The position numbers and the translations under genes are program-made. A stretch of DNA of 56,930 bases from an uncultured virus (IMG/VR IMGVR_UViG_3300042453_005981) (Duplodnaviria > Heunggongvirae > Uroviricota > Caudoviricetes): IMG/VR virus record IMGVR_UViG_3300042453_005981, one strand, 5' to 3'. This document shows, one piece after another, positions 1-56,930 of this stretch. The notes beneath the pieces were generated by a model that saw only the letters and a list, made by a program, of their open reading frames with translations, did not search any database and was not told the DNA's origin. Within the stretch, counting starts at the first letter, position 1, and each line of letters starts with the position of its first letter.

Positions 1-95
1 TCAGAACTTTTAGGAAATTATATTTGGCAAGTAGATCAGTTTTTGCCTGGTTTTGGTTTTACAAAATTTATTTTAAAACATATCAGAAAAAGACA

Positions 96-1235
96 ATGAA
101 AAATATAATCACAAGAAAAAATTGTTTAATTGATCAAAATGAAAATTTAGAAAATCTTCATGTATTTAAGAATGTTCCTGTCTTCATGGGTTGCGTAGAC
201 ACTTGTCCAGAAGATGACCTTAAACATGACATGATTTGGCAAATTGACAAAACTACAGGCTTTATACAATTGAAAGAATTAATTCCACTTGACATTCTGT
301 ATCCAGAAGCTCACAATGCAGGAGCTATAGGCAAAATATGGTCTGAACATCATCGCGCTTTTGCTAATTTTATCAGAAAAACAAATCCAAACCAAGTTTT
401 GGAAATTGGTGGATCTCATGGAATTTTATATGAGAAATATTGTTCTGAAAAAACAATACCTTGGACAATTATAGATTTGAACCCTATTCCGATAGATAAT
501 TGTAAAGCTGTTTTCAAAAAAGATATTTTTGATGAAAATTTCGAATATGATGAAGATTTTGATTGTTTAATTCATAGTCATTTTTATGAACACATTTATG
601 AACCAATGGCAATCATGAAAAAAATGGCATCTTTGATTAAAAAAGATAAAAAAATGATTTTTTCAGTACCAAACATGCAAAAAATGCTAGAAAAAAAATA
701 TAGTAATTGTTTAAATTTTGAACACACTTTCTTTTTGTCAGAACCTTACACCGAATATTTATTATCATTATTTAATTTGAAAATATTAGAAAAAGAATAT
801 TTTTTAGAAGATCATAGCATTTTTTATTGCGTACAGCATGATGAAAACTATGATATAATAGAATTGCCTAATGATTTGTATACTCACAATAAGAATGTTT
901 TTGAAAGTTATGTTAACTATTACCAATCACTCATAATTGATATAAATGAAAAAATTAAAAATTGTGGTCCAGAAAGCATATTTTTATTCGGTGCACATAT
1001 TTTTTCACAAAACTTAATAATGTTTGGTCTCGATGTTTCAAAGATTCGCTGTATTATAGATAACGATGTAGCAAAGCAAGGCAAGAGGTTATATGGCACT
1101 CCTTTTGAAGTTTGCTCTCCAAATATTTTAAAAGATATTGAGAAACCTATAATAGTTTTGAAGGCTGGAGTATATAACGAAGAAATTAAAAACCAAATAA
1201 ATGATCTTAACTCTGAAACACTTTTTTATGAATGA
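96..1235 (+). CDS. Class I SAM-dependent methyltransferase, NDP-sugar C-methyltransferase-like
   Basis: VLEIGGSHG SAM motif, HSHFYEHI, FEHTFF and a C-terminal FLFGAH..IIDND..KQGKRLYG domain typical of sugar C-methyltransferases; ATG at 96 preferred over the TTG at 24. Confidence 0.75.
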   Translation: MKNIITRKNCLIDQNENLENLHVFKNVPVFMGCVDTCPEDDLKHDMIWQIDKTTGFIQLKELIPLDILYPEAHNAGAIGKIWSEHHRAFANFIRKTNPNQVLEIGGSHGILYEKYCSEKTIPWTIIDLNPIPIDNCKAVFKKDIFDENFEYDEDFDCLIHSHFYEHIYEPMAIMKKMASLIKKDKKMIFSVPNMQKMLEKKYSNCLNFEHTFFLSEPYTEYLLSLFNLKILEKEYFLEDHSIFYCVQHDENYDIIELPNDLYTHNKNVFESYVNYYQSLIIDINEKIKNCGPESIFLFGAHIFSQNLIMFGLDVSKIRCIIDNDVAKQGKRLYGTPFEVCSPNILKDIEKPIIVLKAGVYNEEIKNQINDLNSETLFYE

Positions 1236-1937
1236 TTAGACTCTACCAAATTGATCTTCATATCTTGTTATGTCATCTTCAGAGAATTTCTCTCCAGTTT
1301 GAATTTCAATAAAAATCAAATCTGTGTCTCCAGTGTTAACTACTCTATGTTTTTCATTTTTTTTGACCTGACACACAGATCCTTTTTCAATTGGATGTTG
1401 ATTATCTTCAAGAACAAAGATGCCATTCCCCTCAATAATTAACCATAACTCATCACGATGCTGATGAGATTGTAAACTTGATGCTTTTCCTGGCAACACT
1501 TTTATTTCTTTCACGTGATATTTTTTATTATAAGCTAGAGTGGAAAAATTACCCCAAGGTCTTTCTTCACAAGGCTTGATTATTTTTTCAATTTCATCTT
1601 CAGTGATTCCATTTCTATTGGGAGTAAAACTGAAGGCTGTTTTCATGTTTGAGTTGGGCTTAAGATCATTAACAACAATTCTTTCACCTCTTCCGCAACC
1701 CATTACTAATTCATCATAAAATATATTTAACTTTCTTAATTGATCTTCGGTTTGTTTTCTTGTTGAATTTCTTCTACCTGTCGTTAATACAATTTTAGCC
1801 CCGTTTTTTTCAATAGTATCTAAAAACTGCCTTGTCATCGTAATCATTGATAAATTCTGGTCTGAAAGCTGTGCTCTAAGAGAACCATAATGCACCAATA
1901 GCACCCCATCTATGTCAAGAAAGTAAGTTTGTGTCAT
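1236..1937 (-). CDS. HAD phosphatase fused to a mannose-6-phosphate isomerase-type cupin
   Basis: N-terminal FLDIDGVL..LTTGR HAD motifs; C-terminal ERPWG..SLQSHQHRDELW..IEIQTG..EDDITRYED as in the ManC C-terminal cupin; start set by the leaderless promoter motif. Confidence 0.8.
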   Translation of the reverse strand: MTQTYFLDIDGVLLVHYGSLRAQLSDQNLSMITMTRQFLDTIEKNGAKIVLTTGRRNSTRKQTEDQLRKLNIFYDELVMGCGRGERIVVNDLKPNSNMKTAFSFTPNRNGITEDEIEKIIKPCEERPWGNFSTLAYNKKYHVKEIKVLPGKASSLQSHQHRDELWLIIEGNGIFVLEDNQHPIEKGSVCQVKKNEKHRVVNTGDTDLIFIEIQTGEKFSEDDITRYEDQFGRV

Positions 1938-1959
1938 ATAATTGTTGTACAACTAATAG

Positions 1960-2502
1960 ATGCTTTGGGATTTAGCAATTAAAAACATTTGTAAAGAATC
2001 AAATTTAGTTTTAGAATTTGGCGTACACACAGGGAGCACAATCACGTATTTTAGAAATAGACTACCTGCTTTTTATAATTTTTATGGATTTGATAGTTTT
2101 GAGGGTTTACCAGAAGATTGGACTGGAACAGATTTAGAAAAGGGATTTTTCAGTTTGAACGGAGAAGTGCCTGATATTGAAGGAGTTAATTTAGTAAAAG
2201 GTTGGTTCTCTGAAAGTTTACCTAAATGGCTTGAAGGACGTGAGCCTGAAAAAATTGCATTGCTACATATTGATTGTGATTTATATTCTAGCACAAAAAC
2301 AGTTTTAGATAACCTCACTCATATGATTCAACCTGGCACTCTTATTTTATTTGACGAGTGGTTTTACCCAGCACCAGAAAAGTTGAATCAACATGAGCAA
2401 AAAGCATTTTTTGAATGGGTTTTAGCCAATCAAATCGATTTTACTTTTATTGAAAGTAATTATCATGGCGATCAACCCAGAAAGCTAGTGAAGATTAAAT
2501 AA
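1960..2502 (+). CDS. TylF/MycF-like O-methyltransferase
   Basis: LEFGVHTG, FDSFEGLP, VKGWF, LLHIDCDLYSS, FDE motifs. Confidence 0.8.
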   Translation: MLWDLAIKNICKESNLVLEFGVHTGSTITYFRNRLPAFYNFYGFDSFEGLPEDWTGTDLEKGFFSLNGEVPDIEGVNLVKGWFSESLPKWLEGREPEKIALLHIDCDLYSSTKTVLDNLTHMIQPGTLILFDEWFYPAPEKLNQHEQKAFFEWVLANQIDFTFIESNYHGDQPRKLVKIK

Positions 2503-3367
2503 TCTTGCCGAATAATTCAACAAGATAATCTATATCAAAATATTTATTATATGTGACATAAGGTTGCATCAAATAATAAATATATAGGTCTTTGTCGTTG
2601 TTAATTTCAATTACTTTATCTGCAAGTTCATCAAAATCTTTGAATGCTTTAACGTTAAGAAAACTTTCGCTATTAAAGTCATCATTAATCAAATCACTGC
2701 CCCAATAAATAGGAATACAATTTGCTATCATTGGTTCAAAAATCTTTTCTGTAGTGTACCCTTTGTAGCCATTGAATTCATCATTGTTTTCAATAGCAAA
2801 GCAAAACTTGTATTGTCTAAGAAAATCAATTTTAGCTTGTGATCCTGTAATGGCACCAGGCTCTCCTGGTATGACTGGGTGGTTGTTCATGTGTCTACCT
2901 GCACAGTCAACATGCATCCTGGTCAAAAAATGATTAACAATTGCTTCTCTGGGACATTTGCCACCCGCACCTTGTGAAATGTATGTAATCAGTTTAGATT
3001 TTTCATTTAAAATTTCTTTTGTGTAATCTCTTGTTAAAATTGATTTATAAGATTTTGTTATTCCGAATTTCCATAAATCATAGGCATATAGCGGATACAA
3101 AGGTAGCCTTAAATGTGTCTCACTGTCCACATAAAATGAAGTAAGTGCATAATCACATGCGCCTGAGTTGAAAAAAGGCTCTCCGCTAAAATAGACAGCC
3201 TTAGCATTGCCATTTTTTTGGAAATTAGGTGAATCAGTGAAAATAATATCAGGATTTTCACTTGTCACTTCTACGTCATGTGTTTGGCTTAAAACCCAAA
3301 CAAAAAAGTTATCCTTCTTATCGAAGGTGCCCCAGAAACTATCGAACCATACTTTTAATTTTTTCAT
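2495..3367 (-). CDS. Alpha-1,3-fucosyltransferase-like glycosyltransferase (GT10)
   Basis: YKFCFAIEN..GYTTEKIFEPM..CIPIYWG GT10 signature. Confidence 0.85.
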   Translation of the reverse strand: MKKLKVWFDSFWGTFDKKDNFFVWVLSQTHDVEVTSENPDIIFTDSPNFQKNGNAKAVYFSGEPFFNSGACDYALTSFYVDSETHLRLPLYPLYAYDLWKFGITKSYKSILTRDYTKEILNEKSKLITYISQGAGGKCPREAIVNHFLTRMHVDCAGRHMNNHPVIPGEPGAITGSQAKIDFLRQYKFCFAIENNDEFNGYKGYTTEKIFEPMIANCIPIYWGSDLINDDFNSESFLNVKAFKDFDELADKVIEINNDKDLYIYYLMQPYVTYNKYFDIDYLVELFGKII

Positions 3368-3369
3368 AT

Positions 3370-3999
3370 TTAATAAAACCCATTAACTATAATTGAAGGT
3401 GAGTCATCACAAGAACACACTGGAGGATAAACAGCATAAATCTTTTTATCACTCCTCATGATTACACCATCCGCTGTATTCATTTTTTTAACTTGCGATT
3501 CATAAAGATCACAAGCTATATTAGACGTTCTGATAACATAAGCTGAAGTTCCAGCTCTTGTATATTTATCAGTGTACGGACTTGCTAAATGCGGAGTAGT
3601 GTACAAATCACAATCAGCTGTGAACAATGCCAAAATATCATAATCAGAATTTAAAGCAATTTCTAAATTTGATAATGTATTAAAAACAGAGTCGTCCTCT
3701 AAAATCAAACAATTACTTAAATTTTCATTAGCAATTATTTGATAAATCAACATGTGTGCCAAAGCACAAGCAACTTGACCATCACTTAATGGATCAAGCA
3801 AAGGAATATCATTAGGTATACTTGGTAGATTATGTACGGCTAAGCCATCTTTAGAAACACAATTCAAACCTTGCATTACAAATTGACACAATCTATAATT
3901 TAAACCTTCCCATCTTTCATTAAATGCTTGAAATCTTTGAGACTCAGGGTGAGCAATTACAAATACGTTTTCAAAATAATTATTGATTATATGATTCAT
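3370..3999 (-). CDS. Glycosyltransferase, GT25-like
   Basis: GQVACALAH..CLILEDD..GTSAYVI..AD pattern. Confidence 0.7.
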   Translation of the reverse strand: MNHIINNYFENVFVIAHPESQRFQAFNERWEGLNYRLCQFVMQGLNCVSKDGLAVHNLPSIPNDIPLLDPLSDGQVACALAHMLIYQIIANENLSNCLILEDDSVFNTLSNLEIALNSDYDILALFTADCDLYTTPHLASPYTDKYTRAGTSAYVIRTSNIACDLYESQVKKMNTADGVIMRSDKKIYAVYPPVCSCDDSPSIIVNGFY

Positions 4000-4706
4000 T
4001 GTTCACCGAAGTAATTATTATAAAAGTTTTTTACCAAATTTAACGATTCTTTGCTCATTTCATTTAAAACATATTCTTTTTGTTTAAGAAATTTAACAGC
4101 AGAATGGGAATTCATAGTAAATTTATATTTACTCCTCACTCTTTTTGACCATTCAACATCTTCTGCCTCACCCCATATCAAATTTTCATTAAGCGGAAAT
4201 TCTTGCATTACATTTTTTTTTGCCACCCAATAAAACCCAGGAATGTACATAATTTTTGAAAACTCTTGATCATAAGGTAAGAGTTGTTCGGCATTTGGCA
4301 ACTGATAATCTTGATAATAAACCAACCAATCTATATTTCTTTTTCCATCGAGATTGTGTACACGGTTCATGCACACTTGAAAGTCATTACCAAACTTTAA
4401 AAATCCTTCATACCAGCCATTTTCTAAAACAATATAATCATGCATTAAAACTATATTTTCATATTTTGCGTTTTCTACAATCAAATTTTTTTTCTTTGTG
4501 ATCCATCCAGTTTTTTGTGTTTCGTCAAAATGAATATAATCATCATAGAGGTTTTCACATAACCAATCTTTGTTCAAATTATCATAGATATCTCCAATGA
4601 ATATTATTTGTTTATTTGGTATTTTCTGATTTTTAATTTGATTATAAATAATTGGATGTAAGTGTTTATTTTCTTTAGTCACACAAATTCCAAAAGTAAA
4701 ATCCAT
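3996..4706 (-). CDS. GT-A fold glycosyltransferase
   Basis: FTFGI N-terminus, WITKKKNLIV..IVLMHDY, WGEAEDVEWS; located in the glycan cluster. Confidence 0.6.
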   Translation of the reverse strand: MDFTFGICVTKENKHLHPIIYNQIKNQKIPNKQIIFIGDIYDNLNKDWLCENLYDDYIHFDETQKTGWITKKKNLIVENAKYENIVLMHDYIVLENGWYEGFLKFGNDFQVCMNRVHNLDGKRNIDWLVYYQDYQLPNAEQLLPYDQEFSKIMYIPGFYWVAKKNVMQEFPLNENLIWGEAEDVEWSKRVRSKYKFTMNSHSAVKFLKQKEYVLNEMSKESLNLVKNFYNNYFGEQ

Positions 4707-4726
4707 TTACATATTGTACAATTTAC

Positions 4727-5356
4727 ATGATGAGCGAATTCTACAGTCAATACGGTCAAGACCAATATATTTACGAAACTTTCTTCAAAAACAAAACGGA
4801 CGGAGTATTTGTAGATATAGGAGCTTATGATGGAATAAAACTTTCTAATAGTTACTTTTTTGAAAAACTAGGTTGGACAGGTTTTTGTTTTGAGCCAGTA
4901 GATGACGCTTTTCAAAAATTAATATCGAATAGATCTCACTCTAAATGCTTTAACTGTGCAATTGGACATGAAAATAAAAAAGTACAATTCTTGAAAGTAG
5001 TTGGAAACGCAGATATGCTCAGTGGCGTATTAGATTATTATGATGCAAATCATATGTTTAGAATAAACAAAGAAACTTATGAATCAAATGGAGAACAAAT
5101 TGGAATTGAAGTTGAAATGTTCACGCTTGATCATTTCCTTCCTATAAATTCTCCAATTGATTATTTGTCAATTGATACTGAAGGTGGTGAATCTAAAATA
5201 TTAAAAAATATTTTAGAAAATTTCAATCCAAAAATCATTTCTGTAGAAGTGAATTATGAAGCAGATTCAAAGAAACTTTTTGAAGTTCTTGACAAACAAT
5301 ATGAGGTAGTTAAAAATTTAGGATGCGATCTTATTTTAAAGGATAAAAAATGGTAG
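4727..5356 (+). CDS. FkbM family methyltransferase
   Basis: SQYGQD..FVDIGAYDG..SNS..FEP..IDYLSIDTEGGE. Confidence 0.85.
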   Translation: MMSEFYSQYGQDQYIYETFFKNKTDGVFVDIGAYDGIKLSNSYFFEKLGWTGFCFEPVDDAFQKLISNRSHSKCFNCAIGHENKKVQFLKVVGNADMLSGVLDYYDANHMFRINKETYESNGEQIGIEVEMFTLDHFLPINSPIDYLSIDTEGGESKILKNILENFNPKIISVEVNYEADSKKLFEVLDKQYEVVKNLGCDLILKDKKW

Positions 5357-6156
5357 TTACATATATAGAAGGCGGATTAGGCAACATGTTATTTCAACTT
5401 TGCTTCAGCTATGCTAAGGCAAAAGAAAATAACACGACATTTCATACATTGAATTATAGAGAAAATCTTGATATTATCAAGGATAAACATAAAGCTGATA
5501 TTGAATCTTATGAAAAAACGATTCTCAGAAATTTCAGTATTTCTCCTCCTCCACTGCTGTATCAAGCACAAATTCAACATTTTTGCCCTTTTAATTTTGA
5601 AGAAATTCCTTATGAGCCAGATTGTTACAATTTGTATAAAGGGTATTTTCAATCAGAAAAGTATTTTGAAAAAAGCCAAGAAGATTTAGCACAAATTTTT
5701 CAACCAACCGAAGAAATCATTGACCACATGAAAGAAAAATACCCTTTTCTTTTTACTTTAGATTGTGTGGCTTTGCACATTAGACGAGGAGATTATTTGC
5801 AATTACCAAATCATCATCCAATTGTTCCCACCGATCATTATCATAAAGCATTAAAGAAACTTGGTGATTTTGAAAAAATCTTAGTGTTTACAAATGATAT
5901 GGATTGGTGCTACAAGAATTTTGTAGAATCGCGAGCTATTTTCATTGAAGAGTCAGATTGGATGAGTTTATATCTTATGAGCTTTTGCACTAAGCATGTT
6001 ATTGCTAATTCATCTTTTTCTTGGTGGGGTGCAAAATTAGCTGAGATGTTTTTCCCAGAAAAAAACATCGAAGTAGTTGCTCCTCCAGTGTGGTTTGGAC
6101 CTGCTGTTGATGGCGATGAAAAAGATTTAGTTCCATCAAGATGGATGAAAGTGTAA
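5350..6156 (+). CDS. Alpha-1,2-fucosyltransferase-like glycosyltransferase (GT11)
   Basis: GGLGNMLFQ, GYFQSEKYF, HIRRGDY, IANSSFSWWGA. Confidence 0.9.
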   Translation: MVVTYIEGGLGNMLFQLCFSYAKAKENNTTFHTLNYRENLDIIKDKHKADIESYEKTILRNFSISPPPLLYQAQIQHFCPFNFEEIPYEPDCYNLYKGYFQSEKYFEKSQEDLAQIFQPTEEIIDHMKEKYPFLFTLDCVALHIRRGDYLQLPNHHPIVPTDHYHKALKKLGDFEKILVFTNDMDWCYKNFVESRAIFIEESDWMSLYLMSFCTKHVIANSSFSWWGAKLAEMFFPEKNIEVVAPPVWFGPAVDGDEKDLVPSRWMKV

Positions 6157-6800
6157 TGACTAAATTAGATTTGTTTAATAACACACATGTAATATCTTTA
6201 GCACATAGATTGGATAGAAGAAGTGTCATAGCTAAGCAATTTGAGTTATATCAAATTCCTTATTCTTTTTTTGATGCTATCAATGGACATGAATTAGATT
6301 ATAATGGTCCGTTGTTAAAAGGCGAGGAGGGTGTAAGATTATCACATATTGAGTTATTAAACAAATCAATCAAAAACAATGAAAAATCACTTTTTATTTT
6401 TGAAGATGATGTTGAGTTTTCAGAAAGCTTTAACGAAGATTTACACAGAGCTTTAAATGTAGTTCCTGATAATTTTGATATGTTATATTTGGGGGCTTCA
6501 CATCATCTAAAGCCAGAATTAGTAAAAGATAACTTATATAAAATTTCACATTCTTACACCGCACATGCACTTTGTATAAAAAACAACCTTTTTGCACCAC
6601 TCAGAGACACAATCTCAAACAATAAAAATTTACCAGTGGATGTAATTTATGCATTAGTTCAACCGCAAGTAAATGCATTTGCTATTTATCCACATCTTGC
6701 ATGGCAATTCAACAGTTATTCAGACATACAAAACAAATTTGTTGATTATGAATTCCTTAAAAAAGAATTTGTTAGATTTGAAAATCAAACTATTCTTTGA
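6156..6800 (+). CDS. Glycosyltransferase GT25
   Basis: VISL..RLDRR..FFDAING..LSH..IFEDDV..DMLYLG. Confidence 0.8.
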   Translation: MTKLDLFNNTHVISLAHRLDRRSVIAKQFELYQIPYSFFDAINGHELDYNGPLLKGEEGVRLSHIELLNKSIKNNEKSLFIFEDDVEFSESFNEDLHRALNVVPDNFDMLYLGASHHLKPELVKDNLYKISHSYTAHALCIKNNLFAPLRDTISNNKNLPVDVIYALVQPQVNAFAIYPHLAWQFNSYSDIQNKFVDYEFLKKEFVRFENQTIL

Positions 6801-7420
6801 GCTTCCCAATTATGTTCTCTTGGCGCTAAATTCACAATATATGTTGGAGAGTTCTGCATGAATTGGTATTGACACCCAGCATTTACGGCGTTCACAATAA
6901 ATTCCCAATCATGACCATAATTTCTTGTGTGAGCTGGTAATTTTTTAACCATATCATTACTCACACATAATTCTGAATGCCCTATTTTGCTTGGGGCAAG
7001 CTCTGGAACTCTTAACTCAAGAATTCCATTACCTCTATCTATACTCGTGTTAAAAAGCCCAAAATCTTTTCCGCTTTTAGCAGACATCTCATAGTAAAGC
7101 TCAAAATGATTGTTGAAAATATTATCATCATTACTCAGAAACATAAAAAAATCACCAGTGCAATTTTTCATAGCGTAGTTAATTGCTTGACAAGAAGTGC
7201 CATCATGTGTGTCAAAGTTTTTAACAATCATTCTATCACCAATAATTTTTTTAAAAAACGCAAAATCTTCACTTGCCACAATTTTATCAAAAACAGGGCA
7301 TTTATCTCCTAAGAAAAAAAATTCATAGTCGTCTAAAGTTTGCAAACTTATAGAATTCAATAATCTAAGAGTAAGCATTTCTCTACCCCAACTTGGAAGA
7401 ACTACACTTAATTTTGCCAT
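6785..7420 (-). CDS. Glycosyltransferase GT2-like
   Basis: LSVVLPSWGR..SISLQT..AINYAM..GDFFMFLSNDD..GHDWEF. Confidence 0.75.
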   Translation of the reverse strand: MAKLSVVLPSWGREMLTLRLLNSISLQTLDDYEFFFLGDKCPVFDKIVASEDFAFFKKIIGDRMIVKNFDTHDGTSCQAINYAMKNCTGDFFMFLSNDDNIFNNHFELYYEMSAKSGKDFGLFNTSIDRGNGILELRVPELAPSKIGHSELCVSNDMVKKLPAHTRNYGHDWEFIVNAVNAGCQYQFMQNSPTYIVNLAPREHNWEAQRIV

Positions 7421-7447
7421 TAAATTATTATACTGTAAAATACATTC

Positions 7448-8383
7448 ATGATAAAACGAGAGTTCAAAAAAATTTTAGTTACAGGAGGGGCAGGATTTAT
7501 TGGAAGTTATTTTGTTGATTTGTGCTTAGAAAAAAATATTTTTGTAATTAATTATGACGCATTAAAAACAGGAAGCATGCTTGAACATGGACCTCTTAAA
7601 AAACATCAAAATTATCATTTCATGCCATTTGATGTTTCAAACCCACAATTAATTATTCCAGAAGACATTGAGGCAATTGTTCATTTTGCGGCTGAAACAC
7701 ATGTAGATAGAAGTGTAACAAACCCATTTTCATTTGTTCAATCAAATGTTGTGGGGACATATAATCTTTTGGAAAAATGCAAAGACAAAAACATTTGGTT
7801 TCATTTAGTTTCTACTGATGAAGTGTATGGAGATATATGGGGAACAAAAAGGTCTACAGAAACTGATCCTATTAATTGCTCTTCTCCTTATTCTGCTACT
7901 AAGTCGGCCTCTGAGCAATTAGTTATTGCATATGGGCGCACCTATGGCTTAAAGTACACAATCACAAGAGGTTGCAACACTGTGGGTGGAAGACAGAACA
8001 ACGAGAAATTAATTCCTAAATTTGTGTACAATGCTAAAAACAATTTACCTTTGCCAGTTTATGGCAACGGAGAAGCAATTAGGCAGTACATTCATGTCAC
8101 TGATCATGCAGAAGCAATTTACGCTGTTCTTACTAAAGGAATGCTTAATAACATTTTTAATGTGGGCACAGATGCTAAGTTTTCAATTAATGAAATTGTT
8201 AATATCATAAAAGAATTTTATCCTAATTTAACTATCACAGATAAAGAAAACAGACCTGGGCATGATCTGCGATATTGTATGAATTGTGGGCTCATTCAAG
8301 CCTGGGTAACATGGCAACCAAAAATAAAAGGCAAAGATATTATTCTTAAATCTATTTCAGAATTGTGTAATTCTTACGTATAA
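7448..8383 (+). CDS. rmlB: dTDP-glucose 4,6-dehydratase
   Basis: TGGAGFIGS, HFAAETHVDRS, VSTDEVYG, SPYSATK, RPGHDLRY. Confidence 0.92.
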   Translation: MIKREFKKILVTGGAGFIGSYFVDLCLEKNIFVINYDALKTGSMLEHGPLKKHQNYHFMPFDVSNPQLIIPEDIEAIVHFAAETHVDRSVTNPFSFVQSNVVGTYNLLEKCKDKNIWFHLVSTDEVYGDIWGTKRSTETDPINCSSPYSATKSASEQLVIAYGRTYGLKYTITRGCNTVGGRQNNEKLIPKFVYNAKNNLPLPVYGNGEAIRQYIHVTDHAEAIYAVLTKGMLNNIFNVGTDAKFSINEIVNIIKEFYPNLTITDKENRPGHDLRYCMNCGLIQAWVTWQPKIKGKDIILKSISELCNSYV

Positions 8384-8413
8384 TAAATATATCAATGAAA
8401 AAGGAGAAAAAAG

Positions 8414-8620
8414 ATGCAGACACAATTTTCAGGCTTAAGAGTTGGCTTAATGGTCAAAAACAAAAAAACATCCAAGAATTGGATGATAACAGATCTAATT
8501 ACATCTTTTTCCTCTGTGAAAAAACAAATTCCTGACGAATTTAAGGTGCGTTTATCTAATGGTTCTGGAAAAACTTTAATCGTAACTGTTGATAATTTAA
8601 ATAAAAACTACACCTGGTAA
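8414..8620 (+). CDS. Hypothetical protein
   Basis: Short ORF with AGGAG Shine-Dalgarno upstream. Confidence 0.55.
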   Translation: MQTQFSGLRVGLMVKNKKTSKNWMITDLITSFSSVKKQIPDEFKVRLSNGSGKTLIVTVDNLNKNYTW

Positions 8621-8626
8621 CCGCTT

Positions 8627-9025
8627 ATGCATTTAATAGACAAATCACATACAGAACATTTTAATTATTATGGTCCTTATCCCGCAAAACAAAAAACAAA
8701 AGATGGATATATATGGTATATGAATCGTGGGAATACTTATTTTTTAACTCATGATGGTTTAACTCGCAACATAGCTGATTTTTACTACAGAGAAGGTGGC
8801 TGGATACGTGAACCTATATCTGTCCAAGATTTAAGTGAAGCAAAATTTCCAGAAGGGTTTATATGCAAAGGCATTCCACCAGATTGTGCTAAAGGCACTC
8901 ATACACAAGAATGGAATATTTTAGATTATCTTAACCATGAATCAAGTACAGAGCTAATTGTTGATTTAATTATTACAGCACAAAAGATGATTAAAAATCA
9001 AGACAAAGAAACATCAAACATTTAA
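8627..9025 (+). CDS. Hypothetical protein
   Basis: 132-aa ORF filling the gap; no recognised motif. Confidence 0.6.
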   Translation: MHLIDKSHTEHFNYYGPYPAKQKTKDGYIWYMNRGNTYFLTHDGLTRNIADFYYREGGWIREPISVQDLSEAKFPEGFICKGIPPDCAKGTHTQEWNILDYLNHESSTELIVDLIITAQKMIKNQDKETSNI

Positions 9026-9099
9026 GTTTTCTCGTATAATAATTATGTCAAAAAATTTTTCTTGTATTTGTTAAAATTTATTGATAATCGGTAAACATC

Positions 9100-10332
9100 A
9101 TGTCATTAATTGAAAAAGGAAAACTTAGAATTGAATGGGCAGCAAGAGAAATGCCTGTTCTTGAATCAATCTATCAAAAATTTCTCCAAGAACAACCTTT
9201 CACTGGGAAAAGTGTTGCTGCTTGTATGCATATCACCACTGAAACAGCAAATCTAATTAAAACTTTAGCTGCGGGAGGGGCTACAATTTATCTTTGTGCT
9301 TCCAATCCACTTTCTACACAAGATGACGTAGTTGAGGCTCTCAATTCTGAAGATAATATTCATGTATTTGCCAAACATGGTGATGACACTGAATCCTACT
9401 ATTCTCATATCAAAAAAGTTTTGAGTTACAAGCCACATCTTGTTATGGATGATGGCTGCGATTTGGTCAATTATTTGTATACTCAAGAGCCACTTCTTTT
9501 AGAAAACGTAATTGGTGGAACCGAAGAAACTACTACAGGAGTTCAAAGACTCACTGCTATGGAAAAAGATGGCATTTTGAAATATCCAATTATTTGTGTT
9601 AATGATGCCCTCACAAAACATATGTTCGATAATCAGTATGGCACAGGACAATCAACAATAGATGGTATTATACGTGCGACAAATATTCTTCTTGCTGGAA
9701 AAGTAGTGGTAGTGGCTGGGTATGGTTGGTGTGGAAAAGGTTTAGCTGCTAAAGCCAAAGGTATGGGCGCTAGAGTGGTTATTACTGAAGTGGATCCAAT
9801 TAAAGCATTGCAAGCTCACATGGATGGATTTGATGTTTTAACAATGGATGTAGCTTCTGCTTGTGGTGAAATATTCATTACTGTGACTGGTAACAAAAAT
9901 GTTATTGACGTTAAACATTTCAAACAAATGAAAGATGGAGCAATTTTATGCAATTCTGGTCATTTTGATTCTGAAATAAACATTAAAGGTTTAGAAGAAT
10001 TTTCATTAAGCTTTAGACCTGTAAAAGATAATATAGAAGAATATACCTTAGAAGAAGGTAGAAAAATTTATGTACTTGGTGAAGGAAGGCTTGTAAATCT
10101 TGCGTGTGCAGAAGGACATCCGTCGTGCGTTATGGATATGTCTTTCGCTAACCAAGCTTTATGTGCACAATTTTTATGTGCAGATTCAAATTTGCAACCA
10201 GGCTTGTATACAGTGCCAGCGGATATTGATCAACTTGTTGCTGAACTTAAACTGCAATCCTTAGATTTGCAAATTGATGAACTTACTGAAGAGCAATTCA
10301 ACTACATTAATAGCTGGCAAGAAGGCACTTAA
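9100..10332 (+). CDS. ahcY: Adenosylhomocysteinase (SAH hydrolase)
   Basis: CMHITTETA, SNPLSTQD, DDGCD, EETTTG, KHMFDNQYGTGQS, GYGWCGKG, GRLVNL..GHP..MDMSF. Confidence 0.96.
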   Translation: MSLIEKGKLRIEWAAREMPVLESIYQKFLQEQPFTGKSVAACMHITTETANLIKTLAAGGATIYLCASNPLSTQDDVVEALNSEDNIHVFAKHGDDTESYYSHIKKVLSYKPHLVMDDGCDLVNYLYTQEPLLLENVIGGTEETTTGVQRLTAMEKDGILKYPIICVNDALTKHMFDNQYGTGQSTIDGIIRATNILLAGKVVVVAGYGWCGKGLAAKAKGMGARVVITEVDPIKALQAHMDGFDVLTMDVASACGEIFITVTGNKNVIDVKHFKQMKDGAILCNSGHFDSEINIKGLEEFSLSFRPVKDNIEEYTLEEGRKIYVLGEGRLVNLACAEGHPSCVMDMSFANQALCAQFLCADSNLQPGLYTVPADIDQLVAELKLQSLDLQIDELTEEQFNYINSWQEGT

Positions 10333-10356
10333 TACAATACTAAAGAATAAAATATT

Positions 10357-10620
10357 ATGTCAGAATATCCGATTGTCACCTTACAAAATGAAGTAGAAGT
10401 ACAAGCTGCTATTACCACAAACACTTTCAAGATTTTACAAGTCTTAGAAAATCCTGATGAAATGTGGGTAAATGCCTTTGTTTCTGGAGCTCCACAAAAT
10501 TCATGGGTGTCTGTTTTAAATCCAGAAAATTACACTCATGAATGGACAGATCAAACGGTAGTAGATGCTGTTACCTTATGGGCTGAAACTAATTTCCCTC
10601 CTGCTATAAAAAGATCATGA
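10357..10620 (+). CDS. Hypothetical protein
   Basis: ORF preceded by the AGG(-34)/GAAT(-12) promoter-like motif. Confidence 0.6.
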   Translation: MSEYPIVTLQNEVEVQAAITTNTFKILQVLENPDEMWVNAFVSGAPQNSWVSVLNPENYTHEWTDQTVVDAVTLWAETNFPPAIKRS

Positions 10621-10955
10621 CAAACCTTTACCATTTAAATACAAAAAATTTTAGTACTCATTGTTTTGCTCATACTCCTGAGGAAGCTTTAGAGCACATT
10701 AAAGAAAATTGTAATTTTAGACCATGTTATTCATATGTAATCAAATTGGTAGAAGACGATACACTAAATGAAGATGGTGTTAGTTTTTTGAGAGAAAAGA
10801 ATTTTATTGGTATACCAAAAGTAAAATTCTTTCTACTTAATGGCTCGGAAGCACATTGGTATGATCATTTTCACAATCAGAAAAAAACTCACTCTTTGTG
10901 GTGGTCTGAAAAAGTTCCTGGTTCAGAAAATCTTTGGAAGAAAGAAACCGTATAA
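10617..10955 (+). CDS. Hypothetical protein
   Basis: ATGA overlap with the previous gene. Confidence 0.55.
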   Translation: MTNLYHLNTKNFSTHCFAHTPEEALEHIKENCNFRPCYSYVIKLVEDDTLNEDGVSFLREKNFIGIPKVKFFLLNGSEAHWYDHFHNQKKTHSLWWSEKVPGSENLWKKETV

Positions 10956-10961
10956 TTATTC

Positions 10962-11345
10962 ATGAATGTTAAAAAAGTGAAGTGGTTTACTGAAGAATTA
11001 GTAAAATCTAATCCAGATTGTGTATTTATTTTTGGTGACAATCTTTTAAAAGTGGGTAAAGGTGGTCAAGCTATAATACGTGACCATTTCAACGCTTATG
11101 GAATTCCAACAAAAAAGCACCCTTCAATGTCACAAAATTCATTTTTTTATGATAGTGAGTATGATGATAATTGCCAAATTATTTTATCTGCAATAGATAA
11201 TATCCCAAAGAATTTTTCACAGATTGTGTTCCCTATAGATGGACTGGGGACTGGACTTGCAAAACTTAATGTTACAGCTCCAAAAACATATAAATTTCTG
11301 ATTGATACAATAAATAATAGATTCGGAGATATATATGAATACTGA
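10962..11345 (+). CDS. Conserved phage protein, possibly macrodomain-like
   Basis: VFIFGDN..GKGGQA..AYGIPTK..FP.DGLGTGLA pattern; fold assignment is an inference. Confidence 0.5.
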   Translation: MNVKKVKWFTEELVKSNPDCVFIFGDNLLKVGKGGQAIIRDHFNAYGIPTKKHPSMSQNSFFYDSEYDDNCQIILSAIDNIPKNFSQIVFPIDGLGTGLAKLNVTAPKTYKFLIDTINNRFGDIYEY

Positions 11346-11787
11346 TATGCGAGATAAACTGTGGGAATCATTCCCTGATTTAATTTTTTTTGATGGTCCA
11401 GTAAACGACACATCAATTGTTGGCTTAGCAATGATAGAAGATGATGGGTACCACATTGTCACTGTTTATGACAAAGAAATGGTTTTAAGAGACCTAGTTA
11501 ATTCTAGTGCTGCCGAATCAATAGAAGAAGCAGAGTTAGATGCAATTGAATGGTTTGATTTCAATATTATTGGCGCATATGTTGGGACATTCACTCCTCT
11601 TTTCATTTGTGAAGATTTAGATGAAGATTGTGCAGCTATGAGGTTTTCTGAAAGCTATAGTGATTATTTTAGCCTTAAAGATGTAAATACTTTACTTGAA
11701 TGCTATGATTTAATTAATTCAACAAATAAATTTTTATTTGTTCCTTTGAATGATGCAAATAATTTAGCTGAATTTATAAAAATATGA
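11335..11787 (+). CDS. Hypothetical phage protein
   Basis: Acidic ORF with A.EWFDFNIIGAYVG..TP.F segment. Confidence 0.55.
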   Translation: MNTDMRDKLWESFPDLIFFDGPVNDTSIVGLAMIEDDGYHIVTVYDKEMVLRDLVNSSAAESIEEAELDAIEWFDFNIIGAYVGTFTPLFICEDLDEDCAAMRFSESYSDYFSLKDVNTLLECYDLINSTNKFLFVPLNDANNLAEFIKI

Positions 11788-12134
11788 AAGAAAGGTGGAT
11801 TTTATATTTTGATGGTGCATGCCCTCTGTGTATCAAATCCCAAAATTCTTTGAAAAAGTATTTACCTGAACACATCAAACTCACTGCTGTAGATTTGAAT
11901 AGTCAAATAGCTAAAAATAAAGGATATGATTTAAAACAGGTTGTGCTTGAGACTACAGAAGGTGTTTTCTTTGGGTACAATGCTTGGTTAAAGATTTTAG
12001 CCCAAACAAAATTTGCGTGGGCTACTTCTTTATTTTTCAGACCGTGTTTTATTGTGTGTTATTTTTTAATATCAAAAAACAGAAAAATAATTTCAAAGTT
12101 TTTCATTAACTTTATCAAAAATTATACTTTTTAA
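11784..12134 (+). CDS. DCC1-like (DUF393) thiol-disulfide oxidoreductase
   Basis: N-terminal LYFDGACPLC (DxxCxxC) and C-terminal Y..IS.NR. Confidence 0.8.
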   Translation: MKERWILYFDGACPLCIKSQNSLKKYLPEHIKLTAVDLNSQIAKNKGYDLKQVVLETTEGVFFGYNAWLKILAQTKFAWATSLFFRPCFIVCYFLISKNRKIISKFFINFIKNYTF

Positions 12135-14597
12135 CTCGTCATATTTTTTACCTTGTTCAAGTTCTGGCAAAATATCTGAAAATTCACTTGAATTAATTAC
12201 ATCATACATCGCTTGTTCTTCTATTCCTCTAAGTTCTTGAGGCATATCACCTTGTGTTTTTAAATTATCATCTGTAGTTGGAGTGGGCACTCTTGGAAAC
12301 AAATTTTCCGTATCTTCTGAATCAATAATTGTATCTGAAACTGGCATGTCATTTGCTAAGTTTCCTATTTCATCATCAATTAATTTTGTTGCTTCTGCTG
12401 ATTCACTATCAGTATTTTCATCAAGTATATCTGCAATTCTTGAAAGTCGCACGATGTTTTTTAGAATATTTGCTTTTGTGATGTTGTACATTAATGTTTT
12501 ATTCTCCAATAAATCAAAAGAACCTGTTTTTAAATTTTTACTCAAGTTAAAAGAAACCACTGTGTTTTCACAAAAAGTGAGTAGTTCTAATTCTTTATCA
12601 TCTTTATTTTTGATATCATTGCACCACTGAATTATTTTTTCTAAATCATTATCTGATAATCTTAGTTGCTTGATACAATTTTTTAATTCGTTAATCTTTT
12701 GAAATTTAACTTTGAATGAAGGAGTACTTTGTCTCATTTTGTTTATTTCTTCTTTGAGAGAGCTTAGTTCTTGTTCATTTTCATTCAATGAATTGAGTTT
12801 AAATCTTATGTTTTTTTCTTGTTCAATTATAATTCTTTGCAGTTCTTGATTATAAATTGCATAATTTGATTCTCCAAGTACTGTTCTAATCAAATTAAGA
12901 TATTTTGATTTCATTTCCTTTGGAGATAAATCAAAATAAAAATTTCTCAACATAGATTTTATTTGATTTTTTTGATCTTTTATTGCTGGAAATGTTTTAG
13001 AAATTTTATCAATTACACTATCGTCAATCATCCAAGGTTTAGTTATTTTAATTGATTCTTCTAATATTTTTCTAGAAATTGCTGCATCCAGTTCTTTTTC
13101 TGTCGCAAGTATGAATGAAAGTGCACTAGATTTTATTTTTATTTCAGCATTGTTAGGATTATTGATGTTTAAAAAATTGGATAAAAATTGTTTTTGTTCA
13201 TCAGTTTGATTACATGATTTATACCAAGTGATTAATCTTCCCAAAGGGGTATCACGTTGTGGCGCTCTGTTTACCGTAAAAAGGATATTCTTTTTTGTTA
13301 ATTCCTTTTGAATCATTTTTATAATTTCTTCTGGATTGTCGGTTTTTGGCTCAGTAAAATGTATTATGTTACAATTAATTGTTTTTGCGAAATTATCTTC
13401 TGCATTTACTTTGACTTTGTGTTTAAAATCATATTGAGCAACTTTAAATTCATTTTTACTTAATGATTTATATTCATCAATGTTTGGGTTTTCAGATCTT
13501 TGTTGCAAAAAAGAATCAAATTTTCTTCGATCACTTTCACTTAAGGTGTATCCGAAATATTCACCAACAAGCATTATTTCCGTTTCAATTTCAGGAATTT
13601 CATTTTGTTTTATTTCATTCAAATCGCTTTTTAACACATCGCAAACCACAATGAAGTCAATTAAAAAGTATTCATAAATTGATTCTTCTGGTGATGGAAT
13701 TTTCATTTTTGAGGGAATATATCTTATATTAAAAACTTCTTTTAAAGTAGATAAAACTTTTTTTTCTTTGAGTGATGAATATGTAAATTTAAATTTTTCT
13801 GGAAATTCTTCTACAAATAATTTATTTTCTTTTAATGGTTGAATTCTTTCTTTCAAAAGTTTCAAATCTTCACCATATAAATCACACAAATATGCATAAA
13901 ATTTTTCTTCATTTCTATCTGATTTATTATAGGCTGTATTTAGTTTTTGGAGTATTTTTGTATTATCATCTACCATAGAGCGATAGATTTGTTCAGGTGC
14001 TTCTTCAGACCAAAAATCAAAACCCAAGTCATTTAATTGTCTTTTAAAAGTTTCTTTTCCAAATTCAGTGTCAATTGTTTTTATTCGAGACATGTTTGTT
14101 TCTGAACTTCTTCCCAGCATCTCATTTAATTTATTTAGAACTTCAGATTTTTCCACTGACTTCATGTCTAATTTTTTTTCAAGATCTTCTCTGTTATATT
14201 TCACTGATAATTTTGCTAAAATTTCTTCAGGTAATTGACCATTAATCAAAAATTTGTTCCACCATTGATCAGATTTATATTTAAAAACATTTTTTGACAT
14301 TGTGCCAGCTAAATCTTTAATCTCGTCATCAGTGTAATTTTCTATGCCAGGTGTTTTATTTATTTTTTCTTTGACTTTTTCTTCTATTATTTTATTTCTT
14401 TCGAATCTTAAAAAATTTTGAATTATACTTAAATCAATATTGTTAATCAAATCATAAATAAAATTTTGTGTTATTGTAACTTTGTGTTCAATTATTTCTT
14501 TAAAAATTTCTTCTGTGATTACAGTAGCCCAATATTGTTTTTGAGCTTCGGTTAATTTTGTAGCTGCAAACAAAAGTTTATTTTTTATATCTAACAC
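12093..14597 (-). CDS. Large hypothetical protein (834 aa), candidate virion-internal protein
   Basis: Long charged ORF with GTG start; C-terminal RLSRIADILDE module resembles the N-termini of the 21862 and 27494 proteins. Confidence 0.6.
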   Translation of the reverse strand: MLDIKNKLLFAATKLTEAQKQYWATVITEEIFKEIIEHKVTITQNFIYDLINNIDLSIIQNFLRFERNKIIEEKVKEKINKTPGIENYTDDEIKDLAGTMSKNVFKYKSDQWWNKFLINGQLPEEILAKLSVKYNREDLEKKLDMKSVEKSEVLNKLNEMLGRSSETNMSRIKTIDTEFGKETFKRQLNDLGFDFWSEEAPEQIYRSMVDDNTKILQKLNTAYNKSDRNEEKFYAYLCDLYGEDLKLLKERIQPLKENKLFVEEFPEKFKFTYSSLKEKKVLSTLKEVFNIRYIPSKMKIPSPEESIYEYFLIDFIVVCDVLKSDLNEIKQNEIPEIETEIMLVGEYFGYTLSESDRRKFDSFLQQRSENPNIDEYKSLSKNEFKVAQYDFKHKVKVNAEDNFAKTINCNIIHFTEPKTDNPEEIIKMIQKELTKKNILFTVNRAPQRDTPLGRLITWYKSCNQTDEQKQFLSNFLNINNPNNAEIKIKSSALSFILATEKELDAAISRKILEESIKITKPWMIDDSVIDKISKTFPAIKDQKNQIKSMLRNFYFDLSPKEMKSKYLNLIRTVLGESNYAIYNQELQRIIIEQEKNIRFKLNSLNENEQELSSLKEEINKMRQSTPSFKVKFQKINELKNCIKQLRLSDNDLEKIIQWCNDIKNKDDKELELLTFCENTVVSFNLSKNLKTGSFDLLENKTLMYNITKANILKNIVRLSRIADILDENTDSESAEATKLIDDEIGNLANDMPVSDTIIDSEDTENLFPRVPTPTTDDNLKTQGDMPQELRGIEEQAMYDVINSSEFSDILPELEQGKKYDELKSIIFDKVNEKL

Positions 14598-14646
14598 AAT
14601 CTTATTTTAAAAGAAATTTAATCAAAAACCTACCGTATATATAATA

Positions 14647-15321
14647 ATGATTATAAGCTGTTCGTACAAAAAAAGAGTGGGCAAAGATACATTTTGCCGA
14701 ATTGTTAAAGAACTTTATCCTGATAAGAAGGTGGAAAGAGTAGCTTTCGCTGATGAGCTCAAAAAAGAATTAGACACAATCTTACTTATACCTAATGGCT
14801 TATCAAGAAATATGTTTGAGGATGACAATGTAAAAGAAATTGCCAGACCTTTACTACAAGGATGGGGCACAATTCGTAGAGAGTTTTGTGATAAGAATTA
14901 TTGGGTAAAACTGGCTTTTTGGAGAATGCAAGACCCAGACACAATCTACATTATCACTGACGCAAGATATTTAAATGAAATCGAATTTATCAACTCTCAA
15001 GGTGGGCACACTGTTCATATTAAAAGGGATTTACACGGATATAAGGCGTGGCTCAAAAGTCTTTCACATACTAAGTATTCTTGGGCTTCACACATTCTGC
15101 TCAGACCGTTTTTGATTGTGTTTTATCAGATTGTGTCTAGAAATAAAAAGTTTTTGAGCAAATCTGCAGACCCATCATCTTCTCATTCTTCAGAAACTGA
15201 ATTAGACAATTATCATCATTTGTTTAAATACACAATCGAGAATAATGGAACAGAAGCTGAGTTCAAAGAAAAAATTAAAATAGTTGTAGAAGATATATTT
15301 AAGCAGGAAAAAAAAATTTAA
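14647..15321 (+). CDS. Deoxynucleoside monophosphate kinase (T4 gp1-like) with an internal insertion
   Basis: VGKDT P-loop variant, AFADELK, RPLLQGWG..R, IITDARYLNE, HSSETELD, IENNGT. Confidence 0.8.
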   Translation: MIISCSYKKRVGKDTFCRIVKELYPDKKVERVAFADELKKELDTILLIPNGLSRNMFEDDNVKEIARPLLQGWGTIRREFCDKNYWVKLAFWRMQDPDTIYIITDARYLNEIEFINSQGGHTVHIKRDLHGYKAWLKSLSHTKYSWASHILLRPFLIVFYQIVSRNKKFLSKSADPSSSHSSETELDNYHHLFKYTIENNGTEAEFKEKIKIVVEDIFKQEKKI

Positions 15322-15338
15322 ATACCTAAAAACAGATT

Positions 15339-18164
15339 GTGTGGTATCGGTATTGCAGATTAATTATAGCGAAAAAAGAACATATAATTGCCAAAATTTA
15401 CAATCATTTTAGGGAAGAATATGAAAATTCTCCAAATGATTTATATATTCTTGATGATATAAAAGAAAAATTATTAAAATTAGATGAAATAAATTTTTTT
15501 GATCAAAACATAATTGAATTAAACACTGATAAAAACACTAATAAAAAAACTGTTAATTTTTTAGGAAAAGTTTGTGAAAGTTTAACTGATTTAGCAGAAG
15601 CTGTTGATCCCGTGTACGATGAAGTAATGTACAAAAAAGAATATAAACAAGAAAAGAAAAAACAACAAAGTTTACAAGCTTTAGAGTTTATTGCTGGAGA
15701 AGTTCAAGTATATCCCTGCAATGATGTCAATGATACAATAAGATTTGGAAGGGGTACCACTTGGTGCATTTCTCAACCTGGTACAGGTATTAAAGCTTAT
15801 AACTCATACAGACTTAATCACCAATCTACTTTTTACTATGTGCAAGATGGAACAAGAACAGACAATTTGAAAAGAGTGATGGTAGATATGCAAGCAAACG
15901 GTGTTGTCAAACTCACTGATTTTGGTAACACCACTGGTACAATAGCTGAATTTGGTACAGATTGGCAAGCATATTTTGACTATTTGAAAGAAGAAAAAGA
16001 AGTAGATATTTCTCAATTTGTTAATAAACCATTAACAGAAGAAGAAAAAAAAGAAATCAATACACTTAGTGAAAGAAACACCGATTACGAATGGTTTAAA
16101 AAATTATCATCAGATTATAAATCTAAATATATTGGCATGGGTCATCTTTTGTCTGATGATCAACTAAGATATATTTTGAAAAGTTCTTTGAAAGACATTT
16201 TAATTCGGGAGTACTTGAATACAGGTACCTGTATTACAGAAAGCCAAAAAAATATGTTATTTACAAATAATCAATACAAAAATACTTATGAGTTTAGAAG
16301 AACAAATTATATTAATGAAATAAAAGCACAAGTTACTGAAGATTACAAACTTAAAAATTTAGCACTGGGTTCAAATGATTTCGATTTAATCACAGAACTT
16401 ATAAATGAAGGAAAAATTACAAAAGACCAATTCATGAAAGTTCAGTCTCCTGAAATGTTCTTTTTTTTGATGGATCAAGATTTTGATAAAAAGCGTTTAG
16501 TTGAATCTAATGCAGAACATAATTTTACAATTGACTATTTAAGTTCATTGCCTGCAAACGAGAGCAAAAATCTTTTATCTGGGGTTCTTTTAAGTAATCT
16601 GGCTGCAATTAGAAAACTTTATGCTAATGGTATGATAACTAGCAATAATATAAATTGGTATGCCGTATTTATATGGAATTATGGATTTGAATTTTCAGAT
16701 ATCGAATTGTTTAGTAACTTGTATAAACAAAGTGTTTTTCAGGAAGATATCGATCAAAAATTGAAACAAACTGAAGTTAAAACTCAATATAAAGCAGCTT
16801 TTTACCTTTCCAATAATATTAAAACAGATAAACCAATTGATTTCGCAACTATATTATCTATAGGTATTGATGAAAAGCTTAAAGCTTTTTATTATCAATA
16901 TTTTGATACCTTAACGCCAGATCAAAAAAAATATATTCTTGATAGAGTATCTTTTGGTTATGGAAATAATAATTTCTTAATATCATTGGGTAAAAAAATA
17001 GATTCTCTTGATGAAAAAGATCTATTTAGAGTCATAAACTCAGCTGACGCACAAGCAATGTTTGCTTTATCAAAACAACTTGCAAAAAATGATTTGCAAA
17101 TTTTGATCAACGATGATAAAGCAAGATTCAGTAATCAACTTACCATACAATGGCTTTTAAGTAATAATTTTGATGTGCAAGCCAAGAATATGGATTTTGC
17201 AGCACTTTTTTCTTCTGATCATGAAATAGCAGATTTTGTTTTTGAAAAATTTGAAAACTTAAGTAGTGAGGAACAAAAAAAACTGTTTGGTAGCTTTTAC
17301 GTCCAACCAAAATCTATTAAAGTAGCAAAATATTTATTTGAAAAAGGCGCATCTTATTTCTTAAGGTTTGTTACATTCGACATCATTGATGCAATAATTA
17401 GTTCTATGACTAATCTGCCTTATGAAGCATGGGATAATATTTCAGGTAATGAAAAAATTTATAACAACAACGAATTTATTATGAAGTATATACCAAATTT
17501 AATTGGTAAATTTAGTTTTGCATATAGTGCTCCGTTAAGATTTTTTGACCTTATCTTTGAGAAATTTAACAATTTTGAACGTAATCAAGATTGGATAGTA
17601 AGACAATTTTGTTCTCATAATAAATCTTGCAATGAACAAGTGGCAGAAAAATATATAAAAAAATATCCTAGCTTAAAAGAAGTTATTATTCAAGCTTTTG
17701 TGGATAATTATAGCGGTAAAATTCCTTCAGAAGATTTTATAAATAAATATTACGATGAAATTTCAGAATTTATTGGTTATCTTTATCGCTATAAAAATTT
17801 TACTGAAGATTACATAAGAAAATTTGCTGACAAAATAAAATTTGATAGAGTTCTTATGTCAACAAAAAATTTATCAAATGAATTTTTTGTTGATTTTGAA
17901 GAAAAAATTGCTGAGATTCCTGATCGTGAAATGAATGATATACTAGAAAATACAACGTTACCTGAATATTTTTTGAGTAAATTTGCACATAAATTTAATG
18001 ATTATAATTGGCGCCAAATATCAAGAAAATTTCAATTATCTGAAAATTTTATTATAAAATTTGCAGATAAATTAGATTTTCAATATATTAAATATAATGA
18101 AAATATTCCAGACGTAGTGAAACAAAATTTAAAAGTAAAAGGATATGCAGTTGATATATTATGA
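15339..18164 (+). CDS. Large phage protein (941 aa) with MWY N-terminus and C-terminal LSE.FI.KF.DK.DW-type repeats
   Basis: G.GTTWCISQ..Y..Y..TFYY N-terminal domain; repeats such as FTEDYIRKFADKIKF, LPEYFLSKFAHKF, LSENFIIKFADKLDF. Confidence 0.6.
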   Translation: MWYRYCRLIIAKKEHIIAKIYNHFREEYENSPNDLYILDDIKEKLLKLDEINFFDQNIIELNTDKNTNKKTVNFLGKVCESLTDLAEAVDPVYDEVMYKKEYKQEKKKQQSLQALEFIAGEVQVYPCNDVNDTIRFGRGTTWCISQPGTGIKAYNSYRLNHQSTFYYVQDGTRTDNLKRVMVDMQANGVVKLTDFGNTTGTIAEFGTDWQAYFDYLKEEKEVDISQFVNKPLTEEEKKEINTLSERNTDYEWFKKLSSDYKSKYIGMGHLLSDDQLRYILKSSLKDILIREYLNTGTCITESQKNMLFTNNQYKNTYEFRRTNYINEIKAQVTEDYKLKNLALGSNDFDLITELINEGKITKDQFMKVQSPEMFFFLMDQDFDKKRLVESNAEHNFTIDYLSSLPANESKNLLSGVLLSNLAAIRKLYANGMITSNNINWYAVFIWNYGFEFSDIELFSNLYKQSVFQEDIDQKLKQTEVKTQYKAAFYLSNNIKTDKPIDFATILSIGIDEKLKAFYYQYFDTLTPDQKKYILDRVSFGYGNNNFLISLGKKIDSLDEKDLFRVINSADAQAMFALSKQLAKNDLQILINDDKARFSNQLTIQWLLSNNFDVQAKNMDFAALFSSDHEIADFVFEKFENLSSEEQKKLFGSFYVQPKSIKVAKYLFEKGASYFLRFVTFDIIDAIISSMTNLPYEAWDNISGNEKIYNNNEFIMKYIPNLIGKFSFAYSAPLRFFDLIFEKFNNFERNQDWIVRQFCSHNKSCNEQVAEKYIKKYPSLKEVIIQAFVDNYSGKIPSEDFINKYYDEISEFIGYLYRYKNFTEDYIRKFADKIKFDRVLMSTKNLSNEFFVDFEEKIAEIPDREMNDILENTTLPEYFLSKFAHKFNDYNWRQISRKFQLSENFIIKFADKLDFQYIKYNENIPDVVKQNLKVKGYAVDIL

Positions 18165-18674
18165 GCTCAAAATATGCTTTTTAAATTTATCTAAATCATC
18201 TTTGAAATATAAATTAAATATGGGGATTTTTTTATTCTTAGCTATTCTTAAAGCTTGCCCTGTTCCCCCTTGCCAATTTTCTTCATCATCTACTTCACAA
18301 TAGCAGATAATAAAATCAGATTTTGTTCGGCAATTTTTACCAAGCACTTGATATGTGTTTCTCGCCATTAGTTTTTGTACGCCTTCACTTGTGCCAAATA
18401 AGTTTGGATGAAATTGAAAAGCAATTTCATAAGCTTTTTCACATTGTGCGTAGAGGTCAGAATTATTTCCATTGAAACCTTTCCAGGGGAGATAAATTTC
18501 TTTGAGCCCACAGGCTTTATCACAGCCTTTTTCAAATGCTTTATCAGCTCCATCAGCCCCTCCTGATCTTAAAACATAACCTTTTTTAGCTAAAACAGCG
18601 CCAAGTTTTTCCATTATAACAAGAACGTTTTCTGGTGTTGATCTTGACCCTATTCCTGCATAATATTTTTCCAT
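18159..18674 (-). CDS. SLOG/DprA-like Rossmann-fold phage protein
   Basis: YAGIGSRSTP, LRSGGADGADKAFE, ARN, GGTGQALRIA. Confidence 0.75.
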   Translation of the reverse strand: MEKYYAGIGSRSTPENVLVIMEKLGAVLAKKGYVLRSGGADGADKAFEKGCDKACGLKEIYLPWKGFNGNNSDLYAQCEKAYEIAFQFHPNLFGTSEGVQKLMARNTYQVLGKNCRTKSDFIICYCEVDDEENWQGGTGQALRIAKNKKIPIFNLYFKDDLDKFKKHILSS

Positions 18675-18761
18675 TAATTTATATACGAAAAAAGAATTGT
18701 CATTTTTTATTAGAAATAGAAACTATACGATAAATTTATCGTCTAAAAAATAAGGTCAAAA

Positions 18762-19331
18762 ATGAAAAAAAAAATTTTTAAAATAATCTTTACTGTTGTA
18801 ACCGTTTTTATGCTGGCATCAATTTCTTTTGCACAATTCGATGGAGCTGATAAAAAACTCACTGTGGAATACAAAAATTCAGATGTGAGAGAAGTGGTGA
18901 TTTCAATTCTGAAATCCGTAAATTTGAGCTACACTCTTTTTCCAGAAGTACAAGGACAAGTGACTGTATCAGTAAAGGACGTGCCTCTTTTAACAGTATT
19001 AGAGAACATTCTTCAGCAAGTGGACTGTACATGGTCTTATGCAGGTGGAGTTGTTGTTATCAAAAAAAGAGAATTACCTCCTACCGAACCACAATCTCAA
19101 GAAATTACTTCAACACAATCTGGAAAACCTGCAAAAGTAATCAGAAAACTTATCATTCGCAGTAGTGACCCTTTGCTTATTGCTATGCTGTTAAGTGGAA
19201 GCCAAAATTATTTTGGTTCACCTGAGCCAACACAATCTTCATATTCTTTTGGTGGCTTTGGAAACAATATGATGGGTGGTTTTGGTGGATTTAGTGGGCA
19301 GGGCGGTTTTGGAGGAAATAACCTTAGATAA
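18762..19331 (+). CDS. Secreted secretin N-terminal (STN-like) domain protein lacking the secretin barrel
   Basis: Signal peptide ending SFA-Q; EYKNSDVREVV..VQGQVTVSVKDVPLLTVLENILQQ pattern; Gly-rich tail. Confidence 0.65.
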   Translation: MKKKIFKIIFTVVTVFMLASISFAQFDGADKKLTVEYKNSDVREVVISILKSVNLSYTLFPEVQGQVTVSVKDVPLLTVLENILQQVDCTWSYAGGVVVIKKRELPPTEPQSQEITSTQSGKPAKVIRKLIIRSSDPLLIAMLLSGSQNYFGSPEPTQSSYSFGGFGNNMMGGFGGFSGQGGFGGNNLR

Positions 19332-19333
19332 AA

Positions 19334-19358
19334 AAGGCTTCCATTATGGAAGCCTTTC
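19334..19358. terminator. Bidirectional intrinsic terminator
   Basis: AAAGGCTTCCA-TTA-TGGAAGCCTTT hairpin between convergent genes. Confidence 0.8.
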
Positions 19359-19361
19359 AAA

Positions 19362-19661
19362 TTAGTTGTTTAGATTAGCTATCTCTTCAGCTTGCTCTAA
19401 TGTATAAGAATCAACTAAGCCAAGTGCTGGTTGTTCCAGAGCTTCTGTCGCAGCTTTAACTTTTTCAAGTTCTGACAATATATTACTTAAGTGTTTTTCC
19501 ACTTCTGTAAGTTTTGTCTCAGACCATGTGCCAGCTCTTCCCATTAAAAAGTTCAAATTCATGAATTGTACTTTGTTGTGGAATTTGTTGACAATAATAT
19601 CTATCTTGTAAACGTGCAAAAGCACTTCTTTTAATTTTTCGACTTTTAATTTTTCGTCCAT
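19362..19661 (-). CDS. Hypothetical protein
   Basis: Start MDEKLK chosen from the upstream TGTATAAAATAAAC-ATG leaderless motif. Confidence 0.55.
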   Translation of the reverse strand: MDEKLKVEKLKEVLLHVYKIDIIVNKFHNKVQFMNLNFLMGRAGTWSETKLTEVEKHLSNILSELEKVKAATEALEQPALGLVDSYTLEQAEEIANLNN

Positions 19662-19752
19662 GTTTATTTTATACATTTTTTTCAAAAGCTTAATTGTTTC
19701 TTAACATAATTAAGAAGATTATAGTAACCAAAAAATGTAAATAAATAATGTT

Positions 19753-20784
19753 ATGCTAAAATCTAAAGCTTTCACTTTAATAGAGCTTTTGGTGGTAATT
19801 GCCATCATAGCCATTCTCGCCGCAATTCTGTTCCCTGTTTTCGCTCAAGCAAAATTAGCCGCTAAAAAAGCGTCTGATTTAAGCAATGTTAAACAAATGG
19901 GTCTTGGTATTACTTTATATACAGGTGACAATGATGATATGTATCCTTCTGCTTACTATCACAGAGCTTTTAATCCTGCTCTTGGTGGAACCAACGCTGG
20001 ATATATTCACTGGTCAGGCATGGTGATGCCTTATGTTAAAAACGTACAAATGTTTGTATCACCTGGTGATACCATTCGTGGTCATGCTCCAACATGTTTC
20101 TCTTCAGCTGATAACAATAGTGGCGCAGGTGCTCCAGGCGGACAGGCAGCAAACGTATGTACAGCTAACCCTGCAATTGTTCCACCTCAATTTGTACGAG
20201 GTGGTGCGATTGTGGATGAGCAAGTTCCCCGCATTTCTTACACTGTTAATTCTTTGGTAATTCCTAGATACCGAAATATTGGTGATGTCAATAGAGGCAT
20301 TTCTTTGGTGAGCCAAACTCAGTTGGATAATGTTTCAAACATCATCTTGCTTGCTGGATTTACAAGAAATCTTCCCTGTCTTTCATCAGCTTCTATCACT
20401 TCAACGACTAGAAGTGCATCGCACCGATCAACCAATGCAGTCACAAGAGACTCAGCAAATACTCAGGTTTATTTTGGTAGTCAAGAAGACGGGGCTTCAC
20501 GACCTTCTAGTTTGTTTGCTCTGAATTGGAACAATCTTGCTTCTAGTAATATTTTCAATTTATGTGCAACAAATCCACGAACAGATTACCCTCTCATTGT
20601 GTATCATGGTTATAACAATTGGAATAACTCTGGTGATAATTATGGCATGGCAGATGGTTCTGCTAAATATCGACCATTCAGACAAACAATTGCTCCAACA
20701 AACTATCTTTGGGGGACAAGAGCGTATACTGATGGCAATCTTCCTATCTTAGATCCAGTGTCTGGCTTGCCAGTGCAAGGTTAA
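19753..20784 (+). CDS. Prepilin-type N-terminal cleavage/methylation domain protein (DUF1559-like)
   Basis: AFTLIELLVVIAIIAILAAILFPVFAQAK..DLSNVKQMGLG..Y..D.DD..P and C-terminal NYGMADGSAK. Confidence 0.9.
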   Translation: MLKSKAFTLIELLVVIAIIAILAAILFPVFAQAKLAAKKASDLSNVKQMGLGITLYTGDNDDMYPSAYYHRAFNPALGGTNAGYIHWSGMVMPYVKNVQMFVSPGDTIRGHAPTCFSSADNNSGAGAPGGQAANVCTANPAIVPPQFVRGGAIVDEQVPRISYTVNSLVIPRYRNIGDVNRGISLVSQTQLDNVSNIILLAGFTRNLPCLSSASITSTTRSASHRSTNAVTRDSANTQVYFGSQEDGASRPSSLFALNWNNLASSNIFNLCATNPRTDYPLIVYHGYNNWNNSGDNYGMADGSAKYRPFRQTIAPTNYLWGTRAYTDGNLPILDPVSGLPVQG

Positions 20785-20787
20785 TAA

Positions 20788-20809
20788 AAAGCCCTCAATT
20801 GAGGGCTTT
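20788..20809. terminator. Bidirectional intrinsic terminator
   Basis: Perfect palindrome AAAGCCCTCAATTGAGGGCTTT between convergent genes. Confidence 0.75.
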
Positions 20810-21263
20810 AAGCATCTTGAAAAACTAATTTTTGAATTCCATCTTCCTTAACTGTTCCAACCTGAACAGCACCTGCAGAATTTATAAGTTGGTCTGCTCC
20901 TCCAGAAGATCGATTAATTTTTGAGCCATTACATGAAATATATGGCAAATCTGGATAACCATTTGATCTCAGCCAATCTTTGAAAGCATTTGCATCTCCT
21001 GCGATAAGGTTTCCTCTTTCTCCAAAAACTAATTTTCCATCTTCAGTGCCGTGTAGCAACCAAATACTCCTTTGTGTTCCATCGCTTGTTTTGATTTGCA
21101 CTTGTTTAGGTGGGTCATCAGGTCCCATAAAAAACTGACCTCCTACCAATTCTACTTCAAGCCTTCCTTCACTTCCTGAGGGAATCATTTGCCTATAAGA
21201 ATTGGGATCTAATTCTTGAACATTAGGATTTTGTGAACTGAGTTTGCTGAATTTGTACCACAC
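20808..21263 (-). CDS. Hypothetical MWY-start protein
   Basis: GTG start, MWYKFS N-terminus, AGG at -34. Confidence 0.6.
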   Translation of the reverse strand: MWYKFSKLSSQNPNVQELDPNSYRQMIPSGSEGRLEVELVGGQFFMGPDDPPKQVQIKTSDGTQRSIWLLHGTEDGKLVFGERGNLIAGDANAFKDWLRSNGYPDLPYISCNGSKINRSSGGADQLINSAGAVQVGTVKEDGIQKLVFQDA

Positions 21264-21274
21264 AATTTATATTT

Positions 21275-21811
21275 TCAGCTAAAAAAAGTAAAATCCTTGT
21301 CGGTAAATTTTTCACATTCTTCAAAAGGTTTACCAAGTTTGTCTTTATCTGACACAATCTGAGGAAAATCTTTCCAAGGAATGTCAAGACTGTTGTAAAG
21401 TAAAGATCTGTCATTTTCTTGACAATAATAATTAGAGCATTTGTAATAAACCACGCTATTATCTTCTAGCGATTGAAATCCATGTGCAAAGCCTTCTGGA
21501 ATAAATATAGCCAAATGATTTTCGCTTGATAATTCGATGTCAAACCATTTACCAAAATAGGGCGATTGCTCTCTTAAATCTACAGCAACATCATATATTT
21601 TTCCTGCCAAACAATACACTAATTTTGCTTGTGGAATTTGAACTTGATAATGCATGCCTCTAATCACTCCTTGTTTAGAAATTGAACAATTATCTTGAAC
21701 AAATTTAACAGGAAAAATTTTATCTTTATGCAAAAAAGTTTCAGTGAATTGTCCTCTATAATCTTGGAAACATTTTAAATTAACTATTTTAATTCCACCA
21801 AAAGGCTCCAT
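21275..21811 (-). CDS. rmlC: dTDP-4-dehydrorhamnose 3,5-epimerase
   Basis: D.RG.F.E, FVQDNCS.S..GVIRGMHYQ..QAKLV, DVAVDLR, IPEGFAHGF, YKC. Confidence 0.93.
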   Translation of the reverse strand: MEPFGGIKIVNLKCFQDYRGQFTETFLHKDKIFPVKFVQDNCSISKQGVIRGMHYQVQIPQAKLVYCLAGKIYDVAVDLREQSPYFGKWFDIELSSENHLAIFIPEGFAHGFQSLEDNSVVYYKCSNYYCQENDRSLLYNSLDIPWKDFPQIVSDKDKLGKPFEECEKFTDKDFTFFS

Positions 21812-21861
21812 ACACTATTTATACACCAGGAAAATATTGATGATAAGTTTAAATTAATAAA

Positions 21862-22656
21862 ATGGATAGAATTTCAATGATCAAATGCTGCAATGATCTT
21901 GATAAAAATGGTTTTTTTAAAGAATCTGAGTTGATAGAAAATTTCATAAAACTATCCGCTATGCCTTTAGGAAATGATTTAAAAGATACAATCAGGAATT
22001 TATTACCTCCCTCTGCAAAAGCAATCTTTGATAAATACTTACCTCCTAAAAAAACACAAGCCCCTGCACCAAAACAAAACCAAAAATCACTAAGAGAGAA
22101 AATATTACAACAAAGAAACAATCCTCAAATACCTTGGGGTAATTATGGCAAATTTAAAACAAAGCTTGAAAAGTATGAGGGCGGTTTATCTAATAGACCA
22201 CTTAAAGATGACCCTGGTGGATTAACTAACAAAGGCGTGACAGATGTAACATATAACAGATGGAGAAAAAGTAAAGGGCTAGGATATAAATCTGTTAGAT
22301 ATATCACTGACGAAGAAGTTAATCTTATCACTAAAAACTTATATTGGGATCAAATTAAAGGCGATTTTATTCCTCATCCAATTGCAATAGTTTTAGCAGA
22401 TTGGAAATTCCTTGGTGGTAGTCCTGTACAAGAATTACAAAAATTGATTGGAGTAAGCCCTGATGGTTTAATGGGCACAGCAACTGTGAAAGCTTTGTGG
22501 AGATACACTGGTCGTGATAATGAAAAAGCTAAACAGCTTGCTTTGAAATTATTAGATTCAAGAGAAAAATATATGAGAAAACTTCCAAATGCAGCCACTA
22601 ATGGAGGTTGGTGGATAAGATTGGATGACATGAGAAAAACAATTAGGGCTTTGTAG
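21862..22656 (+). CDS. Glycoside hydrolase family 108 lysozyme (endolysin or virion-associated lysin)
   Basis: YEGG..DDPGGLTNKGVT catalytic motif, LQKLIGVSPDGLMG..T, GWWIR. Confidence 0.85.
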   Translation: MDRISMIKCCNDLDKNGFFKESELIENFIKLSAMPLGNDLKDTIRNLLPPSAKAIFDKYLPPKKTQAPAPKQNQKSLREKILQQRNNPQIPWGNYGKFKTKLEKYEGGLSNRPLKDDPGGLTNKGVTDVTYNRWRKSKGLGYKSVRYITDEEVNLITKNLYWDQIKGDFIPHPIAIVLADWKFLGGSPVQELQKLIGVSPDGLMGTATVKALWRYTGRDNEKAKQLALKLLDSREKYMRKLPNAATNGGWWIRLDDMRKTIRAL

Positions 22657-22804
22657 AAGTTTTTTTGAGTGCTTCGCTAATTTGTTTAAAAATCTCATCT
22701 ATATCTTCTGGCTCAACATCCTCAAAAGTGTTGTCATTTAAGGTTATTGAAATTTTAACATTCTTGTCTTTTTTTCTAAATATATTTTTAATTTTTTCCC
22801 ACAT
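22643..22804 (-). CDS. Small hypothetical protein (53 aa; not in the ORF track)
   Basis: MWEKIKNIFRKK...KKTSTKP*; ATG lies 8 nt from the palindromic TGTACA promoter motif. Confidence 0.55.
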   Translation of the reverse strand: MWEKIKNIFRKKDKNVKISITLNDNTFEDVEPEDIDEIFKQISEALKKTSTKP

Positions 22805-22826
22805 GATGTAATTGTACAATCATAAC

Positions 22827-23120
22827 ATGGAAAGTTTTCAGAAAGATAGAAATATTACTGAAATTCCCATTCACCCCACTTATGAAAAAAAAACTGATGG
22901 TCATCTTGAGTGGTATAATCATTTAGATTCTATTTACTTTTTTAAAAACCAAAATGAACTTTTTGATTGTTTTTTTATTATCTTGAACAAAAAAATTTAT
23001 ATATCCTATAATGTTAGAAATAATCTTTCAATAGATTTCATGAAATTTGTGAAAATCACCGCCCCCACTAATATCAAAGATAAAAAAAGAAGAATATATA
23101 AACCCACAAAATTAATGTAA
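22827..23120 (+). CDS. Hypothetical protein
   Basis: ATG 8 nt downstream of the same TGTACA motif. Confidence 0.55.
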   Translation: MESFQKDRNITEIPIHPTYEKKTDGHLEWYNHLDSIYFFKNQNELFDCFFIILNKKIYISYNVRNNLSIDFMKFVKITAPTNIKDKKRRIYKPTKLM

Positions 23121-23139
23121 AAAAATTGTATAAAAGATA

Positions 23140-23643
23140 GTGATGAATCAAATCTGTATCGCTAAAAAACTTTCATATAACAACGTCGAGTTTTTAGATT
23201 TTGCAATCAATTCGCAAGATCAAGACAAGCTAATGACTTTTGCCACTTACAAAGAGGCTCATGAATACTTAAAAAGTGAGGTTGAAAAACCTGAGGAATT
23301 GCTTGATTTCATAATTACAACTATTGACGCTCAAAAAGACAATCCTCGAATGAAAGAGCTGTTGGCATTGGGTACTTCAAACCAAGCTCCAACTACTGCC
23401 ACTCCTCCATCAGCACCAGTAGCTGATGTATCAAGCACCACTGAGGAAGTGGAATGTTATTTTCTTTTAGATTGTTCAAATTTTGAAATTCTTAATAATG
23501 ATTCAATTATCGAAAGAGCGACCAATCGTCAGCTTATTCCTGTATTAGCTTTTGTTGACGCCACTAATCCAGAATCTTTAGTACAAGCTCCAAATTTCAA
23601 GCTCAAACAAGCATACATTGGTGTTGCTAAAGACCCTCAATAA
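23140..23643 (+). CDS. Hypothetical protein
   Basis: Two-domain ORF with Pro/Ala/Thr linker. Confidence 0.6.
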   Translation: MMNQICIAKKLSYNNVEFLDFAINSQDQDKLMTFATYKEAHEYLKSEVEKPEELLDFIITTIDAQKDNPRMKELLALGTSNQAPTTATPPSAPVADVSSTTEEVECYFLLDCSNFEILNNDSIIERATNRQLIPVLAFVDATNPESLVQAPNFKLKQAYIGVAKDPQ

Positions 23644-23646
23644 TAA

Positions 23647-24606
23647 ATGATTGAAGCCGTTGATGTAATTTTTGGTGCTTCTTGGGGAGACGAAGGTAAA
23701 GGGAAAATCTCCTCAAGAATTGCCAAAAACTATGATTATGTTTGTAGGTTTAATGGTGGCTCAAATGCTGGTCATACATTTTATGTCAATGACAAAAAAG
23801 TAATCACTCATGTCATCCCATCAGGAATTGCATTTAATATACCATCAATCATTGGACCAAATTGTGTAGTTTGCATTGAAGAATTCTTTGCAGAGCTATC
23901 ATATTTAGAGCATTTAGGCTTTAATCCTAAGCTAGTGAAGATAAGTCCAAAAGCACATATTGTCACGCCTCATCATAAAGAACAAGATGCTAATTATTAT
24001 TCAAAATTAATAGGTACCACTTCTAAAGGCATTGGTTTGTGTTATGCTGACAAGGCGCTTAGAACAGGTGTAAGAGCAGATACTGTTATGCCAAAGGAGT
24101 ATCTCTGGGATGAAAAACTTGATGGTCATGTTCTTTGTGAGGGCGCACAATCGTTCTGGTTAGATATTAATCAGGGTTCATATCCTTATGTTACATCTTC
24201 AGAGTGTTTGCCATATGCTTCTTGTTCGTTGGGATTTTCTCCCAAAAAAATTCGTGACATTATAGCAGTAGCAAAAATGTATGATACACGATCTGGAGTG
24301 GATCCTTATTTTGATTTAGACGATGAAGAGACACAGTTGGTGGCTAAATTAGGAAATGAGTACGGAACCACCACAGGAAGAGCAAGACAGGTAAAATGGT
24401 TAAATCTTGATAAGTTGTCTTATGCTATTGAGAAAGCTGGCGCAAATATATTATATATGAACAAAGGCGATATTTTAGAAGAAGCAAAAATCTTTAAATT
24501 ATATCATAATTCAGAATTATTGTCTTTCAGCGATATAGAAGAAATGAAAGCTTTTATACTTGAAAAAGTCAAAGAAGTTCAGATTGTGTGGGATTTTCAA
24601 GCTTAA
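23647..24606 (+). CDS. purA: Adenylosuccinate synthetase (short form)
   Basis: WGDEGKGK, RFNGGSNAGHT, IGTT.KGIG..Y.DK, EGAQ, GSYPYVTSS, EYGTTTGR.R. Confidence 0.93.
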   Translation: MIEAVDVIFGASWGDEGKGKISSRIAKNYDYVCRFNGGSNAGHTFYVNDKKVITHVIPSGIAFNIPSIIGPNCVVCIEEFFAELSYLEHLGFNPKLVKISPKAHIVTPHHKEQDANYYSKLIGTTSKGIGLCYADKALRTGVRADTVMPKEYLWDEKLDGHVLCEGAQSFWLDINQGSYPYVTSSECLPYASCSLGFSPKKIRDIIAVAKMYDTRSGVDPYFDLDDEETQLVAKLGNEYGTTTGRARQVKWLNLDKLSYAIEKAGANILYMNKGDILEEAKIFKLYHNSELLSFSDIEEMKAFILEKVKEVQIVWDFQA

Positions 24607-24624
24607 AATCCGTATATTAAATGT

Positions 24625-25461
24625 ATGGACATTAACGAACAACTTTTTGAAATTAAAAAGCCCTATCTTAAAACTATCAATTGTCTCGACAAAGGTTTTG
24701 TCAGATTGGTGGATTGGATGGGTTCTGATCAAAGAATTGTTCAATCAGCTCGCGTGTCCTATGGCGATGGAACAAAAACTGTTCGTGAAGATAAAGGGTT
24801 AATTGATTATCTTATGCGACACGCACACACTTCGCCTTTTGAGCAAGTGAATTTCACTTTCCATGCTAAGATGCCAATCTTTGTGGCAAGGCAGATTGTC
24901 AGACACAGGACTGCCAAGTTAAATGAGATTTCAGGAAGATATTCAATACTCAAGGACGAGTTTTATGAGCCCGATGTTTCTAGAATGGTAAAACAATCTA
25001 AAGACAACAAACAGGGCTCTTCTCAAGAATTACTTGAAGATGCTGAAAGCTTTCTGCAATCATTTAAGGATGAGCAATTTGAAATGTATGATAATTATGA
25101 AGAATACATTCAAGGTGGAATGGCAAAAGAAATGGCTCGTATAAATCTTCCTTTGTCAATTTATACAGAGTGGTATTGGACTATTGATTTACACAATCTG
25201 TTTCATTTCTTAAAACTTAGAATGGATTCTCACGCTCAATATGAAGTGAGAGTGTATGCAGACGCTAAATACAACCTGATAAAAGATATTGTGCCATTTG
25301 CTTGCGAATCATTTGAGCAACATGTGATCAATGGCAAAAAGTTTTCAAAAGATGAATTAGACATAATGAAAGAATTGATTCAGCACGAAGACATTAAAAG
25401 GTTAGCTGATCAAAGAAATTGGAAAGAATCTAAGGTAAATGAATTCCTTAAAAAGATATAA
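24625..25461 (+). CDS. thyX: Flavin-dependent thymidylate synthase
   Basis: SARVSY, HTSPFEQ, PIFVARQIVRHRTAKLNEISGRY, LRMDSHAQYEVR. Confidence 0.95.
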   Translation: MDINEQLFEIKKPYLKTINCLDKGFVRLVDWMGSDQRIVQSARVSYGDGTKTVREDKGLIDYLMRHAHTSPFEQVNFTFHAKMPIFVARQIVRHRTAKLNEISGRYSILKDEFYEPDVSRMVKQSKDNKQGSSQELLEDAESFLQSFKDEQFEMYDNYEEYIQGGMAKEMARINLPLSIYTEWYWTIDLHNLFHFLKLRMDSHAQYEVRVYADAKYNLIKDIVPFACESFEQHVINGKKFSKDELDIMKELIQHEDIKRLADQRNWKESKVNEFLKKI

Positions 25462-26299
25462 AATAATTTTTTTAGTTCCTATATTTGAAAGAGAAGATTG
25501 TGTGGAAGATCTTATTCAAAATATACACACAATCTGCCCTAATTCTGCAATTCTTTTTCACATAAATAGCAATTGCTCGCAAACATTTGTAGACAATATA
25601 AACAAGCTTAAAAACCATTATGATTTTTGTTACATTTTGCCCGAAAAATATCCATCTGAATGGGCTTCTGGTTTTTTAACAAACATTTACATACAAATGA
25701 TGAATTGGTGTATTGAAAATGACATTTCAGATTATATTTACATTACTCATTCTAATTCATTATTAATAAACCCAAAATTAGAATCATTCATTTATTCACA
25801 TGAAATATTTTTTCCCTTACCTGGAACTAAACATTCTGGAGATTGGTGGGAGAAAATATTATTAGATCAAAATATATTAGATTATGTGAAACCTTTAGGC
25901 GACATAATATATGTAACATCTATTGAAGGTGCTGCTATGAATTTGAAAGTGGCTCAACATTTTGTTGATGATTTAATTAAAGTTATTCCTAATATTAATG
26001 TAGAGTATCCTTCGGAGGAATATTATATACCCACGTCATTTATGAAAATCAAAGATAGATACAGATACATGAATTGTGCTTTGGAAAGGTGGGGGCATAC
26101 AGTTGACCATGTTGTAAATGGATATAAGCTTGGAGTGAGTAAAAATGAGGAATACATTTTAAATATAGTTTTAAACAATCAATTTGATGTTTTATCTAAA
26201 TTAAATCTTTATTCAATTAAAAAAATAGAAAGAAAATATAATTACCCTTTTAGAGAGCTTTTAAGGAATCATTTTGGTTATAACAACGTAATATTTTAA
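25439..26299 (+). CDS. Hypothetical protein, possible glycosyltransferase
   Basis: IIFLVPI..ILFHIN..EG..YPSEEYY loosely resembles GT14-like proteins. Confidence 0.4.
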   Translation: MNSLKRYKIIFLVPIFEREDCVEDLIQNIHTICPNSAILFHINSNCSQTFVDNINKLKNHYDFCYILPEKYPSEWASGFLTNIYIQMMNWCIENDISDYIYITHSNSLLINPKLESFIYSHEIFFPLPGTKHSGDWWEKILLDQNILDYVKPLGDIIYVTSIEGAAMNLKVAQHFVDDLIKVIPNINVEYPSEEYYIPTSFMKIKDRYRYMNCALERWGHTVDHVVNGYKLGVSKNEEYILNIVLNNQFDVLSKLNLYSIKKIERKYNYPFRELLRNHFGYNNVIF

Positions 26300-26304
26300 G
26301 GCGC

Positions 26305-27237
26305 ATGATATATCATCAAATTACATCACAAAACCCACTTGAAATTTATTTAAATTTAGAAGAGCTATTATGCTTAAAAAACATCACAAACACTGAATGT
26401 TTCATACAACCAAATGATGTGGCTAAAAAATATTTTGATTTTTCACATTTCCAAGTAGTCACTGAATTAAAAAAAGATGCTCTTACAATGGACATTGCAG
26501 ATTATGTCTGTATGTACAATTTTGATTTTATTGACATTGAAGGCTCTGAGTTTTTAGAATACAAAAGAAACCAAGAAAAAAAATATCTGCGATTAGATAA
26601 ATTTGAATTGAATGATTTTCATGTAAGGTTTTCAAAACCTAATTATTACGAAACAAAATATTTTCATTCGAATAAGAATATATATAGGAATGCGATTAAA
26701 CAATCTTCTATTTTTTTGTTCAATAAAAAATTTCAAGAAGAGTATGATTTTTTGAAACAAATTACTCCAAAGCTTCCATTGTTATGCCTCAAAGAATCAG
26801 AAGTGAATAGTATACCAAAATTACCAATCACAGATTGTGTTCATGTAGCTGATAAATACAACTATGATTTTGGAAAAATTCTTAAAGAGTCTCAAGGAAT
26901 TAATTCTCTCAATTTACATGATTACATTCGTGATTATCATTCTTCATTAAAAAACGTGGACATCAATATGTTACTTTTAATCATCAGTGAGAATTTTAAG
27001 GACATTTATGGTTACACTCAAGATTATGTTTTTGGCGCATTATGTAAGCAAATGTTTTTAAAAGATAAAGATTTTAAAGTTAATTTGCTTAATGTTCCAG
27101 ATTGTGGTTTATTGGAAAACTTTAACTTTAGAATTGTAGATTCCAGCGCATGTTTTTCTTTTTCAAAAATGAAATTGAATTGTCACAGATCTGATTTAAT
27201 GTCACTTATCCGATTCAATGAGTGTGTTATTGATTAA
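26305..27237 (+). CDS. Hypothetical protein
   Basis: 310-aa ORF with no recognised motif. Confidence 0.55.
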   Translation: MIYHQITSQNPLEIYLNLEELLCLKNITNTECFIQPNDVAKKYFDFSHFQVVTELKKDALTMDIADYVCMYNFDFIDIEGSEFLEYKRNQEKKYLRLDKFELNDFHVRFSKPNYYETKYFHSNKNIYRNAIKQSSIFLFNKKFQEEYDFLKQITPKLPLLCLKESEVNSIPKLPITDCVHVADKYNYDFGKILKESQGINSLNLHDYIRDYHSSLKNVDINMLLLIISENFKDIYGYTQDYVFGALCKQMFLKDKDFKVNLLNVPDCGLLENFNFRIVDSSACFSFSKMKLNCHRSDLMSLIRFNECVID

Positions 27238-27438
27238 TTTTTCAATTCTTTCAATAATTGGCGCCAAACCAGTATAGTTGCAATTAAACTCTCCTTTGAA
27301 TTTTTTTGTAGAATCCACAAAGTTCGTTAAATCATACATGCATCTAGCATTTTCTCCAGCCAAATCAATAGTTAGTTCTCCTGTGTATTCTGCCTCTTCA
27401 TCAAACTTAATTACACTGATGTTTGTTTTACTAGCCAT
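27202..27438 (-). CDS. Hypothetical protein
   Basis: Preceded by the TGTACAATATAACCT-ATG leaderless motif. Confidence 0.55.
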   Translation of the reverse strand: MASKTNISVIKFDEEAEYTGELTIDLAGENARCMYDLTNFVDSTKKFKGEFNCNYTGLAPIIERIEKLINNTLIESDK

Positions 27439-27493
27439 AGGTTATATTGTACATAAATAAGAAATATAAAACAGTCTGGAGAAAATTCTTAAA

Positions 27494-28000
27494 ATGAAAA
27501 ATCAAAAAACATCACTAAAAGATACAATTTTAAAACTTGCAAAAATTGCAGATGATTTTGATTCAATTAAGCTACACAAAGAAGCGAACATTATAACAAA
27601 TACAATGTTAAAATTAGCACAAACAGAATCATTGTTGATGCAAACCATTCCAAATTACATCAAAACATCCTTTGGCACTGTTGATGCATTTATTCAAAAA
27701 TTCCCAGCTTTGGCAGGGTTAAAACAAGTGTTGACAAAGTTAGTAAGCGGACAACCACTTAATGAATTAGAAAAAGATCAACTAAGGAAATCAATTTTAC
27801 AATCAGGATTAGGAAATTTGGAAGTATTACCAGCTGTGGAAGAAGCGAAAAAAATGAAAGCCGCCAATCCAACAATGAAATTAATTGATATCAGAAATTC
27901 TTTAGCTCAAAAATACACATGGCTTAATAATGGTCAAGATCCAAGATTTCAATCATTTAATCAGCAATTGTTAGCTATGTCGAGAAATAATATTGCTTAA
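27494..28000 (+). CDS. Hypothetical protein with N-terminal KLAKIADDFD..EAN.I..KLAQ module
   Basis: Module resembles segments of the 12093 and 21862 proteins. Confidence 0.6.
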   Translation: MKNQKTSLKDTILKLAKIADDFDSIKLHKEANIITNTMLKLAQTESLLMQTIPNYIKTSFGTVDAFIQKFPALAGLKQVLTKLVSGQPLNELEKDQLRKSILQSGLGNLEVLPAVEEAKKMKAANPTMKLIDIRNSLAQKYTWLNNGQDPRFQSFNQQLLAMSRNNIA

Positions 28001-28020
28001 ATCCTGTATAATAATAGTGT

Positions 28021-29244
28021 ATGACACCAGGTGTCCGAATACTTTTTATTGACATGAATTCCTTCTACGCCTCTGTAGAAGAGCAAGATAACCCAGGATT
28101 TCGTGGGAAACCCACTATTGTAGTGCCAGTTATGGCAGACACATCATGTGCAATCGCCGCTTCTTATCAAGCTAAAAAATTGGGCATCAAAACTGGCACA
28201 CCTGTAGCTGAAGCTAAACGTATCGCACCCAATCTTAATGTAGTGCTTGCCAGACCTTCAAGATATGTTGACATTCACAATAAAATCCTCACAATTCTTA
28301 ACACAATCTTCACGAAAGTAAAACCCTTATCTATTGACGAGTTTGCATGTTACCTTCCTGTAGATAATGCATCAGAGGAGTTTTGCTTACAATTGAGAGA
28401 TAAAATTAATAAGCAAATCCAAAACACAATCGGGCATGAAGTAAAAGCTTCTTTTGGAGCTTCGTCTAATATTTTTCTAGCCAAAATTGCTTCAGAAATT
28501 ATTAAGCCTGATGGCTTTGTTTATTTTGAAGCAAAAGATGCTCAAGAGAAAATGAAACATCTTAAATTAACAGATTTGCCAGGAATTGCCAGCAAAATGA
28601 ATGCAAGACTTGGTTCAAGATTTGTTTATACTATAGATGATTTGTTTTCCAAATCCGCAAGTGAGCTTAAAGCTATATTTGGATCAATAATTGGCGAACA
28701 ATGGTGGAGCATGCTTAGGGGAACTTTGAATCCAGATTATGGCATGTGGTATGGAAAAAAATTAAAATCCATTGGTCACTCACATGTTATTCCTCCACAA
28801 ATGCGAAATGTGCCTCACACTTATGAAATTTACAAATCACTGGTGGAAAAATCATTCAATCGAATGAACACACACAATCTATATCCAAGTAAATTACATG
28901 TTGGCATATCATGTTATAAGCCAAAGCACAAATCTATTTATATTGAAGCTGAAACCAAACATTTTAAACACACCGATAATTCAGATTCTCTTCGCGTGTA
29001 TGCCGAAAGTGAATGGAATTGCATAGCACAAGGAATACCTGATGATTATTATCCAAGAAAAGTGAGCGTAAGATGGACTAATCTATGTAATAAACAGGAC
29101 ATAATTCAACCATTGTTTGATTCAGATTGTGTTGAAAAATACAAAAGTATCTACGACATTCCAGATAGAATTACATTTGGTGATCCACAAAGGATTTTTA
29201 AAGAAACCTGCAAGAATTCCCCATCCGCTTGTCGGTGGGGATGA
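28021..29244 (+). CDS. dinB: Y-family DNA polymerase (DinB/UmuC-like)
   Basis: FIDMNSFYASVE, IAASYQAKKLGIKTG, SIDE, LAKIASEIIKPDG, LPGI; the last ~11 codons derive from the IS left end. Confidence 0.9.
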   Translation: MTPGVRILFIDMNSFYASVEEQDNPGFRGKPTIVVPVMADTSCAIAASYQAKKLGIKTGTPVAEAKRIAPNLNVVLARPSRYVDIHNKILTILNTIFTKVKPLSIDEFACYLPVDNASEEFCLQLRDKINKQIQNTIGHEVKASFGASSNIFLAKIASEIIKPDGFVYFEAKDAQEKMKHLKLTDLPGIASKMNARLGSRFVYTIDDLFSKSASELKAIFGSIIGEQWWSMLRGTLNPDYGMWYGKKLKSIGHSHVIPPQMRNVPHTYEIYKSLVEKSFNRMNTHNLYPSKLHVGISCYKPKHKSIYIEAETKHFKHTDNSDSLRVYAESEWNCIAQGIPDDYYPRKVSVRWTNLCNKQDIIQPLFDSDCVEKYKSIYDIPDRITFGDPQRIFKETCKNSPSACRWG

Positions 29245-30551
29245 ATTGCAGTAATTAGAAAATATTCTACTATTTTTCTAAAACATGTAGGTGATAGCAA
29301 ATATTAAACTGTAAAAGAACTATATGTTGAAAGCATATAAGTTTTTGATAAAACCTGCGAAAGAGCAAAGTGAGATGTTTGAAAAACATTTTGGCGCTGC
29401 TAGGTTTGTCTATAACTGGGGCTTAGAACAAAAAACAAAATCTTATCAAGAAGGAAAGAAAACATTGACTTTTCTTGGATTAGGACCAGAACTTGTTAAA
29501 CTTAAAAAAGAAAACATCTGGATGAAAGAAGTTAATAGCCAATCACTATTGGCTTCTCTAAAGAATTTAGACAATGCCTACACTAGATTCTTTCGAGAAA
29601 AGAAAGGATTTCCTAAATTTAAATCAAAATACAATCCAAAACAATCCTTCCAATGCCCTCAACATTGTACTGTAGATTTTGAAAAAGGATTGCTAAATAT
29701 CCCTAAAGTTAAAAATATCAAAACTGTATTCCACAGACAATTTGAAGGAGATATCAAAACTGTAACGATTTCTAAAGTGCCTTCTGGAAAATATTATGTT
29801 TCTATCCTTGTGGAAGATGGAAAGTCTTTACAAATTAAACCCAAACTTGACAGAAACGATGCAATAGGTATTGACATGGGATTGAAAGATTTTGTAGTTA
29901 CTTCAGATGGAGATAAGATTGCTAATCCGAAATATCTCAGAAAATCCGAAGAACGACTTGCAAGAAGACAAAGAAAATTAAGTGTAAAAAAGAAAGGGAG
30001 CAATAATAGAAATAAACAACGTAAAAAAGTAGCAAAGCTACATAAAAAAATAGCTAATCAAAGAAAAGACTTTCTGCATAAAGTATCTCATCAAATAGTT
30101 CACAAGAATCACGGAACGATTTGTGTTGAAGACTTGTGTGTTAAAGGGATGGTCAAAAATAGAAAATTAGCTAAATCAATATCTGATGCAGGATGGGGAA
30201 TGTTCTATAATTTTCTGAAATACAAATCAGAATGGCATGGAAAGAATTTCCTTGATATTGGAAGATTTGAACCATCGAGCAAGATGTGTTCAGTCTGCGG
30301 GAATATCAAATCAGATTTGACATTATCTGATAGAGAATGGATATGTTCTAAATGTGAAACAAAACACGATAGAGATATCAATGCTTCAATTAATATTCGG
30401 AACATGGCATTCACTAATCAGAATTTGGTAAGATGTATAGGACTGGAACAGCCCGAATCAACGCCTGTGGAGAAGAAAGCTCTGGTTAGAAATAATGAAA
30501 CTATCTTCTGCGAAGCAGGAAGCCTCACCCCTTGTGGGTGAGGTAGTTCAC
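29210..30551 (+). mobile_element. IS200/IS605-family (IS1341-like, TnpB-only) element
   Basis: Left-end hairpin GCAAGAATTCCCCATCCG..CGGTGGGGATGAATTGC; right end GGAAGCCTCACCCCTTGTGGGTGAGGTAGTTCAC; both ends nearly identical to the 53532-54857 element; left boundary uncertain by a few nt. Confidence 0.85.
29324..30541 (+). CDS. tnpB: RNA-guided endonuclease TnpB
   Basis: KAYKF HTH start, GIDMG (RuvC-I), VEDL (RuvC-II), CSVC..CSKC zinc finger, HDRDINA (RuvC-III); catalytic triad intact. Confidence 0.95.
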   Translation: MLKAYKFLIKPAKEQSEMFEKHFGAARFVYNWGLEQKTKSYQEGKKTLTFLGLGPELVKLKKENIWMKEVNSQSLLASLKNLDNAYTRFFREKKGFPKFKSKYNPKQSFQCPQHCTVDFEKGLLNIPKVKNIKTVFHRQFEGDIKTVTISKVPSGKYYVSILVEDGKSLQIKPKLDRNDAIGIDMGLKDFVVTSDGDKIANPKYLRKSEERLARRQRKLSVKKKGSNNRNKQRKKVAKLHKKIANQRKDFLHKVSHQIVHKNHGTICVEDLCVKGMVKNRKLAKSISDAGWGMFYNFLKYKSEWHGKNFLDIGRFEPSSKMCSVCGNIKSDLTLSDREWICSKCETKHDRDINASINIRNMAFTNQNLVRCIGLEQPESTPVEKKALVRNNETIFCEAGSLTPCG

Positions 30552-30575
30552 TAATTAATTTTCGTATACATTATT

Positions 30576-31184
30576 ATGCCACAATTTAATCTTCTAGGGG
30601 AAACACCATCCACTTATGTAAATGGACCTGGAAATAGATATATGATTCATCTTCAAGGTTGCAATCTTGGGTGCAAAAATTGTTTCAATCCTGAATCTTG
30701 GTCATTTAAGACTAAAAATCTTGTGTCAGTGGAATCACTTGCAAATAAAATCTTAGAAAACAATGTTGATGGATTAACTATTTCTGGCGGTGAACCCTTT
30801 CTTCAATCAGAATCTCTGCTTCATTTCTTGCAGTATTTGCATAGCAGTGAAATGCCATTTCCAAAAGGCATTTTAATATATTCAGGTTACACCGAAGAAG
30901 AACTTCAAAAAATCCCCGAATATTCTCAGATAATTAAATTAGTGGATGTAATTGTTTCAGGAAGATACAAAGAAGAATTAAGAGTGTACGAATCTTTGCT
31001 GAGCAGTAGTAATCAAAAATTTATTTGGGGTGAACAAAAAAATATCAAAGAAGAAGAATTGATAAATCAAAATTGCGAAATTATTATTGAAGAAAACGGT
31101 TTAAAACTTACAGGATTTCCAAATTTAACAGCTGAGATGAAACAAACTATGAAAGATTTAGGCGTGGAAATCAAGGTAATTTGA
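30576..31184 (+). CDS. Radical SAM activating enzyme, NrdG-like
   Basis: NGPG.R..HLQGCNLGCKNCFNP (CxxxCxxC), ISGGEPF, YSGY, SSNQ. Confidence 0.85.
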   Translation: MPQFNLLGETPSTYVNGPGNRYMIHLQGCNLGCKNCFNPESWSFKTKNLVSVESLANKILENNVDGLTISGGEPFLQSESLLHFLQYLHSSEMPFPKGILIYSGYTEEELQKIPEYSQIIKLVDVIVSGRYKEELRVYESLLSSSNQKFIWGEQKNIKEEELINQNCEIIIEENGLKLTGFPNLTAEMKQTMKDLGVEIKVI

Positions 31185-31251
31185 TCATAAAACTAGAAAT
31201 AACAAATAGGCTCCGCAGAATCATTGATTCGTTTTTGAGTCGAGGAAAAAA

Positions 31252-31950
31252 ATGAAAAATATTCTATCTACATTATCAGATCATGAGTTGGTGGCTATTT
31301 ACCAATCCAATTCAAATGAAACATACCTGGAAACACTTATTTCTAGATACGAAAAAATGCTTCGCAAGCTGTCTCATGCGCACACCTTGAAGCATCCAAA
31401 TACAAATTTAGAAGATAACTTACAAAATGCCAAACATGGGGCGATTATTGCTTTCAACAGATTCAATACACAATCTTCAACAGCATTATCTACATTTTTA
31501 CATACAACGGTGTATTATCATTTGCTAACATGTAGTGAAAATGAATCATTTGTAAATTGCCCCAGCAATTTAAGAGAAGTGAAATCATATTGCGCTGGTA
31601 AATATGATTCAGATTTAAACAAAAAAAATAAATTCGAAGAAAAATATCGTTTATTCAATGAAAAAGATATTGAAGAATTTAAAAAAACTAATATTGTTTT
31701 GTCTAATCCAATTTGTGTCACTGAAAAACTACCAGACTTAACTGTTTTCGATGAAAATTCTACAATTGATGAGATTCAAGTCAAATTATTTATTGAAACA
31801 CTACCCGAAGATGATAAACAGATTGTGTGTATGTTAATGGAAGGCTATTCTATTTCAAAAATTTCAAAAATTCTTTCATCATCGCATCAAAAAATCTCAG
31901 ATAAACAAATTAAAAAGAAATTGCAATCAATCCAAACATTATTCGTATAA
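31252..31950 (+). CDS. Divergent sigma-70-family sigma factor, SigH-like N-terminus
   Basis: LSDHELV..LETLISRYEKML, ED..Q.A..G...A..RFN, LSTFL, C-terminal LPEDDKQIV..EGYS..KISKIL HTH. Confidence 0.7.
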   Translation: MKNILSTLSDHELVAIYQSNSNETYLETLISRYEKMLRKLSHAHTLKHPNTNLEDNLQNAKHGAIIAFNRFNTQSSTALSTFLHTTVYYHLLTCSENESFVNCPSNLREVKSYCAGKYDSDLNKKNKFEEKYRLFNEKDIEEFKKTNIVLSNPICVTEKLPDLTVFDENSTIDEIQVKLFIETLPEDDKQIVCMLMEGYSISKISKILSSSHQKISDKQIKKKLQSIQTLFV

Positions 31951-31957
31951 TACTATT

Positions 31958-32488
31958 ATGGTTAATTATTATGCTATTCACGTTATGTCTGGTCGTGAAA
32001 ATAAAACCAGAGATTTGTTGTTAAGTAGAGCTGTGGCTCAAAAACAATGGCAAGATACAATACTAGACATTATTATTCCTACTGAAAAAGAATATATAAC
32101 TAGAAGAGGCAAAAGAGTGATTGCAGACAAAAAAGTTTTTCCAGGCTATATTTTTGTTAAAATGCACTTAGATGAAAATTCTGAAAAACTTGTGCAAGGA
32201 ACAGATGGTGTCACTGGTTTTGTTAGGTCAGGTAGCAAACCTGTACCTGTCGCAGAAAGAGAAATAGAACAAATCTTAAAAAATCTTGAAAATTCACAAG
32301 AAGATTCTCCGAAATCTAATTTTAAAGCCAATGATATTATTTCGATTATTTCTGGCGCATTTGCAGATTTTTCTGGAAAAGTTGAATCTATTGATGAATC
32401 AAAAGGAAAAGTGAAGGCTTATGTTAATATCTTTGGACGAGATACTCTTGTTGAACTTGCAATACAAGATGTTGAGCCTATGAAATAA
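31958..32488 (+). CDS. nusG: Transcription termination/antitermination factor NusG
   Basis: YAIHVMSGRENK, FPGYIFV, GVTGFV, KOW IISGAFADFSG.V, VNIFGRDT.VEL. Confidence 0.93.
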   Translation: MVNYYAIHVMSGRENKTRDLLLSRAVAQKQWQDTILDIIIPTEKEYITRRGKRVIADKKVFPGYIFVKMHLDENSEKLVQGTDGVTGFVRSGSKPVPVAEREIEQILKNLENSQEDSPKSNFKANDIISIISGAFADFSGKVESIDESKGKVKAYVNIFGRDTLVELAIQDVEPMK

Positions 32489-32490
32489 TT

Positions 32491-32519
32491 TTCCAGGTTT
32501 AACAATTCTTAAATATAAT
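32491..32519 (+). promoter_or_regulatory. Conserved sigma70-type promoter TTCCAG-GTTTAACA-N9-TATAAT (copy 1)
   Basis: Same 14-bp core and 17-bp spacing at 42187 and 47843. Confidence 0.7.
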
Positions 32520-32549
32520 CTTTTGTGTATTTACACATAAAAGATAATT

Positions 32550-33137
32550 ATGAAAAAAAATAACGATAATATAAGTGGAATGAATGATACCACAAATAGA
32601 GAAAAATTCGAAAAACTTTACAAGCAATCCCGTAGCAAACTTTACGGGATTGCTTTGTCTGTTGCAAGGGATGCAGATTTAGCAAATGATGTGTTGCAAT
32701 TAGCCTATCTTAAAGCTTGGCGTAATTTTGATGAATATGATCAAAACAAAAAGTTTTTAAATTGGATGACAACAATTGTTAGAAATGCTGGCATTGATCA
32801 AACAAGACAAAAGAAAAAACACAATCTTGCATTTTCAATTGATAGTTTGACTAATCCCACTGATGATAACAAATATCAAGAAATGTATATCGAAGATAAA
32901 TCTTCTGATATAATGCAAAATTATGAAAGAAAAGAATTAATGCAAGCAATACAAAAAGAAATCTCTAAAATGCCTGAAGAGCTCAAGCTGGTTTTTATAC
33001 CATTTGTCAAAGGTTTAACTTATGAAGAAATTTCTCAAGAAACAAATGTAACCCTTGCTACAGTAAGAGCTAGAGTTCACCGAGCAAAACAAATTTTAAG
33101 AAACAATGAAAATCTTGAAAACTTAGCAAGTTTTTAA
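32550..33137 (+). CDS. ECF-type RNA polymerase sigma factor
   Basis: FEKLY..LA.DVLQ.AYLKAW..F.NWMTTIVRN..ID, GLTYEEIS..TVRARVHRAK. Confidence 0.9.
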   Translation: MKKNNDNISGMNDTTNREKFEKLYKQSRSKLYGIALSVARDADLANDVLQLAYLKAWRNFDEYDQNKKFLNWMTTIVRNAGIDQTRQKKKHNLAFSIDSLTNPTDDNKYQEMYIEDKSSDIMQNYERKELMQAIQKEISKMPEELKLVFIPFVKGLTYEEISQETNVTLATVRARVHRAKQILRNNENLENLASF

Positions 33138-33161
33138 CGTATAATAAAGTAGGTAATAGAA

Positions 33162-33605
33162 ATGAAGAAAATTCTAACAATTATTCCAGCTCTCGCCGTT
33201 TTAGCTTCAGTCGCTCCTGCACAGGAAAAGATTGGGCTTCGACCAATTAAGCCACAAGTAAAGTCGCAATCAATGGCTACTTCCGTTTCAGATGGTAGTT
33301 TGTCTTTCTTGTATCTTAGGGATGGCTTGGATACAAGCTACACAGCTGTCTCCTACCCATTGTTCAACGTAAGTGGTCTTGGAAACAGGGTTCAAATCGT
33401 TGCACTTGGTGCATTTGACAGCAATTTCACAAAGACTAACATGTATCTCGGTACAGGTGTGTCTGTGAGCGTTCTTCGTAATTCTGGTTGGGAAGTTAAA
33501 GCATACGCTGGTTATAAAGGCTTCAACCTTGGACAAAACTTTAATGCCGCTCAAGGCTCAGAAGGAGTAGTTCTTGGTCTTGGTCTGACCATTCCTGTGC
33601 GATAA
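33162..33605 (+). CDS. Secreted or outer-membrane beta-rich protein
   Basis: Signal peptide ending APA-Q; alternating hydrophobic strands ending LGLGLTIPVR. Confidence 0.55.
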   Translation: MKKILTIIPALAVLASVAPAQEKIGLRPIKPQVKSQSMATSVSDGSLSFLYLRDGLDTSYTAVSYPLFNVSGLGNRVQIVALGAFDSNFTKTNMYLGTGVSVSVLRNSGWEVKAYAGYKGFNLGQNFNAAQGSEGVVLGLGLTIPVR

Positions 33606-33629
33606 TCCATTCGGCATTTCGTTTCTCCT

Positions 33630-33657
33630 AGTCCTCATAGCAATGTGAGGACTTTTT
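33630..33657 (+). terminator. Intrinsic terminator
   Basis: AGTCCTCA..TGAGGACT hairpin followed by a T run. Confidence 0.75.
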
Positions 33658-33683
33658 CTTTCAAACTTTGTATATATTAATAT

Positions 33684-34067
33684 GGGGCGCCCAGGCATTC
33701 GACAGAAGAGTATGGGTGTGCGTTGCATGTAGTGGGTGATTCTCCGGCCACTTCAAAAGAGAATCAAAAAATAAATGGCAAAAATGCTAAAAAGAATCGC
33801 AGAAATGGCTTTGGCTCTGCCCAAGCTGGCTTTGCAATGGTAGCCTAAGTGCTTCCTGGGGATACGTACAACCAAGCTAGTAGGGTGTCTATCTCTTAGA
33901 ATAAAGTCTAGCTAAAAAACATCTATGATCGAATGATGTAAAAGCGATATGCAGATTGTGTGGATTTGTTATTTGTTCCTAACAATTTAAGAAAAAACAA
34001 TAAACTAAACATGTAGTAACGTATATGACAGCTATTTTGGAAAGGGGTTCGACTCCCCTGCGCTCCA
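33684..34067 (+). ncRNA. ssrA: tmRNA
   Basis: 5' GGGGCGC..ATTCGAC pairs with 3' GCGCTCC-A giving a G3:U alanine identity pair; T-arm GGGGTTCGACTCCCC; tag ORF 33777-33848 after ATAAAT encodes GKNAKKNRRNGFGSAQAGFAMVA*; CCA not encoded. Confidence 0.93.
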
Positions 34068-34141
34068 AACTTTATTAAGGTATTTTCAGAAATACTTAGA
34101 TTCAAATAGGTTCAAATTGTGAATTTCCTTAATATAGGTTT

Positions 34142-34696
34142 GTGAACCACAAAAATTTAACACCTATATTCAAATTAAATAATCAGCTTTCACAAATAGA
34201 GAAAGTTAGTTTGGCTAATTTAATTGCTTTTCCAAATGATGTGGCACAAGATTTGTATGATGATATATTTAATACAAATGAAAACACTGCCATTGGCATG
34301 ATTGTATTAAGCACTGGTTTTATTATTGGTGGATTTGTTATAAAAATAATCCCAGGCTACCAATCAATAGCGTTAAAAGAAATTATAATAAATCCAAAAC
34401 TTAAATCACCGAAGCACACATCAAGAATGATTGACTATATAGGTGATTATGGTCTAGAAATTTTTGGGGAAAATTTCAAAGGCATATTTACAACCACGCT
34501 TTGTAATAAAAACAAAAAAGATCTGAATAACAAAAATTTTGTAAAAAGAAAAAGTATGTTAAATTCAGGAGCTATCACAGTTAAAGAATGTGCAAGAGTA
34601 AAAAATAATTTCATGCATTTCATTTACATTCCTTTCAATGGAGGACATGAATCGGATGAAGTTAAAGAAATTTTCTGGCAAATTGCGAAGAGCTAA
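34142..34696 (+). CDS. Hypothetical protein
   Basis: GTG start with AGG at -34. Confidence 0.55.
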   Translation: MNHKNLTPIFKLNNQLSQIEKVSLANLIAFPNDVAQDLYDDIFNTNENTAIGMIVLSTGFIIGGFVIKIIPGYQSIALKEIIINPKLKSPKHTSRMIDYIGDYGLEIFGENFKGIFTTTLCNKNKKDLNNKNFVKRKSMLNSGAITVKECARVKNNFMHFIYIPFNGGHESDEVKEIFWQIAKS

Positions 34697-35132
34697 CGTT
34701 CTCAAAGGAATAGCAATAATTTTGCTAGTTTGTTTATATAACAGGCAACAACACCAATTTTTTATTATTGTCAATGGCACATCTATGGAACCCACCCTCA
34801 AAAACCACTCTTTAGTTTATGTTAATCACGATTTTAAATCTATTGAAAAAGAAGACATAATTGTTGCTAATTGGAATAACGAGACTATAGTTAAAAGGGT
34901 TGTGGGTGTTGCTGGAGATAAATATGTTGCCAGTCTGTTTGGAGATTCTTTCACTCTTATTACCCAAGAATCACAATCTTCATTAAATTTCAAGCCATCA
35001 ACAAATTTAATTCTTTCAACAATTCCTACAGGATATTATTTTGTCGAAGGCGATAATATTGATACCTCCTATGATTCGCAAGATTTCGGGTTGATTCCTA
35101 GATCAAATATCATTGCAAAAGTAATTTTATAA
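34638..35132 (+). CDS. lepB: Signal peptidase I (S26)
   Basis: TM helix, GTSMEPTL (Ser), IVKRVVG..GD (Lys), GDN..SYDS..FG; exact start uncertain. Confidence 0.88.
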   Translation: MEDMNRMKLKKFSGKLRRANVLKGIAIILLVCLYNRQQHQFFIIVNGTSMEPTLKNHSLVYVNHDFKSIEKEDIIVANWNNETIVKRVVGVAGDKYVASLFGDSFTLITQESQSSLNFKPSTNLILSTIPTGYYFVEGDNIDTSYDSQDFGLIPRSNIIAKVIL

Positions 35133-35443
35133 TGTACAAAGTAATTATGTGGATAGAATTAGATTCAGAAGAATTAGATGTAATAACTGAAGCTTTGAAG
35201 CATTGTAATTTACATGGTATGAATTTTTTACTAAAATCGCAATTAAATTCGCTTTCACCGCGTAATATAAAACATAGCAAAAAAAATGCTGTTAAAGCTG
35301 CTCAGATATATTTTTCTGCTGATGATTTGATGGTTGAAGATGATTATGTTAAATGGACTGAAGAAGGTGATGCTCTTGTTATGTGCTGGCAAAAAGTTCC
35401 TAAAGAATTTATCGTGGAAGAAGATTGTGGTTGCGGTAAGTAA
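35132..35443 (+). CDS. Hypothetical protein
   Basis: TAATG overlap with the signal peptidase gene. Confidence 0.55.
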   Translation: MYKVIMWIELDSEELDVITEALKHCNLHGMNFLLKSQLNSLSPRNIKHSKKNAVKAAQIYFSADDLMVEDDYVKWTEEGDALVMCWQKVPKEFIVEEDCGCGK

Positions 35444-35594
35444 ACACAAATTTACAATCTTAGGGTTGTTGGCATTGAGTCTTTTATTCATTGAAGATAA
35501 AGATTTATTTGTTGTCCTTTTAATTGGCTCAATGATTGCTATTATTTACTCTTTTGTCAGGAATAAGCTTCATTGAATTAGAAATAAGTAAGAT

Positions 35595-36365
35595 ATGTCA
35601 ATATTCATTAAGCCTTATACTCGTGAATATAGTGTTATTGACCCAATTAAATCTGAATTTGATTCAAGTATAATCGTAAATAATAAAATTAAACCAGAAT
35701 TAAGAGAAAAAATTTTAAAAGCTACAGAAAAAATTTCAGATTATGTTGGACATGAGATAGATAAAATTTGGATTTTAGGTTCTTTACTTACTCATCAATA
35801 TTCTGAAGATTCAGATTTAGATGTAACTTTTTTTTTGAAGGATTCTCTAAACCCAGAAGATTACAAAGAGCTAAATAAAACGTGTGCTGATAAATTTAAT
35901 GATAAGCTTTTTGTTGAAAAACATCCTATAAATTTCTTTTTTGCAAAACCAAAATTCTTGAAGTACAAATCAGATGCAATTTATGACTTGATTAATGAAA
36001 ATTGGATTAAAAAGCCAGAAATTTTGTCAGAAGATGACGTTGAGGAAATAATTCGCAATTGCTCTTCGCTAGATGAATTTAATACAATATTAGAAGAATA
36101 CACTAATTTAAAAAATCTATTAGAAAACTTTGAAGGTGACTCCTCACAAATGACTGAGATTTTGAAGCAAACAGTAAAAGTCTCTAAAATGTTCAATGAA
36201 TTAAAAGACATCAGAAGAAAAGATTTTGAAAAAAAACCTGATCCTAATTTGCCTTCAGCAAATTTCAGATGCAGTAATATAATTTTTAAATTATTAGAGC
36301 AATATGGTTTAGGGGATATCGTTAATGATGTCAGTGAGTTTATTTCTTTTAGACTCAAAAATTAA
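35595..36365 (+). CDS. Pol-beta superfamily nucleotidyltransferase
   Basis: ILGSLLTHQYSEDSDLDV (GS..DxD), HPINFF, AIYDL..WIK.P. Confidence 0.7.
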   Translation: MSIFIKPYTREYSVIDPIKSEFDSSIIVNNKIKPELREKILKATEKISDYVGHEIDKIWILGSLLTHQYSEDSDLDVTFFLKDSLNPEDYKELNKTCADKFNDKLFVEKHPINFFFAKPKFLKYKSDAIYDLINENWIKKPEILSEDDVEEIIRNCSSLDEFNTILEEYTNLKNLLENFEGDSSQMTEILKQTVKVSKMFNELKDIRRKDFEKKPDPNLPSANFRCSNIIFKLLEQYGLGDIVNDVSEFISFRLKN

Positions 36366-36905
36366 AACCACTGGAGCTGGAAATACACCTTGTTGAATTG
36401 TTTTGTTTTTTGTTCTAATAAAAAAACAGCATGATGCTAAACCTGGCAATTTTATTGCATCATCAACCTTAAAATCTAAATATTCAGATATCATTTGATT
36501 GAAAGTGTGTTTGCTTGTAAATCCTAAAATGTAATTGCCATTTTTTTTTCTGCCAATATGAGAATGTGGTCCAGATAATATGTAATGGCTTGAAAACCCT
36601 TCTTCTTTGAAATTTTTTGTAGCCTGAAAATCTCTCACCAATGTTGGACCTGCTTGAATCATTGTTTCGGTTTCTTCAATTTGAAAAATTGCTCTTTTTT
36701 TGTTGCCACTTATTTGACTTTTTATCTTTCCATTGTCTTTAAGGAAACCCAACGGATGTCCTTTGAAATTGTAGTTACAAGCTACAGCTAAACCTATAAA
36801 ATTTTCATCTGGTGTCCAGTCGTATTCAATTCTATTTCTAAAAGTGTTTTTTGTAATTTCAATAAAACATTCTTCATCAGAATTTGTAATAATCTTGCAC
36901 TCCAT
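36309..36905 (-). CDS. Degenerate phosphodiester-glycosidase (NAGPA/DUF2233)-like protein
   Basis: [14 protein letters not shown]...[11 protein letters not shown] where the family has A.NLDGGGS. Confidence 0.45.
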
Positions 36906-36923
36906 GCGTATAATTATACAGAA

Positions 36924-37499
36924 ATGCTAATACCTTACGTTATTGAAAAAACTGGCGAGAACGAACGCTCGTATGATTTATTTTCCAGATTGCTGAAAGA
37001 TAGAATTATTATGCTTGGAAGTGGAGTGAATGAGCAAACTGCTAATGTTATCATTGCTCAAATGCTCTTTCTTGAAAAGGAAGATCCAAAAGCTGACATT
37101 CATTTTTACATAAACTCACCAGGTGGCTCAGTGTATGATGGACTTGCAATTTATGATGTCATGCAGTTTGTATCTTGCCCTGTTGCTACCACTTGTTTTG
37201 GAGTTGCGGCGTCTATGGGAGCTGTACTCTTAGCTGGTGGAGAAAAAGGCAAAAGAAGAATTTTACCTAATTCTCGTGTGATGATTCATCAAGTTTCATC
37301 AGGATTTAGAGGCACTACCGCAGATATCAATGTCCAAGCGAAAGAAACTAATTTTCTCATGGATAAACTTATGCAAATACTTTCTGGTCATACTGGAAAA
37401 ACTACCGAGCAAGTAAGAATAGATTGCGACCGTGATTATTGGATGAGTGCTGAAGAAGCTCTTGAGTATGGTATTATAGACGAGATTATAAAGAAATGA
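36924..37499 (+). CDS. clpP: ATP-dependent Clp protease proteolytic subunit
   Basis: [28 protein letters not shown] (Ser), RVMIHQ (His), [11 protein letters not shown]. Confidence 0.96.
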
Positions 37500-37573
37500 A
37501 AAAAGCAATAATTTTTGATTTAAATCTTTGATAAAATAAAGGATTATTGCTATAATGTCAGAAAATATGAAGA

Positions 37574-38695
37574 ATGAAAGAAATTTTTTCAAAAATATCT
37601 GAACAAATAATGCATTCGCCAAATTTAAAACATTTAATTTTAGCCATTGGATTGAAATATAATACTTCAAATTACATTAAAGTTTCAAATTATATTAAAA
37701 ACAATAATATTAATGATAGTCATTTCCCTCACCCAAAAGATAAATTAAAATATATTTCGAATGAAGTGTTTATAGAAGCATATCACAAATCAAAATCTCT
37801 TGGTGAACTTTTGTCTCAACTTGGATTAAATCACTCTTACTATAAAAAATTGCATAAAAAAATTTTTGATTTGAAATTAGATGTTTCAAAATTTCAATTT
37901 GTTAAATGGTCTGAAGCTGAAATTGAGTGTCTCAAAGAAAATTATCCTACTAAAACAGAAGATGAATTAAAAATTTTATTTCCTAACAGAACAATTGAAG
38001 GACTACAAAGATATGCTTGTTATTATAAAATTAAAAAAACAAAAAATAATGTTTCTTCTAATTTACGTATTCTTTTAAATAATAATTTAGAATCTTTATA
38101 TTGGATAGGTTTTATTATGGCTGATGGTACAATTGATTTAAAACGTGGCAGGTTGAAAATTTCTGTTGACAAAAAAGATGCAGAACATTTATTCAAGTTT
38201 AAATCCTATATTGAATGCGAAAATTCTGTGAAAAATTATTGTCAATCAAAAAACGCTTTTGGCATTAGTGATTTAAGTGAAATTTCTTTATACAATAAAA
38301 ATGTTATTGAGAAAATCTCTGACAAATTTAATCTTAAACCAAAAAAAACATATAATCCTCCTGATTGTAAAATTTTTGAACAATTCGAAATTAATCAAAT
38401 TTTGTCTTTGATTATAGGCTACATAGATGGAGATGGATGTATTTATAAAAATAAAAATGGAAACATTGACATTAAAATAGTTAGTCACGAAAGTTGGATT
38501 TTTGTTTTTGAGTTTTGGCAAAAATGTATTGAAAAAAAATTCAAAACAAAAATTCCTTTTGCGAAAATAAATAGTTCAAAATTGTCACAAATAAATTTTA
38601 GCAAAAAACAAATTATTTTTGAATTAAAAAAGTTTGTTGAAGAAAATAATTTACCTGTACTCGAAAGAAAATGGAATAAAATTTCGTATAGTTAA
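37574..38695 (+). CDS. Free-standing double-motif LAGLIDADG homing endonuclease
   Basis: YWIGFIMADG and LIIGYIDGDG motifs, KKTY, C-terminal LERKW. Confidence 0.85.
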   Translation: MKEIFSKISEQIMHSPNLKHLILAIGLKYNTSNYIKVSNYIKNNNINDSHFPHPKDKLKYISNEVFIEAYHKSKSLGELLSQLGLNHSYYKKLHKKIFDLKLDVSKFQFVKWSEAEIECLKENYPTKTEDELKILFPNRTIEGLQRYACYYKIKKTKNNVSSNLRILLNNNLESLYWIGFIMADGTIDLKRGRLKISVDKKDAEHLFKFKSYIECENSVKNYCQSKNAFGISDLSEISLYNKNVIEKISDKFNLKPKKTYNPPDCKIFEQFEINQILSLIIGYIDGDGCIYKNKNGNIDIKIVSHESWIFVFEFWQKCIEKKFKTKIPFAKINSSKLSQINFSKKQIIFELKKFVEENNLPVLERKWNKISYS

Positions 38696-38697
38696 AT

Positions 38698-39219
38698 ATG
38701 AAAAATAATTTAAAAGCAATAGTTATGGACCTGGATGGAGTGGTTGTAAATAGCTCATCAAGGTTTAAAAGATTGAATCTTGATGCCTTTATTCGCAGAG
38801 ATGCAAAAGCTTGGATAAAATCAGTGGAATGGTACAATGCTGATTGCAGAGGCGATGAAGTGATTGATTTGGGTGTTGATTTACTTGAAATGCTATGCAC
38901 ATTTTACAAACCAGATTGTGTGTTTTTTATCACAGCTAGAGGGCATGGCGGATATAAACCCACTTTGCAATGGCTTAAAGATGAAGGGATTTGGAAAGAA
39001 GATTGTGTTTTGATTATGCAACCAGAAGATTTTGATAATTACCACTTCTACACACAATCTGACCATGCTTCATATAAGAAAAAAGAAGCTCTGAAAATTA
39101 TGGAAAATTATGAGATTGTGTATGCTGTGGACGATAGCGAAGACAATGTTCAGGCATACAGAGATTTAAAAATTCCCACGCTGAAGTTTTGTGTGCCTAT
39201 CGGAAGAGTGCTGGTTTAA
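38698..39219 (+). CDS. HAD phosphatase, polynucleotide kinase 3'-phosphatase-like
   Basis: MDLDGVV, FITAR..T..WL, YKK, AVDD. Confidence 0.75.
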   Translation: MKNNLKAIVMDLDGVVVNSSSRFKRLNLDAFIRRDAKAWIKSVEWYNADCRGDEVIDLGVDLLEMLCTFYKPDCVFFITARGHGGYKPTLQWLKDEGIWKEDCVLIMQPEDFDNYHFYTQSDHASYKKKEALKIMENYEIVYAVDDSEDNVQAYRDLKIPTLKFCVPIGRVLV

Positions 39220-39239
39220 TTTTTAATTTGGGTGAATGG

Positions 39240-39584
39240 ATGAGAAGAAAGATTAAAGATAGTGTGATTGAAAATTTAGAATGCGTTTGCCATTGTTTTT
39301 TAGCGCTATCTATGCTGATTAGTTTCTTCATTTCAATATTTTCTCTCCCTTCTTTTTTGCTAAGAGATATAGGACCTTTTACAAGAGACGTAGGAATAAT
39401 TGCATTTATATGGTTCTTGATATCGCTTATATGTTTTAAAGTTAATGATACAAAAGGCTTCTTAAAATTTTTGCATAAAAGAAATGACAAAATAGATGAA
39501 GAAGAAAAAGCTAGACAGCAGGCTCTGCTTCTAGAAGCCGAAGAAAGAAACAGGGCTGAACTTCAGATTTGGGTGAATGGATGA
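39240..39584 (+). CDS. QIWV-family membrane protein 1
   Basis: Two TM segments, charged helix, ends QIWVNG; start after the TTTGGGTGAATGG junction. Confidence 0.7.
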   Translation: MRRKIKDSVIENLECVCHCFLALSMLISFFISIFSLPSFLLRDIGPFTRDVGIIAFIWFLISLICFKVNDTKGFLKFLHKRNDKIDEEEKARQQALLLEAEERNRAELQIWVNG

Positions 39585-39904
39585 GAAGAAAGATTAAAGA
39601 TAGTGTGATTGATACTTTAGCAACCGTTTTGTTTTGCTTTCTTTTTCTATCTTGTCCGATTAGCTTTGTCATCTTTCTATGGTATGCCTCTGGGGACGTT
39701 TCTCCGTACATAACAGGAATTGCATTTATATATTTCTTGATATCGCTTATAGGTAGTGCATTTTATAATATAGATGGCTCACTAAACTTTTTGCGTAAAC
39801 GAAATGGCAAAATTGATGAAGAAGAAAAAGCTCAACTTCAAGCTAAAGCTCAAGCTGAAGCAGAAAGAACTAGAATTGAATCTCAGATTTGGGTGAGCGA
39901 ATGA
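39581..39904 (+). CDS. QIWV-family membrane protein 2
   Basis: Two TM segments, ends QIWVSE; ATGA overlap. Confidence 0.7.
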   Translation: MRRKIKDSVIDTLATVLFCFLFLSCPISFVIFLWYASGDVSPYITGIAFIYFLISLIGSAFYNIDGSLNFLRKRNGKIDEEEKAQLQAKAQAEAERTRIESQIWVSE

Positions 39905-40227
39905 AAAGAAAGTTAACTGAAAAGACAGAAGCTGCTTTAATTCTCTTTCTTTTTATTTTCCTTTTGCTATCTATTTTGATTAGCTTTTGCATCTCTGTAC
40001 GTTGGTTCTTTTGGTGCAATAACTGGAACGTAGCACTAATTGCATTTATATGGTTCTTGATATCGTACAAATGTTTTGTAGGTTTTATATGGAACGATGG
40101 CATCTCAGACTTTTTGCATTCAAGAAATGACAAAATAGATGAAGAAGAAAAAGCTAGACAGCAGGCTCTGCTTCTGGAAGCTGAAGAAAGAAACAGGGCT
40201 GAACTTCAGATTTGGGTGAATGAATGA
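39901..40227 (+). CDS. QIWV-family membrane protein 3
   Basis: Two TM segments, ends QIWVNE; ATGA overlap. Confidence 0.7.
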   Translation: MKRKLTEKTEAALILFLFIFLLLSILISFCISVRWFFWCNNWNVALIAFIWFLISYKCFVGFIWNDGISDFLHSRNDKIDEEEKARQQALLLEAEERNRAELQIWVNE

Positions 40228-40535
40228 AAGACGGAAAGTATACAAAAGAAGATAAAAGATATATGGAAAGTATGTGGATTGACTTTGGTGTTATACTTGT
40301 GTTTGCTATTCCATGCTGTTCTAATATACCTGGATTAGAAAATTATGGGATTATTACAGGAATAATTCCTATCGTACTTTTTTTTGGTGTGATATTTTTA
40401 ATTCGAAAGTATGTGCGCACACACAATCAAAAGATAGATAAAGAATTTCAAGCTGAACAGGAGAAAAAGGAAGCTGAACTTCAAGCTAAAGCAGACAAAG
40501 AAAAAGCTAATTCTCAGATTTGGGTGATCGAATGA
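40224..40535 (+). CDS. QIWV-family membrane protein 4
   Basis: Two TM segments, ends QIWVIE; ATGA overlap. Confidence 0.7.
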   Translation: MKDGKYTKEDKRYMESMWIDFGVILVFAIPCCSNIPGLENYGIITGIIPIVLFFGVIFLIRKYVRTHNQKIDKEFQAEQEKKEAELQAKADKEKANSQIWVIE

Positions 40536-40924
40536 ATGAAACTATTTGCTATATTTTTGTACCTATTTCTTTTTCTTTATTTTTTATTATTTTAGTAGGT
40601 TTTCTAAATCACTTTTCATTAATGGAAAACATTGAAGAAGAAGAAAAGAAAAAAACAATTAAAATGAGAGCAGAGGAAGAGAGAAAAAGACTTGAAATAG
40701 AAGCCGAAAAACTAAACTTGCACAACAAGCAATTAAAGCTTCACCTAAAGATTTTGTTGAGCCAGTTCATGGAAAAAAGAATTAAAATAGAAGGAGAGAA
40801 AGCTCAACAGAAAGCTCGCCAGATTGCTCAACTTCAAGAAGAACAACAAAGTCTTAGAATAAAGGCAGAAGAAGCTGAAGCAGAAAGAACTAGAACACAA
40901 TCTCAGATTTGGGTGAATGAATGA
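40532..40924 (+). CDS. QIWV-family membrane protein 5
   Basis: One TM segment, long coiled coil, ends QIWVNE. Confidence 0.7.
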   Translation: MNETICYIFVPISFSLFFIILVGFLNHFSLMENIEEEEKKKTIKMRAEEERKRLEIEAEKLNLHNKQLKLHLKILLSQFMEKRIKIEGEKAQQKARQIAQLQEEQQSLRIKAEEAEAERTRTQSQIWVNE

Positions 40925-41157
40925 TTTCGGAATTGTATTCTGTATTTTCGGAGATGGACTTCTTTTCTAAGTTTTGCTTTTGTTTTGCTCTCTTTATGCT
41001 TGCATTACTCGTGTGGTGTTTCTTTATAACATTTATTCGAGAAGAAGCAGAAGAAGCAGAAGAGAGAAAAAGACTTGAAAAACAGGCAGAAGAAGAAAAA
41101 CTTAAAATTGAAGCCGAAGAAAGAATAAGAGCTAATTCTCAAATATGGGTGATTTGA
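40921..41157 (+). CDS. QIWV-family membrane protein 6
   Basis: One TM segment, ends QIWVI. Confidence 0.7.
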   Translation: MISELYSVFSEMDFFSKFCFCFALFMLALLVWCFFITFIREEAEEAEERKRLEKQAEEEKLKIEAEERIRANSQIWVI

Positions 41158-41199
41158 TTATGCAATTTTTCAATTTCAAGCGTATAAATAGGTGAGCAT

Positions 41200-42174
41200 A
41201 TGTTGAACAAAAATTTTTCAAACGAAGAGCTTCTTGAGCTTAGACGAAAGCACAAAGAAAAACTTGCACTTCAGGAGCAAGAAACCCAGGAATTGCAAAG
41301 AAGAAAAATAGAAGCAGAAAAAAAAGAAGAAGCTGACCGATTGACATTAACAATTAACAAACTCGTTAATTCATTATTTATTGAGTTTAACAAATCCTTT
41401 CAAAGATTTATCCTTACTGAGGATAAAAAATTTGCAATTCAAGTGGATAGTTCACATGCTGTTTCAACTCTGCTTCCTGGTAGTGAAAAATATAGCAATG
41501 TACCTTTTTTGATGCATGAAGCACTAGTTCGAAAAATCAACGATACTTACCCAAAGCTCAAATTTTTGAGCTACGTACAACAAAACGCAAATAATACCTA
41601 CTTTTCAATAGTTTTCGAGCCAATATTGCATAACATTATTCCCTGTGACATAATCTCAGAAACTCTGCCGAGATGGAAATCTATAAAGACTCTGCCACAA
41701 TCTGGAAGTGTGTATGTATGTTACACTAATGTAACTGGCGAAATAAGTATTCATAAATTTGAAGGAATTGATTTAAGTTCTTTAATCAAAAAGCCAGATT
41801 TGCTTCCCACTTTTTGGTTAGAAAAATTACCCAGTTTTAAGGCAAACATTTTAAGTGCTATAAACATAGTTGGTATGTTGTCATTATTATCAAATATTCC
41901 TTTGGTTGTAATTTCAAAGAATTTATTCATCGGGCTTGCTCTTGGCGCTATTGAAAGTATTGCAATGTTTGTTGCCAATCAAGTGCTCAAAAGCGACAGT
42001 ATTGAGTCACAATATTCAGAAGATTTATCAAACTACCTTAAAAGTAATGAATATCTGGCTAATAAAGAGATTGTGTCTTGGTATGATGAATTACCAAAAG
42101 ATTTTGTAGTAGATGAAAAAACAACCAAACAAAAAGCCTTAGCTGAGTTTGATAACATCGCAAACACAATCTAA
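41200..42174 (+). CDS. Hypothetical membrane protein
   Basis: N-terminal coiled coil, two TM segments near the C-terminus. Confidence 0.6.
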   Translation: MLNKNFSNEELLELRRKHKEKLALQEQETQELQRRKIEAEKKEEADRLTLTINKLVNSLFIEFNKSFQRFILTEDKKFAIQVDSSHAVSTLLPGSEKYSNVPFLMHEALVRKINDTYPKLKFLSYVQQNANNTYFSIVFEPILHNIIPCDIISETLPRWKSIKTLPQSGSVYVCYTNVTGEISIHKFEGIDLSSLIKKPDLLPTFWLEKLPSFKANILSAINIVGMLSLLSNIPLVVISKNLFIGLALGAIESIAMFVANQVLKSDSIESQYSEDLSNYLKSNEYLANKEIVSWYDELPKDFVVDEKTTKQKALAEFDNIANTI

Positions 42175-42186
42175 TCTTGCTTTGTT

Positions 42187-42215
42187 TTCCAGGTTTAACA
42201 TTTTTCTAGTATAAT
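42187..42215 (+). promoter_or_regulatory. Conserved sigma70-type promoter (copy 2)
   Basis: TTCCAG-GTTTAACATTTTTCTAG-TATAAT. Confidence 0.7.
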
Positions 42216-42239
42216 TAACCAGGAAGTCAGAATTAAATA

Positions 42240-43652
42240 ATGTTGAAGCCCATTTACACAATCTCATTAATATCTATTACAGCTATGTCAAATGCTCAAT
42301 CTGCAGATTTGTCGTTGCCTGTTGGTAAATCTTCCTTTACCATAGATTCAAATAAAAAAATAAATTGGGCTGGATCAAATATGAAATATGATTTTGGCAA
42401 TTTGAAATATGCTGGGACATTTGCAAATAATTCTCAAGTGCACAATTTCAATGCAAAGCTAAGTGATGTCACAATGAGCTATACAAGTTCTGCTCCAAAA
42501 AACACAGTGGGTATCACTTATCGCGGACTTACATTCACTTCCGAGGATTTCAATCGAAATGAAGTGCAGAATGTATTTGCCTCAAAAGTATTGGTAGATA
42601 ACAAAAATACATTATCTTATCAACAAAAACAATTGTCTATTTCAATGTCAAAGACTATAGGTAGAAATTTTAATTATGATAGCTATTCTTTTGCTTCCAA
42701 GGGGACAAAGATTGATTATGTGGCGTCTGAGAAGCCTTTAATGATGACAGACGCTTGGAATCGCCCCTATGCCTCAGAAACGTCTATTATGTTTCAATCT
42801 CCTACATTCTCAGCACGAATAATGGACAATTATGATGATGTTCTTTATTCAACAAAAGGTTTCTCCATTAGGACTATTCATCATCCTAAAAGATTTGAGA
42901 ATACATTAAACTATTCTAATAAAAACTATAATCTATCTTACGTTCAATTTAATGATGGATACTCTAAAAATTTCTTGAATATAAATGGCAAAGATTTCAA
43001 GTTTAAAATGGCAAACGATGGTGAAACTAATATTAGTCAATTAGAAACAAAAGACACCACAATAGCACATGGTAACAATCAAAACTTTGTTCAATCAAAA
43101 ATTGATAAAATTGAATATAGATTGTCTGAAAGTACAGGCAAAATTAACTATGATGTTAAAGTGGGAAATATTGGCGTAAGAGATGGCGACACATATGGAA
43201 TTGTCCAACCGATTAAAAATGTTTCTGTAAAAGCATCATCTGAAAACGGTGTGGAACAAGTAAGTTATAATACATCTGTAAATAAAACAAATATATCTTT
43301 AAAATACAATAATCAATTTGATGTTTATGATTTTTATTTCAAACAAAATGCATTTAGTGTTTATGAAAACTCATTCTCTTTGATAGGTCAGAATAGATCA
43401 CAATTTAAAGATTCGTTTTCTTTCAGTTTGGTTAATCCAAAATTTAATTTTGCGTCGGATGTTATTAATGACATTTACGCTTTGACATTCAAAAACAGCA
43501 ATAATTTTGTGCTATCAATGATTAAAGATCAAAAACAAAATTTTCTTGGATTGACAAATACAGGTAAATTTGGAAATCTTGGCGTTCAGTATAATATGAA
43601 CACGCAAATGTTCGACAGATTGTCATTTAACTATGTTATCAAATTTCATTGA
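42240..43652 (+). CDS. Secreted beta-rich protein, possible outer-membrane protein
   Basis: Signal peptide ending SNA-Q; amphipathic strands; C-terminal FNYVIKFH resembles a beta-signal. Confidence 0.55.
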   Translation: MLKPIYTISLISITAMSNAQSADLSLPVGKSSFTIDSNKKINWAGSNMKYDFGNLKYAGTFANNSQVHNFNAKLSDVTMSYTSSAPKNTVGITYRGLTFTSEDFNRNEVQNVFASKVLVDNKNTLSYQQKQLSISMSKTIGRNFNYDSYSFASKGTKIDYVASEKPLMMTDAWNRPYASETSIMFQSPTFSARIMDNYDDVLYSTKGFSIRTIHHPKRFENTLNYSNKNYNLSYVQFNDGYSKNFLNINGKDFKFKMANDGETNISQLETKDTTIAHGNNQNFVQSKIDKIEYRLSESTGKINYDVKVGNIGVRDGDTYGIVQPIKNVSVKASSENGVEQVSYNTSVNKTNISLKYNNQFDVYDFYFKQNAFSVYENSFSLIGQNRSQFKDSFSFSLVNPKFNFASDVINDIYALTFKNSNNFVLSMIKDQKQNFLGLTNTGKFGNLGVQYNMNTQMFDRLSFNYVIKFH

Positions 43653-43731
43653 TACCAACGTTTGAGCAAAAATACTCTTCTTCTTAAATCTGGTGCTGGT
43701 TGTATTTTTGGTGAAAGTAAAGTTAAAAACA

Positions 43732-43893
43732 TTAGATTTCCTTAAGTTTGGTAATTGTCTCATTCACTGAATTGATTTCTGTAAGAAGGTGATTCAGTTG
43801 ATCAAAATCACCAATATTTTCAGCTTGTGTATATAGGCTTGTCAAATTTGCCAGTTTTTTTTCAGATAAAGAAATTAGATCTTGTATGCTCAT
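43732..43893 (-). CDS. Small coiled-coil protein (53 aa; not in the ORF track)
   Basis: MSIQDLISLSEKKLANL...TITKLKEI*; starts 1 nt after the stop of the 478-aa gene. Confidence 0.55.
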   Translation of the reverse strand: MSIQDLISLSEKKLANLTSLYTQAENIGDFDQLNHLLTEINSVNETITKLKEI

Positions 43894-43894
43894 A

Positions 43895-45331
43895 TTATAT
43901 CACCATTTGTCTTAACGTAATTGTCGAAGTGTTCAATAAAATATATACATAATTTATCATTGTGCCACCATCTTTGTAAACAATATTAAACGCAGTGTCT
44001 CCAAGTAAAGCTGCGCCGTTCGGATAAAACATTGTGGTCCAACCTGTCATGTTTGATCTAGGAATATTGAAATCGAACCATCGTCCAGTAGCATCTTTCT
44101 GAATATATAGGCTATTATCAACATAAGAATATTTTGTTCCAGTAGTAAATGTTTCTACAGCAGGAGAATATGTTACAGCACTCCATATTCCTAAAGGAAT
44201 ATCATATCTGTCAAGGAGAGCTCCAGCCGCTCCTCTAAACGAATAGATATATTTTCCATTAAGAATAGCAGATTGATTCGTCCAATCAGAATCTGTGCAA
44301 TCATCAATGAAATGAGCTGACATACCTGTACCTGGAGCACCACCTCTTGCCACGCCTGGATTAAGTTGTATCCATGTATTTATACCTATAGAATATCTGT
44401 AAAGCTGAACTGAGTTGTTTCCTAAAAAGTAAAGAAAATCATCATTGGCTTCAATAGAGTAAATTGATGTTGTATCAGGTGTTGTTATCCATGTGGCAAC
44501 ACCTAAAGATGTTGCAGTATTTGAAATAATTGTTCTGATTTGCCCTGCTCCTGCTCCACCCTTTAATCTTACTTGATAATTTACCCATTGGTTGGTTGTC
44601 CATGTTTTTGTATTATCAGAAATCGTAGTTGTAGTTGCGGCTGAAGCTAAACCTACTGAAAAAGAATTATAGTCTGTAGCATGACCATGCCAAGCTGCTG
44701 TAGGAACTAATTTTGCATCAGTACCCACTGTTGCTGGAAAATTAACAATGCTTAAAGAAATGTAAGTGTTTGTAGCGTAGTCATAAACCCTATATGAACC
44801 TGCGGCAAGAGTACCAGCACTTAAAAGGTAAAAGCGAGGCGTTATGAGTCTGTATCGAGTTTCTGTACTGAAACCACTCGCTTGTGGAGCAACAAAAATT
44901 GTTGCATTGGCTCCAACTGTGTTTGATACAATACCCAAGGTCAAACCAGAATTTGGTCCTGATAAAATATTAACATGGTATCCTCTTAGATCTCTAGCCA
45001 AGCTTTGGTTTGTAATTATTGTTTGATTGCTTCCACCAAGAGCAGACAATGACGTAATACCTACAGATGATCCAAAAGATATGGGGTGACCAGCTCCACA
45101 CGCTCCAGCGCCAAATGCACCTGTAAGTGCAGGTGAGGGCACTTGTACCCAGCCATCTTCATAAGGGTTATATAAATATGCCACAGTAGCTGAGACCACA
45201 TATAATTGTTGTTGATTGACTCCATTACTACTTACAATATGTGCTCCAGCGACTGTAGCCGTTGGAGCAGGTGTTACCATTTCCCATCTTTTCAAATCAA
45301 GTATTTTTCGATTTCCATTTGTGGTAGCCAT
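43895..45331 (-). CDS. Putative virion structural or tail-associated beta-propeller-like protein
   Basis: Gly/Thr/Ala-rich; two G.G.GQ.R.I.SNT-type modules; Kelch-like YDY..NT and RYSI..NTW segments. Confidence 0.55.
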   Translation of the reverse strand: MATTNGNRKILDLKRWEMVTPAPTATVAGAHIVSSNGVNQQQLYVVSATVAYLYNPYEDGWVQVPSPALTGAFGAGACGAGHPISFGSSVGITSLSALGGSNQTIITNQSLARDLRGYHVNILSGPNSGLTLGIVSNTVGANATIFVAPQASGFSTETRYRLITPRFYLLSAGTLAAGSYRVYDYATNTYISLSIVNFPATVGTDAKLVPTAAWHGHATDYNSFSVGLASAATTTTISDNTKTWTTNQWVNYQVRLKGGAGAGQIRTIISNTATSLGVATWITTPDTTSIYSIEANDDFLYFLGNNSVQLYRYSIGINTWIQLNPGVARGGAPGTGMSAHFIDDCTDSDWTNQSAILNGKYIYSFRGAAGALLDRYDIPLGIWSAVTYSPAVETFTTGTKYSYVDNSLYIQKDATGRWFDFNIPRSNMTGWTTMFYPNGAALLGDTAFNIVYKDGGTMINYVYILLNTSTITLRQMVI

Positions 45332-45332
45332 A

Positions 45333-45773
45333 TTAATTCACTGTTATATTCCTTCTTAAATTGTCTGCCGCAAATTGCATTATAGCTGGGATCTGAGGGA
45401 CAGCTGATAAACCTCCCATTTGCGATTGGTTAGTCAAAGTAGTTACAGTAGTTACAGTAGTTACAGTAGTTACAGTAGCAAGCGTAAGGTTTGCTGTTAT
45501 TGAATCTAAAAGTATCCTCAAACGTCCTGATGTATCAGGATAAGCTAAACCAATTGTTCGGTTCAAGGATTGCACACTCATCCTAATTGCCTCTAAACAT
45601 TCAACAATTTCTCCTTGTGTAATTGTAGCAGGTAATGGATTTGTCAAAGAGACATCTGTGGCAGTGCCATCCTCACCAAATGATTGTTTTACTCTTTGGT
45701 ATTGAATACCTCCAACATCATCTGAGGCTATGAGTGTAGAACCGCTAGGTGCATAGTTTACATTATCTGGCAT
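45333..45773 (-). CDS. Putative virion protein
   Basis: YQRVK..FG.DG.A.DVS..NPLP motif and a TVT repeat; apparently co-transcribed with the 478-aa gene. Confidence 0.55.
   Translation of the reverse strand: MPDNVNYAPSGSTLIASDDVGGIQYQRVKQSFGEDGTATDVSLTNPLPATITQGEIVECLEAIRMSVQSLNRTIGLAYPDTSGRLRILLDSITANLTLATVTTVTTVTTVTTLTNQSQMGGLSAVPQIPAIMQFAADNLRRNITVN
45439..45478. repeat. 9-bp tandem repeat (GTAGTTACA)x4 encoding TVTTVT
   Basis: Seen directly within the 45333-45773 ORF. Confidence 0.85.
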
Positions 45774-45821
45774 TATTTATATTTTACATCTAAAACACAA
45801 TCTCACCTTTTTTAAATAAAA

Positions 45822-45845
45822 AAGGGAGGCGTTGTAGCCTCCCTT
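45822..45845 (-). terminator. Intrinsic terminator downstream of dnaK
   Basis: AAGGGAGGC-GTTGTA-GCCTCCCTT hairpin with a T run on the minus strand. Confidence 0.8.
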
Positions 45846-45866
45846 CTATTTTAGTTCAATTGATGA

Positions 45867-47732
45867 TTAATCAACTACTTCAGCGTCCACAACATTAGGA
45901 TCTATCACTTCTTCATTAGACCCTTGAACATTTTGGTACAATACTTCTGAAAGTTTATGTGAAACTTGCAGTAGGTTGTCTTTAGCTGTTTGAATTTGAT
46001 TTTTGTCATTTGTTTTTAAAGCTTCTTTAGTTTTTTCTAAAGCTTCTTGAACATCATCAATCAAGTTTTGCTCTGCTTTATCTTTCGACATTTCAATCGT
46101 GGTTTCTATACTAGAGCACAAAGTTTCAGTCTCATTCTTCAAGAGAATAAACTCTTTTGCTTCTTTATCTGCTTCAGCATATTCTTCAGCCTCTTTGATC
46201 ATTCGATCAATTTCATCTTTTTCCAAGTTCGAAGATTGTGTGATTGTGATACTTTGCTCTTTGCCAGTTCCAAGATCTTTTGCTTTCACACTTAAAATAC
46301 CATTGGCATCTAAAGAAAACTCCACTTCGATTTGTGGGATTCTTGCTGGCGCAGGAGCAATCCCCGAAAGATTGAACATACCCAAGCTTTTGTTGTCTTT
46401 GGCAATAGGTCTTTCGCCTTGTAAGATATGAATAGTAACCTCAGTCTGATTATTAACAGCAGTGGTATATACACTCTTTTTCTGTGTCGGAATAGTCGTG
46501 TTTTTTTCAATAAGCACATCAACCATTCCTCCATTTACTTCAACACCCAAACTCAAAGGAGTGACATCTAAAAGAATAATGTCCTTGACATCTCCTGCCA
46601 AAATGCCTCCTTGAACTGCCGCTCCAAGAGCCACTGCCTCATCAGGATTCACACCTTTAGATGGCTCTAAGCCTGTAATTTCCTTAATCAAACTTTGAAC
46701 ACAAGGGATTCGTGAACTACCACCAACAAGAATTACTTCATTAATCTTAGATTTGTCCACACCTTCCTTGAGAGCATTTAGCAATGGTTTTTTGATTCGA
46801 TCCAAGAGGGGTTTCACCATAGATTCAAAATTAGCCTTAGTCAATTCTAAATCAACATGCAATGGATTTCCATCCACTGCTGTAATGTAAGGAAGATTTA
46901 TTGATGTGGTTGCCTGTGAAGAAAGTTCAATTTTAGCTTTTTCTGAAGCTTCTTTCACTCTTTGCATTGCCGCTGAATCTTTGCTGATATCTACACCAGT
47001 AGATTTTTTTGTTTCAGAAACAATCCATTCCGATACTTTATTATCAAAATCATCTCCACCTAAATGACTATCTCCTGAAGTGCTCAAAACCTCAAATGTT
47101 CCATCACCAATATCGAGAATAGAAACATCAAAAGTTCCTCCACCAAGGTCGAAAACCAAAATATAACCTTCTTTATCCTTGCTTACACCATAAGCCAAAG
47201 CCGCAGCTGTTGGCTCATTGATGATTCTCACTACTTCAAGCCCAGCAATTTCTCCTGCATTTTTTGTAGCTTGTCTTTGTGAGTCATCAAAGTAAGCAGG
47301 GACAGTAATCACTGCTTTACTAACAGTGGTTCCTAAGTAACTTTCAGCATCCACTTTAATTTTTTGAAGAACTGCCGCTGAAATTTCTTCTGGTGTAAAA
47401 TCTTTACCCACCGCAGGAATTTCAATTACAGCTAAGCCCTTTTTGTTTTTCTTAACCTTATAACTAACTTTACCCACTTCATTAGAAATCTCATCATACT
47501 TGTGTCCCATAAAACGCTTGACAGATGAGATTGTGTTTTTGTGATTAGTGACAGCACTCCGTTTTGCAGAAATGCCAACAATCCGCTCACCATCTTTTTT
47601 CCACGATACTACGGAAGGAATAGTTCTATTTCCTTCAGATGACGAAATCACTTTAGCTTCACCAGCTTCCATGATAGCAACGCACGAATTAGTCGTGCCA
47701 AGGTCGATTCCTAATATGTATTCTTTTGCCAT
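45867..47732 (-). CDS. dnaK: Molecular chaperone DnaK (Hsp70)
   Basis: GIDLGTTNSC, TVPAYF, INEPTAAA, DLGGGTFDVS, LVGGSSRIP, NPDEAVA; start MAKEYILG. Confidence 0.97.
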   Translation of the reverse strand: MAKEYILGIDLGTTNSCVAIMEAGEAKVISSSEGNRTIPSVVSWKKDGERIVGISAKRSAVTNHKNTISSVKRFMGHKYDEISNEVGKVSYKVKKNKKGLAVIEIPAVGKDFTPEEISAAVLQKIKVDAESYLGTTVSKAVITVPAYFDDSQRQATKNAGEIAGLEVVRIINEPTAAALAYGVSKDKEGYILVFDLGGGTFDVSILDIGDGTFEVLSTSGDSHLGGDDFDNKVSEWIVSETKKSTGVDISKDSAAMQRVKEASEKAKIELSSQATTSINLPYITAVDGNPLHVDLELTKANFESMVKPLLDRIKKPLLNALKEGVDKSKINEVILVGGSSRIPCVQSLIKEITGLEPSKGVNPDEAVALGAAVQGGILAGDVKDIILLDVTPLSLGVEVNGGMVDVLIEKNTTIPTQKKSVYTTAVNNQTEVTIHILQGERPIAKDNKSLGMFNLSGIAPAPARIPQIEVEFSLDANGILSVKAKDLGTGKEQSITITQSSNLEKDEIDRMIKEAEEYAEADKEAKEFILLKNETETLCSSIETTIEMSKDKAEQNLIDDVQEALEKTKEALKTNDKNQIQTAKDNLLQVSHKLSEVLYQNVQGSNEEVIDPNVVDAEVVD

Positions 47733-47842
47733 ATAAATAATATACAAAAAAATAATAAAAAAAGTTGCTTTTTTTTCATACTTAAATCAATTGCACTTAA
47801 ATGACTTGAGTGTTATATTATCAATAGTCTTATGTTATTTTT

Positions 47843-47871
47843 TTCCAGGTTTAACATTTTTGATTTATAAT
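47843..47871 (+). promoter_or_regulatory. Conserved sigma70-type promoter (copy 3) heading the small-ORF tract
   Basis: TTCCAG-GTTTAACATTTTTGATT-TATAAT. Confidence 0.7.
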
Positions 47872-47875
47872 AGTC

Positions 47876-48115
47876 ATGAATAATTCGTATAATTCTTATA
47901 AAGAGTACTCAGATGATTTTATCACAAATCATCCTGAGCTTTTCGACAGAGTGATGCTTAAAGTAAATGCTACAATTAAGCTAAGTTTTGAAGCACACAG
48001 TGATTCCACTGAAGAAGATTTGTTAAAAATGGCGCGACAATTCATCGCAGATGGTGGCGAGATTGTGTGTGAGATGGATTTTACAAATCCTAATGATGAG
48101 GTTTGGGAGAAATAA
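47876..48115 (+). CDS. Hypothetical protein
   Basis: ATG 4 nt after the promoter -10 box. Confidence 0.6.
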   Translation: MNNSYNSYKEYSDDFITNHPELFDRVMLKVNATIKLSFEAHSDSTEEDLLKMARQFIADGGEIVCEMDFTNPNDEVWEK

Positions 48116-48119
48116 AACT

Positions 48120-48518
48120 ATGAAAGAAACAGAAAAAATTGCAAAAGATATGGCACAGACAAATGAAAATACATTAACTGCCGAAGAAGAACTAGAACTT
48201 AGGTTCCTTACCGCTTATTCAGAAGGTATGGATTCTTTCATCAAGTTTATTTTAAGCTATATTGGCATCTCGGCAATAATCATAACTTCTATCAATCTTT
48301 ATAATTTGTATACTGGCAAGCTTATAAGTAGCGTAGCTGGTCAACAACTTTTTGTTTTTTCTGAAGAATTTTTTGAAGTAAATACTTTTGAAATACTTAA
48401 TTGGTGTATTATTACTGGATTTCCTCTTGGCTTGTTAAGTCCATTTTTATTTAACTTTTGGGATGAATTGAAAAACTTTTGGGATAAATTGAAAAAAAGT
48501 AAGGAGAAAAACTCATGA
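48120..48518 (+). CDS. Hypothetical membrane protein
   Basis: GGGAG SD; two hydrophobic segments. Confidence 0.55.
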   Translation: MKETEKIAKDMAQTNENTLTAEEELELRFLTAYSEGMDSFIKFILSYIGISAIIITSINLYNLYTGKLISSVAGQQLFVFSEEFFEVNTFEILNWCIITGFPLGLLSPFLFNFWDELKNFWDKLKKSKEKNS

Positions 48519-48859
48519 AAAATACATTTTTAATTGTAACAATATTAGCTTTTAATCTAGTTGGATGTGGCAATTTGAAGCAATCAAGTTCAAAGACCAC
48601 TGTCTTACCAAGTGGAATTAAACTTAAAATTGAAAATAAACCTAACAATTCAATAACTGAACCATATCTTACATTCGCTACCTATTACATACCCGCAGAC
48701 CAAAAATTTGTTCACTTCAGAAAATATGAGTTTTCTTATGAGGGTCAAATGACAACCAGAATGCGGAGACAGGATGATGCTTATGATGTCTATACAATTG
48801 CTTCATGTGGTCCTAAAATAACTATTGTAGAGGAAAAGCCCATTGGAGAAATAAAATGA
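48515..48859 (+). CDS. Putative lipoprotein (paralog A)
   Basis: Lipobox LVGC; paralog of 49612-50004. Confidence 0.7.
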   Translation: MKNTFLIVTILAFNLVGCGNLKQSSSKTTVLPSGIKLKIENKPNNSITEPYLTFATYYIPADQKFVHFRKYEFSYEGQMTTRMRRQDDAYDVYTIASCGPKITIVEEKPIGEIK

Positions 48860-49164
48860 CACAATCTGAATTTTTAGAAGAAAAACAAAAAAAGAAAAAA
48901 AAATTTGAGAAACTTTTTTTGGAGGAATTTAATTCTGAATTGGCAAAATACTTCAGAACAGCATGCCCTAGAATTTATGTTGACACAAGTTATTATTTCA
49001 GTAAAAAAGAAGCGCTTGCAATTATTGCGTCTGAGCATCCTGATTTAAAATTAAGATTGCGATTTTATCGTCAAGTTGATAACATGTACACACGACATAG
49101 TTTACAGTATAAATTTACTCCAAAAAGAAAATTCACAATCTTTGGGCGTGAGGTTTGGATTTAA
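48856..49164 (+). CDS. Hypothetical protein
   Basis: GGAG SD, ATGA overlap. Confidence 0.55.
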   Translation: MTQSEFLEEKQKKKKKFEKLFLEEFNSELAKYFRTACPRIYVDTSYYFSKKEALAIIASEHPDLKLRLRFYRQVDNMYTRHSLQYKFTPKRKFTIFGREVWI

Positions 49165-49181
49165 TTTTGTATAAATAGTTT

Positions 49182-49478
49182 ATGACAGAAAAAACTTCAA
49201 TTTCAGATACATCAGAAACTCTATCCACAGCCCGAAACTTTGAGGGTACATTAGCTTTTGGCTCTTGGGCATATAATGATATGCAAAAACTTTTCTTAGG
49301 AAATGCTGAAGGGTGTGTTGGCTATTGGGTTTTGCATGATAAATTGGGATTTTATACTAAAAGAAGACCAAATTGGATACAAAAACTTGCTGGAAAATTC
49401 TTCTTCGGTTTGAAGTGGGTTGATGATGCAGAAACACCAAAAAAACTTATGGATAAATTCAAAGCACAAAACGCATGA
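49182..49478 (+). CDS. Hypothetical protein
   Basis: RPNW....FFGLKW segment resembles that of 52682-52870. Confidence 0.55.
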   Translation: MTEKTSISDTSETLSTARNFEGTLAFGSWAYNDMQKLFLGNAEGCVGYWVLHDKLGFYTKRRPNWIQKLAGKFFFGLKWVDDAETPKKLMDKFKAQNA

Positions 49479-49611
49479 TTGTTTTTACCTATTTTGTTTT
49501 AGCTGTATTTTTTTTAACCATTTTTTTTCTTATAATTGAGTTTGAGCCAGAAATAATACAACAAATGGATTAGTGGTTTCGTATATTCTTTTTGTGAAAA
49601 CAGAAAAACTC

Positions 49612-50004
49612 ATGAAAAATACCTTTTTAATTATAGCAACACTGGCTTTTACTTTGGTTGGGTGTGAAAATACAAGGCAATCAAGTTCAAAAACCATTGA
49701 CTTACCCACGGGAATCAAACTTAAACTTGAAAAGATACCCAACAAGTGTAATTCATATGATCCATATGTTATAGTTGCTACGTATTACATTCCTTCAGAC
49801 CAAAAATTTGTTAATTTCAAACAATTTGAGCTTTCTTGGAGAGGCGAAAAATATTATGAGGATTATGAGGGTCAAATCACAACCAGAAAACGAACAAAGG
49901 ATGATGGCTATGATACCTATACAATTGCTACAGGAGCTCAATTTGAAGCTGCATGCAGTCCTGCGATAACGATAATAGAAGAAAAGCCTTTTGGAGAAAA
50001 ATGA
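49612..50004 (+). CDS. Putative lipoprotein (paralog B)
   Basis: Lipobox LVGC; shares QSSSKT, ATYYIP.DQKFV, YEGQ.TTR and EEKP.GE with paralog A. Confidence 0.7.
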   Translation: MKNTFLIIATLAFTLVGCENTRQSSSKTIDLPTGIKLKLEKIPNKCNSYDPYVIVATYYIPSDQKFVNFKQFELSWRGEKYYEDYEGQITTRKRTKDDGYDTYTIATGAQFEAACSPAITIIEEKPFGEK

Positions 50005-50064
50005 CACAATCTGAATTATTTATTACTTAAAGACCGTATATGGAAAGAGGAATGAGAACAAATC

Positions 50065-50673
50065 ATGAAAAAATTTATCGGATTGTATTGGAAAATTGAA
50101 AAAAGCAAAGATGGACTTTGGGCTAACTATGACAAAAGTGGGCATAAAATAAATCATGTCGTAGCTTGTCAAGTAGCCAAAGAAAGTGACATTAAAGCTT
50201 TCGTATTCATTTTAGGAAAGTATATGCTCATAGTGGCTAAGTTAATTGATGTCACAACTGGTAAACAAAAGGCATTTGGTGCCAAAGATAGACCAGTTAC
50301 AGAAGCAATCAAAAGAAAGCCTGAAAGAGTCAGGGAAGTAGGAGTGATGCATCTTAATATTCCAGAGGTTAAGCCTCCTATGCCGACAGCACCTGCACAA
50401 CCTCCCCAGAAAAAAGACAAATTAGAAGAAGAATTGAAACGAATTGAGTCTTTAGACGCTGAAATCAAGCGACTTAGATTGCAAGAAGCCAATAACATTT
50501 TGCTTGCTTGGGGTGGGGTATGCCCTTCTGATTGGGCAATTTCTGGTGACCCAACACAAATGGCTGAAATTATTAGGCAAAGAGGTGACGAATTGCAAAC
50601 AGAGAATTTACGACTCAAATCCGAGTTGATTGAGGTCACCAAAATTCTTAAGATTTTGGAGGATGAGGAATGA
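50065..50673 (+). CDS. Hypothetical protein
   Basis: Pro-rich linker plus coiled coil. Confidence 0.55.
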   Translation: MKKFIGLYWKIEKSKDGLWANYDKSGHKINHVVACQVAKESDIKAFVFILGKYMLIVAKLIDVTTGKQKAFGAKDRPVTEAIKRKPERVREVGVMHLNIPEVKPPMPTAPAQPPQKKDKLEEELKRIESLDAEIKRLRLQEANNILLAWGGVCPSDWAISGDPTQMAEIIRQRGDELQTENLRLKSELIEVTKILKILEDEE

Positions 50674-50957
50674 GCGAACAAAAAGCCCAGCGAGAAGCCT
50701 ATATTCGAGCTTCTGACCAACGAATTGCAAATTGGACAGAAGCTAAACGTGAAGCGTTTCAAAAGGCTGTCGAAAAAATTAAGCCATTGGAAGAAGTCAA
50801 ACCGTTGGAAGAAGTCAAACCAGAACCGATTGAGTTTGAGTTCATTCCGTCCCTAGAGATGGTAAAAGATTCGTGGTTAGGAGAGCATATTCCGATGGAA
50901 GCTATTGGCAAAAAATTCAAGTGCATCCAGATTTTGGAGGAGGAGGAAGAAAAATGA
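50670..50957 (+). CDS. Hypothetical protein
   Basis: ATGA overlap; internal KPLEEV duplication. Confidence 0.55.
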   Translation: MSEQKAQREAYIRASDQRIANWTEAKREAFQKAVEKIKPLEEVKPLEEVKPEPIEFEFIPSLEMVKDSWLGEHIPMEAIGKKFKCIQILEEEEEK

Positions 50958-51271
50958 AAAAAGCAAGTCGTGCACCAATATATACGGCGTGTGTATATCC
51001 AGATTTGGCTGAAATTTGTCGCGAGGCTGGCTATGCATTAGCAGTGCATGGTTCACTTGCCAGAGATTTTGACCTTGTTGCTATACCTTGGGTAGAAAAT
51101 GTTATTATCCCAGAAATAGTTGTGCAGGAAATAACAAAAAAATTCTCTGTCAAACAAATAGGCGAGCCAGAGTGTAAATTACATGGGAGATTGTGTTATA
51201 CCTTAGCATGGATGGGTGAAGCGTTTATAGATTTTTCGTTCATGCCTGTGCAAACACAAGAATTAAAATGA
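50954..51271 (+). CDS. Minimal nucleotidyltransferase-like phage protein
   Basis: GYALAVHGSLARDFDLVAIPW (GS..DxD). Confidence 0.55.
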   Translation: MKKASRAPIYTACVYPDLAEICREAGYALAVHGSLARDFDLVAIPWVENVIIPEIVVQEITKKFSVKQIGEPECKLHGRLCYTLAWMGEAFIDFSFMPVQTQELK

Positions 51272-51550
51272 ATACAAGCATGACAGTTCGTTGCGTTCAG
51301 ATTTTGGAGGAAGAGAAGAAATGACCTTCTTTCAAGGTTTACTAATGTTTCTATATGTCGTTTGTATTTTGGAAAGTGCGAGCCTCATAGTGACCGTTTT
51401 ATATCATGAATTGTGTCCTCGTAGCACAGAGGAGTTTCGATGAGCAAAATGACATTCTTCCAAAGTTCGATGGACGCTTTAGTATTCCTATTAGCCATAA
51501 TCTGTGTCTTAATCTGCATTGTTGGGCATTTGCTAACGCGGAGGAGATGA

Positions 51551-51820
51551 ATGAGTATGAGTAGGATTATTATTGACAACAAAAGCAGTTTGCCAGATTA
51601 TGATGCAGTAACAATGGTGCGAAGAGTAATGTCTGATGGATTTCAAAGCACAGAAACAATTCAAGGAGAAAAAAATGTTCCTAAGTATTGCCATGCAACT
51701 GCTTTCAAACGTGAATTCAACGGTAAGAAAACTATCGTTTGGGCAAGACCACGAAAGACAAAACAAAGTGCATATTCTTTCTTGGTTTACGATGAACAGG
51801 AGAAGAAAGAGCATGAGTGA
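51551..51820 (+). CDS. Hypothetical protein (paralog of 53228-53497)
   Basis: MSRIII.N.SSLPD..AV..V.RVMSDGF.S.ETIQGEKN.PKYCH shared. Confidence 0.65.
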   Translation: MSMSRIIIDNKSSLPDYDAVTMVRRVMSDGFQSTETIQGEKNVPKYCHATAFKREFNGKKTIVWARPRKTKQSAYSFLVYDEQEKKEHE

Positions 51821-52133
51821 CGCTGAAATTAAAAGACTTACTTATGATGAAATCATTGATTTAAGAAACAAACGGCAACAAGAAGAAATCAACAAAGAGC
51901 TTGAAAAAATTGCAGAAAAAGTAGCAAAAAAAATTGAATATTTTATATGCGGTCTTAATTGGGACCCTAAAATTGAAAGTGGACTAAAAGAACGGTTACC
52001 TTTAACTATGATTGAGGAATATTTGAGTGCACAATTTACAGTTCAGTTTAAGGTTCAAGTGCTCCACGGATTACCTGGGGGTAAAGATACATTATATGTT
52101 GATCTATGTGGTGGGGTGAATGAGCATGAGTAA
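51813..52133 (+). CDS. Hypothetical protein
   Basis: AGGAG SD; start MSDAEIK. Confidence 0.55.
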   Translation: MSDAEIKRLTYDEIIDLRNKRQQEEINKELEKIAEKVAKKIEYFICGLNWDPKIESGLKERLPLTMIEEYLSAQFTVQFKVQVLHGLPGGKDTLYVDLCGGVNEHE

Positions 52134-52689
52134 CTACGAGAAAGCAGTAGCAGTTGATTCCAATGAAGATCTTTCACGATACAACTTCAAAGTGGGTACC
52201 GAGCAAGTGGAATTATTGTTTGTTAATGAGGTGATGGATACTCCATCGCTAAGTTTTACAAGAGTTTTAGAATTTGAACTAGGAGAAGAAATGACAAAAA
52301 AATTAACTTATTTAAAAGAAAAAACACCAGAACAAAAGATGTTCAAAGAAGTGACTGAGCTTCTTAAATTAGACGGATGGGTAGAAGTTGACGAAGACTT
52401 TGCTGGCAAGGTGGCGCTCATTTTTACTGTTTATGGAGACATCGTGCATCGGTATGTAGAGTGGGATTCAGATTATTCTGAGTGGCATCAATGTAGCTTT
52501 TATTATCCAACATTTTATATGAGTGATAGGGCAAGTTGGGATGATATTGATGATTACAGCGTGGCACTTATGGGGGCTTTGACGATTCCAAAGTTAACCG
52601 AAAAAACTAAAGAAGCATTGCAAATTATGAATGATTTTTATCAGGCAGAACAAATGGAGATGAAAAATGAAAGAACAAAAGATGAATGA
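52120..52689 (+). CDS. Hypothetical protein
   Basis: Acidic 189-aa ORF in the operon-like tract. Confidence 0.6.
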   Translation: MSMSNYEKAVAVDSNEDLSRYNFKVGTEQVELLFVNEVMDTPSLSFTRVLEFELGEEMTKKLTYLKEKTPEQKMFKEVTELLKLDGWVEVDEDFAGKVALIFTVYGDIVHRYVEWDSDYSEWHQCSFYYPTFYMSDRASWDDIDDYSVALMGALTIPKLTEKTKEALQIMNDFYQAEQMEMKNERTKDE

Positions 52690-52870
52690 AACTAATCTAA
52701 TAAACCATTCCTACAAACACATCAAAGGATTTGATGACGAGACAGATTATCCTGTTGGTCACTGGGTAATCAACTCGTCATACTTTGTCGGGGTTAAAAC
52801 AAAACCAAACTGGTTAAACCGTCAGATGACTCGTATTTTGCTTGGTTGGAAGTGGGAGGACAGAAAATGA
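52682..52870 (+). CDS. Hypothetical protein
   Basis: KPNWLNR...LLGWKW segment. Confidence 0.5.
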   Translation: MNETNLINHSYKHIKGFDDETDYPVGHWVINSSYFVGVKTKPNWLNRQMTRILLGWKWEDRK

Positions 52871-53235
52871 GTGAATGGCAACCAATAGAAACAGCACCCG
52901 AAAATGAGTATATTTTGATAAGATATTATAAAGGTGGAAAAAGCTATAGAACAAAAGTAACCAAAGAATATATTATTACCCAAGCTAAAGCCAATCCAAT
53001 TTATGAACATGCTGAGCCACTTAACATCAATAATATTTTTAATCAATGTCGCTATTTTACTACATCACCTGAGCCTTGGAATGCTGAACACATTACTGTA
53101 AAAACTGATTTTGTTGAGTGGGTGGATGGGCTTCAGCGTTTAATCAGTAATACATCCAGTAAGGTGCAGAAAAACCATGTTACGCACTGGATGCCACTGC
53201 CAGAACCCCCTAAAGAGACGAATAAAGATGAGTAG
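52867..53235 (+). CDS. DUF551-like phage protein
   Basis: MSEWQPIETAP N-terminus and VTHWMPLPEPP C-terminus. Confidence 0.75.
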   Translation: MSEWQPIETAPENEYILIRYYKGGKSYRTKVTKEYIITQAKANPIYEHAEPLNINNIFNQCRYFTTSPEPWNAEHITVKTDFVEWVDGLQRLISNTSSKVQKNHVTHWMPLPEPPKETNKDE

Positions 53236-53497
53236 AATCATTATTGAAAATATAAGTTCGTTGCCTGATGACGAGGCAGTAAGATTAGTACAACGAGTAA
53301 TGTCTGACGGTTTTCTTAGCAAAGAAACAATACAGGGAGAAAAAAATATCCCAAAGTATTGCCACGTCACTTCTTTCAAGGAAATGTCATCTTGTGTCAG
53401 ACATATTGTGGAAGCAAGATCACGCAAAACAAAAACTTCTGCCTATTCATTCAGAGTTTACACTTCTTATATAGATTGTGTGGAGGAGGAATCATAA
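53228..53497 (+). CDS. Hypothetical protein (paralog of 51551-51820)
   Basis: High similarity to the 51551 ORF. Confidence 0.65.
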   Translation: MSRIIIENISSLPDDEAVRLVQRVMSDGFLSKETIQGEKNIPKYCHVTSFKEMSSCVRHIVEARSRKTKTSAYSFRVYTSYIDCVEEES

Positions 53498-53531
53498 TAT
53501 GAAATTGCCAATAGGTTTTGATGAGCCAATT

Positions 53532-54857
53532 GTGAACTACCTCACCCATAAAGGGAGAGGCTTCCTGTTTCATAGTCGTTAGCAACCTAACAATTCCACA
53601 GGCGTTGATTCGGCTTGTTCCAAGCCTATAAATCTCATTAAATTTTGACGATTGAATGCCATTTCTTTAATGTTGATAGCAGCATTAATATCACGATCAT
53701 GTGTAACTCCACAAGGACATTGCCATACACGATCTTTTAATGTTAATTCTCGATTGACATAGCCACAGATAGAACAAGTTTTTGAACTAGGTTCAAATCT
53801 TCCAATATCTAATAACCATTTCCCATTCCATTCACATTTATATTCTAAAAATGAACGAAACATTCCCCATCCTACATCGGATATGGATTTTGCTAATCTA
53901 TGATTTCTGATCATTCCTTGTGTGTTTAAATCTTCTATACATAACACATCAATTTGGTTCTCATTAACGAGTTCATGTGAGATTTTATGAAGGAAATCTT
54001 TTCTTTGATTAGAAACTTTTTCATGTAACTTAGCGAGTTTTACTCGCTGTTTGTTTTGATTATTACTACCTTTATTCATTCTTGAAAATCGACGTTGCAT
54101 TCGTTTTAATTTTTCTTCTGACTTTTTAAGGAAACGTGGATTATTAATTTTGTCACCTTCCGACGTAATAACAAAATGTGTCAATCCAAGATCAACACCT
54201 ATAGCTCTGTCTTTGTTGAGTTCTGGTTTAGCAGGAATATTTTCATCAATTTCAACTAATATAGAAGCATAATATTTTCCAGTAGATGATTTACTAATTG
54301 TAATTGATTTAACTTTTCCTTCAAAATGACGATGCAAAACAGCTTTAATATTTTTAGCTTTAGGAATTGAAATTGTATTTAATTCAAAATCCACAACACA
54401 CGATTGAGGATTCATAAATGAAGACTTACTGAATTTCTTGCTTTTAAATTTTGGAAATCCTTTCTTTTCTTTAAAGAATCTACTAAATGCAGAATCCAAA
54501 TTAGCAGTTACAGCTTGTAACGCTTGTGAATTAACATTTGTCAGCCAATGGTGTTCTTCTTTAAGTTCTTTAAGTTTTGCATCCATTTCAAATTTAGTTA
54601 ATTTCTGTTTTCCATTCACATACATTTCTGTTTTCAGTTCAAGAAAATAATTATATACAAATCTCGCACAACCAAAAGAACTTTCAATTAATTGAATTTG
54701 CTCTTGATTAGGTTTGATTCTATACTTATATGCCTTAAACATATAAATAATTTCTGCTTATTTTCTAGTCACACCTATTTTTCGACTAGAAATTTTATAA
54801 TATTTTTTAATAATTCAGCAATTCATCCCCACTGACGAGCAGATGGGGCTTTCTTGC
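53532..54857 (-). mobile_element. IS200/IS605-family (IS1341-like, TnpB-only) element
   Basis: Minus-strand left end GCAAGAAAGCCCCATCTG..CAGTGGGGATGAATTGC and right end GGAAGCCTCTCCCTTTATGGGTGAGGTAGTTCAC. Confidence 0.85.
53579..54742 (-). CDS. tnpB: RNA-guided endonuclease TnpB
   Basis: KAYKYRI, GVDLG, IEDL, CSIC..CPC, HDRDINAAINI; catalytic triad intact. Confidence 0.95.
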   Translation of the reverse strand: MFKAYKYRIKPNQEQIQLIESSFGCARFVYNYFLELKTEMYVNGKQKLTKFEMDAKLKELKEEHHWLTNVNSQALQAVTANLDSAFSRFFKEKKGFPKFKSKKFSKSSFMNPQSCVVDFELNTISIPKAKNIKAVLHRHFEGKVKSITISKSSTGKYYASILVEIDENIPAKPELNKDRAIGVDLGLTHFVITSEGDKINNPRFLKKSEEKLKRMQRRFSRMNKGSNNQNKQRVKLAKLHEKVSNQRKDFLHKISHELVNENQIDVLCIEDLNTQGMIRNHRLAKSISDVGWGMFRSFLEYKCEWNGKWLLDIGRFEPSSKTCSICGYVNRELTLKDRVWQCPCGVTHDRDINAAINIKEMAFNRQNLMRFIGLEQAESTPVELLGC

Positions 54858-55077
54858 AGGTATATTGTAAATGATGATGGCTCTGTTGAGTACGATTGGA
54901 TGTTTGACAAAAATGCATTTTCGTTGACCATATATCCAGATGGCAAAGTAGGATATGCTTACTTGATTGGAAATATTTCTGATTGCGGTGTTTCTTATTT
55001 GGAAGATGGCAATTTGCCTGATTTTATTACAAACAAGATTCAAGAACTTTCCACACAATCTGAGCGTATAAAAATTA

Positions 55078-55248
55078 ATGAAAAAAAATCTTGTTAGTAT
55101 TTTGTTGGTTTTTCTTTTTGCGCCCGCATTCATTCTCGCCTACATGATTTTATTTGGCTTTGAACCATCAAATCCACAGTGTTTCGCCGCGTTTTTATTG
55201 TGTTTTTCTGGCGCAGTGGTTTTGTTTTGGCGGGATCAGAGTGATTAG
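55078..55248 (+). CDS. Small two-TM protein (56 aa; not in the ORF track)
   Basis: MKKNLVSILLVFLFAPAFILAYMILFG...VLFWRDQSD*; ATG supplied by cassette repeat 1. Confidence 0.55.
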   Translation: MKKNLVSILLVFLFAPAFILAYMILFGFEPSNPQCFAAFLLCFSGAVVLFWRDQSD

Positions 55249-55702
55249 TAAACTCGAAACCAAAACAATACTTTGTGCCGCGTTTCCTGGCACTGGCAAA
55301 ACATTTATCTGTAATAATTCAAAACTAAAAGCAATTGAAGTGGAATTTTGGCAGTATGAAAGCCAAAAACAATACATTCAAGATATTAAAGCATTGATAG
55401 GTGAAGTAGATTTTGTATTCCTATCCACTGAAATAGATGGTTTACAGCTTTTGCATAATGAAGGTCTTGAAATTTTCCTTGTTTATCCTCAAAAGAATTT
55501 GAGGAATGAATATTTAGACAGATATATTGAAAGAGATAACCCATATGATTTCATAGGCACGATGATGAAATTTTGGGACACTACTATTGAAAAACTTCAA
55601 GAGCAAAAGTATTGTAAACACTTCGTTTTAGGAAAAAATCAATATTTGAGCGATATTCTTCATTTACTCAGTAAACCCTCCACACAATCTGAGCGTATAT
55701 AA
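55241..55702 (+). CDS. P-loop NTPase or nucleotide kinase-like phage protein
   Basis: ILCAAFPGTGKT Walker A; LVYP..EYL.RY..R; probable GTG start. Confidence 0.7.
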   Translation: MISKLETKTILCAAFPGTGKTFICNNSKLKAIEVEFWQYESQKQYIQDIKALIGEVDFVFLSTEIDGLQLLHNEGLEIFLVYPQKNLRNEYLDRYIERDNPYDFIGTMMKFWDTTIEKLQEQKYCKHFVLGKNQYLSDILHLLSKPSTQSERI

Positions 55703-55706
55703 GACT

Positions 55707-56042
55707 ATGGGTATGTTCACAAGGATAAAAGTAAATAACAACAAGTTTATTCAAATATATTGTGGTGGTGATATGTTGAAAACTTACGAAATTGGAGATT
55801 CCGTTCCCTATTGTTTATATGTTGAAAAAACTCGTTTTGAATGTTTTGCTGATGGTGCTTATAAGGGTTTTTGCGAAGATAAAAATGATGACAATCATTA
55901 TTGGGTGATAATTAAAAATTCAAAAGTTGAAACGGTGCTTTGCCAAAACAATATAGTTTTCGAGCGTGACGAGTATAAAAGTTTATATGAAGATACTTTG
56001 GATTTTTTGATTAAAAAATATAATTTACCACAAGTTCTGTAG
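55707..56042 (+). CDS. Hypothetical protein
   Basis: ATG supplied by cassette repeat 2. Confidence 0.6.
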   Translation: MGMFTRIKVNNNKFIQIYCGGDMLKTYEIGDSVPYCLYVEKTRFECFADGAYKGFCEDKNDDNHYWVIIKNSKVETVLCQNNIVFERDEYKSLYEDTLDFLIKKYNLPQVL

Positions 56043-56081
56043 TTTTCGAACCTTCCACACAATCTGAGCGTATAAAATAAT

Positions 56082-56336
56082 ATGCATTTGTGGTTCACTG
56101 CTTATAATCCAAAAACAAAAGAAGCATGCAATGTGTTTGTGGTTGGAAGTGCAATAGATGGTGTGTACGAGGAAGATTTGTTGAGAGCTTTTTTGACAAA
56201 AAACGTTGAGCAAGATTTAGTGCTTAGCAATAGTGACGAGCTTTTAGACCGTGTGTACGATGAAGGCGGGGTTCATCTAAACAGACTATCAATAACTGAA
56301 AAAGAAAAATATATTAAATCTGTATACAGTAATTAA
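56082..56336 (+). CDS. Hypothetical protein
   Basis: ATG supplied by cassette repeat 3. Confidence 0.6.
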   Translation: MHLWFTAYNPKTKEACNVFVVGSAIDGVYEEDLLRAFLTKNVEQDLVLSNSDELLDRVYDEGGVHLNRLSITEKEKYIKSVYSN

Positions 56337-56429
56337 TGTTAACAATTTCGTGGCTAGGAGGTGAAAATATAATTTACCACAAGCTCTGTAGTTTGCAACT
56401 TTCCACACAATCTGAGCGTATAAAATAAT

Positions 56430-56930
56430 ATGTCAACAAGTGCTAAAACAAATATATTCGTTGCAGTTTCCCAAAAATATTTTGAGCATTCTAAATCCGA
56501 AAAAGGTTCAGAAGTCACTAGATATGACACTATAACTGGTAAACCTTTTCAAGTAGAAATCAAAAATGTTTCCTATAACATAGGACAATTGAACTTTCCA
56601 GATGCTGAAAATTTACTTCAAATTGAAGAAGCTTTGAATAATGAAGAAACACCTGAGGGAAATGACTTATCCGATGGATATTTATGTTTTCTTCAAGATG
56701 ATAGTCCAACATTTATAAAAATGAGTGACTATAATTATTGGGGTGATTATGATGGAGAATTTGGTATTGGTTATGAATTGTTCGGTCAATATGCCAATAG
56801 TCACTTAGAGATTGATGAATTAGATTATAATTTAATTCCAAACTCTATTTTAAAGTTAAAGCAATGGTTCAAAGAAAATTTGAATCTAGATGTCAGTCCC
56901 ACTTGCTATGTTGTTACATCTCTTGGTTAA
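56430..56930 (+). CDS. Hypothetical protein
   Basis: ATG supplied by cassette repeat 4. Confidence 0.6.
   Translation: MSTSAKTNIFVAVSQKYFEHSKSEKGSEVTRYDTITGKPFQVEIKNVSYNIGQLNFPDAENLLQIEEALNNEETPEGNDLSDGYLCFLQDDSPTFIKMSDYNYWGDYDGEFGIGYELFGQYANSHLEIDELDYNLIPNSILKLKQWFKENLNLDVSPTCYVVTSLG

Follow-up and report, generated by a model that had tools for sequence, protein, structure and literature searches.

A dispersed 9-mer in the genome of an uncultured caudoviricete virus as a possible protein-binding site

Why should one non-palindromic 9-mer, ACACAATCT, recur throughout a stretch of 56,930 nucleotides (the window) in the 347-kb record of an uncultured virus (IMG/VR IMGVR_UViG_3300042453_005981), and what might read it? 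A first-pass annotation had listed 45 copies, and all 45 coordinates proved correct; one further copy on the + strand, at 31468, had been overlooked, and the window holds 46 exact copies, 25 on + and 21 on -. Within ORFs of at least 70 aa lie 39 copies, 20 in sense and 19 in antisense orientation; the other 7 fall between genes or at their edges.

Copies of the word and their abundance

Copies of ACACAATCT in the window (position, strand, context, peptide):
3886..3894, +, antisense in ORF 3370-3999(-), RLC
4351..4359, -, sense in ORF 3996-4706(-), xHNL
5760..5768, -, antisense in glycosyltransferase ORF 5350-6156(+), xDCV
6607..6615, +, sense in ORF 6141-6800(+), DTIS
11015..11023, -, antisense in ORF 10962-11345(+), xDCV
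11221..11229, -, antisense in ORF 10962-11345(+), QIVF
14594..14602, +, start edge, overlapping the first codons of ORF 12093-14597(-)
14774..14782, +, sense in ORF 14647-15321(+), DTIL
14939..14947, +, sense in ORF 14647-15321(+), DTIY
15128..15136, -, antisense in ORF 14647-15321(+), QIVS
15334..15342, -, spanning the called start of ORF 15339-18164(+)
19113..19121, +, sense in STN-domain ORF 18762-19331(+), TQS
19230..19238, +, sense in ORF 18762-19331(+), TQS
21352..21360, +, antisense in dTDP-sugar epimerase ORF 21275-21811(-), QIVS
24581..24589, -, antisense in adenylosuccinate-synthetase-like ORF 23647-24606(+), QIVW
25191..25199, +, sense in ThyX ORF 24625-25461(+), xHNL
25495..25503, -, antisense in ORF 25439-26299(+), EDCV
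25527..25535, +, sense in ORF 25439-26299(+), HTIC
26832..26840, -, antisense in ORF 26305-27237(+), TDCV
28301..28309, +, sense in Y-family polymerase ORF 28021-29244(+), NTIF
28872..28880, +, sense in ORF 28021-29244(+), THNL
29124..29132, -, antisense in ORF 28021-29244(+), SDCV
31468..31476, +, sense in ORF 31252-31950(+), TQS
31820..31828, -, antisense in ORF 31252-31950(+), QIVC
32819..32827, +, sense in ECF-like sigma factor ORF 32550-33137(+), KHNL
33953..33961, -, within the tmRNA gene (33684-34067, +)
38913..38921, -, antisense in HAD-like ORF 38698-39219(+), PDCV
39000..39008, -, antisense in ORF 38698-39219(+), EDCV
39052..39060, +, sense in ORF 38698-39219(+), TQS
39113..39121, -, antisense in ORF 38698-39219(+), EIVY
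40895..40903, +, sense in ORF 40520-40924(+), TQS
42068..42076, -, antisense in ORF 41200-42174(+), EIVS
42164..42172, +, over the stop of ORF 41200-42174(+), with an early-type promoter 15 nt downstream
42256..42264, +, 16 nt inside ORF 42240-43652(+), YTIS
45795..45803, +, intergenic between ORF 45333-45773(-) and the DnaK gene
46233..46241, -, sense in DnaK gene 45867-47747(-), TQS
47528..47536, -, sense in DnaK gene 45867-47747(-), NTIS
48060..48068, -, 9 nt inside ORF 48051-48518(+), RLC
48859..48867, +, immediately 3' of the ATG of ORF 48856-49164(+), MTQS
50004..50012, +, immediately 3' of an ATG (MTQS), at the end of ORF 49573-50004
51188..51196, -, antisense in ORF 50873-51271(+), RLC
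53473..53481, -, antisense in ORF 53177-53497(+), IDCV
55053..55070, +, 18-mer ACACAATCTGAGCGTATA headed by ACACAATCT, of a second promoter-like class, then TATAAA and ATG
55682..55699, +, 18-mer ACACAATCTGAGCGTATA, second cassette
56057..56074, +, 18-mer ACACAATCTGAGCGTATA, third cassette
56405..56422, +, 18-mer ACACAATCTGAGCGTATA, fourth cassette

The strong over-representation claimed at first is real and exceeds that claim: Markov models of order 1, 3 and 5 predict 0.8, 1.2 and 6.1 copies in the window (z = 51, 40 and 16), and 100 dinucleotide shuffles gave a mean of 0.79 and a maximum of 4. Across the record ACACAATCT is the most frequent 9-mer, with 336 exact copies against 9.0 expected; the remaining high-scoring 9-mers overlap it, or have at most five copies and are part of the 55-56 kb cassette repeat, to which the word does belong, the copies at 55053, 55682, 56057 and 56405 sharing ACACAATCTGAGCGTATA. 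One-mismatch copies, described as many, are mildly in excess (335 for the 27 neighbours pooled, against 185 expected, over the whole record), whereas the excess of exact copies is far sharper. The flanks of the 46 window copies show no relatedness among them, and in 326 dispersed copies from three genomes only G at +1 (164/326) and A at +2 (171/326) carry information; the word is thus ACACAATCT, extended weakly to ACACAATCT-G-A. Analysis of spacing and strand shows that the copies are single, Poisson-spaced and on either strand, with no polarity.

Selection on DNA rather than on peptides

The word sits where the sequence tolerates it: in each of the six frames, at codon positions where the choice is synonymous or conservative (DCV, QIV, TQS, HNL and DTI, as annotated at first, and RLC in addition), and also in promoter spacers, Shine-Dalgarno-to-ATG spacers, first codons, intergenic DNA and a tmRNA gene, within which the copy at 33953 was correctly placed. 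Two copies had been described as crossing GTG starts; those at 14594 and 15334 do overlap first ORF codons, and the GTG calls are of limited reliability because the boundaries come from a crude ORF caller. Peptide sites compatible with the word are spelled with it in 182 of 230 cases in the record (21.1 expected from codon usage), 28 of 35 in the related genome G001 (2.8 expected) and 56 of 89 in G002 (5.4 expected), as against 1/76 and 3/98 in the word-less family-level relatives G003 and G005; compatible peptides are themselves 2-3 times commoner within the clade. When all genes of at least 100 aa in the record were shuffled, exchange of synonymous codons gave 27 copies and shuffling of codon order gave 5, against 189 observed; neither these controls nor the counts of other 9-mers refute the over-representation, which were the refuting tests proposed at first. 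ACACAATCT is a DNA-level signal and not a peptide motif, as had been proposed: the clade bends codon choice and protein sequence to write it about once per kilobase on both strands. This implies that some factor reads the phage DNA genome-wide.

The slots that the word fills are neutral ones, among them N-termini and the spacers of promoters. Among 74 early-type promoters, the spacer contains forward ACACAATCT in 27 and the reversed word, displaced by 2 nt, in 3; the remaining 44 have other sequences there. A reversed copy abuts the -35 element in 11. Early-type promoters with word-less spacers, and mobile genes free of the word, lie in the window as follows:
32491..32519, +, promoter TTCCAGGTTTAAC..TATAAT preceding the sigma-factor gene, record position 320341
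42187..42215, +, promoter, record position 330037
47843..47871, +, promoter, record position 335693
29324..30541, +, TnpB (IS605 OrfB) gene
53579..54742, -, TnpB gene
37574..38695, +, LAGLIDADG gene

The first-pass annotation had reported no copies in the IS elements or the LAGLIDADG gene, cautioning that these stretches are too short for significance; the two TnpB genes and the LAGLIDADG gene do lack the word. Together with the third TnpB gene of the record they span 4,695 nt, in which 3.7 copies would be expected and none occurs (P = 0.025). Clade-specific genes carry 1.01 copies per kb and core genes 0.39. Long-resident accessory genes are richer in the word, conserved core genes poorer, and mobile genes lack it.

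Distribution among related phages

ACACAATCT is the top 9-mer only in the record (G000), G001 (39 copies in 62 kb) and G002 (65 copies in 166 kb); G003, G004 and G005, of 316-379 kb, have 1, 3 and 3 copies. It is common to genus-level relatives and 24 related lake-metagenome contigs, and missing from relatives at ~52% polymerase identity. Of 31 metagenome loci, which were selected by a pattern that itself contains the word, 24 belong to the clade, and their density of the word ranges from 0.33 to 8.4 copies per kb. When orthologous sites are aligned, 9/21, 10/37 and 8/21 match exactly, compared with 11%, 5% and 9% for background 9-mers, while 10, 18 and 9 of them differ by at least three positions; copies are thus retained above background, yet turn over. 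On the reading that we prefer, selection maintains the word in a single clade of huge lake phages, of about the rank of a genus.

A putative reader and comparison with known systems

One conserved intergenic place, just upstream of the early-gene region, holds a super-site, a tandem array of 8 to 13 head-to-tail copies phased at 10-11 bp. In the record (33194-33636) its 13 sites form 46-bp units, within which a 10-bp sub-repeat runs, and at the homologous place a divergent clade member has an 11-bp array of 7.8 copies. This period could simply be that of a repeat unit generated by slippage; alternatively, it would place sites one helical turn apart for cooperative binding.

The reading that we consider best, though we hold it with less than even confidence, is that ACACAATCT is a putative site on duplex DNA for a sequence-specific protein, encoded by the phage, whose binding marks the genome as self. 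Such a reader would bind single sites as a monomer and the 8 to 13 copies of the super-site cooperatively. Mycobacteriophage repressors set a precedent, since they bind as monomers to numerous asymmetric sites (PMC9283540). The super-site would serve as a nucleation point, and possibly also as an origin or centromere-like site. If the benefit of binding rises with site number, the reader would most likely distinguish phage from host DNA through coating, compaction, silencing or protection. This 'more is better' benefit is a conjecture, because we know of no binding protein that requires some 300 sites saturating codon choice.

Restriction to one clade fits the self-mark first suggested; the functions then named (coating, partitioning, packaging, modification, recombination) stand as suggestions. 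The modification-site version is unsupported, because no DNA methyltransferase of three main families was found; nor did a partition motor or ParB come to light, a search for ParA-like, ParB and tubulin genes having found none, which leaves the centromere idea without a motor. A Pfam scan of 381 ORF products yielded, as DNA-binding domain matches noticed, only sigma factors and the TnpB HTH, and a reader candidate is absent among them; the reader could instead be encoded by the host. Two basic proteins encoded beside the super-site, which have no function in PHROG and matched no fold in the PDB, are leads only.

Rival readings make the word a Chi-like recombination signal, a set of primase sites or stoperator-like control sites, or have a translocating enzyme or primase read it in single-stranded rather than duplex DNA. 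As the first-pass annotation stated, Chi and KOPS are polarised, unlike ACACAATCT, and HIP1 is palindromic, which ACACAATCT is not; it behaves in the manner of a DNA uptake sequence or of a binding site scattered along the genome.

Abundance of the word and the genome that carries it

The window contains 46 exact copies of the word ACACAATCT, 25 on the plus strand and 21 on the minus strand, where dinucleotide shuffles predict 0.79. The first-pass annotation had listed 45 copies; all 45 coordinates are correct, but the list was incomplete, a copy at 31468 having been overlooked. The word is also by far the top 9-mer of the window in Markov models of order 1, 3 and 5 (z = 51, 40 and 16, respectively), and the next-ranked 9-mers either overlap it or are words of the 55-56 kb cassettes with at most five copies. 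Across the whole record the count rises to 336 (144 plus, 192 minus), the highest of all 9-mers; among unrelated words AAAACAAAA comes next with 92 copies, and z for the word is 109 under an order-3 Markov model. Each single-mismatch neighbour occurs 0-39 times, which indicates specificity at all nine positions, and the 27 one-mismatch neighbours together number 335 against 185 expected, compared with 336 against 9.0 expected for the exact word.

The window spans bases 287,851-344,780 of one virus record of 347,392 bp, which is 99% complete according to CheckV, is labelled 'provirus' in IMG/VR and has 89% of its length in open reading frames (ORFs) of at least 100 aa (standard code 11); gene coordinates come from a crude caller (longest ORFs, greedy choice), and start codons are approximate. 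A Pfam scan of 381 ORF products shows a huge tailed phage, with genes for giant structural proteins (as long as 4,138 aa) alongside those for a Mu-type portal, a tail tube and a Mu gp36-like protein; replication genes for Pol III alpha, beta clamp, clamp loader, DnaB and a DnaG primase in two genes; and recombination genes for RecA, RecJ, an SbcCD-like pair, RusA and a PD-(D/E)XK nuclease. Further genes are those of three ECF-like sigma factors, NusG, IF3, a tmRNA, chaperones and many sugar-modifying enzymes. An early-type promoter (window 32491-32519) lies immediately 5' of the sigma-70 family gene in the window. Two genes about 7 kb apart encode the split DnaG-type primase, one for a stand-alone CHC2 zinc-ribbon protein (173 aa, L006:11943-12461) and the other for a Toprim protein (241 aa, L007:2206-2928). 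Other genes of note are the following; L-handles denote loci or pieces, some of them of the record (for example L001 and L002) and others metagenome or IMG/VR contigs (for example L243 and L299).

Window 32550-33134: ECF-like sigma-70 family gene (Pfam)
L007:11474-12190: ECF-like sigma-70 family gene (Pfam)
L007:14049-14600: ECF-like sigma-70 family gene (Pfam)
Window 19753-20781: protein with type IV pilin N-methylation motif (Pfam)
L009:4098-5078: second protein with type IV pilin N-methylation motif (Pfam)
Window 18762-19328: STN-domain protein (Pfam)
L222:12209-13081, just past the record end in a related contig: secretin-N protein
Record 11127-11990 (L001): Mom-family protein (Pfam), a relative of the DNA-modifying Mom of phage Mu; the gene holds two word copies
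Record 39177-39518: small HNH endonuclease

The Mom-family protein and the small HNH endonuclease would be suited to a word that is a target of modification or nicking, either as an epigenetic self-mark or as the place of T5-like site-specific nicks, and a single non-palindromic word present on both strands is what type III or IIG enzymes or nickases recognize. This reading is nevertheless very improbable: a six-frame search of the record found no DNA methyltransferase of the N6/N4, C5 or D12 class, and being a modification target would be no reason for a word to be enriched. Sites of the restriction type are usually avoided.

A contig (L222:8166-15048) that is 99% identical to the last 3.2 kb of the record extends 6.9 kb beyond its end (347,392), encodes GatB, TyrRS, an LTXXQ protein, the secretin-N protein and DUF4379 proteins, and carries six further word copies. 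The record was probably cut short at this end, and because the extension encodes bacterial-looking genes and still carries the word, the 'provirus' label may reflect trimming of bacterial-looking phage genes; alternatively, the extension may be host DNA. Eighteen lake-water sequencing runs contain at least 95% of the sampled words of the window, all as contigs, and among the runs listed none is of RNA data holding the window sequence. In the four runs compared, the main contigs are identical to the window, with no reported difference within any word copy. Contigs of three runs join window position 42365 to 56300, skipping 13.9 kb and placing 31 other letters between; with only 22 letters on its shorter side, this junction may be a repeat artefact.

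Relatives and limits of the clade

A search of IMG/VR with Pol III alpha recovers two close relatives of the record (G000), namely G001 (62 kb, 83% identity) and G002 (166 kb, 82% identity), and about 18 relatives at 50-54% identity, including G003, G004 and G005. The word occurs 39, 65, 1, 3 and 3 times in G001 to G005, respectively (0-3 times for the reversed word as control), and is the top 9-mer in G000, G001 and G002 only. Of the two family-level genomes examined in full, G003 has no strongly enriched word and G005 has enriched words that are unrelated; no such word accompanies the same replication genes in relatives at about 52% identity. A second enriched word of G002 (ATGGAACA...) has no relevance here, being a tandem coding repeat. 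Between G000 and G001, 9 of 21 aligned orthologous sites are exact, as are 10 of 37 between G000 and G002 and 8 of 21 between G001 and G002; background 9-mers in these comparisons are identical in 11%, 5% and 9% of cases. In 10, 18 and 9 aligned cases, respectively, three or more positions are changed in the other genome. Because the exact share exceeds background while many sites differ at three or more positions, the sites are conserved above background yet turning over.

A homologue in G001 or G002, and none in G003 or G005, is found for 58 proteins of the record, too many, and from too incomplete fragments, to single out a reader. Genes that have a homologue in G003 or G005 carry the word at 0.39 per kb, and those lacking one at 1.01 per kb. 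No copy is found in the 4,695 nt of the three TnpB genes and the LAGLIDADG gene, where 3.7 are expected (P = 0.025). The word offers a marker both for clade members in metagenomes and, by its absence, for recently acquired genes. As a clue to the host, TnpB yielded 68 GTDB loci, mostly of methanogens, with a best identity of 60% and no enrichment of the word (nine copies in 987 kb of flanking sequence). Neither the G001 nor the G002 fragment contains a counterpart of the window, and window segment 36000-48000 has no megablast match in the phage collection.

An 18-mer scan of metagenomes, in a sample biased by a search pattern that itself contains the word, gave 31 loci, of which blastn or blastx assigns 24 to the clade, at word densities of 0.33-8.4 copies per kb; the remaining seven are unrelated single matches (three blastx-negative, four judged without blastx). 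A scan of IMG/VR for direct pairs, which is less biased, gave at least 116 loci, and among the matches listed 85 have a pair only and 31 have three or more copies. Twelve of these 31 were inspected: dispersed enrichment is found in contigs of G001 and G002 and in L322, a newly recognized member of the clade with 9 copies in 16.9 kb, and most of the other eight have their copies in tandem arrays or tight clusters. L299, a 27-kb IMG/VR contig of 0.28 G+C without protein homology to G000, has six dispersed copies in 19 kb, several in G-TQS-S contexts, which may be due to chance, to a peptide repeat or to an unrelated carrier of the word. In L257, a 5.9-kb IMG/VR contig with one weak protein match to G000, eight copies of AATCTTAAC, possibly a variant site, are interleaved with five of ACACAATCT beside a tRNA gene.

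The pilin-motif protein and the STN-domain protein of the window, and the secretin-N protein of the extension contig, are the kind of genes that an uptake sequence would call for, in which a pilin-type receptor reads the word and (infected) host cells preferentially take up and recombine DNA of the clade. ComP, the receptor for DUS, is described as a minor pilin, and the word also resembles DUS in its frequency of about one per kb, strand symmetry, location in genes and excess of exact over degenerate copies (for DUS, PMC3630211 gives about 1,900 copies per 2.2-2.3 Mb, rising to 2,742 when one mismatch is tolerated). However, the carrier is a virus rather than a competent cell, the pilin-like protein has a conserved counterpart in the word-less G003 (39% identity over 97% of the length), and inverted-pair terminators are absent, the sole recurrent pair deriving from paralogous promoters. 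We consider uptake highly improbable.

Selection at the DNA level and placement of copies

The flanks of the copies are unrelated to each other. When 326 dispersed copies from the three word-bearing genomes were pooled, excluding one gene family and two promoter classes, the only flanking preferences were G at +1 (164/326) and A at +2 (171/326). Genes of at least 100 aa in the record hold 189 copies (115 sense, 74 antisense), and this number falls to 27 when synonymous codons are shuffled within genes and to 5 when codon order is shuffled; codon-preserving shuffles thus remove 86-97% of the copies. All six reading frames are used. We also considered all protein sites compatible with the word (TQS, xHNL, xTIx, RLC, xIVx and xDCV): 182 of 230 such sites are written as the word in G000, where codon usage predicts 21, as are 28 of 35 in G001 and 56 of 89 in G002, in contrast to 1 of 76 in G003 (G+C 0.34, the same as G000) and 3 of 98 in G005 (G+C higher, 0.41). 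Across the word-bearing clade, the word therefore fills 63-80% of the positions that can encode it, and the compatible peptides are themselves two to three times commoner in word-bearing genomes than in relatives. Since both site usage and peptide frequency are raised, codon choice and protein sequence have both been bent toward the word.

These shuffles, the use of six frames and the encodable-site test bear out the first-pass annotation in its view of a signal at the level of DNA rather than a peptide motif; the enrichment outlasts codon-preserving shuffles and similar counts in many other 9-mers are not seen, so that neither of the two grounds named there for abandoning the idea holds. A word without function, whose counts stem from paralogous repeats, a favoured peptide or codon bias, could draw on the 64 of 336 copies in one family of tiny genes and the approximately 45 in paralogous promoters. 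We discard it as practically ruled out by the shuffles, the six frames, the encodable sites, the unrelated flanks of the 326 dispersed copies and the control given by word-less relatives of similar base composition.

The 64 copies just mentioned are the codons T-D-C-V at the start of approximately 59-64 paralogous genes at 14.4-32.7 kb of the record, and were set aside because they are not independent. This array of tiny genes (record 14,479-32,700; L001/L002) is a very large paralogous expansion: the genes are tandem, translationally coupled and 25-83 aa long, all start with MINTDCV followed by QVW-type four- or seven-residue repeats, end mostly in KVFR or WYD, and overlap the next ATG with their stop within a conserved 20-nt block. 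Between this array and the early region, outside the window, lies the densest cluster of the record, the super-site (record 33194-33636), with 13 sites of which 10 are exact and three have one mismatch; eight of these sites are paired at a distance of 10 bp within 3.7 repeats of a 46-bp unit, which has a 10-bp sub-repeat. L243/L229 represents a divergent member of the clade, with early proteins at 26-41% identity to their G000 counterparts; here an 11-bp head-to-tail array of 7.8 repeats occupies the homologous place, with about 25 further copies within 4 kb.

The copies tied to promoters, approximately 45 in number, belong mainly to the early-type promoter TTTTCCAGGTTTAAC-N-GATTATAAT, which occurs 74 times in the record, mostly at 34-68 kb, each time after a terminator and with an ATG 5-7 nt behind; because the ATG follows the -10 element so closely, early mRNAs are probably leaderless. 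The early region (record 34,000-68,200; L002-L004) comprises about 60 mini transcription units, each with a G+C-rich terminator and a near-identical promoter; a 30-mer of this promoter has no match in IMG/VR, and 72 of 77 early-region proteins have no homologue in G003 or G005. Among the 74 spacers between -35 and -10, 27 contain the word forward, three contain it reversed and shifted by 2 nt, and 44 have another sequence; a reversed copy abuts the -35 element in 11 of these promoters. A second promoter-like class, consisting of ACACAATCTGAGCGTATA followed by TATAAA-like letters and an ATG, yields the four cassette copies at window 55053-56422 and is also present in G002. Since promoters of the early-type class also function when the spacer differs or holds the word reversed, we interpret the promoter positions as places of tolerance into which the word has moved; they are not proof of a promoter function. 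An ECF sigma promoter element was considered and rejected, as there is no conserved partner 16-17 nt away.

Gene starts show a peak of copies at 0-20 nt upstream (41 against 7 expected), and Shine-Dalgarno-to-ATG spacers are also filled by the word, as are the letters directly after the ATG in five places of the record, two of them in the window. Outside large genes the word is three-fold denser (95 copies in 15% of the record). Large genes hold 177 copies, and for 151 of the 272 non-family copies the nearest gene start is over 100 nt away. Of the 46 copies in the window, 39 are in ORFs of at least 70 aa (20 sense, 19 antisense), and one copy lies within the tmRNA gene, as the first-pass annotation had noted.

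Such a distribution could in part be expected of a stoperator-like system, in which a phage regulator uses the word as operator of early promoters and as roadblock within transcription units, shutting off early genes or silencing the genome. Cluster A mycobacteriophages are described as having more than 20 asymmetric 13-bp repressor sites per genome, bound by monomers (PMC9283540, PMC6550527), and the density outside large genes, the peak upstream of starts, the word in 30 of 74 early-type spacers and beside -35 in 11, its place at the head of a second promoter-like class conserved in G002, and the 'provirus' label would all agree with it. However, stoperators need one orientation relative to transcription and occupy short intergenic gaps, whereas the copies described here are largely remote from starts and stand 105 sense to 72 antisense in large genes; 44 of 74 promoters of the same class have other spacers and three have the word reversed; a six-frame search of the record matched no tyrosine, serine or DDE integrase (Phage_integrase, Resolvase, rve); the word continues past the record end in a near-identical contig, so the 'provirus' label may be a trimming artefact; and regulation leaves the saturation of codon choice unexplained. 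Weakened by the orientation and location of the copies, a stoperator-like role is in our estimate improbable.

There is no polarity along the record, since both orientations are present in every 20-kb bin. The sense bias in genes (P = 0.016 for 105 against 72) is mild and could be explained by coding constraints; a NusG/RfaH ops-like signal was rejected on account of the weak strand bias relative to transcription. From 80 kb onward, copies follow a Poisson-like spacing, with a mean of 1.67 kb, a coefficient of variation of 1.1 and a largest gap of 9.9 kb where approximately 8.5 kb is expected. Copies seldom stand close together; close inverted pairs number nine in G000, seven of them being one 21-nt arrangement around the -35 element of paralogous promoters, and none in G001 and G002.

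Orientation bears most directly on a Chi-like reading, in which the word would be read on single-stranded DNA by a translocating helicase-nuclease (host RecBCD or AddAB, or an unrecognised phage enzyme) and would switch it from degradation to RecA loading, dense copies on both strands protecting and recombining the many DNA ends of the phage. Known Chi words are 5-8 nt long and G-rich, whereas the word is A/C-rich, 9-11 nt long and specific at all nine positions. The presence of RecA, RecJ, the SbcCD-like pair and RusA indicates that the phage lives by recombination, which would suit a Chi-like word, and saturation of codon choice would suit a signal of which more is better. Phages that pile up the Chi of their host until it is the commonest octamer, at a similar density, are described in PMC12315714, including phage LLS with 23 sites (one per 1.86 kb) and Pseudomonas phage MD8 with 32 sites of this most frequent octamer, and the one-orientation cluster at the super-site recalls the terminal clustering of Chi in both. 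However, Chi has a single orientation at 20 of 23 sites in LLS and 32 of 32 in MD8, and the Chi-rich phages have, according to PMC12315714, no recombination module of their own. In the record, orientation is unpolarised, although a permuted genome could account for this, a recombination module is present, and a six-frame search found no UvrD-type (RecB or AddA) helicase; family-level relatives have no counterpart word. Weakened by the absence of polarity and by the recombination genes that the phage itself carries, the Chi-like reading is in our view unlikely.

Spacing bears on a reading in which the word is the template site of the phage primase (the zinc-ribbon and Toprim genes) or of a helicase loader, so that lagging strands start every 2-3 kb per strand on phage DNA only and the array is the origin. 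Per strand, copies are about 2.1 kb apart overall and 3.3 kb apart outside the early region, and Okazaki fragments are of the same order of length. Both strands are used equally, the split DnaG genes adjoin those of DnaB and Pol III alpha, and the super-site resembles an iteron array. On the other hand, the replication module itself has the lowest word density (the largest gaps are at 95.6-104.2 kb and 109.4-119.3 kb), and relatives at about 52% identity have the same replication genes but no such word. DnaG-type primases recognize trinucleotides, and we know of none with a 9-mer site. A priming role, too, is improbable.

Two points are established: the word serves recognition, is specific to the clade and is subject to selection, or to a drive, in favour of high copy number as such; and the same word forms a conserved, phased tandem array.

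The putative reader and known systems

Two conserved basic proteins are encoded just downstream of the super-site, at record 34,643-35,104 and 35,982-36,389. The first (153 aa) has three homologues only. The second (135 aa; L002:18568-18972) combines a conserved globular N-terminal part with an AT-hook, KRGRPKK, at its C-terminus, and has 27 homologues at 37-99% identity; its AlphaFold model has a pLDDT of 77 and no PDB fold match at E 0.001 or better by Foldseek. Pfam detects no helix-turn-helix protein among 106 small ORFs, and PHROGs recognizes one HNH endonuclease among 28 early proteins and otherwise returns only 'unknown function'. To our knowledge, the word is unlike IHF, CRP or DnaA boxes. 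A non-coding stretch at record approximately 33,640-33,950 (L002:16226-16536), just downstream of the super-site, has its own promoter with the word in the spacer and a strong terminator, and its position and part of its sequence are kept in L243; Rfam returned only eight tRNAs for record 1-72.5 kb and no match for this stretch, which is a candidate phage small RNA.

Our tentative preference, held at somewhat less than even probability, is that the word is the duplex binding site of a phage-encoded protein: a putative monomer would bind the double-stranded word, nucleate at the super-site and thereby mark the whole phage genome as self. The reader may instead be encoded by the host. In either case it must matter greatly to the phage, because some 300 copies cost visible freedom in protein coding, and the super-site offers a ready bait for it. 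Uptake sequences, Chi and KOPS are precedents in that each of these genome-wide words exposed a DNA-reading machine. It is conceivable, though rather doubtful, that large microbial viruses commonly run a self-recognition code of their own, with a virus-encoded reader, a clade-specific word in every tolerant position and a tandem super-site as nucleation point or origin, by which viral DNA is told from that of the host. If so, several hundred kilobases could be spared during degradation of host DNA, compacted, segregated or primed, and word and reader would co-evolve and define 'species' of huge phages, as the DUS dialects do for Neisseria.

No description of such a word in a huge phage was found among open-access papers and bioRxiv, where the only genome-wide phage words found are host Chi, in small lambdoid phages, and repressor stoperators; a literal search of papers for the word gave, among the matches listed, apparent primer or construct sequences. 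Like the DUS of Neisseriaceae and the USS of Pasteurellaceae, as characterized in PMC3630211, the word is a non-palindromic commonest repeat in the range of 9-12 nt that occurs about once per kb on both strands and in several frames, with exact copies far exceeding degenerate ones, and is specific to a lineage. Unlike them, it is carried by a phage, forms no inverted-pair terminators and has relatives without any word (two family-level genomes in full) instead of 'dialects'. Like Chi in LLS and MD8 as described in PMC12315714, it is a short, asymmetric, commonest k-mer found once per 1-2 kb, attributable to selection rather than codon usage, with turnover and clustering. It differs in that those phages carry the 8-nt Chi of the host, in nearly one orientation toward one genome end, and do so without recombinases of their own, whereas here the word is of 9-11 nt and unpolarised and the phage has RecA, RecJ and SbcCD-like genes.

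Tandem-repeat centromeres and iterons, such as R1 parC, F sopC, tubC and the iterons of plasmids and phages, are accompanied by adaptor and motor genes. The super-site is like tandem centromeres and iteron origins in its head-to-tail arrangement, its phasing by 10-11 bp or in 46-bp units and its conserved intergenic place. The hundreds of single sites scattered over the genome are unlike them, and a six-frame search of the record found no ParA-like ATPase (AAA_31), ParB (ParB_N), tubulin or HUH Y1 transposase. A partition protein that binds many half-sites in the manner of a nucleoid protein is described in 10.1101/280743.

Like the stoperators of Cluster A, the word is asymmetric, has many copies and occurs both in promoters (30 of 74 spacers) and within transcription units (177 copies in large genes), and related phages of Cluster A are described as having related but distinct site motifs (PMC9283540, PMC6550527). 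Stoperators differ in being of 13 bp, in one orientation and intergenic, in temperate phages with a known repressor, whereas here most copies lie deep in genes in either orientation and the record has no integrase or parABS match in six frames. By its statistics, then, the word is closest to DUS and USS, by its carrier to the Chi-rich phages and by its likely biochemistry to the stoperators, and it departs from each in at least one defining feature.

Follow-up and report, generated by a model that had tools for sequence, protein, structure and literature searches.

Within a 56,930-base stretch of virus DNA (hereafter the window), which forms the final part of a 118,930-base virus contig, six consecutive small genes lie at 39240-41157, and their proteins end in QIWVNG, QIWVSE, QIWVNE, QIWVIE, QIWVNE and QIWVI in gene order, which bears out a preliminary description made from the sequence. 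Hydropathy gives each of them one or two TM helices as proposed there, two in genes 1-4 and one in genes 5-6, and the stalk that follows, taken for a coiled coil in that description, could be a charged single helix instead. All five internal junctions read CAGATTTGGGTGA-xxGx-ATGA with a 4-nt overlap, and the expected non-coding copy ahead of gene 1, ATTTGGGTGAATGGATG, begins at 39226. When up to two mismatches are allowed, the junction pattern gives 8 matches compared with 1.53 expected, a count that none of 100 shuffles reaches. The mosaic blocks are also present: genes 1 and 2 are identical over their first 32 nt, genes 1 and 3 agree at 96 of the last 100 nt before the QIWV end, the AATTGCATTTATAT block is common to genes 1-3, and 24 nt are common to genes 2 and 5. 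QIWV occurs in 6 of the 540 non-overlapping ORFs of the phage record, all six being array genes, and a profile of the tail matches the record at these six places only.

Table 1. Features of the array and its flanks (positions in the window).
Feature	Position	Strand	Description
clpP	36924..37499	+	Pfam CLP_protease E 5e-75; first gene of a likely operon
LAGLIDADG homing endonuclease	37574..38695	+	Pfam LAGLIDADG_3; inserted at the start of the HAD gene
HAD / PNKP-type phosphatase	38698..39219	+	Fixed 5' flank of the array
Non-coding leader copy of the junction (TTTTTAATTTGGGTGAATGG)	39220..39239	+	SD kept, Gln codon lost
Cassette 1	39240..39584	+	114 aa, two TM helices, charged stalk, tail RNRAELQIWVNG
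Cassette 2	39581..39904	+	107 aa, two TM helices, tail RTRIESQIWVSE
Cassette 3	39901..40227	+	108 aa, two TM helices, tail near-identical to that of cassette 1
Cassette 4	40224..40535	+	103 aa, two TM helices, tail KEKANSQIWVIE
Cassette 5	40532..40924	+	130 aa, one N-terminal TM helix, ~100-aa charged stalk, tail RTRTQSQIWVNE
Cassette 6	40921..41157	+	78 aa, one TM helix, tail RIRANSQIWVI, synonymous CAA ATA codons
Junction core CAGATTTGGGTGA	39564..39576, also 39884, 40207, 40515, 40904	+	QIWV codons, Shine-Dalgarno and crossover zone; variant at 41140
Trailer	41158..41199	+	TATAAA box 41183-41188, AGGTGA SD for the next gene; fixed 3' boundary
324-aa protein	41200..42174	+	Fixed 3' flank; charged N-terminal helix, two TM helices near the C-terminus

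The clpP gene starts leaderless, directly after a TATAAT box, and lies upstream of the array in the six loci with sufficient sequence (the window counted). The LAGLIDADG insertion, which has left an 11-residue remnant at 37496-37531, is missing in several relatives, where clpP and the HAD gene overlap by ATGA. No terminator-like site is present in the array interior and promoter-like matches there are at chance level; the TATAAA box of the trailer may be a promoter, although a sigma-70 scan did not list it. The 324-aa protein has 32 homologs with 50-100% identity, is clade-restricted with a range as narrow as that of the array, and has no family match in the family profile searches or in the ESM Atlas.

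The junction had also been likened to a repeat at 55-56 kb, from which it was said to differ by one insertion and one mismatch. This is literally correct, but an identity of the two is not supported, as the repeat motif, CAGATTGTGT, has a GTGT half that is absent from the junction. The record contains 220 copies of CAGATTGTGT, a strict 10-mer, compared with 2.2 expected; single changes at its positions 1-5 and 7 are rare, and a TATAA box often follows directly, in promoter cassettes that are themselves repeated. The junction 9-mer AGATTTGGG is found 9 times compared with 335 times for AGATTGTGT, and the leaders and the CAA/ATA tails disrupt the 7-8 nt common to junction and repeat. Because TCAGATT is shared but the nearly invariant GTGT is missing, the junction is not counted as a repeat copy, and the 55-56 kb repeat is a separate, operator-like motif; a common origin of the two is conceivable.

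Relatives of the array and cassette exchange

The array belongs to a lake jumbo phage, as two loci of a 347,392-base IMG/VR record, rated 99% complete, are exact substrings of the window, and lake water is the origin of all 22 runs that contain at least half of the sampled words; no RNA dataset is listed among the runs containing window words. The host is probably a member of the Armatimonadota, because a prepilin-like gene matches a Fimbriimonadales genome at 92% identity, and the family Fimbriimonadaceae is the probable one. Eleven of the 22 lake-water runs were flagged as possible sources of the window, and three runs outside this group cover 30/30 bins of the region, which makes it unlikely that the six-gene array is an assembly artefact. 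Contigs of two unflagged runs (X12 and X20) bridge the junction of genes 2 and 3, and one X12 contig continues from gene 4 across genes 5 and 6 into the gene that follows; pieces from the unflagged runs are broken at repeats, and none of those listed spans the whole array. One contig of run X16 fuses gene 1 to gene 3, omitting 643 nt via a 54-nt exact repeat, and since this may be either a true deletion or a collapsed repeat, it was left out of the evidence.

A profile of the six genes gathers 61 clusters at 90% identity and 24 at 50%, and the tail profile finds 75 longer proteins. Each of the 110 distinct proteins appears to belong to the family, and 107 fit the tail pattern, the three misses being two that end in QIWANE and one that is tailless, with a QIGV ending listed separately; Q-I-W is intact in all but two of the 110. 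The family was not recognised at the outset, and profile searches place it in no known family: the six window genes have no Pfam match at cut-off and no PADLOC match, PHROG gives weak, scattered matches in at most 2 of 46 members, and gene 1, the one gene scanned against NCBIfam, has none. The tail profile matches neither PDB sequences nor any of four fimbriimonad genomes. Beyond the clade nothing is found with gene 1 in INPHARED phages or with the 324-aa alignment in GTDB genomes. In IMG/VR the junction pattern, the gene alignment, the 324-aa gene and the HAD gene all return the same record only, and an LRR member gives no match. The huge phage LR756500 has weak LRR-like matches, yet no such array in the 30 kb examined.

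In metagenomes the junction pattern retrieved 117 stretches, from which 116 loci were read; 20 of these passed the ORF filter, 19 remained after a GC-rich false positive (L063) was dropped, and the other 96 contain no tailed ORF. Both flanks are present in 11 of the 19, which together with the window gives 12 bracketed arrays, with the HAD gene upstream (and clpP before it if the contig extends that far) and the 324-aa gene downstream. These arrays hold 2-9 genes each, 47 in total, which tile with gaps of -4 to +14 nt, and every one of the 47 ends in [ED]xx[RK]xxSQIWV. All 12 differ in content and order, so the array varies among relatives rather than being fixed; as some contigs may share one lake population, however, the 12 arrays do not amount to 12 independent lineages, and L032 and L034 have 2.4 kb in common at 98%. 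No description of this cassette system was found in the open-access literature covered; the accessible portion of PMC7824862 mentions phage ClpP, ClpS and ClpX and no such array, and that of PMC7162821 mentions no LRR, ClpP or Armatimonad. The locus is a real, undescribed, clade-restricted cassette system.

The evidence for cassette shuffling is strong. The recombining accordion of variable heads on a constant tail, suggested from the window, is seen directly in the 12 differing arrays and in cassette exchange near the junction. Most ends of BLAST blocks between arrays lie within ~32 nt of a junction, with exceptions at 49-88 nt, and because junctions are conserved everywhere, these ends show the exchange of whole cassettes and not a cut site. 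Three window cassettes recur in L016, in the order 1, 6 and 4, L035 consists of the first three L032 cassettes followed by the trailer, and L036 and L079 become 99.8% identical from 1 nt before the junction core. Window cassette 5 has 348 nt in common, at 98.9%, with an L032/L034 cassette bearing a different N-terminus. The second genes of L032 and L035 have an identical head and stalk, the difference being confined to the last 11 codons, and window gene 1 and L016 gene 1 have the same head and likewise differ only in their last 11 codons, while 16 six-residue tail variants occur on more than one head class. In L036 and L067 the leader appears to combine a leader of L013 type with a tail of that type, the two meeting at TCAGATTT.

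The phage genome encodes RecA/UvsX. No resolvase was found in the 99%-complete record, nor was a tyrosine recombinase (PF00589; the control was detected in 14/14 genomes) or a reverse transcriptase (PF00078; the control was detected in 3/14 genomes, and the genome searched is one without an LRR cassette). Ordinary homologous or microhomology recombination would thus be the simplest exchange mechanism.

The junction as DNA and as peptide

The Shine-Dalgarno (SD) sequence proposed for the junction is a true match, as GGGTGA pairs with the fimbriimonad anti-SD (taken from 16S genes, read from L166, with a CACCTCC core that is the same in three genomes) at -8.3 kcal/mol or better, and together with the stop/start ATGA overlap at the five internal junctions it upholds translational coupling. 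Junction energies range from -8.3 to -13.2 kcal/mol, and -8 is reached by 36 of 319 ORFs. This SD match explains the conserved Val, whose codon is wholly fixed by GGGTGA, as are two bases of the Trp codon. Furthermore, the tail end appears homogenised as DNA, because its silent sites vary far less than expected from codon usage: Ser is TCT in 38/38 and Val GTG in 44/44 cases, and Gln is CAG in 36/44 tails compared with 14% genome-wide. A palindromic site, AATCT-C-AGATT, was considered and rejected, being present in 2 of 6 window junctions only. In a second array of the same genome the conserved C-terminus is likewise SD-derived, so shared tails can arise without docking.

It is possible, if rather unlikely, that the tail is only a DNA module, serving as ribosome-binding site, overlap and homology patch, that the heads act alone in exclusion or anti-defence, and that QIWV is a by-product kept uniform by recombination, much as in PeSL-like cassettes except that here the repeat overlaps the coding end. 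The SD energies and the frozen silent sites suit this explanation, the latter alongside 4-fold-site differences of up to 0.5 (from few sites) in the flanking gene, as do the full junction copies in the non-coding leaders of L036, L067 and L079 and the MINTDCV array, which follows the same SD-plus-ATGA logic. Several features of the peptide speak against it. Position -7 is acidic in 154/154 proteins and position -4 basic in 148/154, the exchanges being conservative (E/D and R/K), and Q and I are kept in all 154, W in 153 and V in 151; these counts are biased upward, because proteins were found by tail-weighted profiles and loci by the junction pattern, a bias that only the non-seed members of bracketed arrays escape. 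Among 44 unique DNA tails the changes within the QIWV codons are all synonymous (CAA in 8, ATA in 6, in 12 contexts), whereas 30 of the 36 possible single changes are non-synonymous; the argument for Q and I involves two distinct synonymous alleles, which may spread by conversion. No coding copy has TAG in place of the Trp codon TGG, even though TAG, which non-coding leaders do contain, would give better pairing with the anti-SD. Moreover, the codon for Q, I or W is gone from 8 of 11 leader copies, and GGTGA persists in 10 of 11.

The nucleotide-level cassette boundary that had been suggested therefore holds for the silent sites, which are frozen as DNA, but Gln-Ile-Trp behave as protein-constrained residues. 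The comparison of selection on QIWV with nucleotide constraint is similarly divided: in TM cassettes pN/pS is 0.45 for the last 11 codons compared with 1.03 for the heads and 0.71 for the stalks (20 non-independent pairs), but silent sites are also conserved, so that recombinational homogenisation could explain tail conservation to a large extent. The junction thus appears to be under both DNA and protein constraint, with a moderate case at the protein level, and the evidence that the shared peptide is functional is likewise moderate.

Heads, stalks and topology

Three head classes are found on the common tail, namely two-helix hairpins, single N-terminal anchors and soluble LRR proteins. The account of a family of small membrane proteins fits the six window genes but is too narrow for the relatives, whose loci add 16 full-length cassettes that are soluble LRR proteins, none being present in the window genome. 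A purely membrane role, such as superinfection exclusion or receptor masking, is therefore insufficient, as it cannot cover these members. LRR genes occur in 9 of the 12 bracketed arrays and are mixed with TM genes in 8 of those 9; L013 is an LRR-only array, and the window, L016 and L079 are TM-only. The LRR members are proteins of 111-311 aa with 23-aa repeats in variable number; the 311-aa member of L036 scores above the LRR cut-offs (LRR_14 58.6 vs 40 bits, LRR_1 52.4 vs 20.6), and a 173-aa member scores below the Pfam cut-off. Across 68 unique repeats, five concave-strand positions have an entropy of 2.0-3.4 bits and 16 of the remaining 18 positions less than 1 bit. At concave positions pN is 0.50 and pS 0.51, and in the framework pN is 0.07 and pS 0.32. 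The flanking clpP, HAD and 324-aa genes have a pN/pS ratio of 0.21-0.36; the ratio near 1 in the TM heads fits diversifying or relaxed selection.

Topology was read from 168 sequences, which reduce to 112 distinct rows. Two-helix members have a basic N-flank with a median of 4 K+R (61 rows), and one-helix members a median of 0 (40 rows, a few of which are under-called two-helix proteins). According to the positive-inside rule, basic flanks of TM helices stay on the cytoplasmic side, so this bias places the tail in the cytoplasm in both one- and two-helix members. The tails of TM members are thus predicted to face the compartment in which the signal-less LRR proteins also reside. That the tail stays inside despite the topology switch, and that a stalk of 30-101 aa is retained in every TM member counted, are further points against a tail that is DNA module alone.

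The charged, helix-like stalk could alternatively form, with the tail, a self-assembly handle that builds mixed oligomers at the inner membrane, with TM members as anchors and LRR members as binders. Coupled translation, which would give near-equal amounts, and the frequent mixing of LRR and TM genes in one array agree with such a design. The threefold range of stalk lengths, the lack of a clear hydrophobic heptad by eye and the occurrence of LRR-only and TM-only arrays make it distinctly unlikely. Quite improbable is a sorting or turnover tag, which would act as a degron for a host protease or the phage ClpXP, or as a virion-loading signal in the way of the T4 internal-protein tag. In its favour, unrelated cargo bears one short tag at a polymorphic locus that follows clpP; against it, one or two variable residues come after the motif in almost all members, unlike in strict C-terminal degrons, and most members are membrane proteins, which make poor capsid cargo. 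Because the tail end varies, the tail was judged not to be a strict C-terminal ligand of PDZ or Tsp type.

A possible adaptor repertoire and its likeness to known systems

The preferred reading, which we judge to have about an even chance, is an adaptor kit in which variable binder heads are joined through a charged stalk to a constant docking motif, the DNA of which is also a recombination handle. The locus would then be a diversifying cassette locus for modular adaptor-like proteins, in which each head is a two-helix hairpin, a single reverse signal anchor or a soluble LRR solenoid, the stalk is a charged, probably helical segment of ~30-100 aa, and the constant [ED]xx[RK]xx[SL]QIWV motif would be cytoplasmic. 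Cassettes would be exchanged by ordinary RecA/UvsX or microhomology recombination, with the tail DNA serving as peptide, as ribosome-binding site for the next gene and as recombination handle, so that any inserted cassette may at once be in frame, tagged and expressed. The heads would bind variable proteins of the host or of rival phages, and the tail would bring one common factor to the targets bound.

Candidates for this factor are the phage ClpP, the ClpX-like ATPase, the 324-aa neighbour, the HAD protein, a host protein or other members of the array. Both Clp proteins are encoded by the phage, ClpP by the first gene of the likely operon and the ClpX-like ATPase, which has a VGF loop, by a gene ~80 kb from clpP; the operon position of ClpP is a weak sign of partnership. 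Comparison of the tail with the N-terminus of the 324-aa protein gave a probability of 23% and is compositional. A more specific version is unlikely; in it, an F-box-like repertoire of TM and LRR heads would select defence or receptor proteins of the host for delivery to phage ClpXP by the SQIWV tail, the tail DNA being the plug-in site.

In the adaptor kit, ~30 nt would act as recombination handle, ribosome-binding site and peptide tag and join unrelated heads, including hypervariable LRRs, which would offer a phage a compact route towards an evolving set of binders. Should the tag dock a single effector, the phage would possess a programmable adaptor system, and the heads would reveal host proteins under attack; if the tag is only a DNA by-product, the locus is still a clear case of shuffling through coding ends.

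The PeSL units of the T4-type phages RB49 and phi1 are the first system to compare. They are intergenic, flank ORFans, and consist of a sigma-70-like promoter and stem-loop with an SD and start codon at the end, and their copies recombine so that genes are deleted, inserted and shuffled without a dedicated recombinase, with mini-circles arising during infection (PMC2839356). As far as the accessible portion of that paper describes them, the likeness is twofold: the array repeat also ends in an SD and start codon, and array genes are gained, lost and shuffled near repeats with no dedicated recombinase found. Within the same limits, the array junction differs in lying inside coding 3' ends without promoter or terminator and in giving each cassette the same peptide, whereas PeSLs add none to a protein. 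Unlike an integron, the array has no tyrosine integrase detected in the one record searched. Integron cassettes are separated by attC hairpin sites; the array genes overlap and leave no intergenic room. Unlike in a diversity-generating retroelement, no reverse transcriptase was detected in that record, with the control sensitivity given above.

The internal protein locus of T4 and other T-even phages is polymorphic and encodes small unrelated cargo with an N-terminal capsid-targeting sequence. The array resembles it as a polymorphic locus whose small unrelated cargo carries a common short tag; however, the tag is C-terminal, the N-termini differ by class and the cargo is mostly membrane proteins and LRRs. 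F-box and poxvirus ankyrin-F-box adaptors, as well as SspB-type ClpX adaptors, combine variable recognition with a constant docking module, and SspB docks by a short hydrophobic C-terminal strand. The array proteins likewise consist of a variable and a constant module, a likeness of design, and their genes, unlike those of F-box and SspB adaptors, are shuffled as phage cassettes. Finally, the relatives' 23-aa repeats (LRR_1/LRR_8/LRR_14), with their fixed framework and hypervariable concave positions, recall variable LRR repertoires, from which the array differs in that LRRs are one of three head classes and have their tail in common with membrane proteins.

Distribution of the 10-mer

The strict 10-mer CAGATTGTGT, the core of the 55-56 kb repeat, looks like an operator or stoperator. 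It occurs 220 times in the whole 347,392-base record of this phage (G001), against 2.2 copies expected, and the copies lie on either strand and in every reading frame. Across the loci that carry the QIWV array of shared-tail cassettes there are 35 copies in 82 kb, the window stretch counted, and 15 of 16 cassettes encoding LRR proteins carry the 10-mer near their start, while no copy was found across 449 kb of unrelated loci and host-like genomes hold 0-2 copies each. Outside the MINTD array described below, a TATAA box follows 2 nt after the 10-mer in 26 of 147 copies. Separately, tandem 14-nt repeats related to CAGATTGTGT are located at about 68.4 kb of G001 (L131), where they adjoin GC-rich runs in non-coding DNA, and this region is a possible origin or terminus.

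Features located in the window and in further sequence of the phage
Feature	Sequence	Position	Remarks
Prepilin-type protein	window	19753-20784	92% identity to a Fimbriimonadales genome
Homing endonuclease insertion	window	37496-38698	at the start of the HAD gene
CAGATTGTGT, examples	window	38912, 55053, 55682, 56057, 56405	
Repeated promoter cassettes	G001	about 34-68 kb	order: hairpin-like CCCCTCCAAAGGGGAG, paired motif, TATAAT, ATG; precede small genes
ClpX-like ATPase	G000 (L164)	18070-19509	E 4.6e-74, under the curated cut-off

The MINTDCV array

A second and far larger accordion lies outside the window, at about 14.5-33.2 kb of G001 (L128, L129), where 69 gene starts match the MINTD pattern. 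The encoded peptides are about 45-75 aa long, begin with MINTDCV, contain QVW-type repeats and end in KVFR or VWYD, and their genes, in which the 10-mer is found too, are coupled through an AGGTG Shine-Dalgarno sequence and an ATGA overlap. A DUF6745 gene (E 3.6e-28) is enclosed by the genes of this array. Two of the peptides were scanned against Pfam and gave no match, and within IMG/VR the pattern is confined to the record of this phage.

Host, chaperones and gene insertion

The guess at the host comes from the prepilin-type protein, because of its identity to a Fimbriimonadales genome and because 15 of its 19 matches are titled as Armatimonadota lineages. The ClpX-like ATPase has a Cys/His finger at its N-terminus and a VGF loop, and DnaK-like and GroEL-like genes are likewise present in the phage genome. 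The homing endonuclease insertion left a dead peptide stub behind and supplied a new HAD N-terminus; it is present at L013, L036 and L067 and absent from L016, L032, L035, L043 and L050. In addition, ORFs whose translations, judged by eye, resemble glycosyltransferases, methyltransferases and sugar-pathway proteins are clustered at window 1-8400 and 25400-27200.

Probable leaderless starts and promoter cassettes

In the whole record a TATAAT-like box stands directly 5' of the ATG in 152 of 355 ORFs, which suggests that leaderless translation is widespread in this phage, and Shine-Dalgarno use is concentrated in the coupled arrays. Where it precedes a TATAA box, CAGATTGTGT often forms an inverted pair within the repeated leaderless promoter cassettes. 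These cassettes, ahead of small genes, are this phage's real counterparts of the PeSL elements, the intergenic promoter and stem-loop cassettes of T4-type phages.
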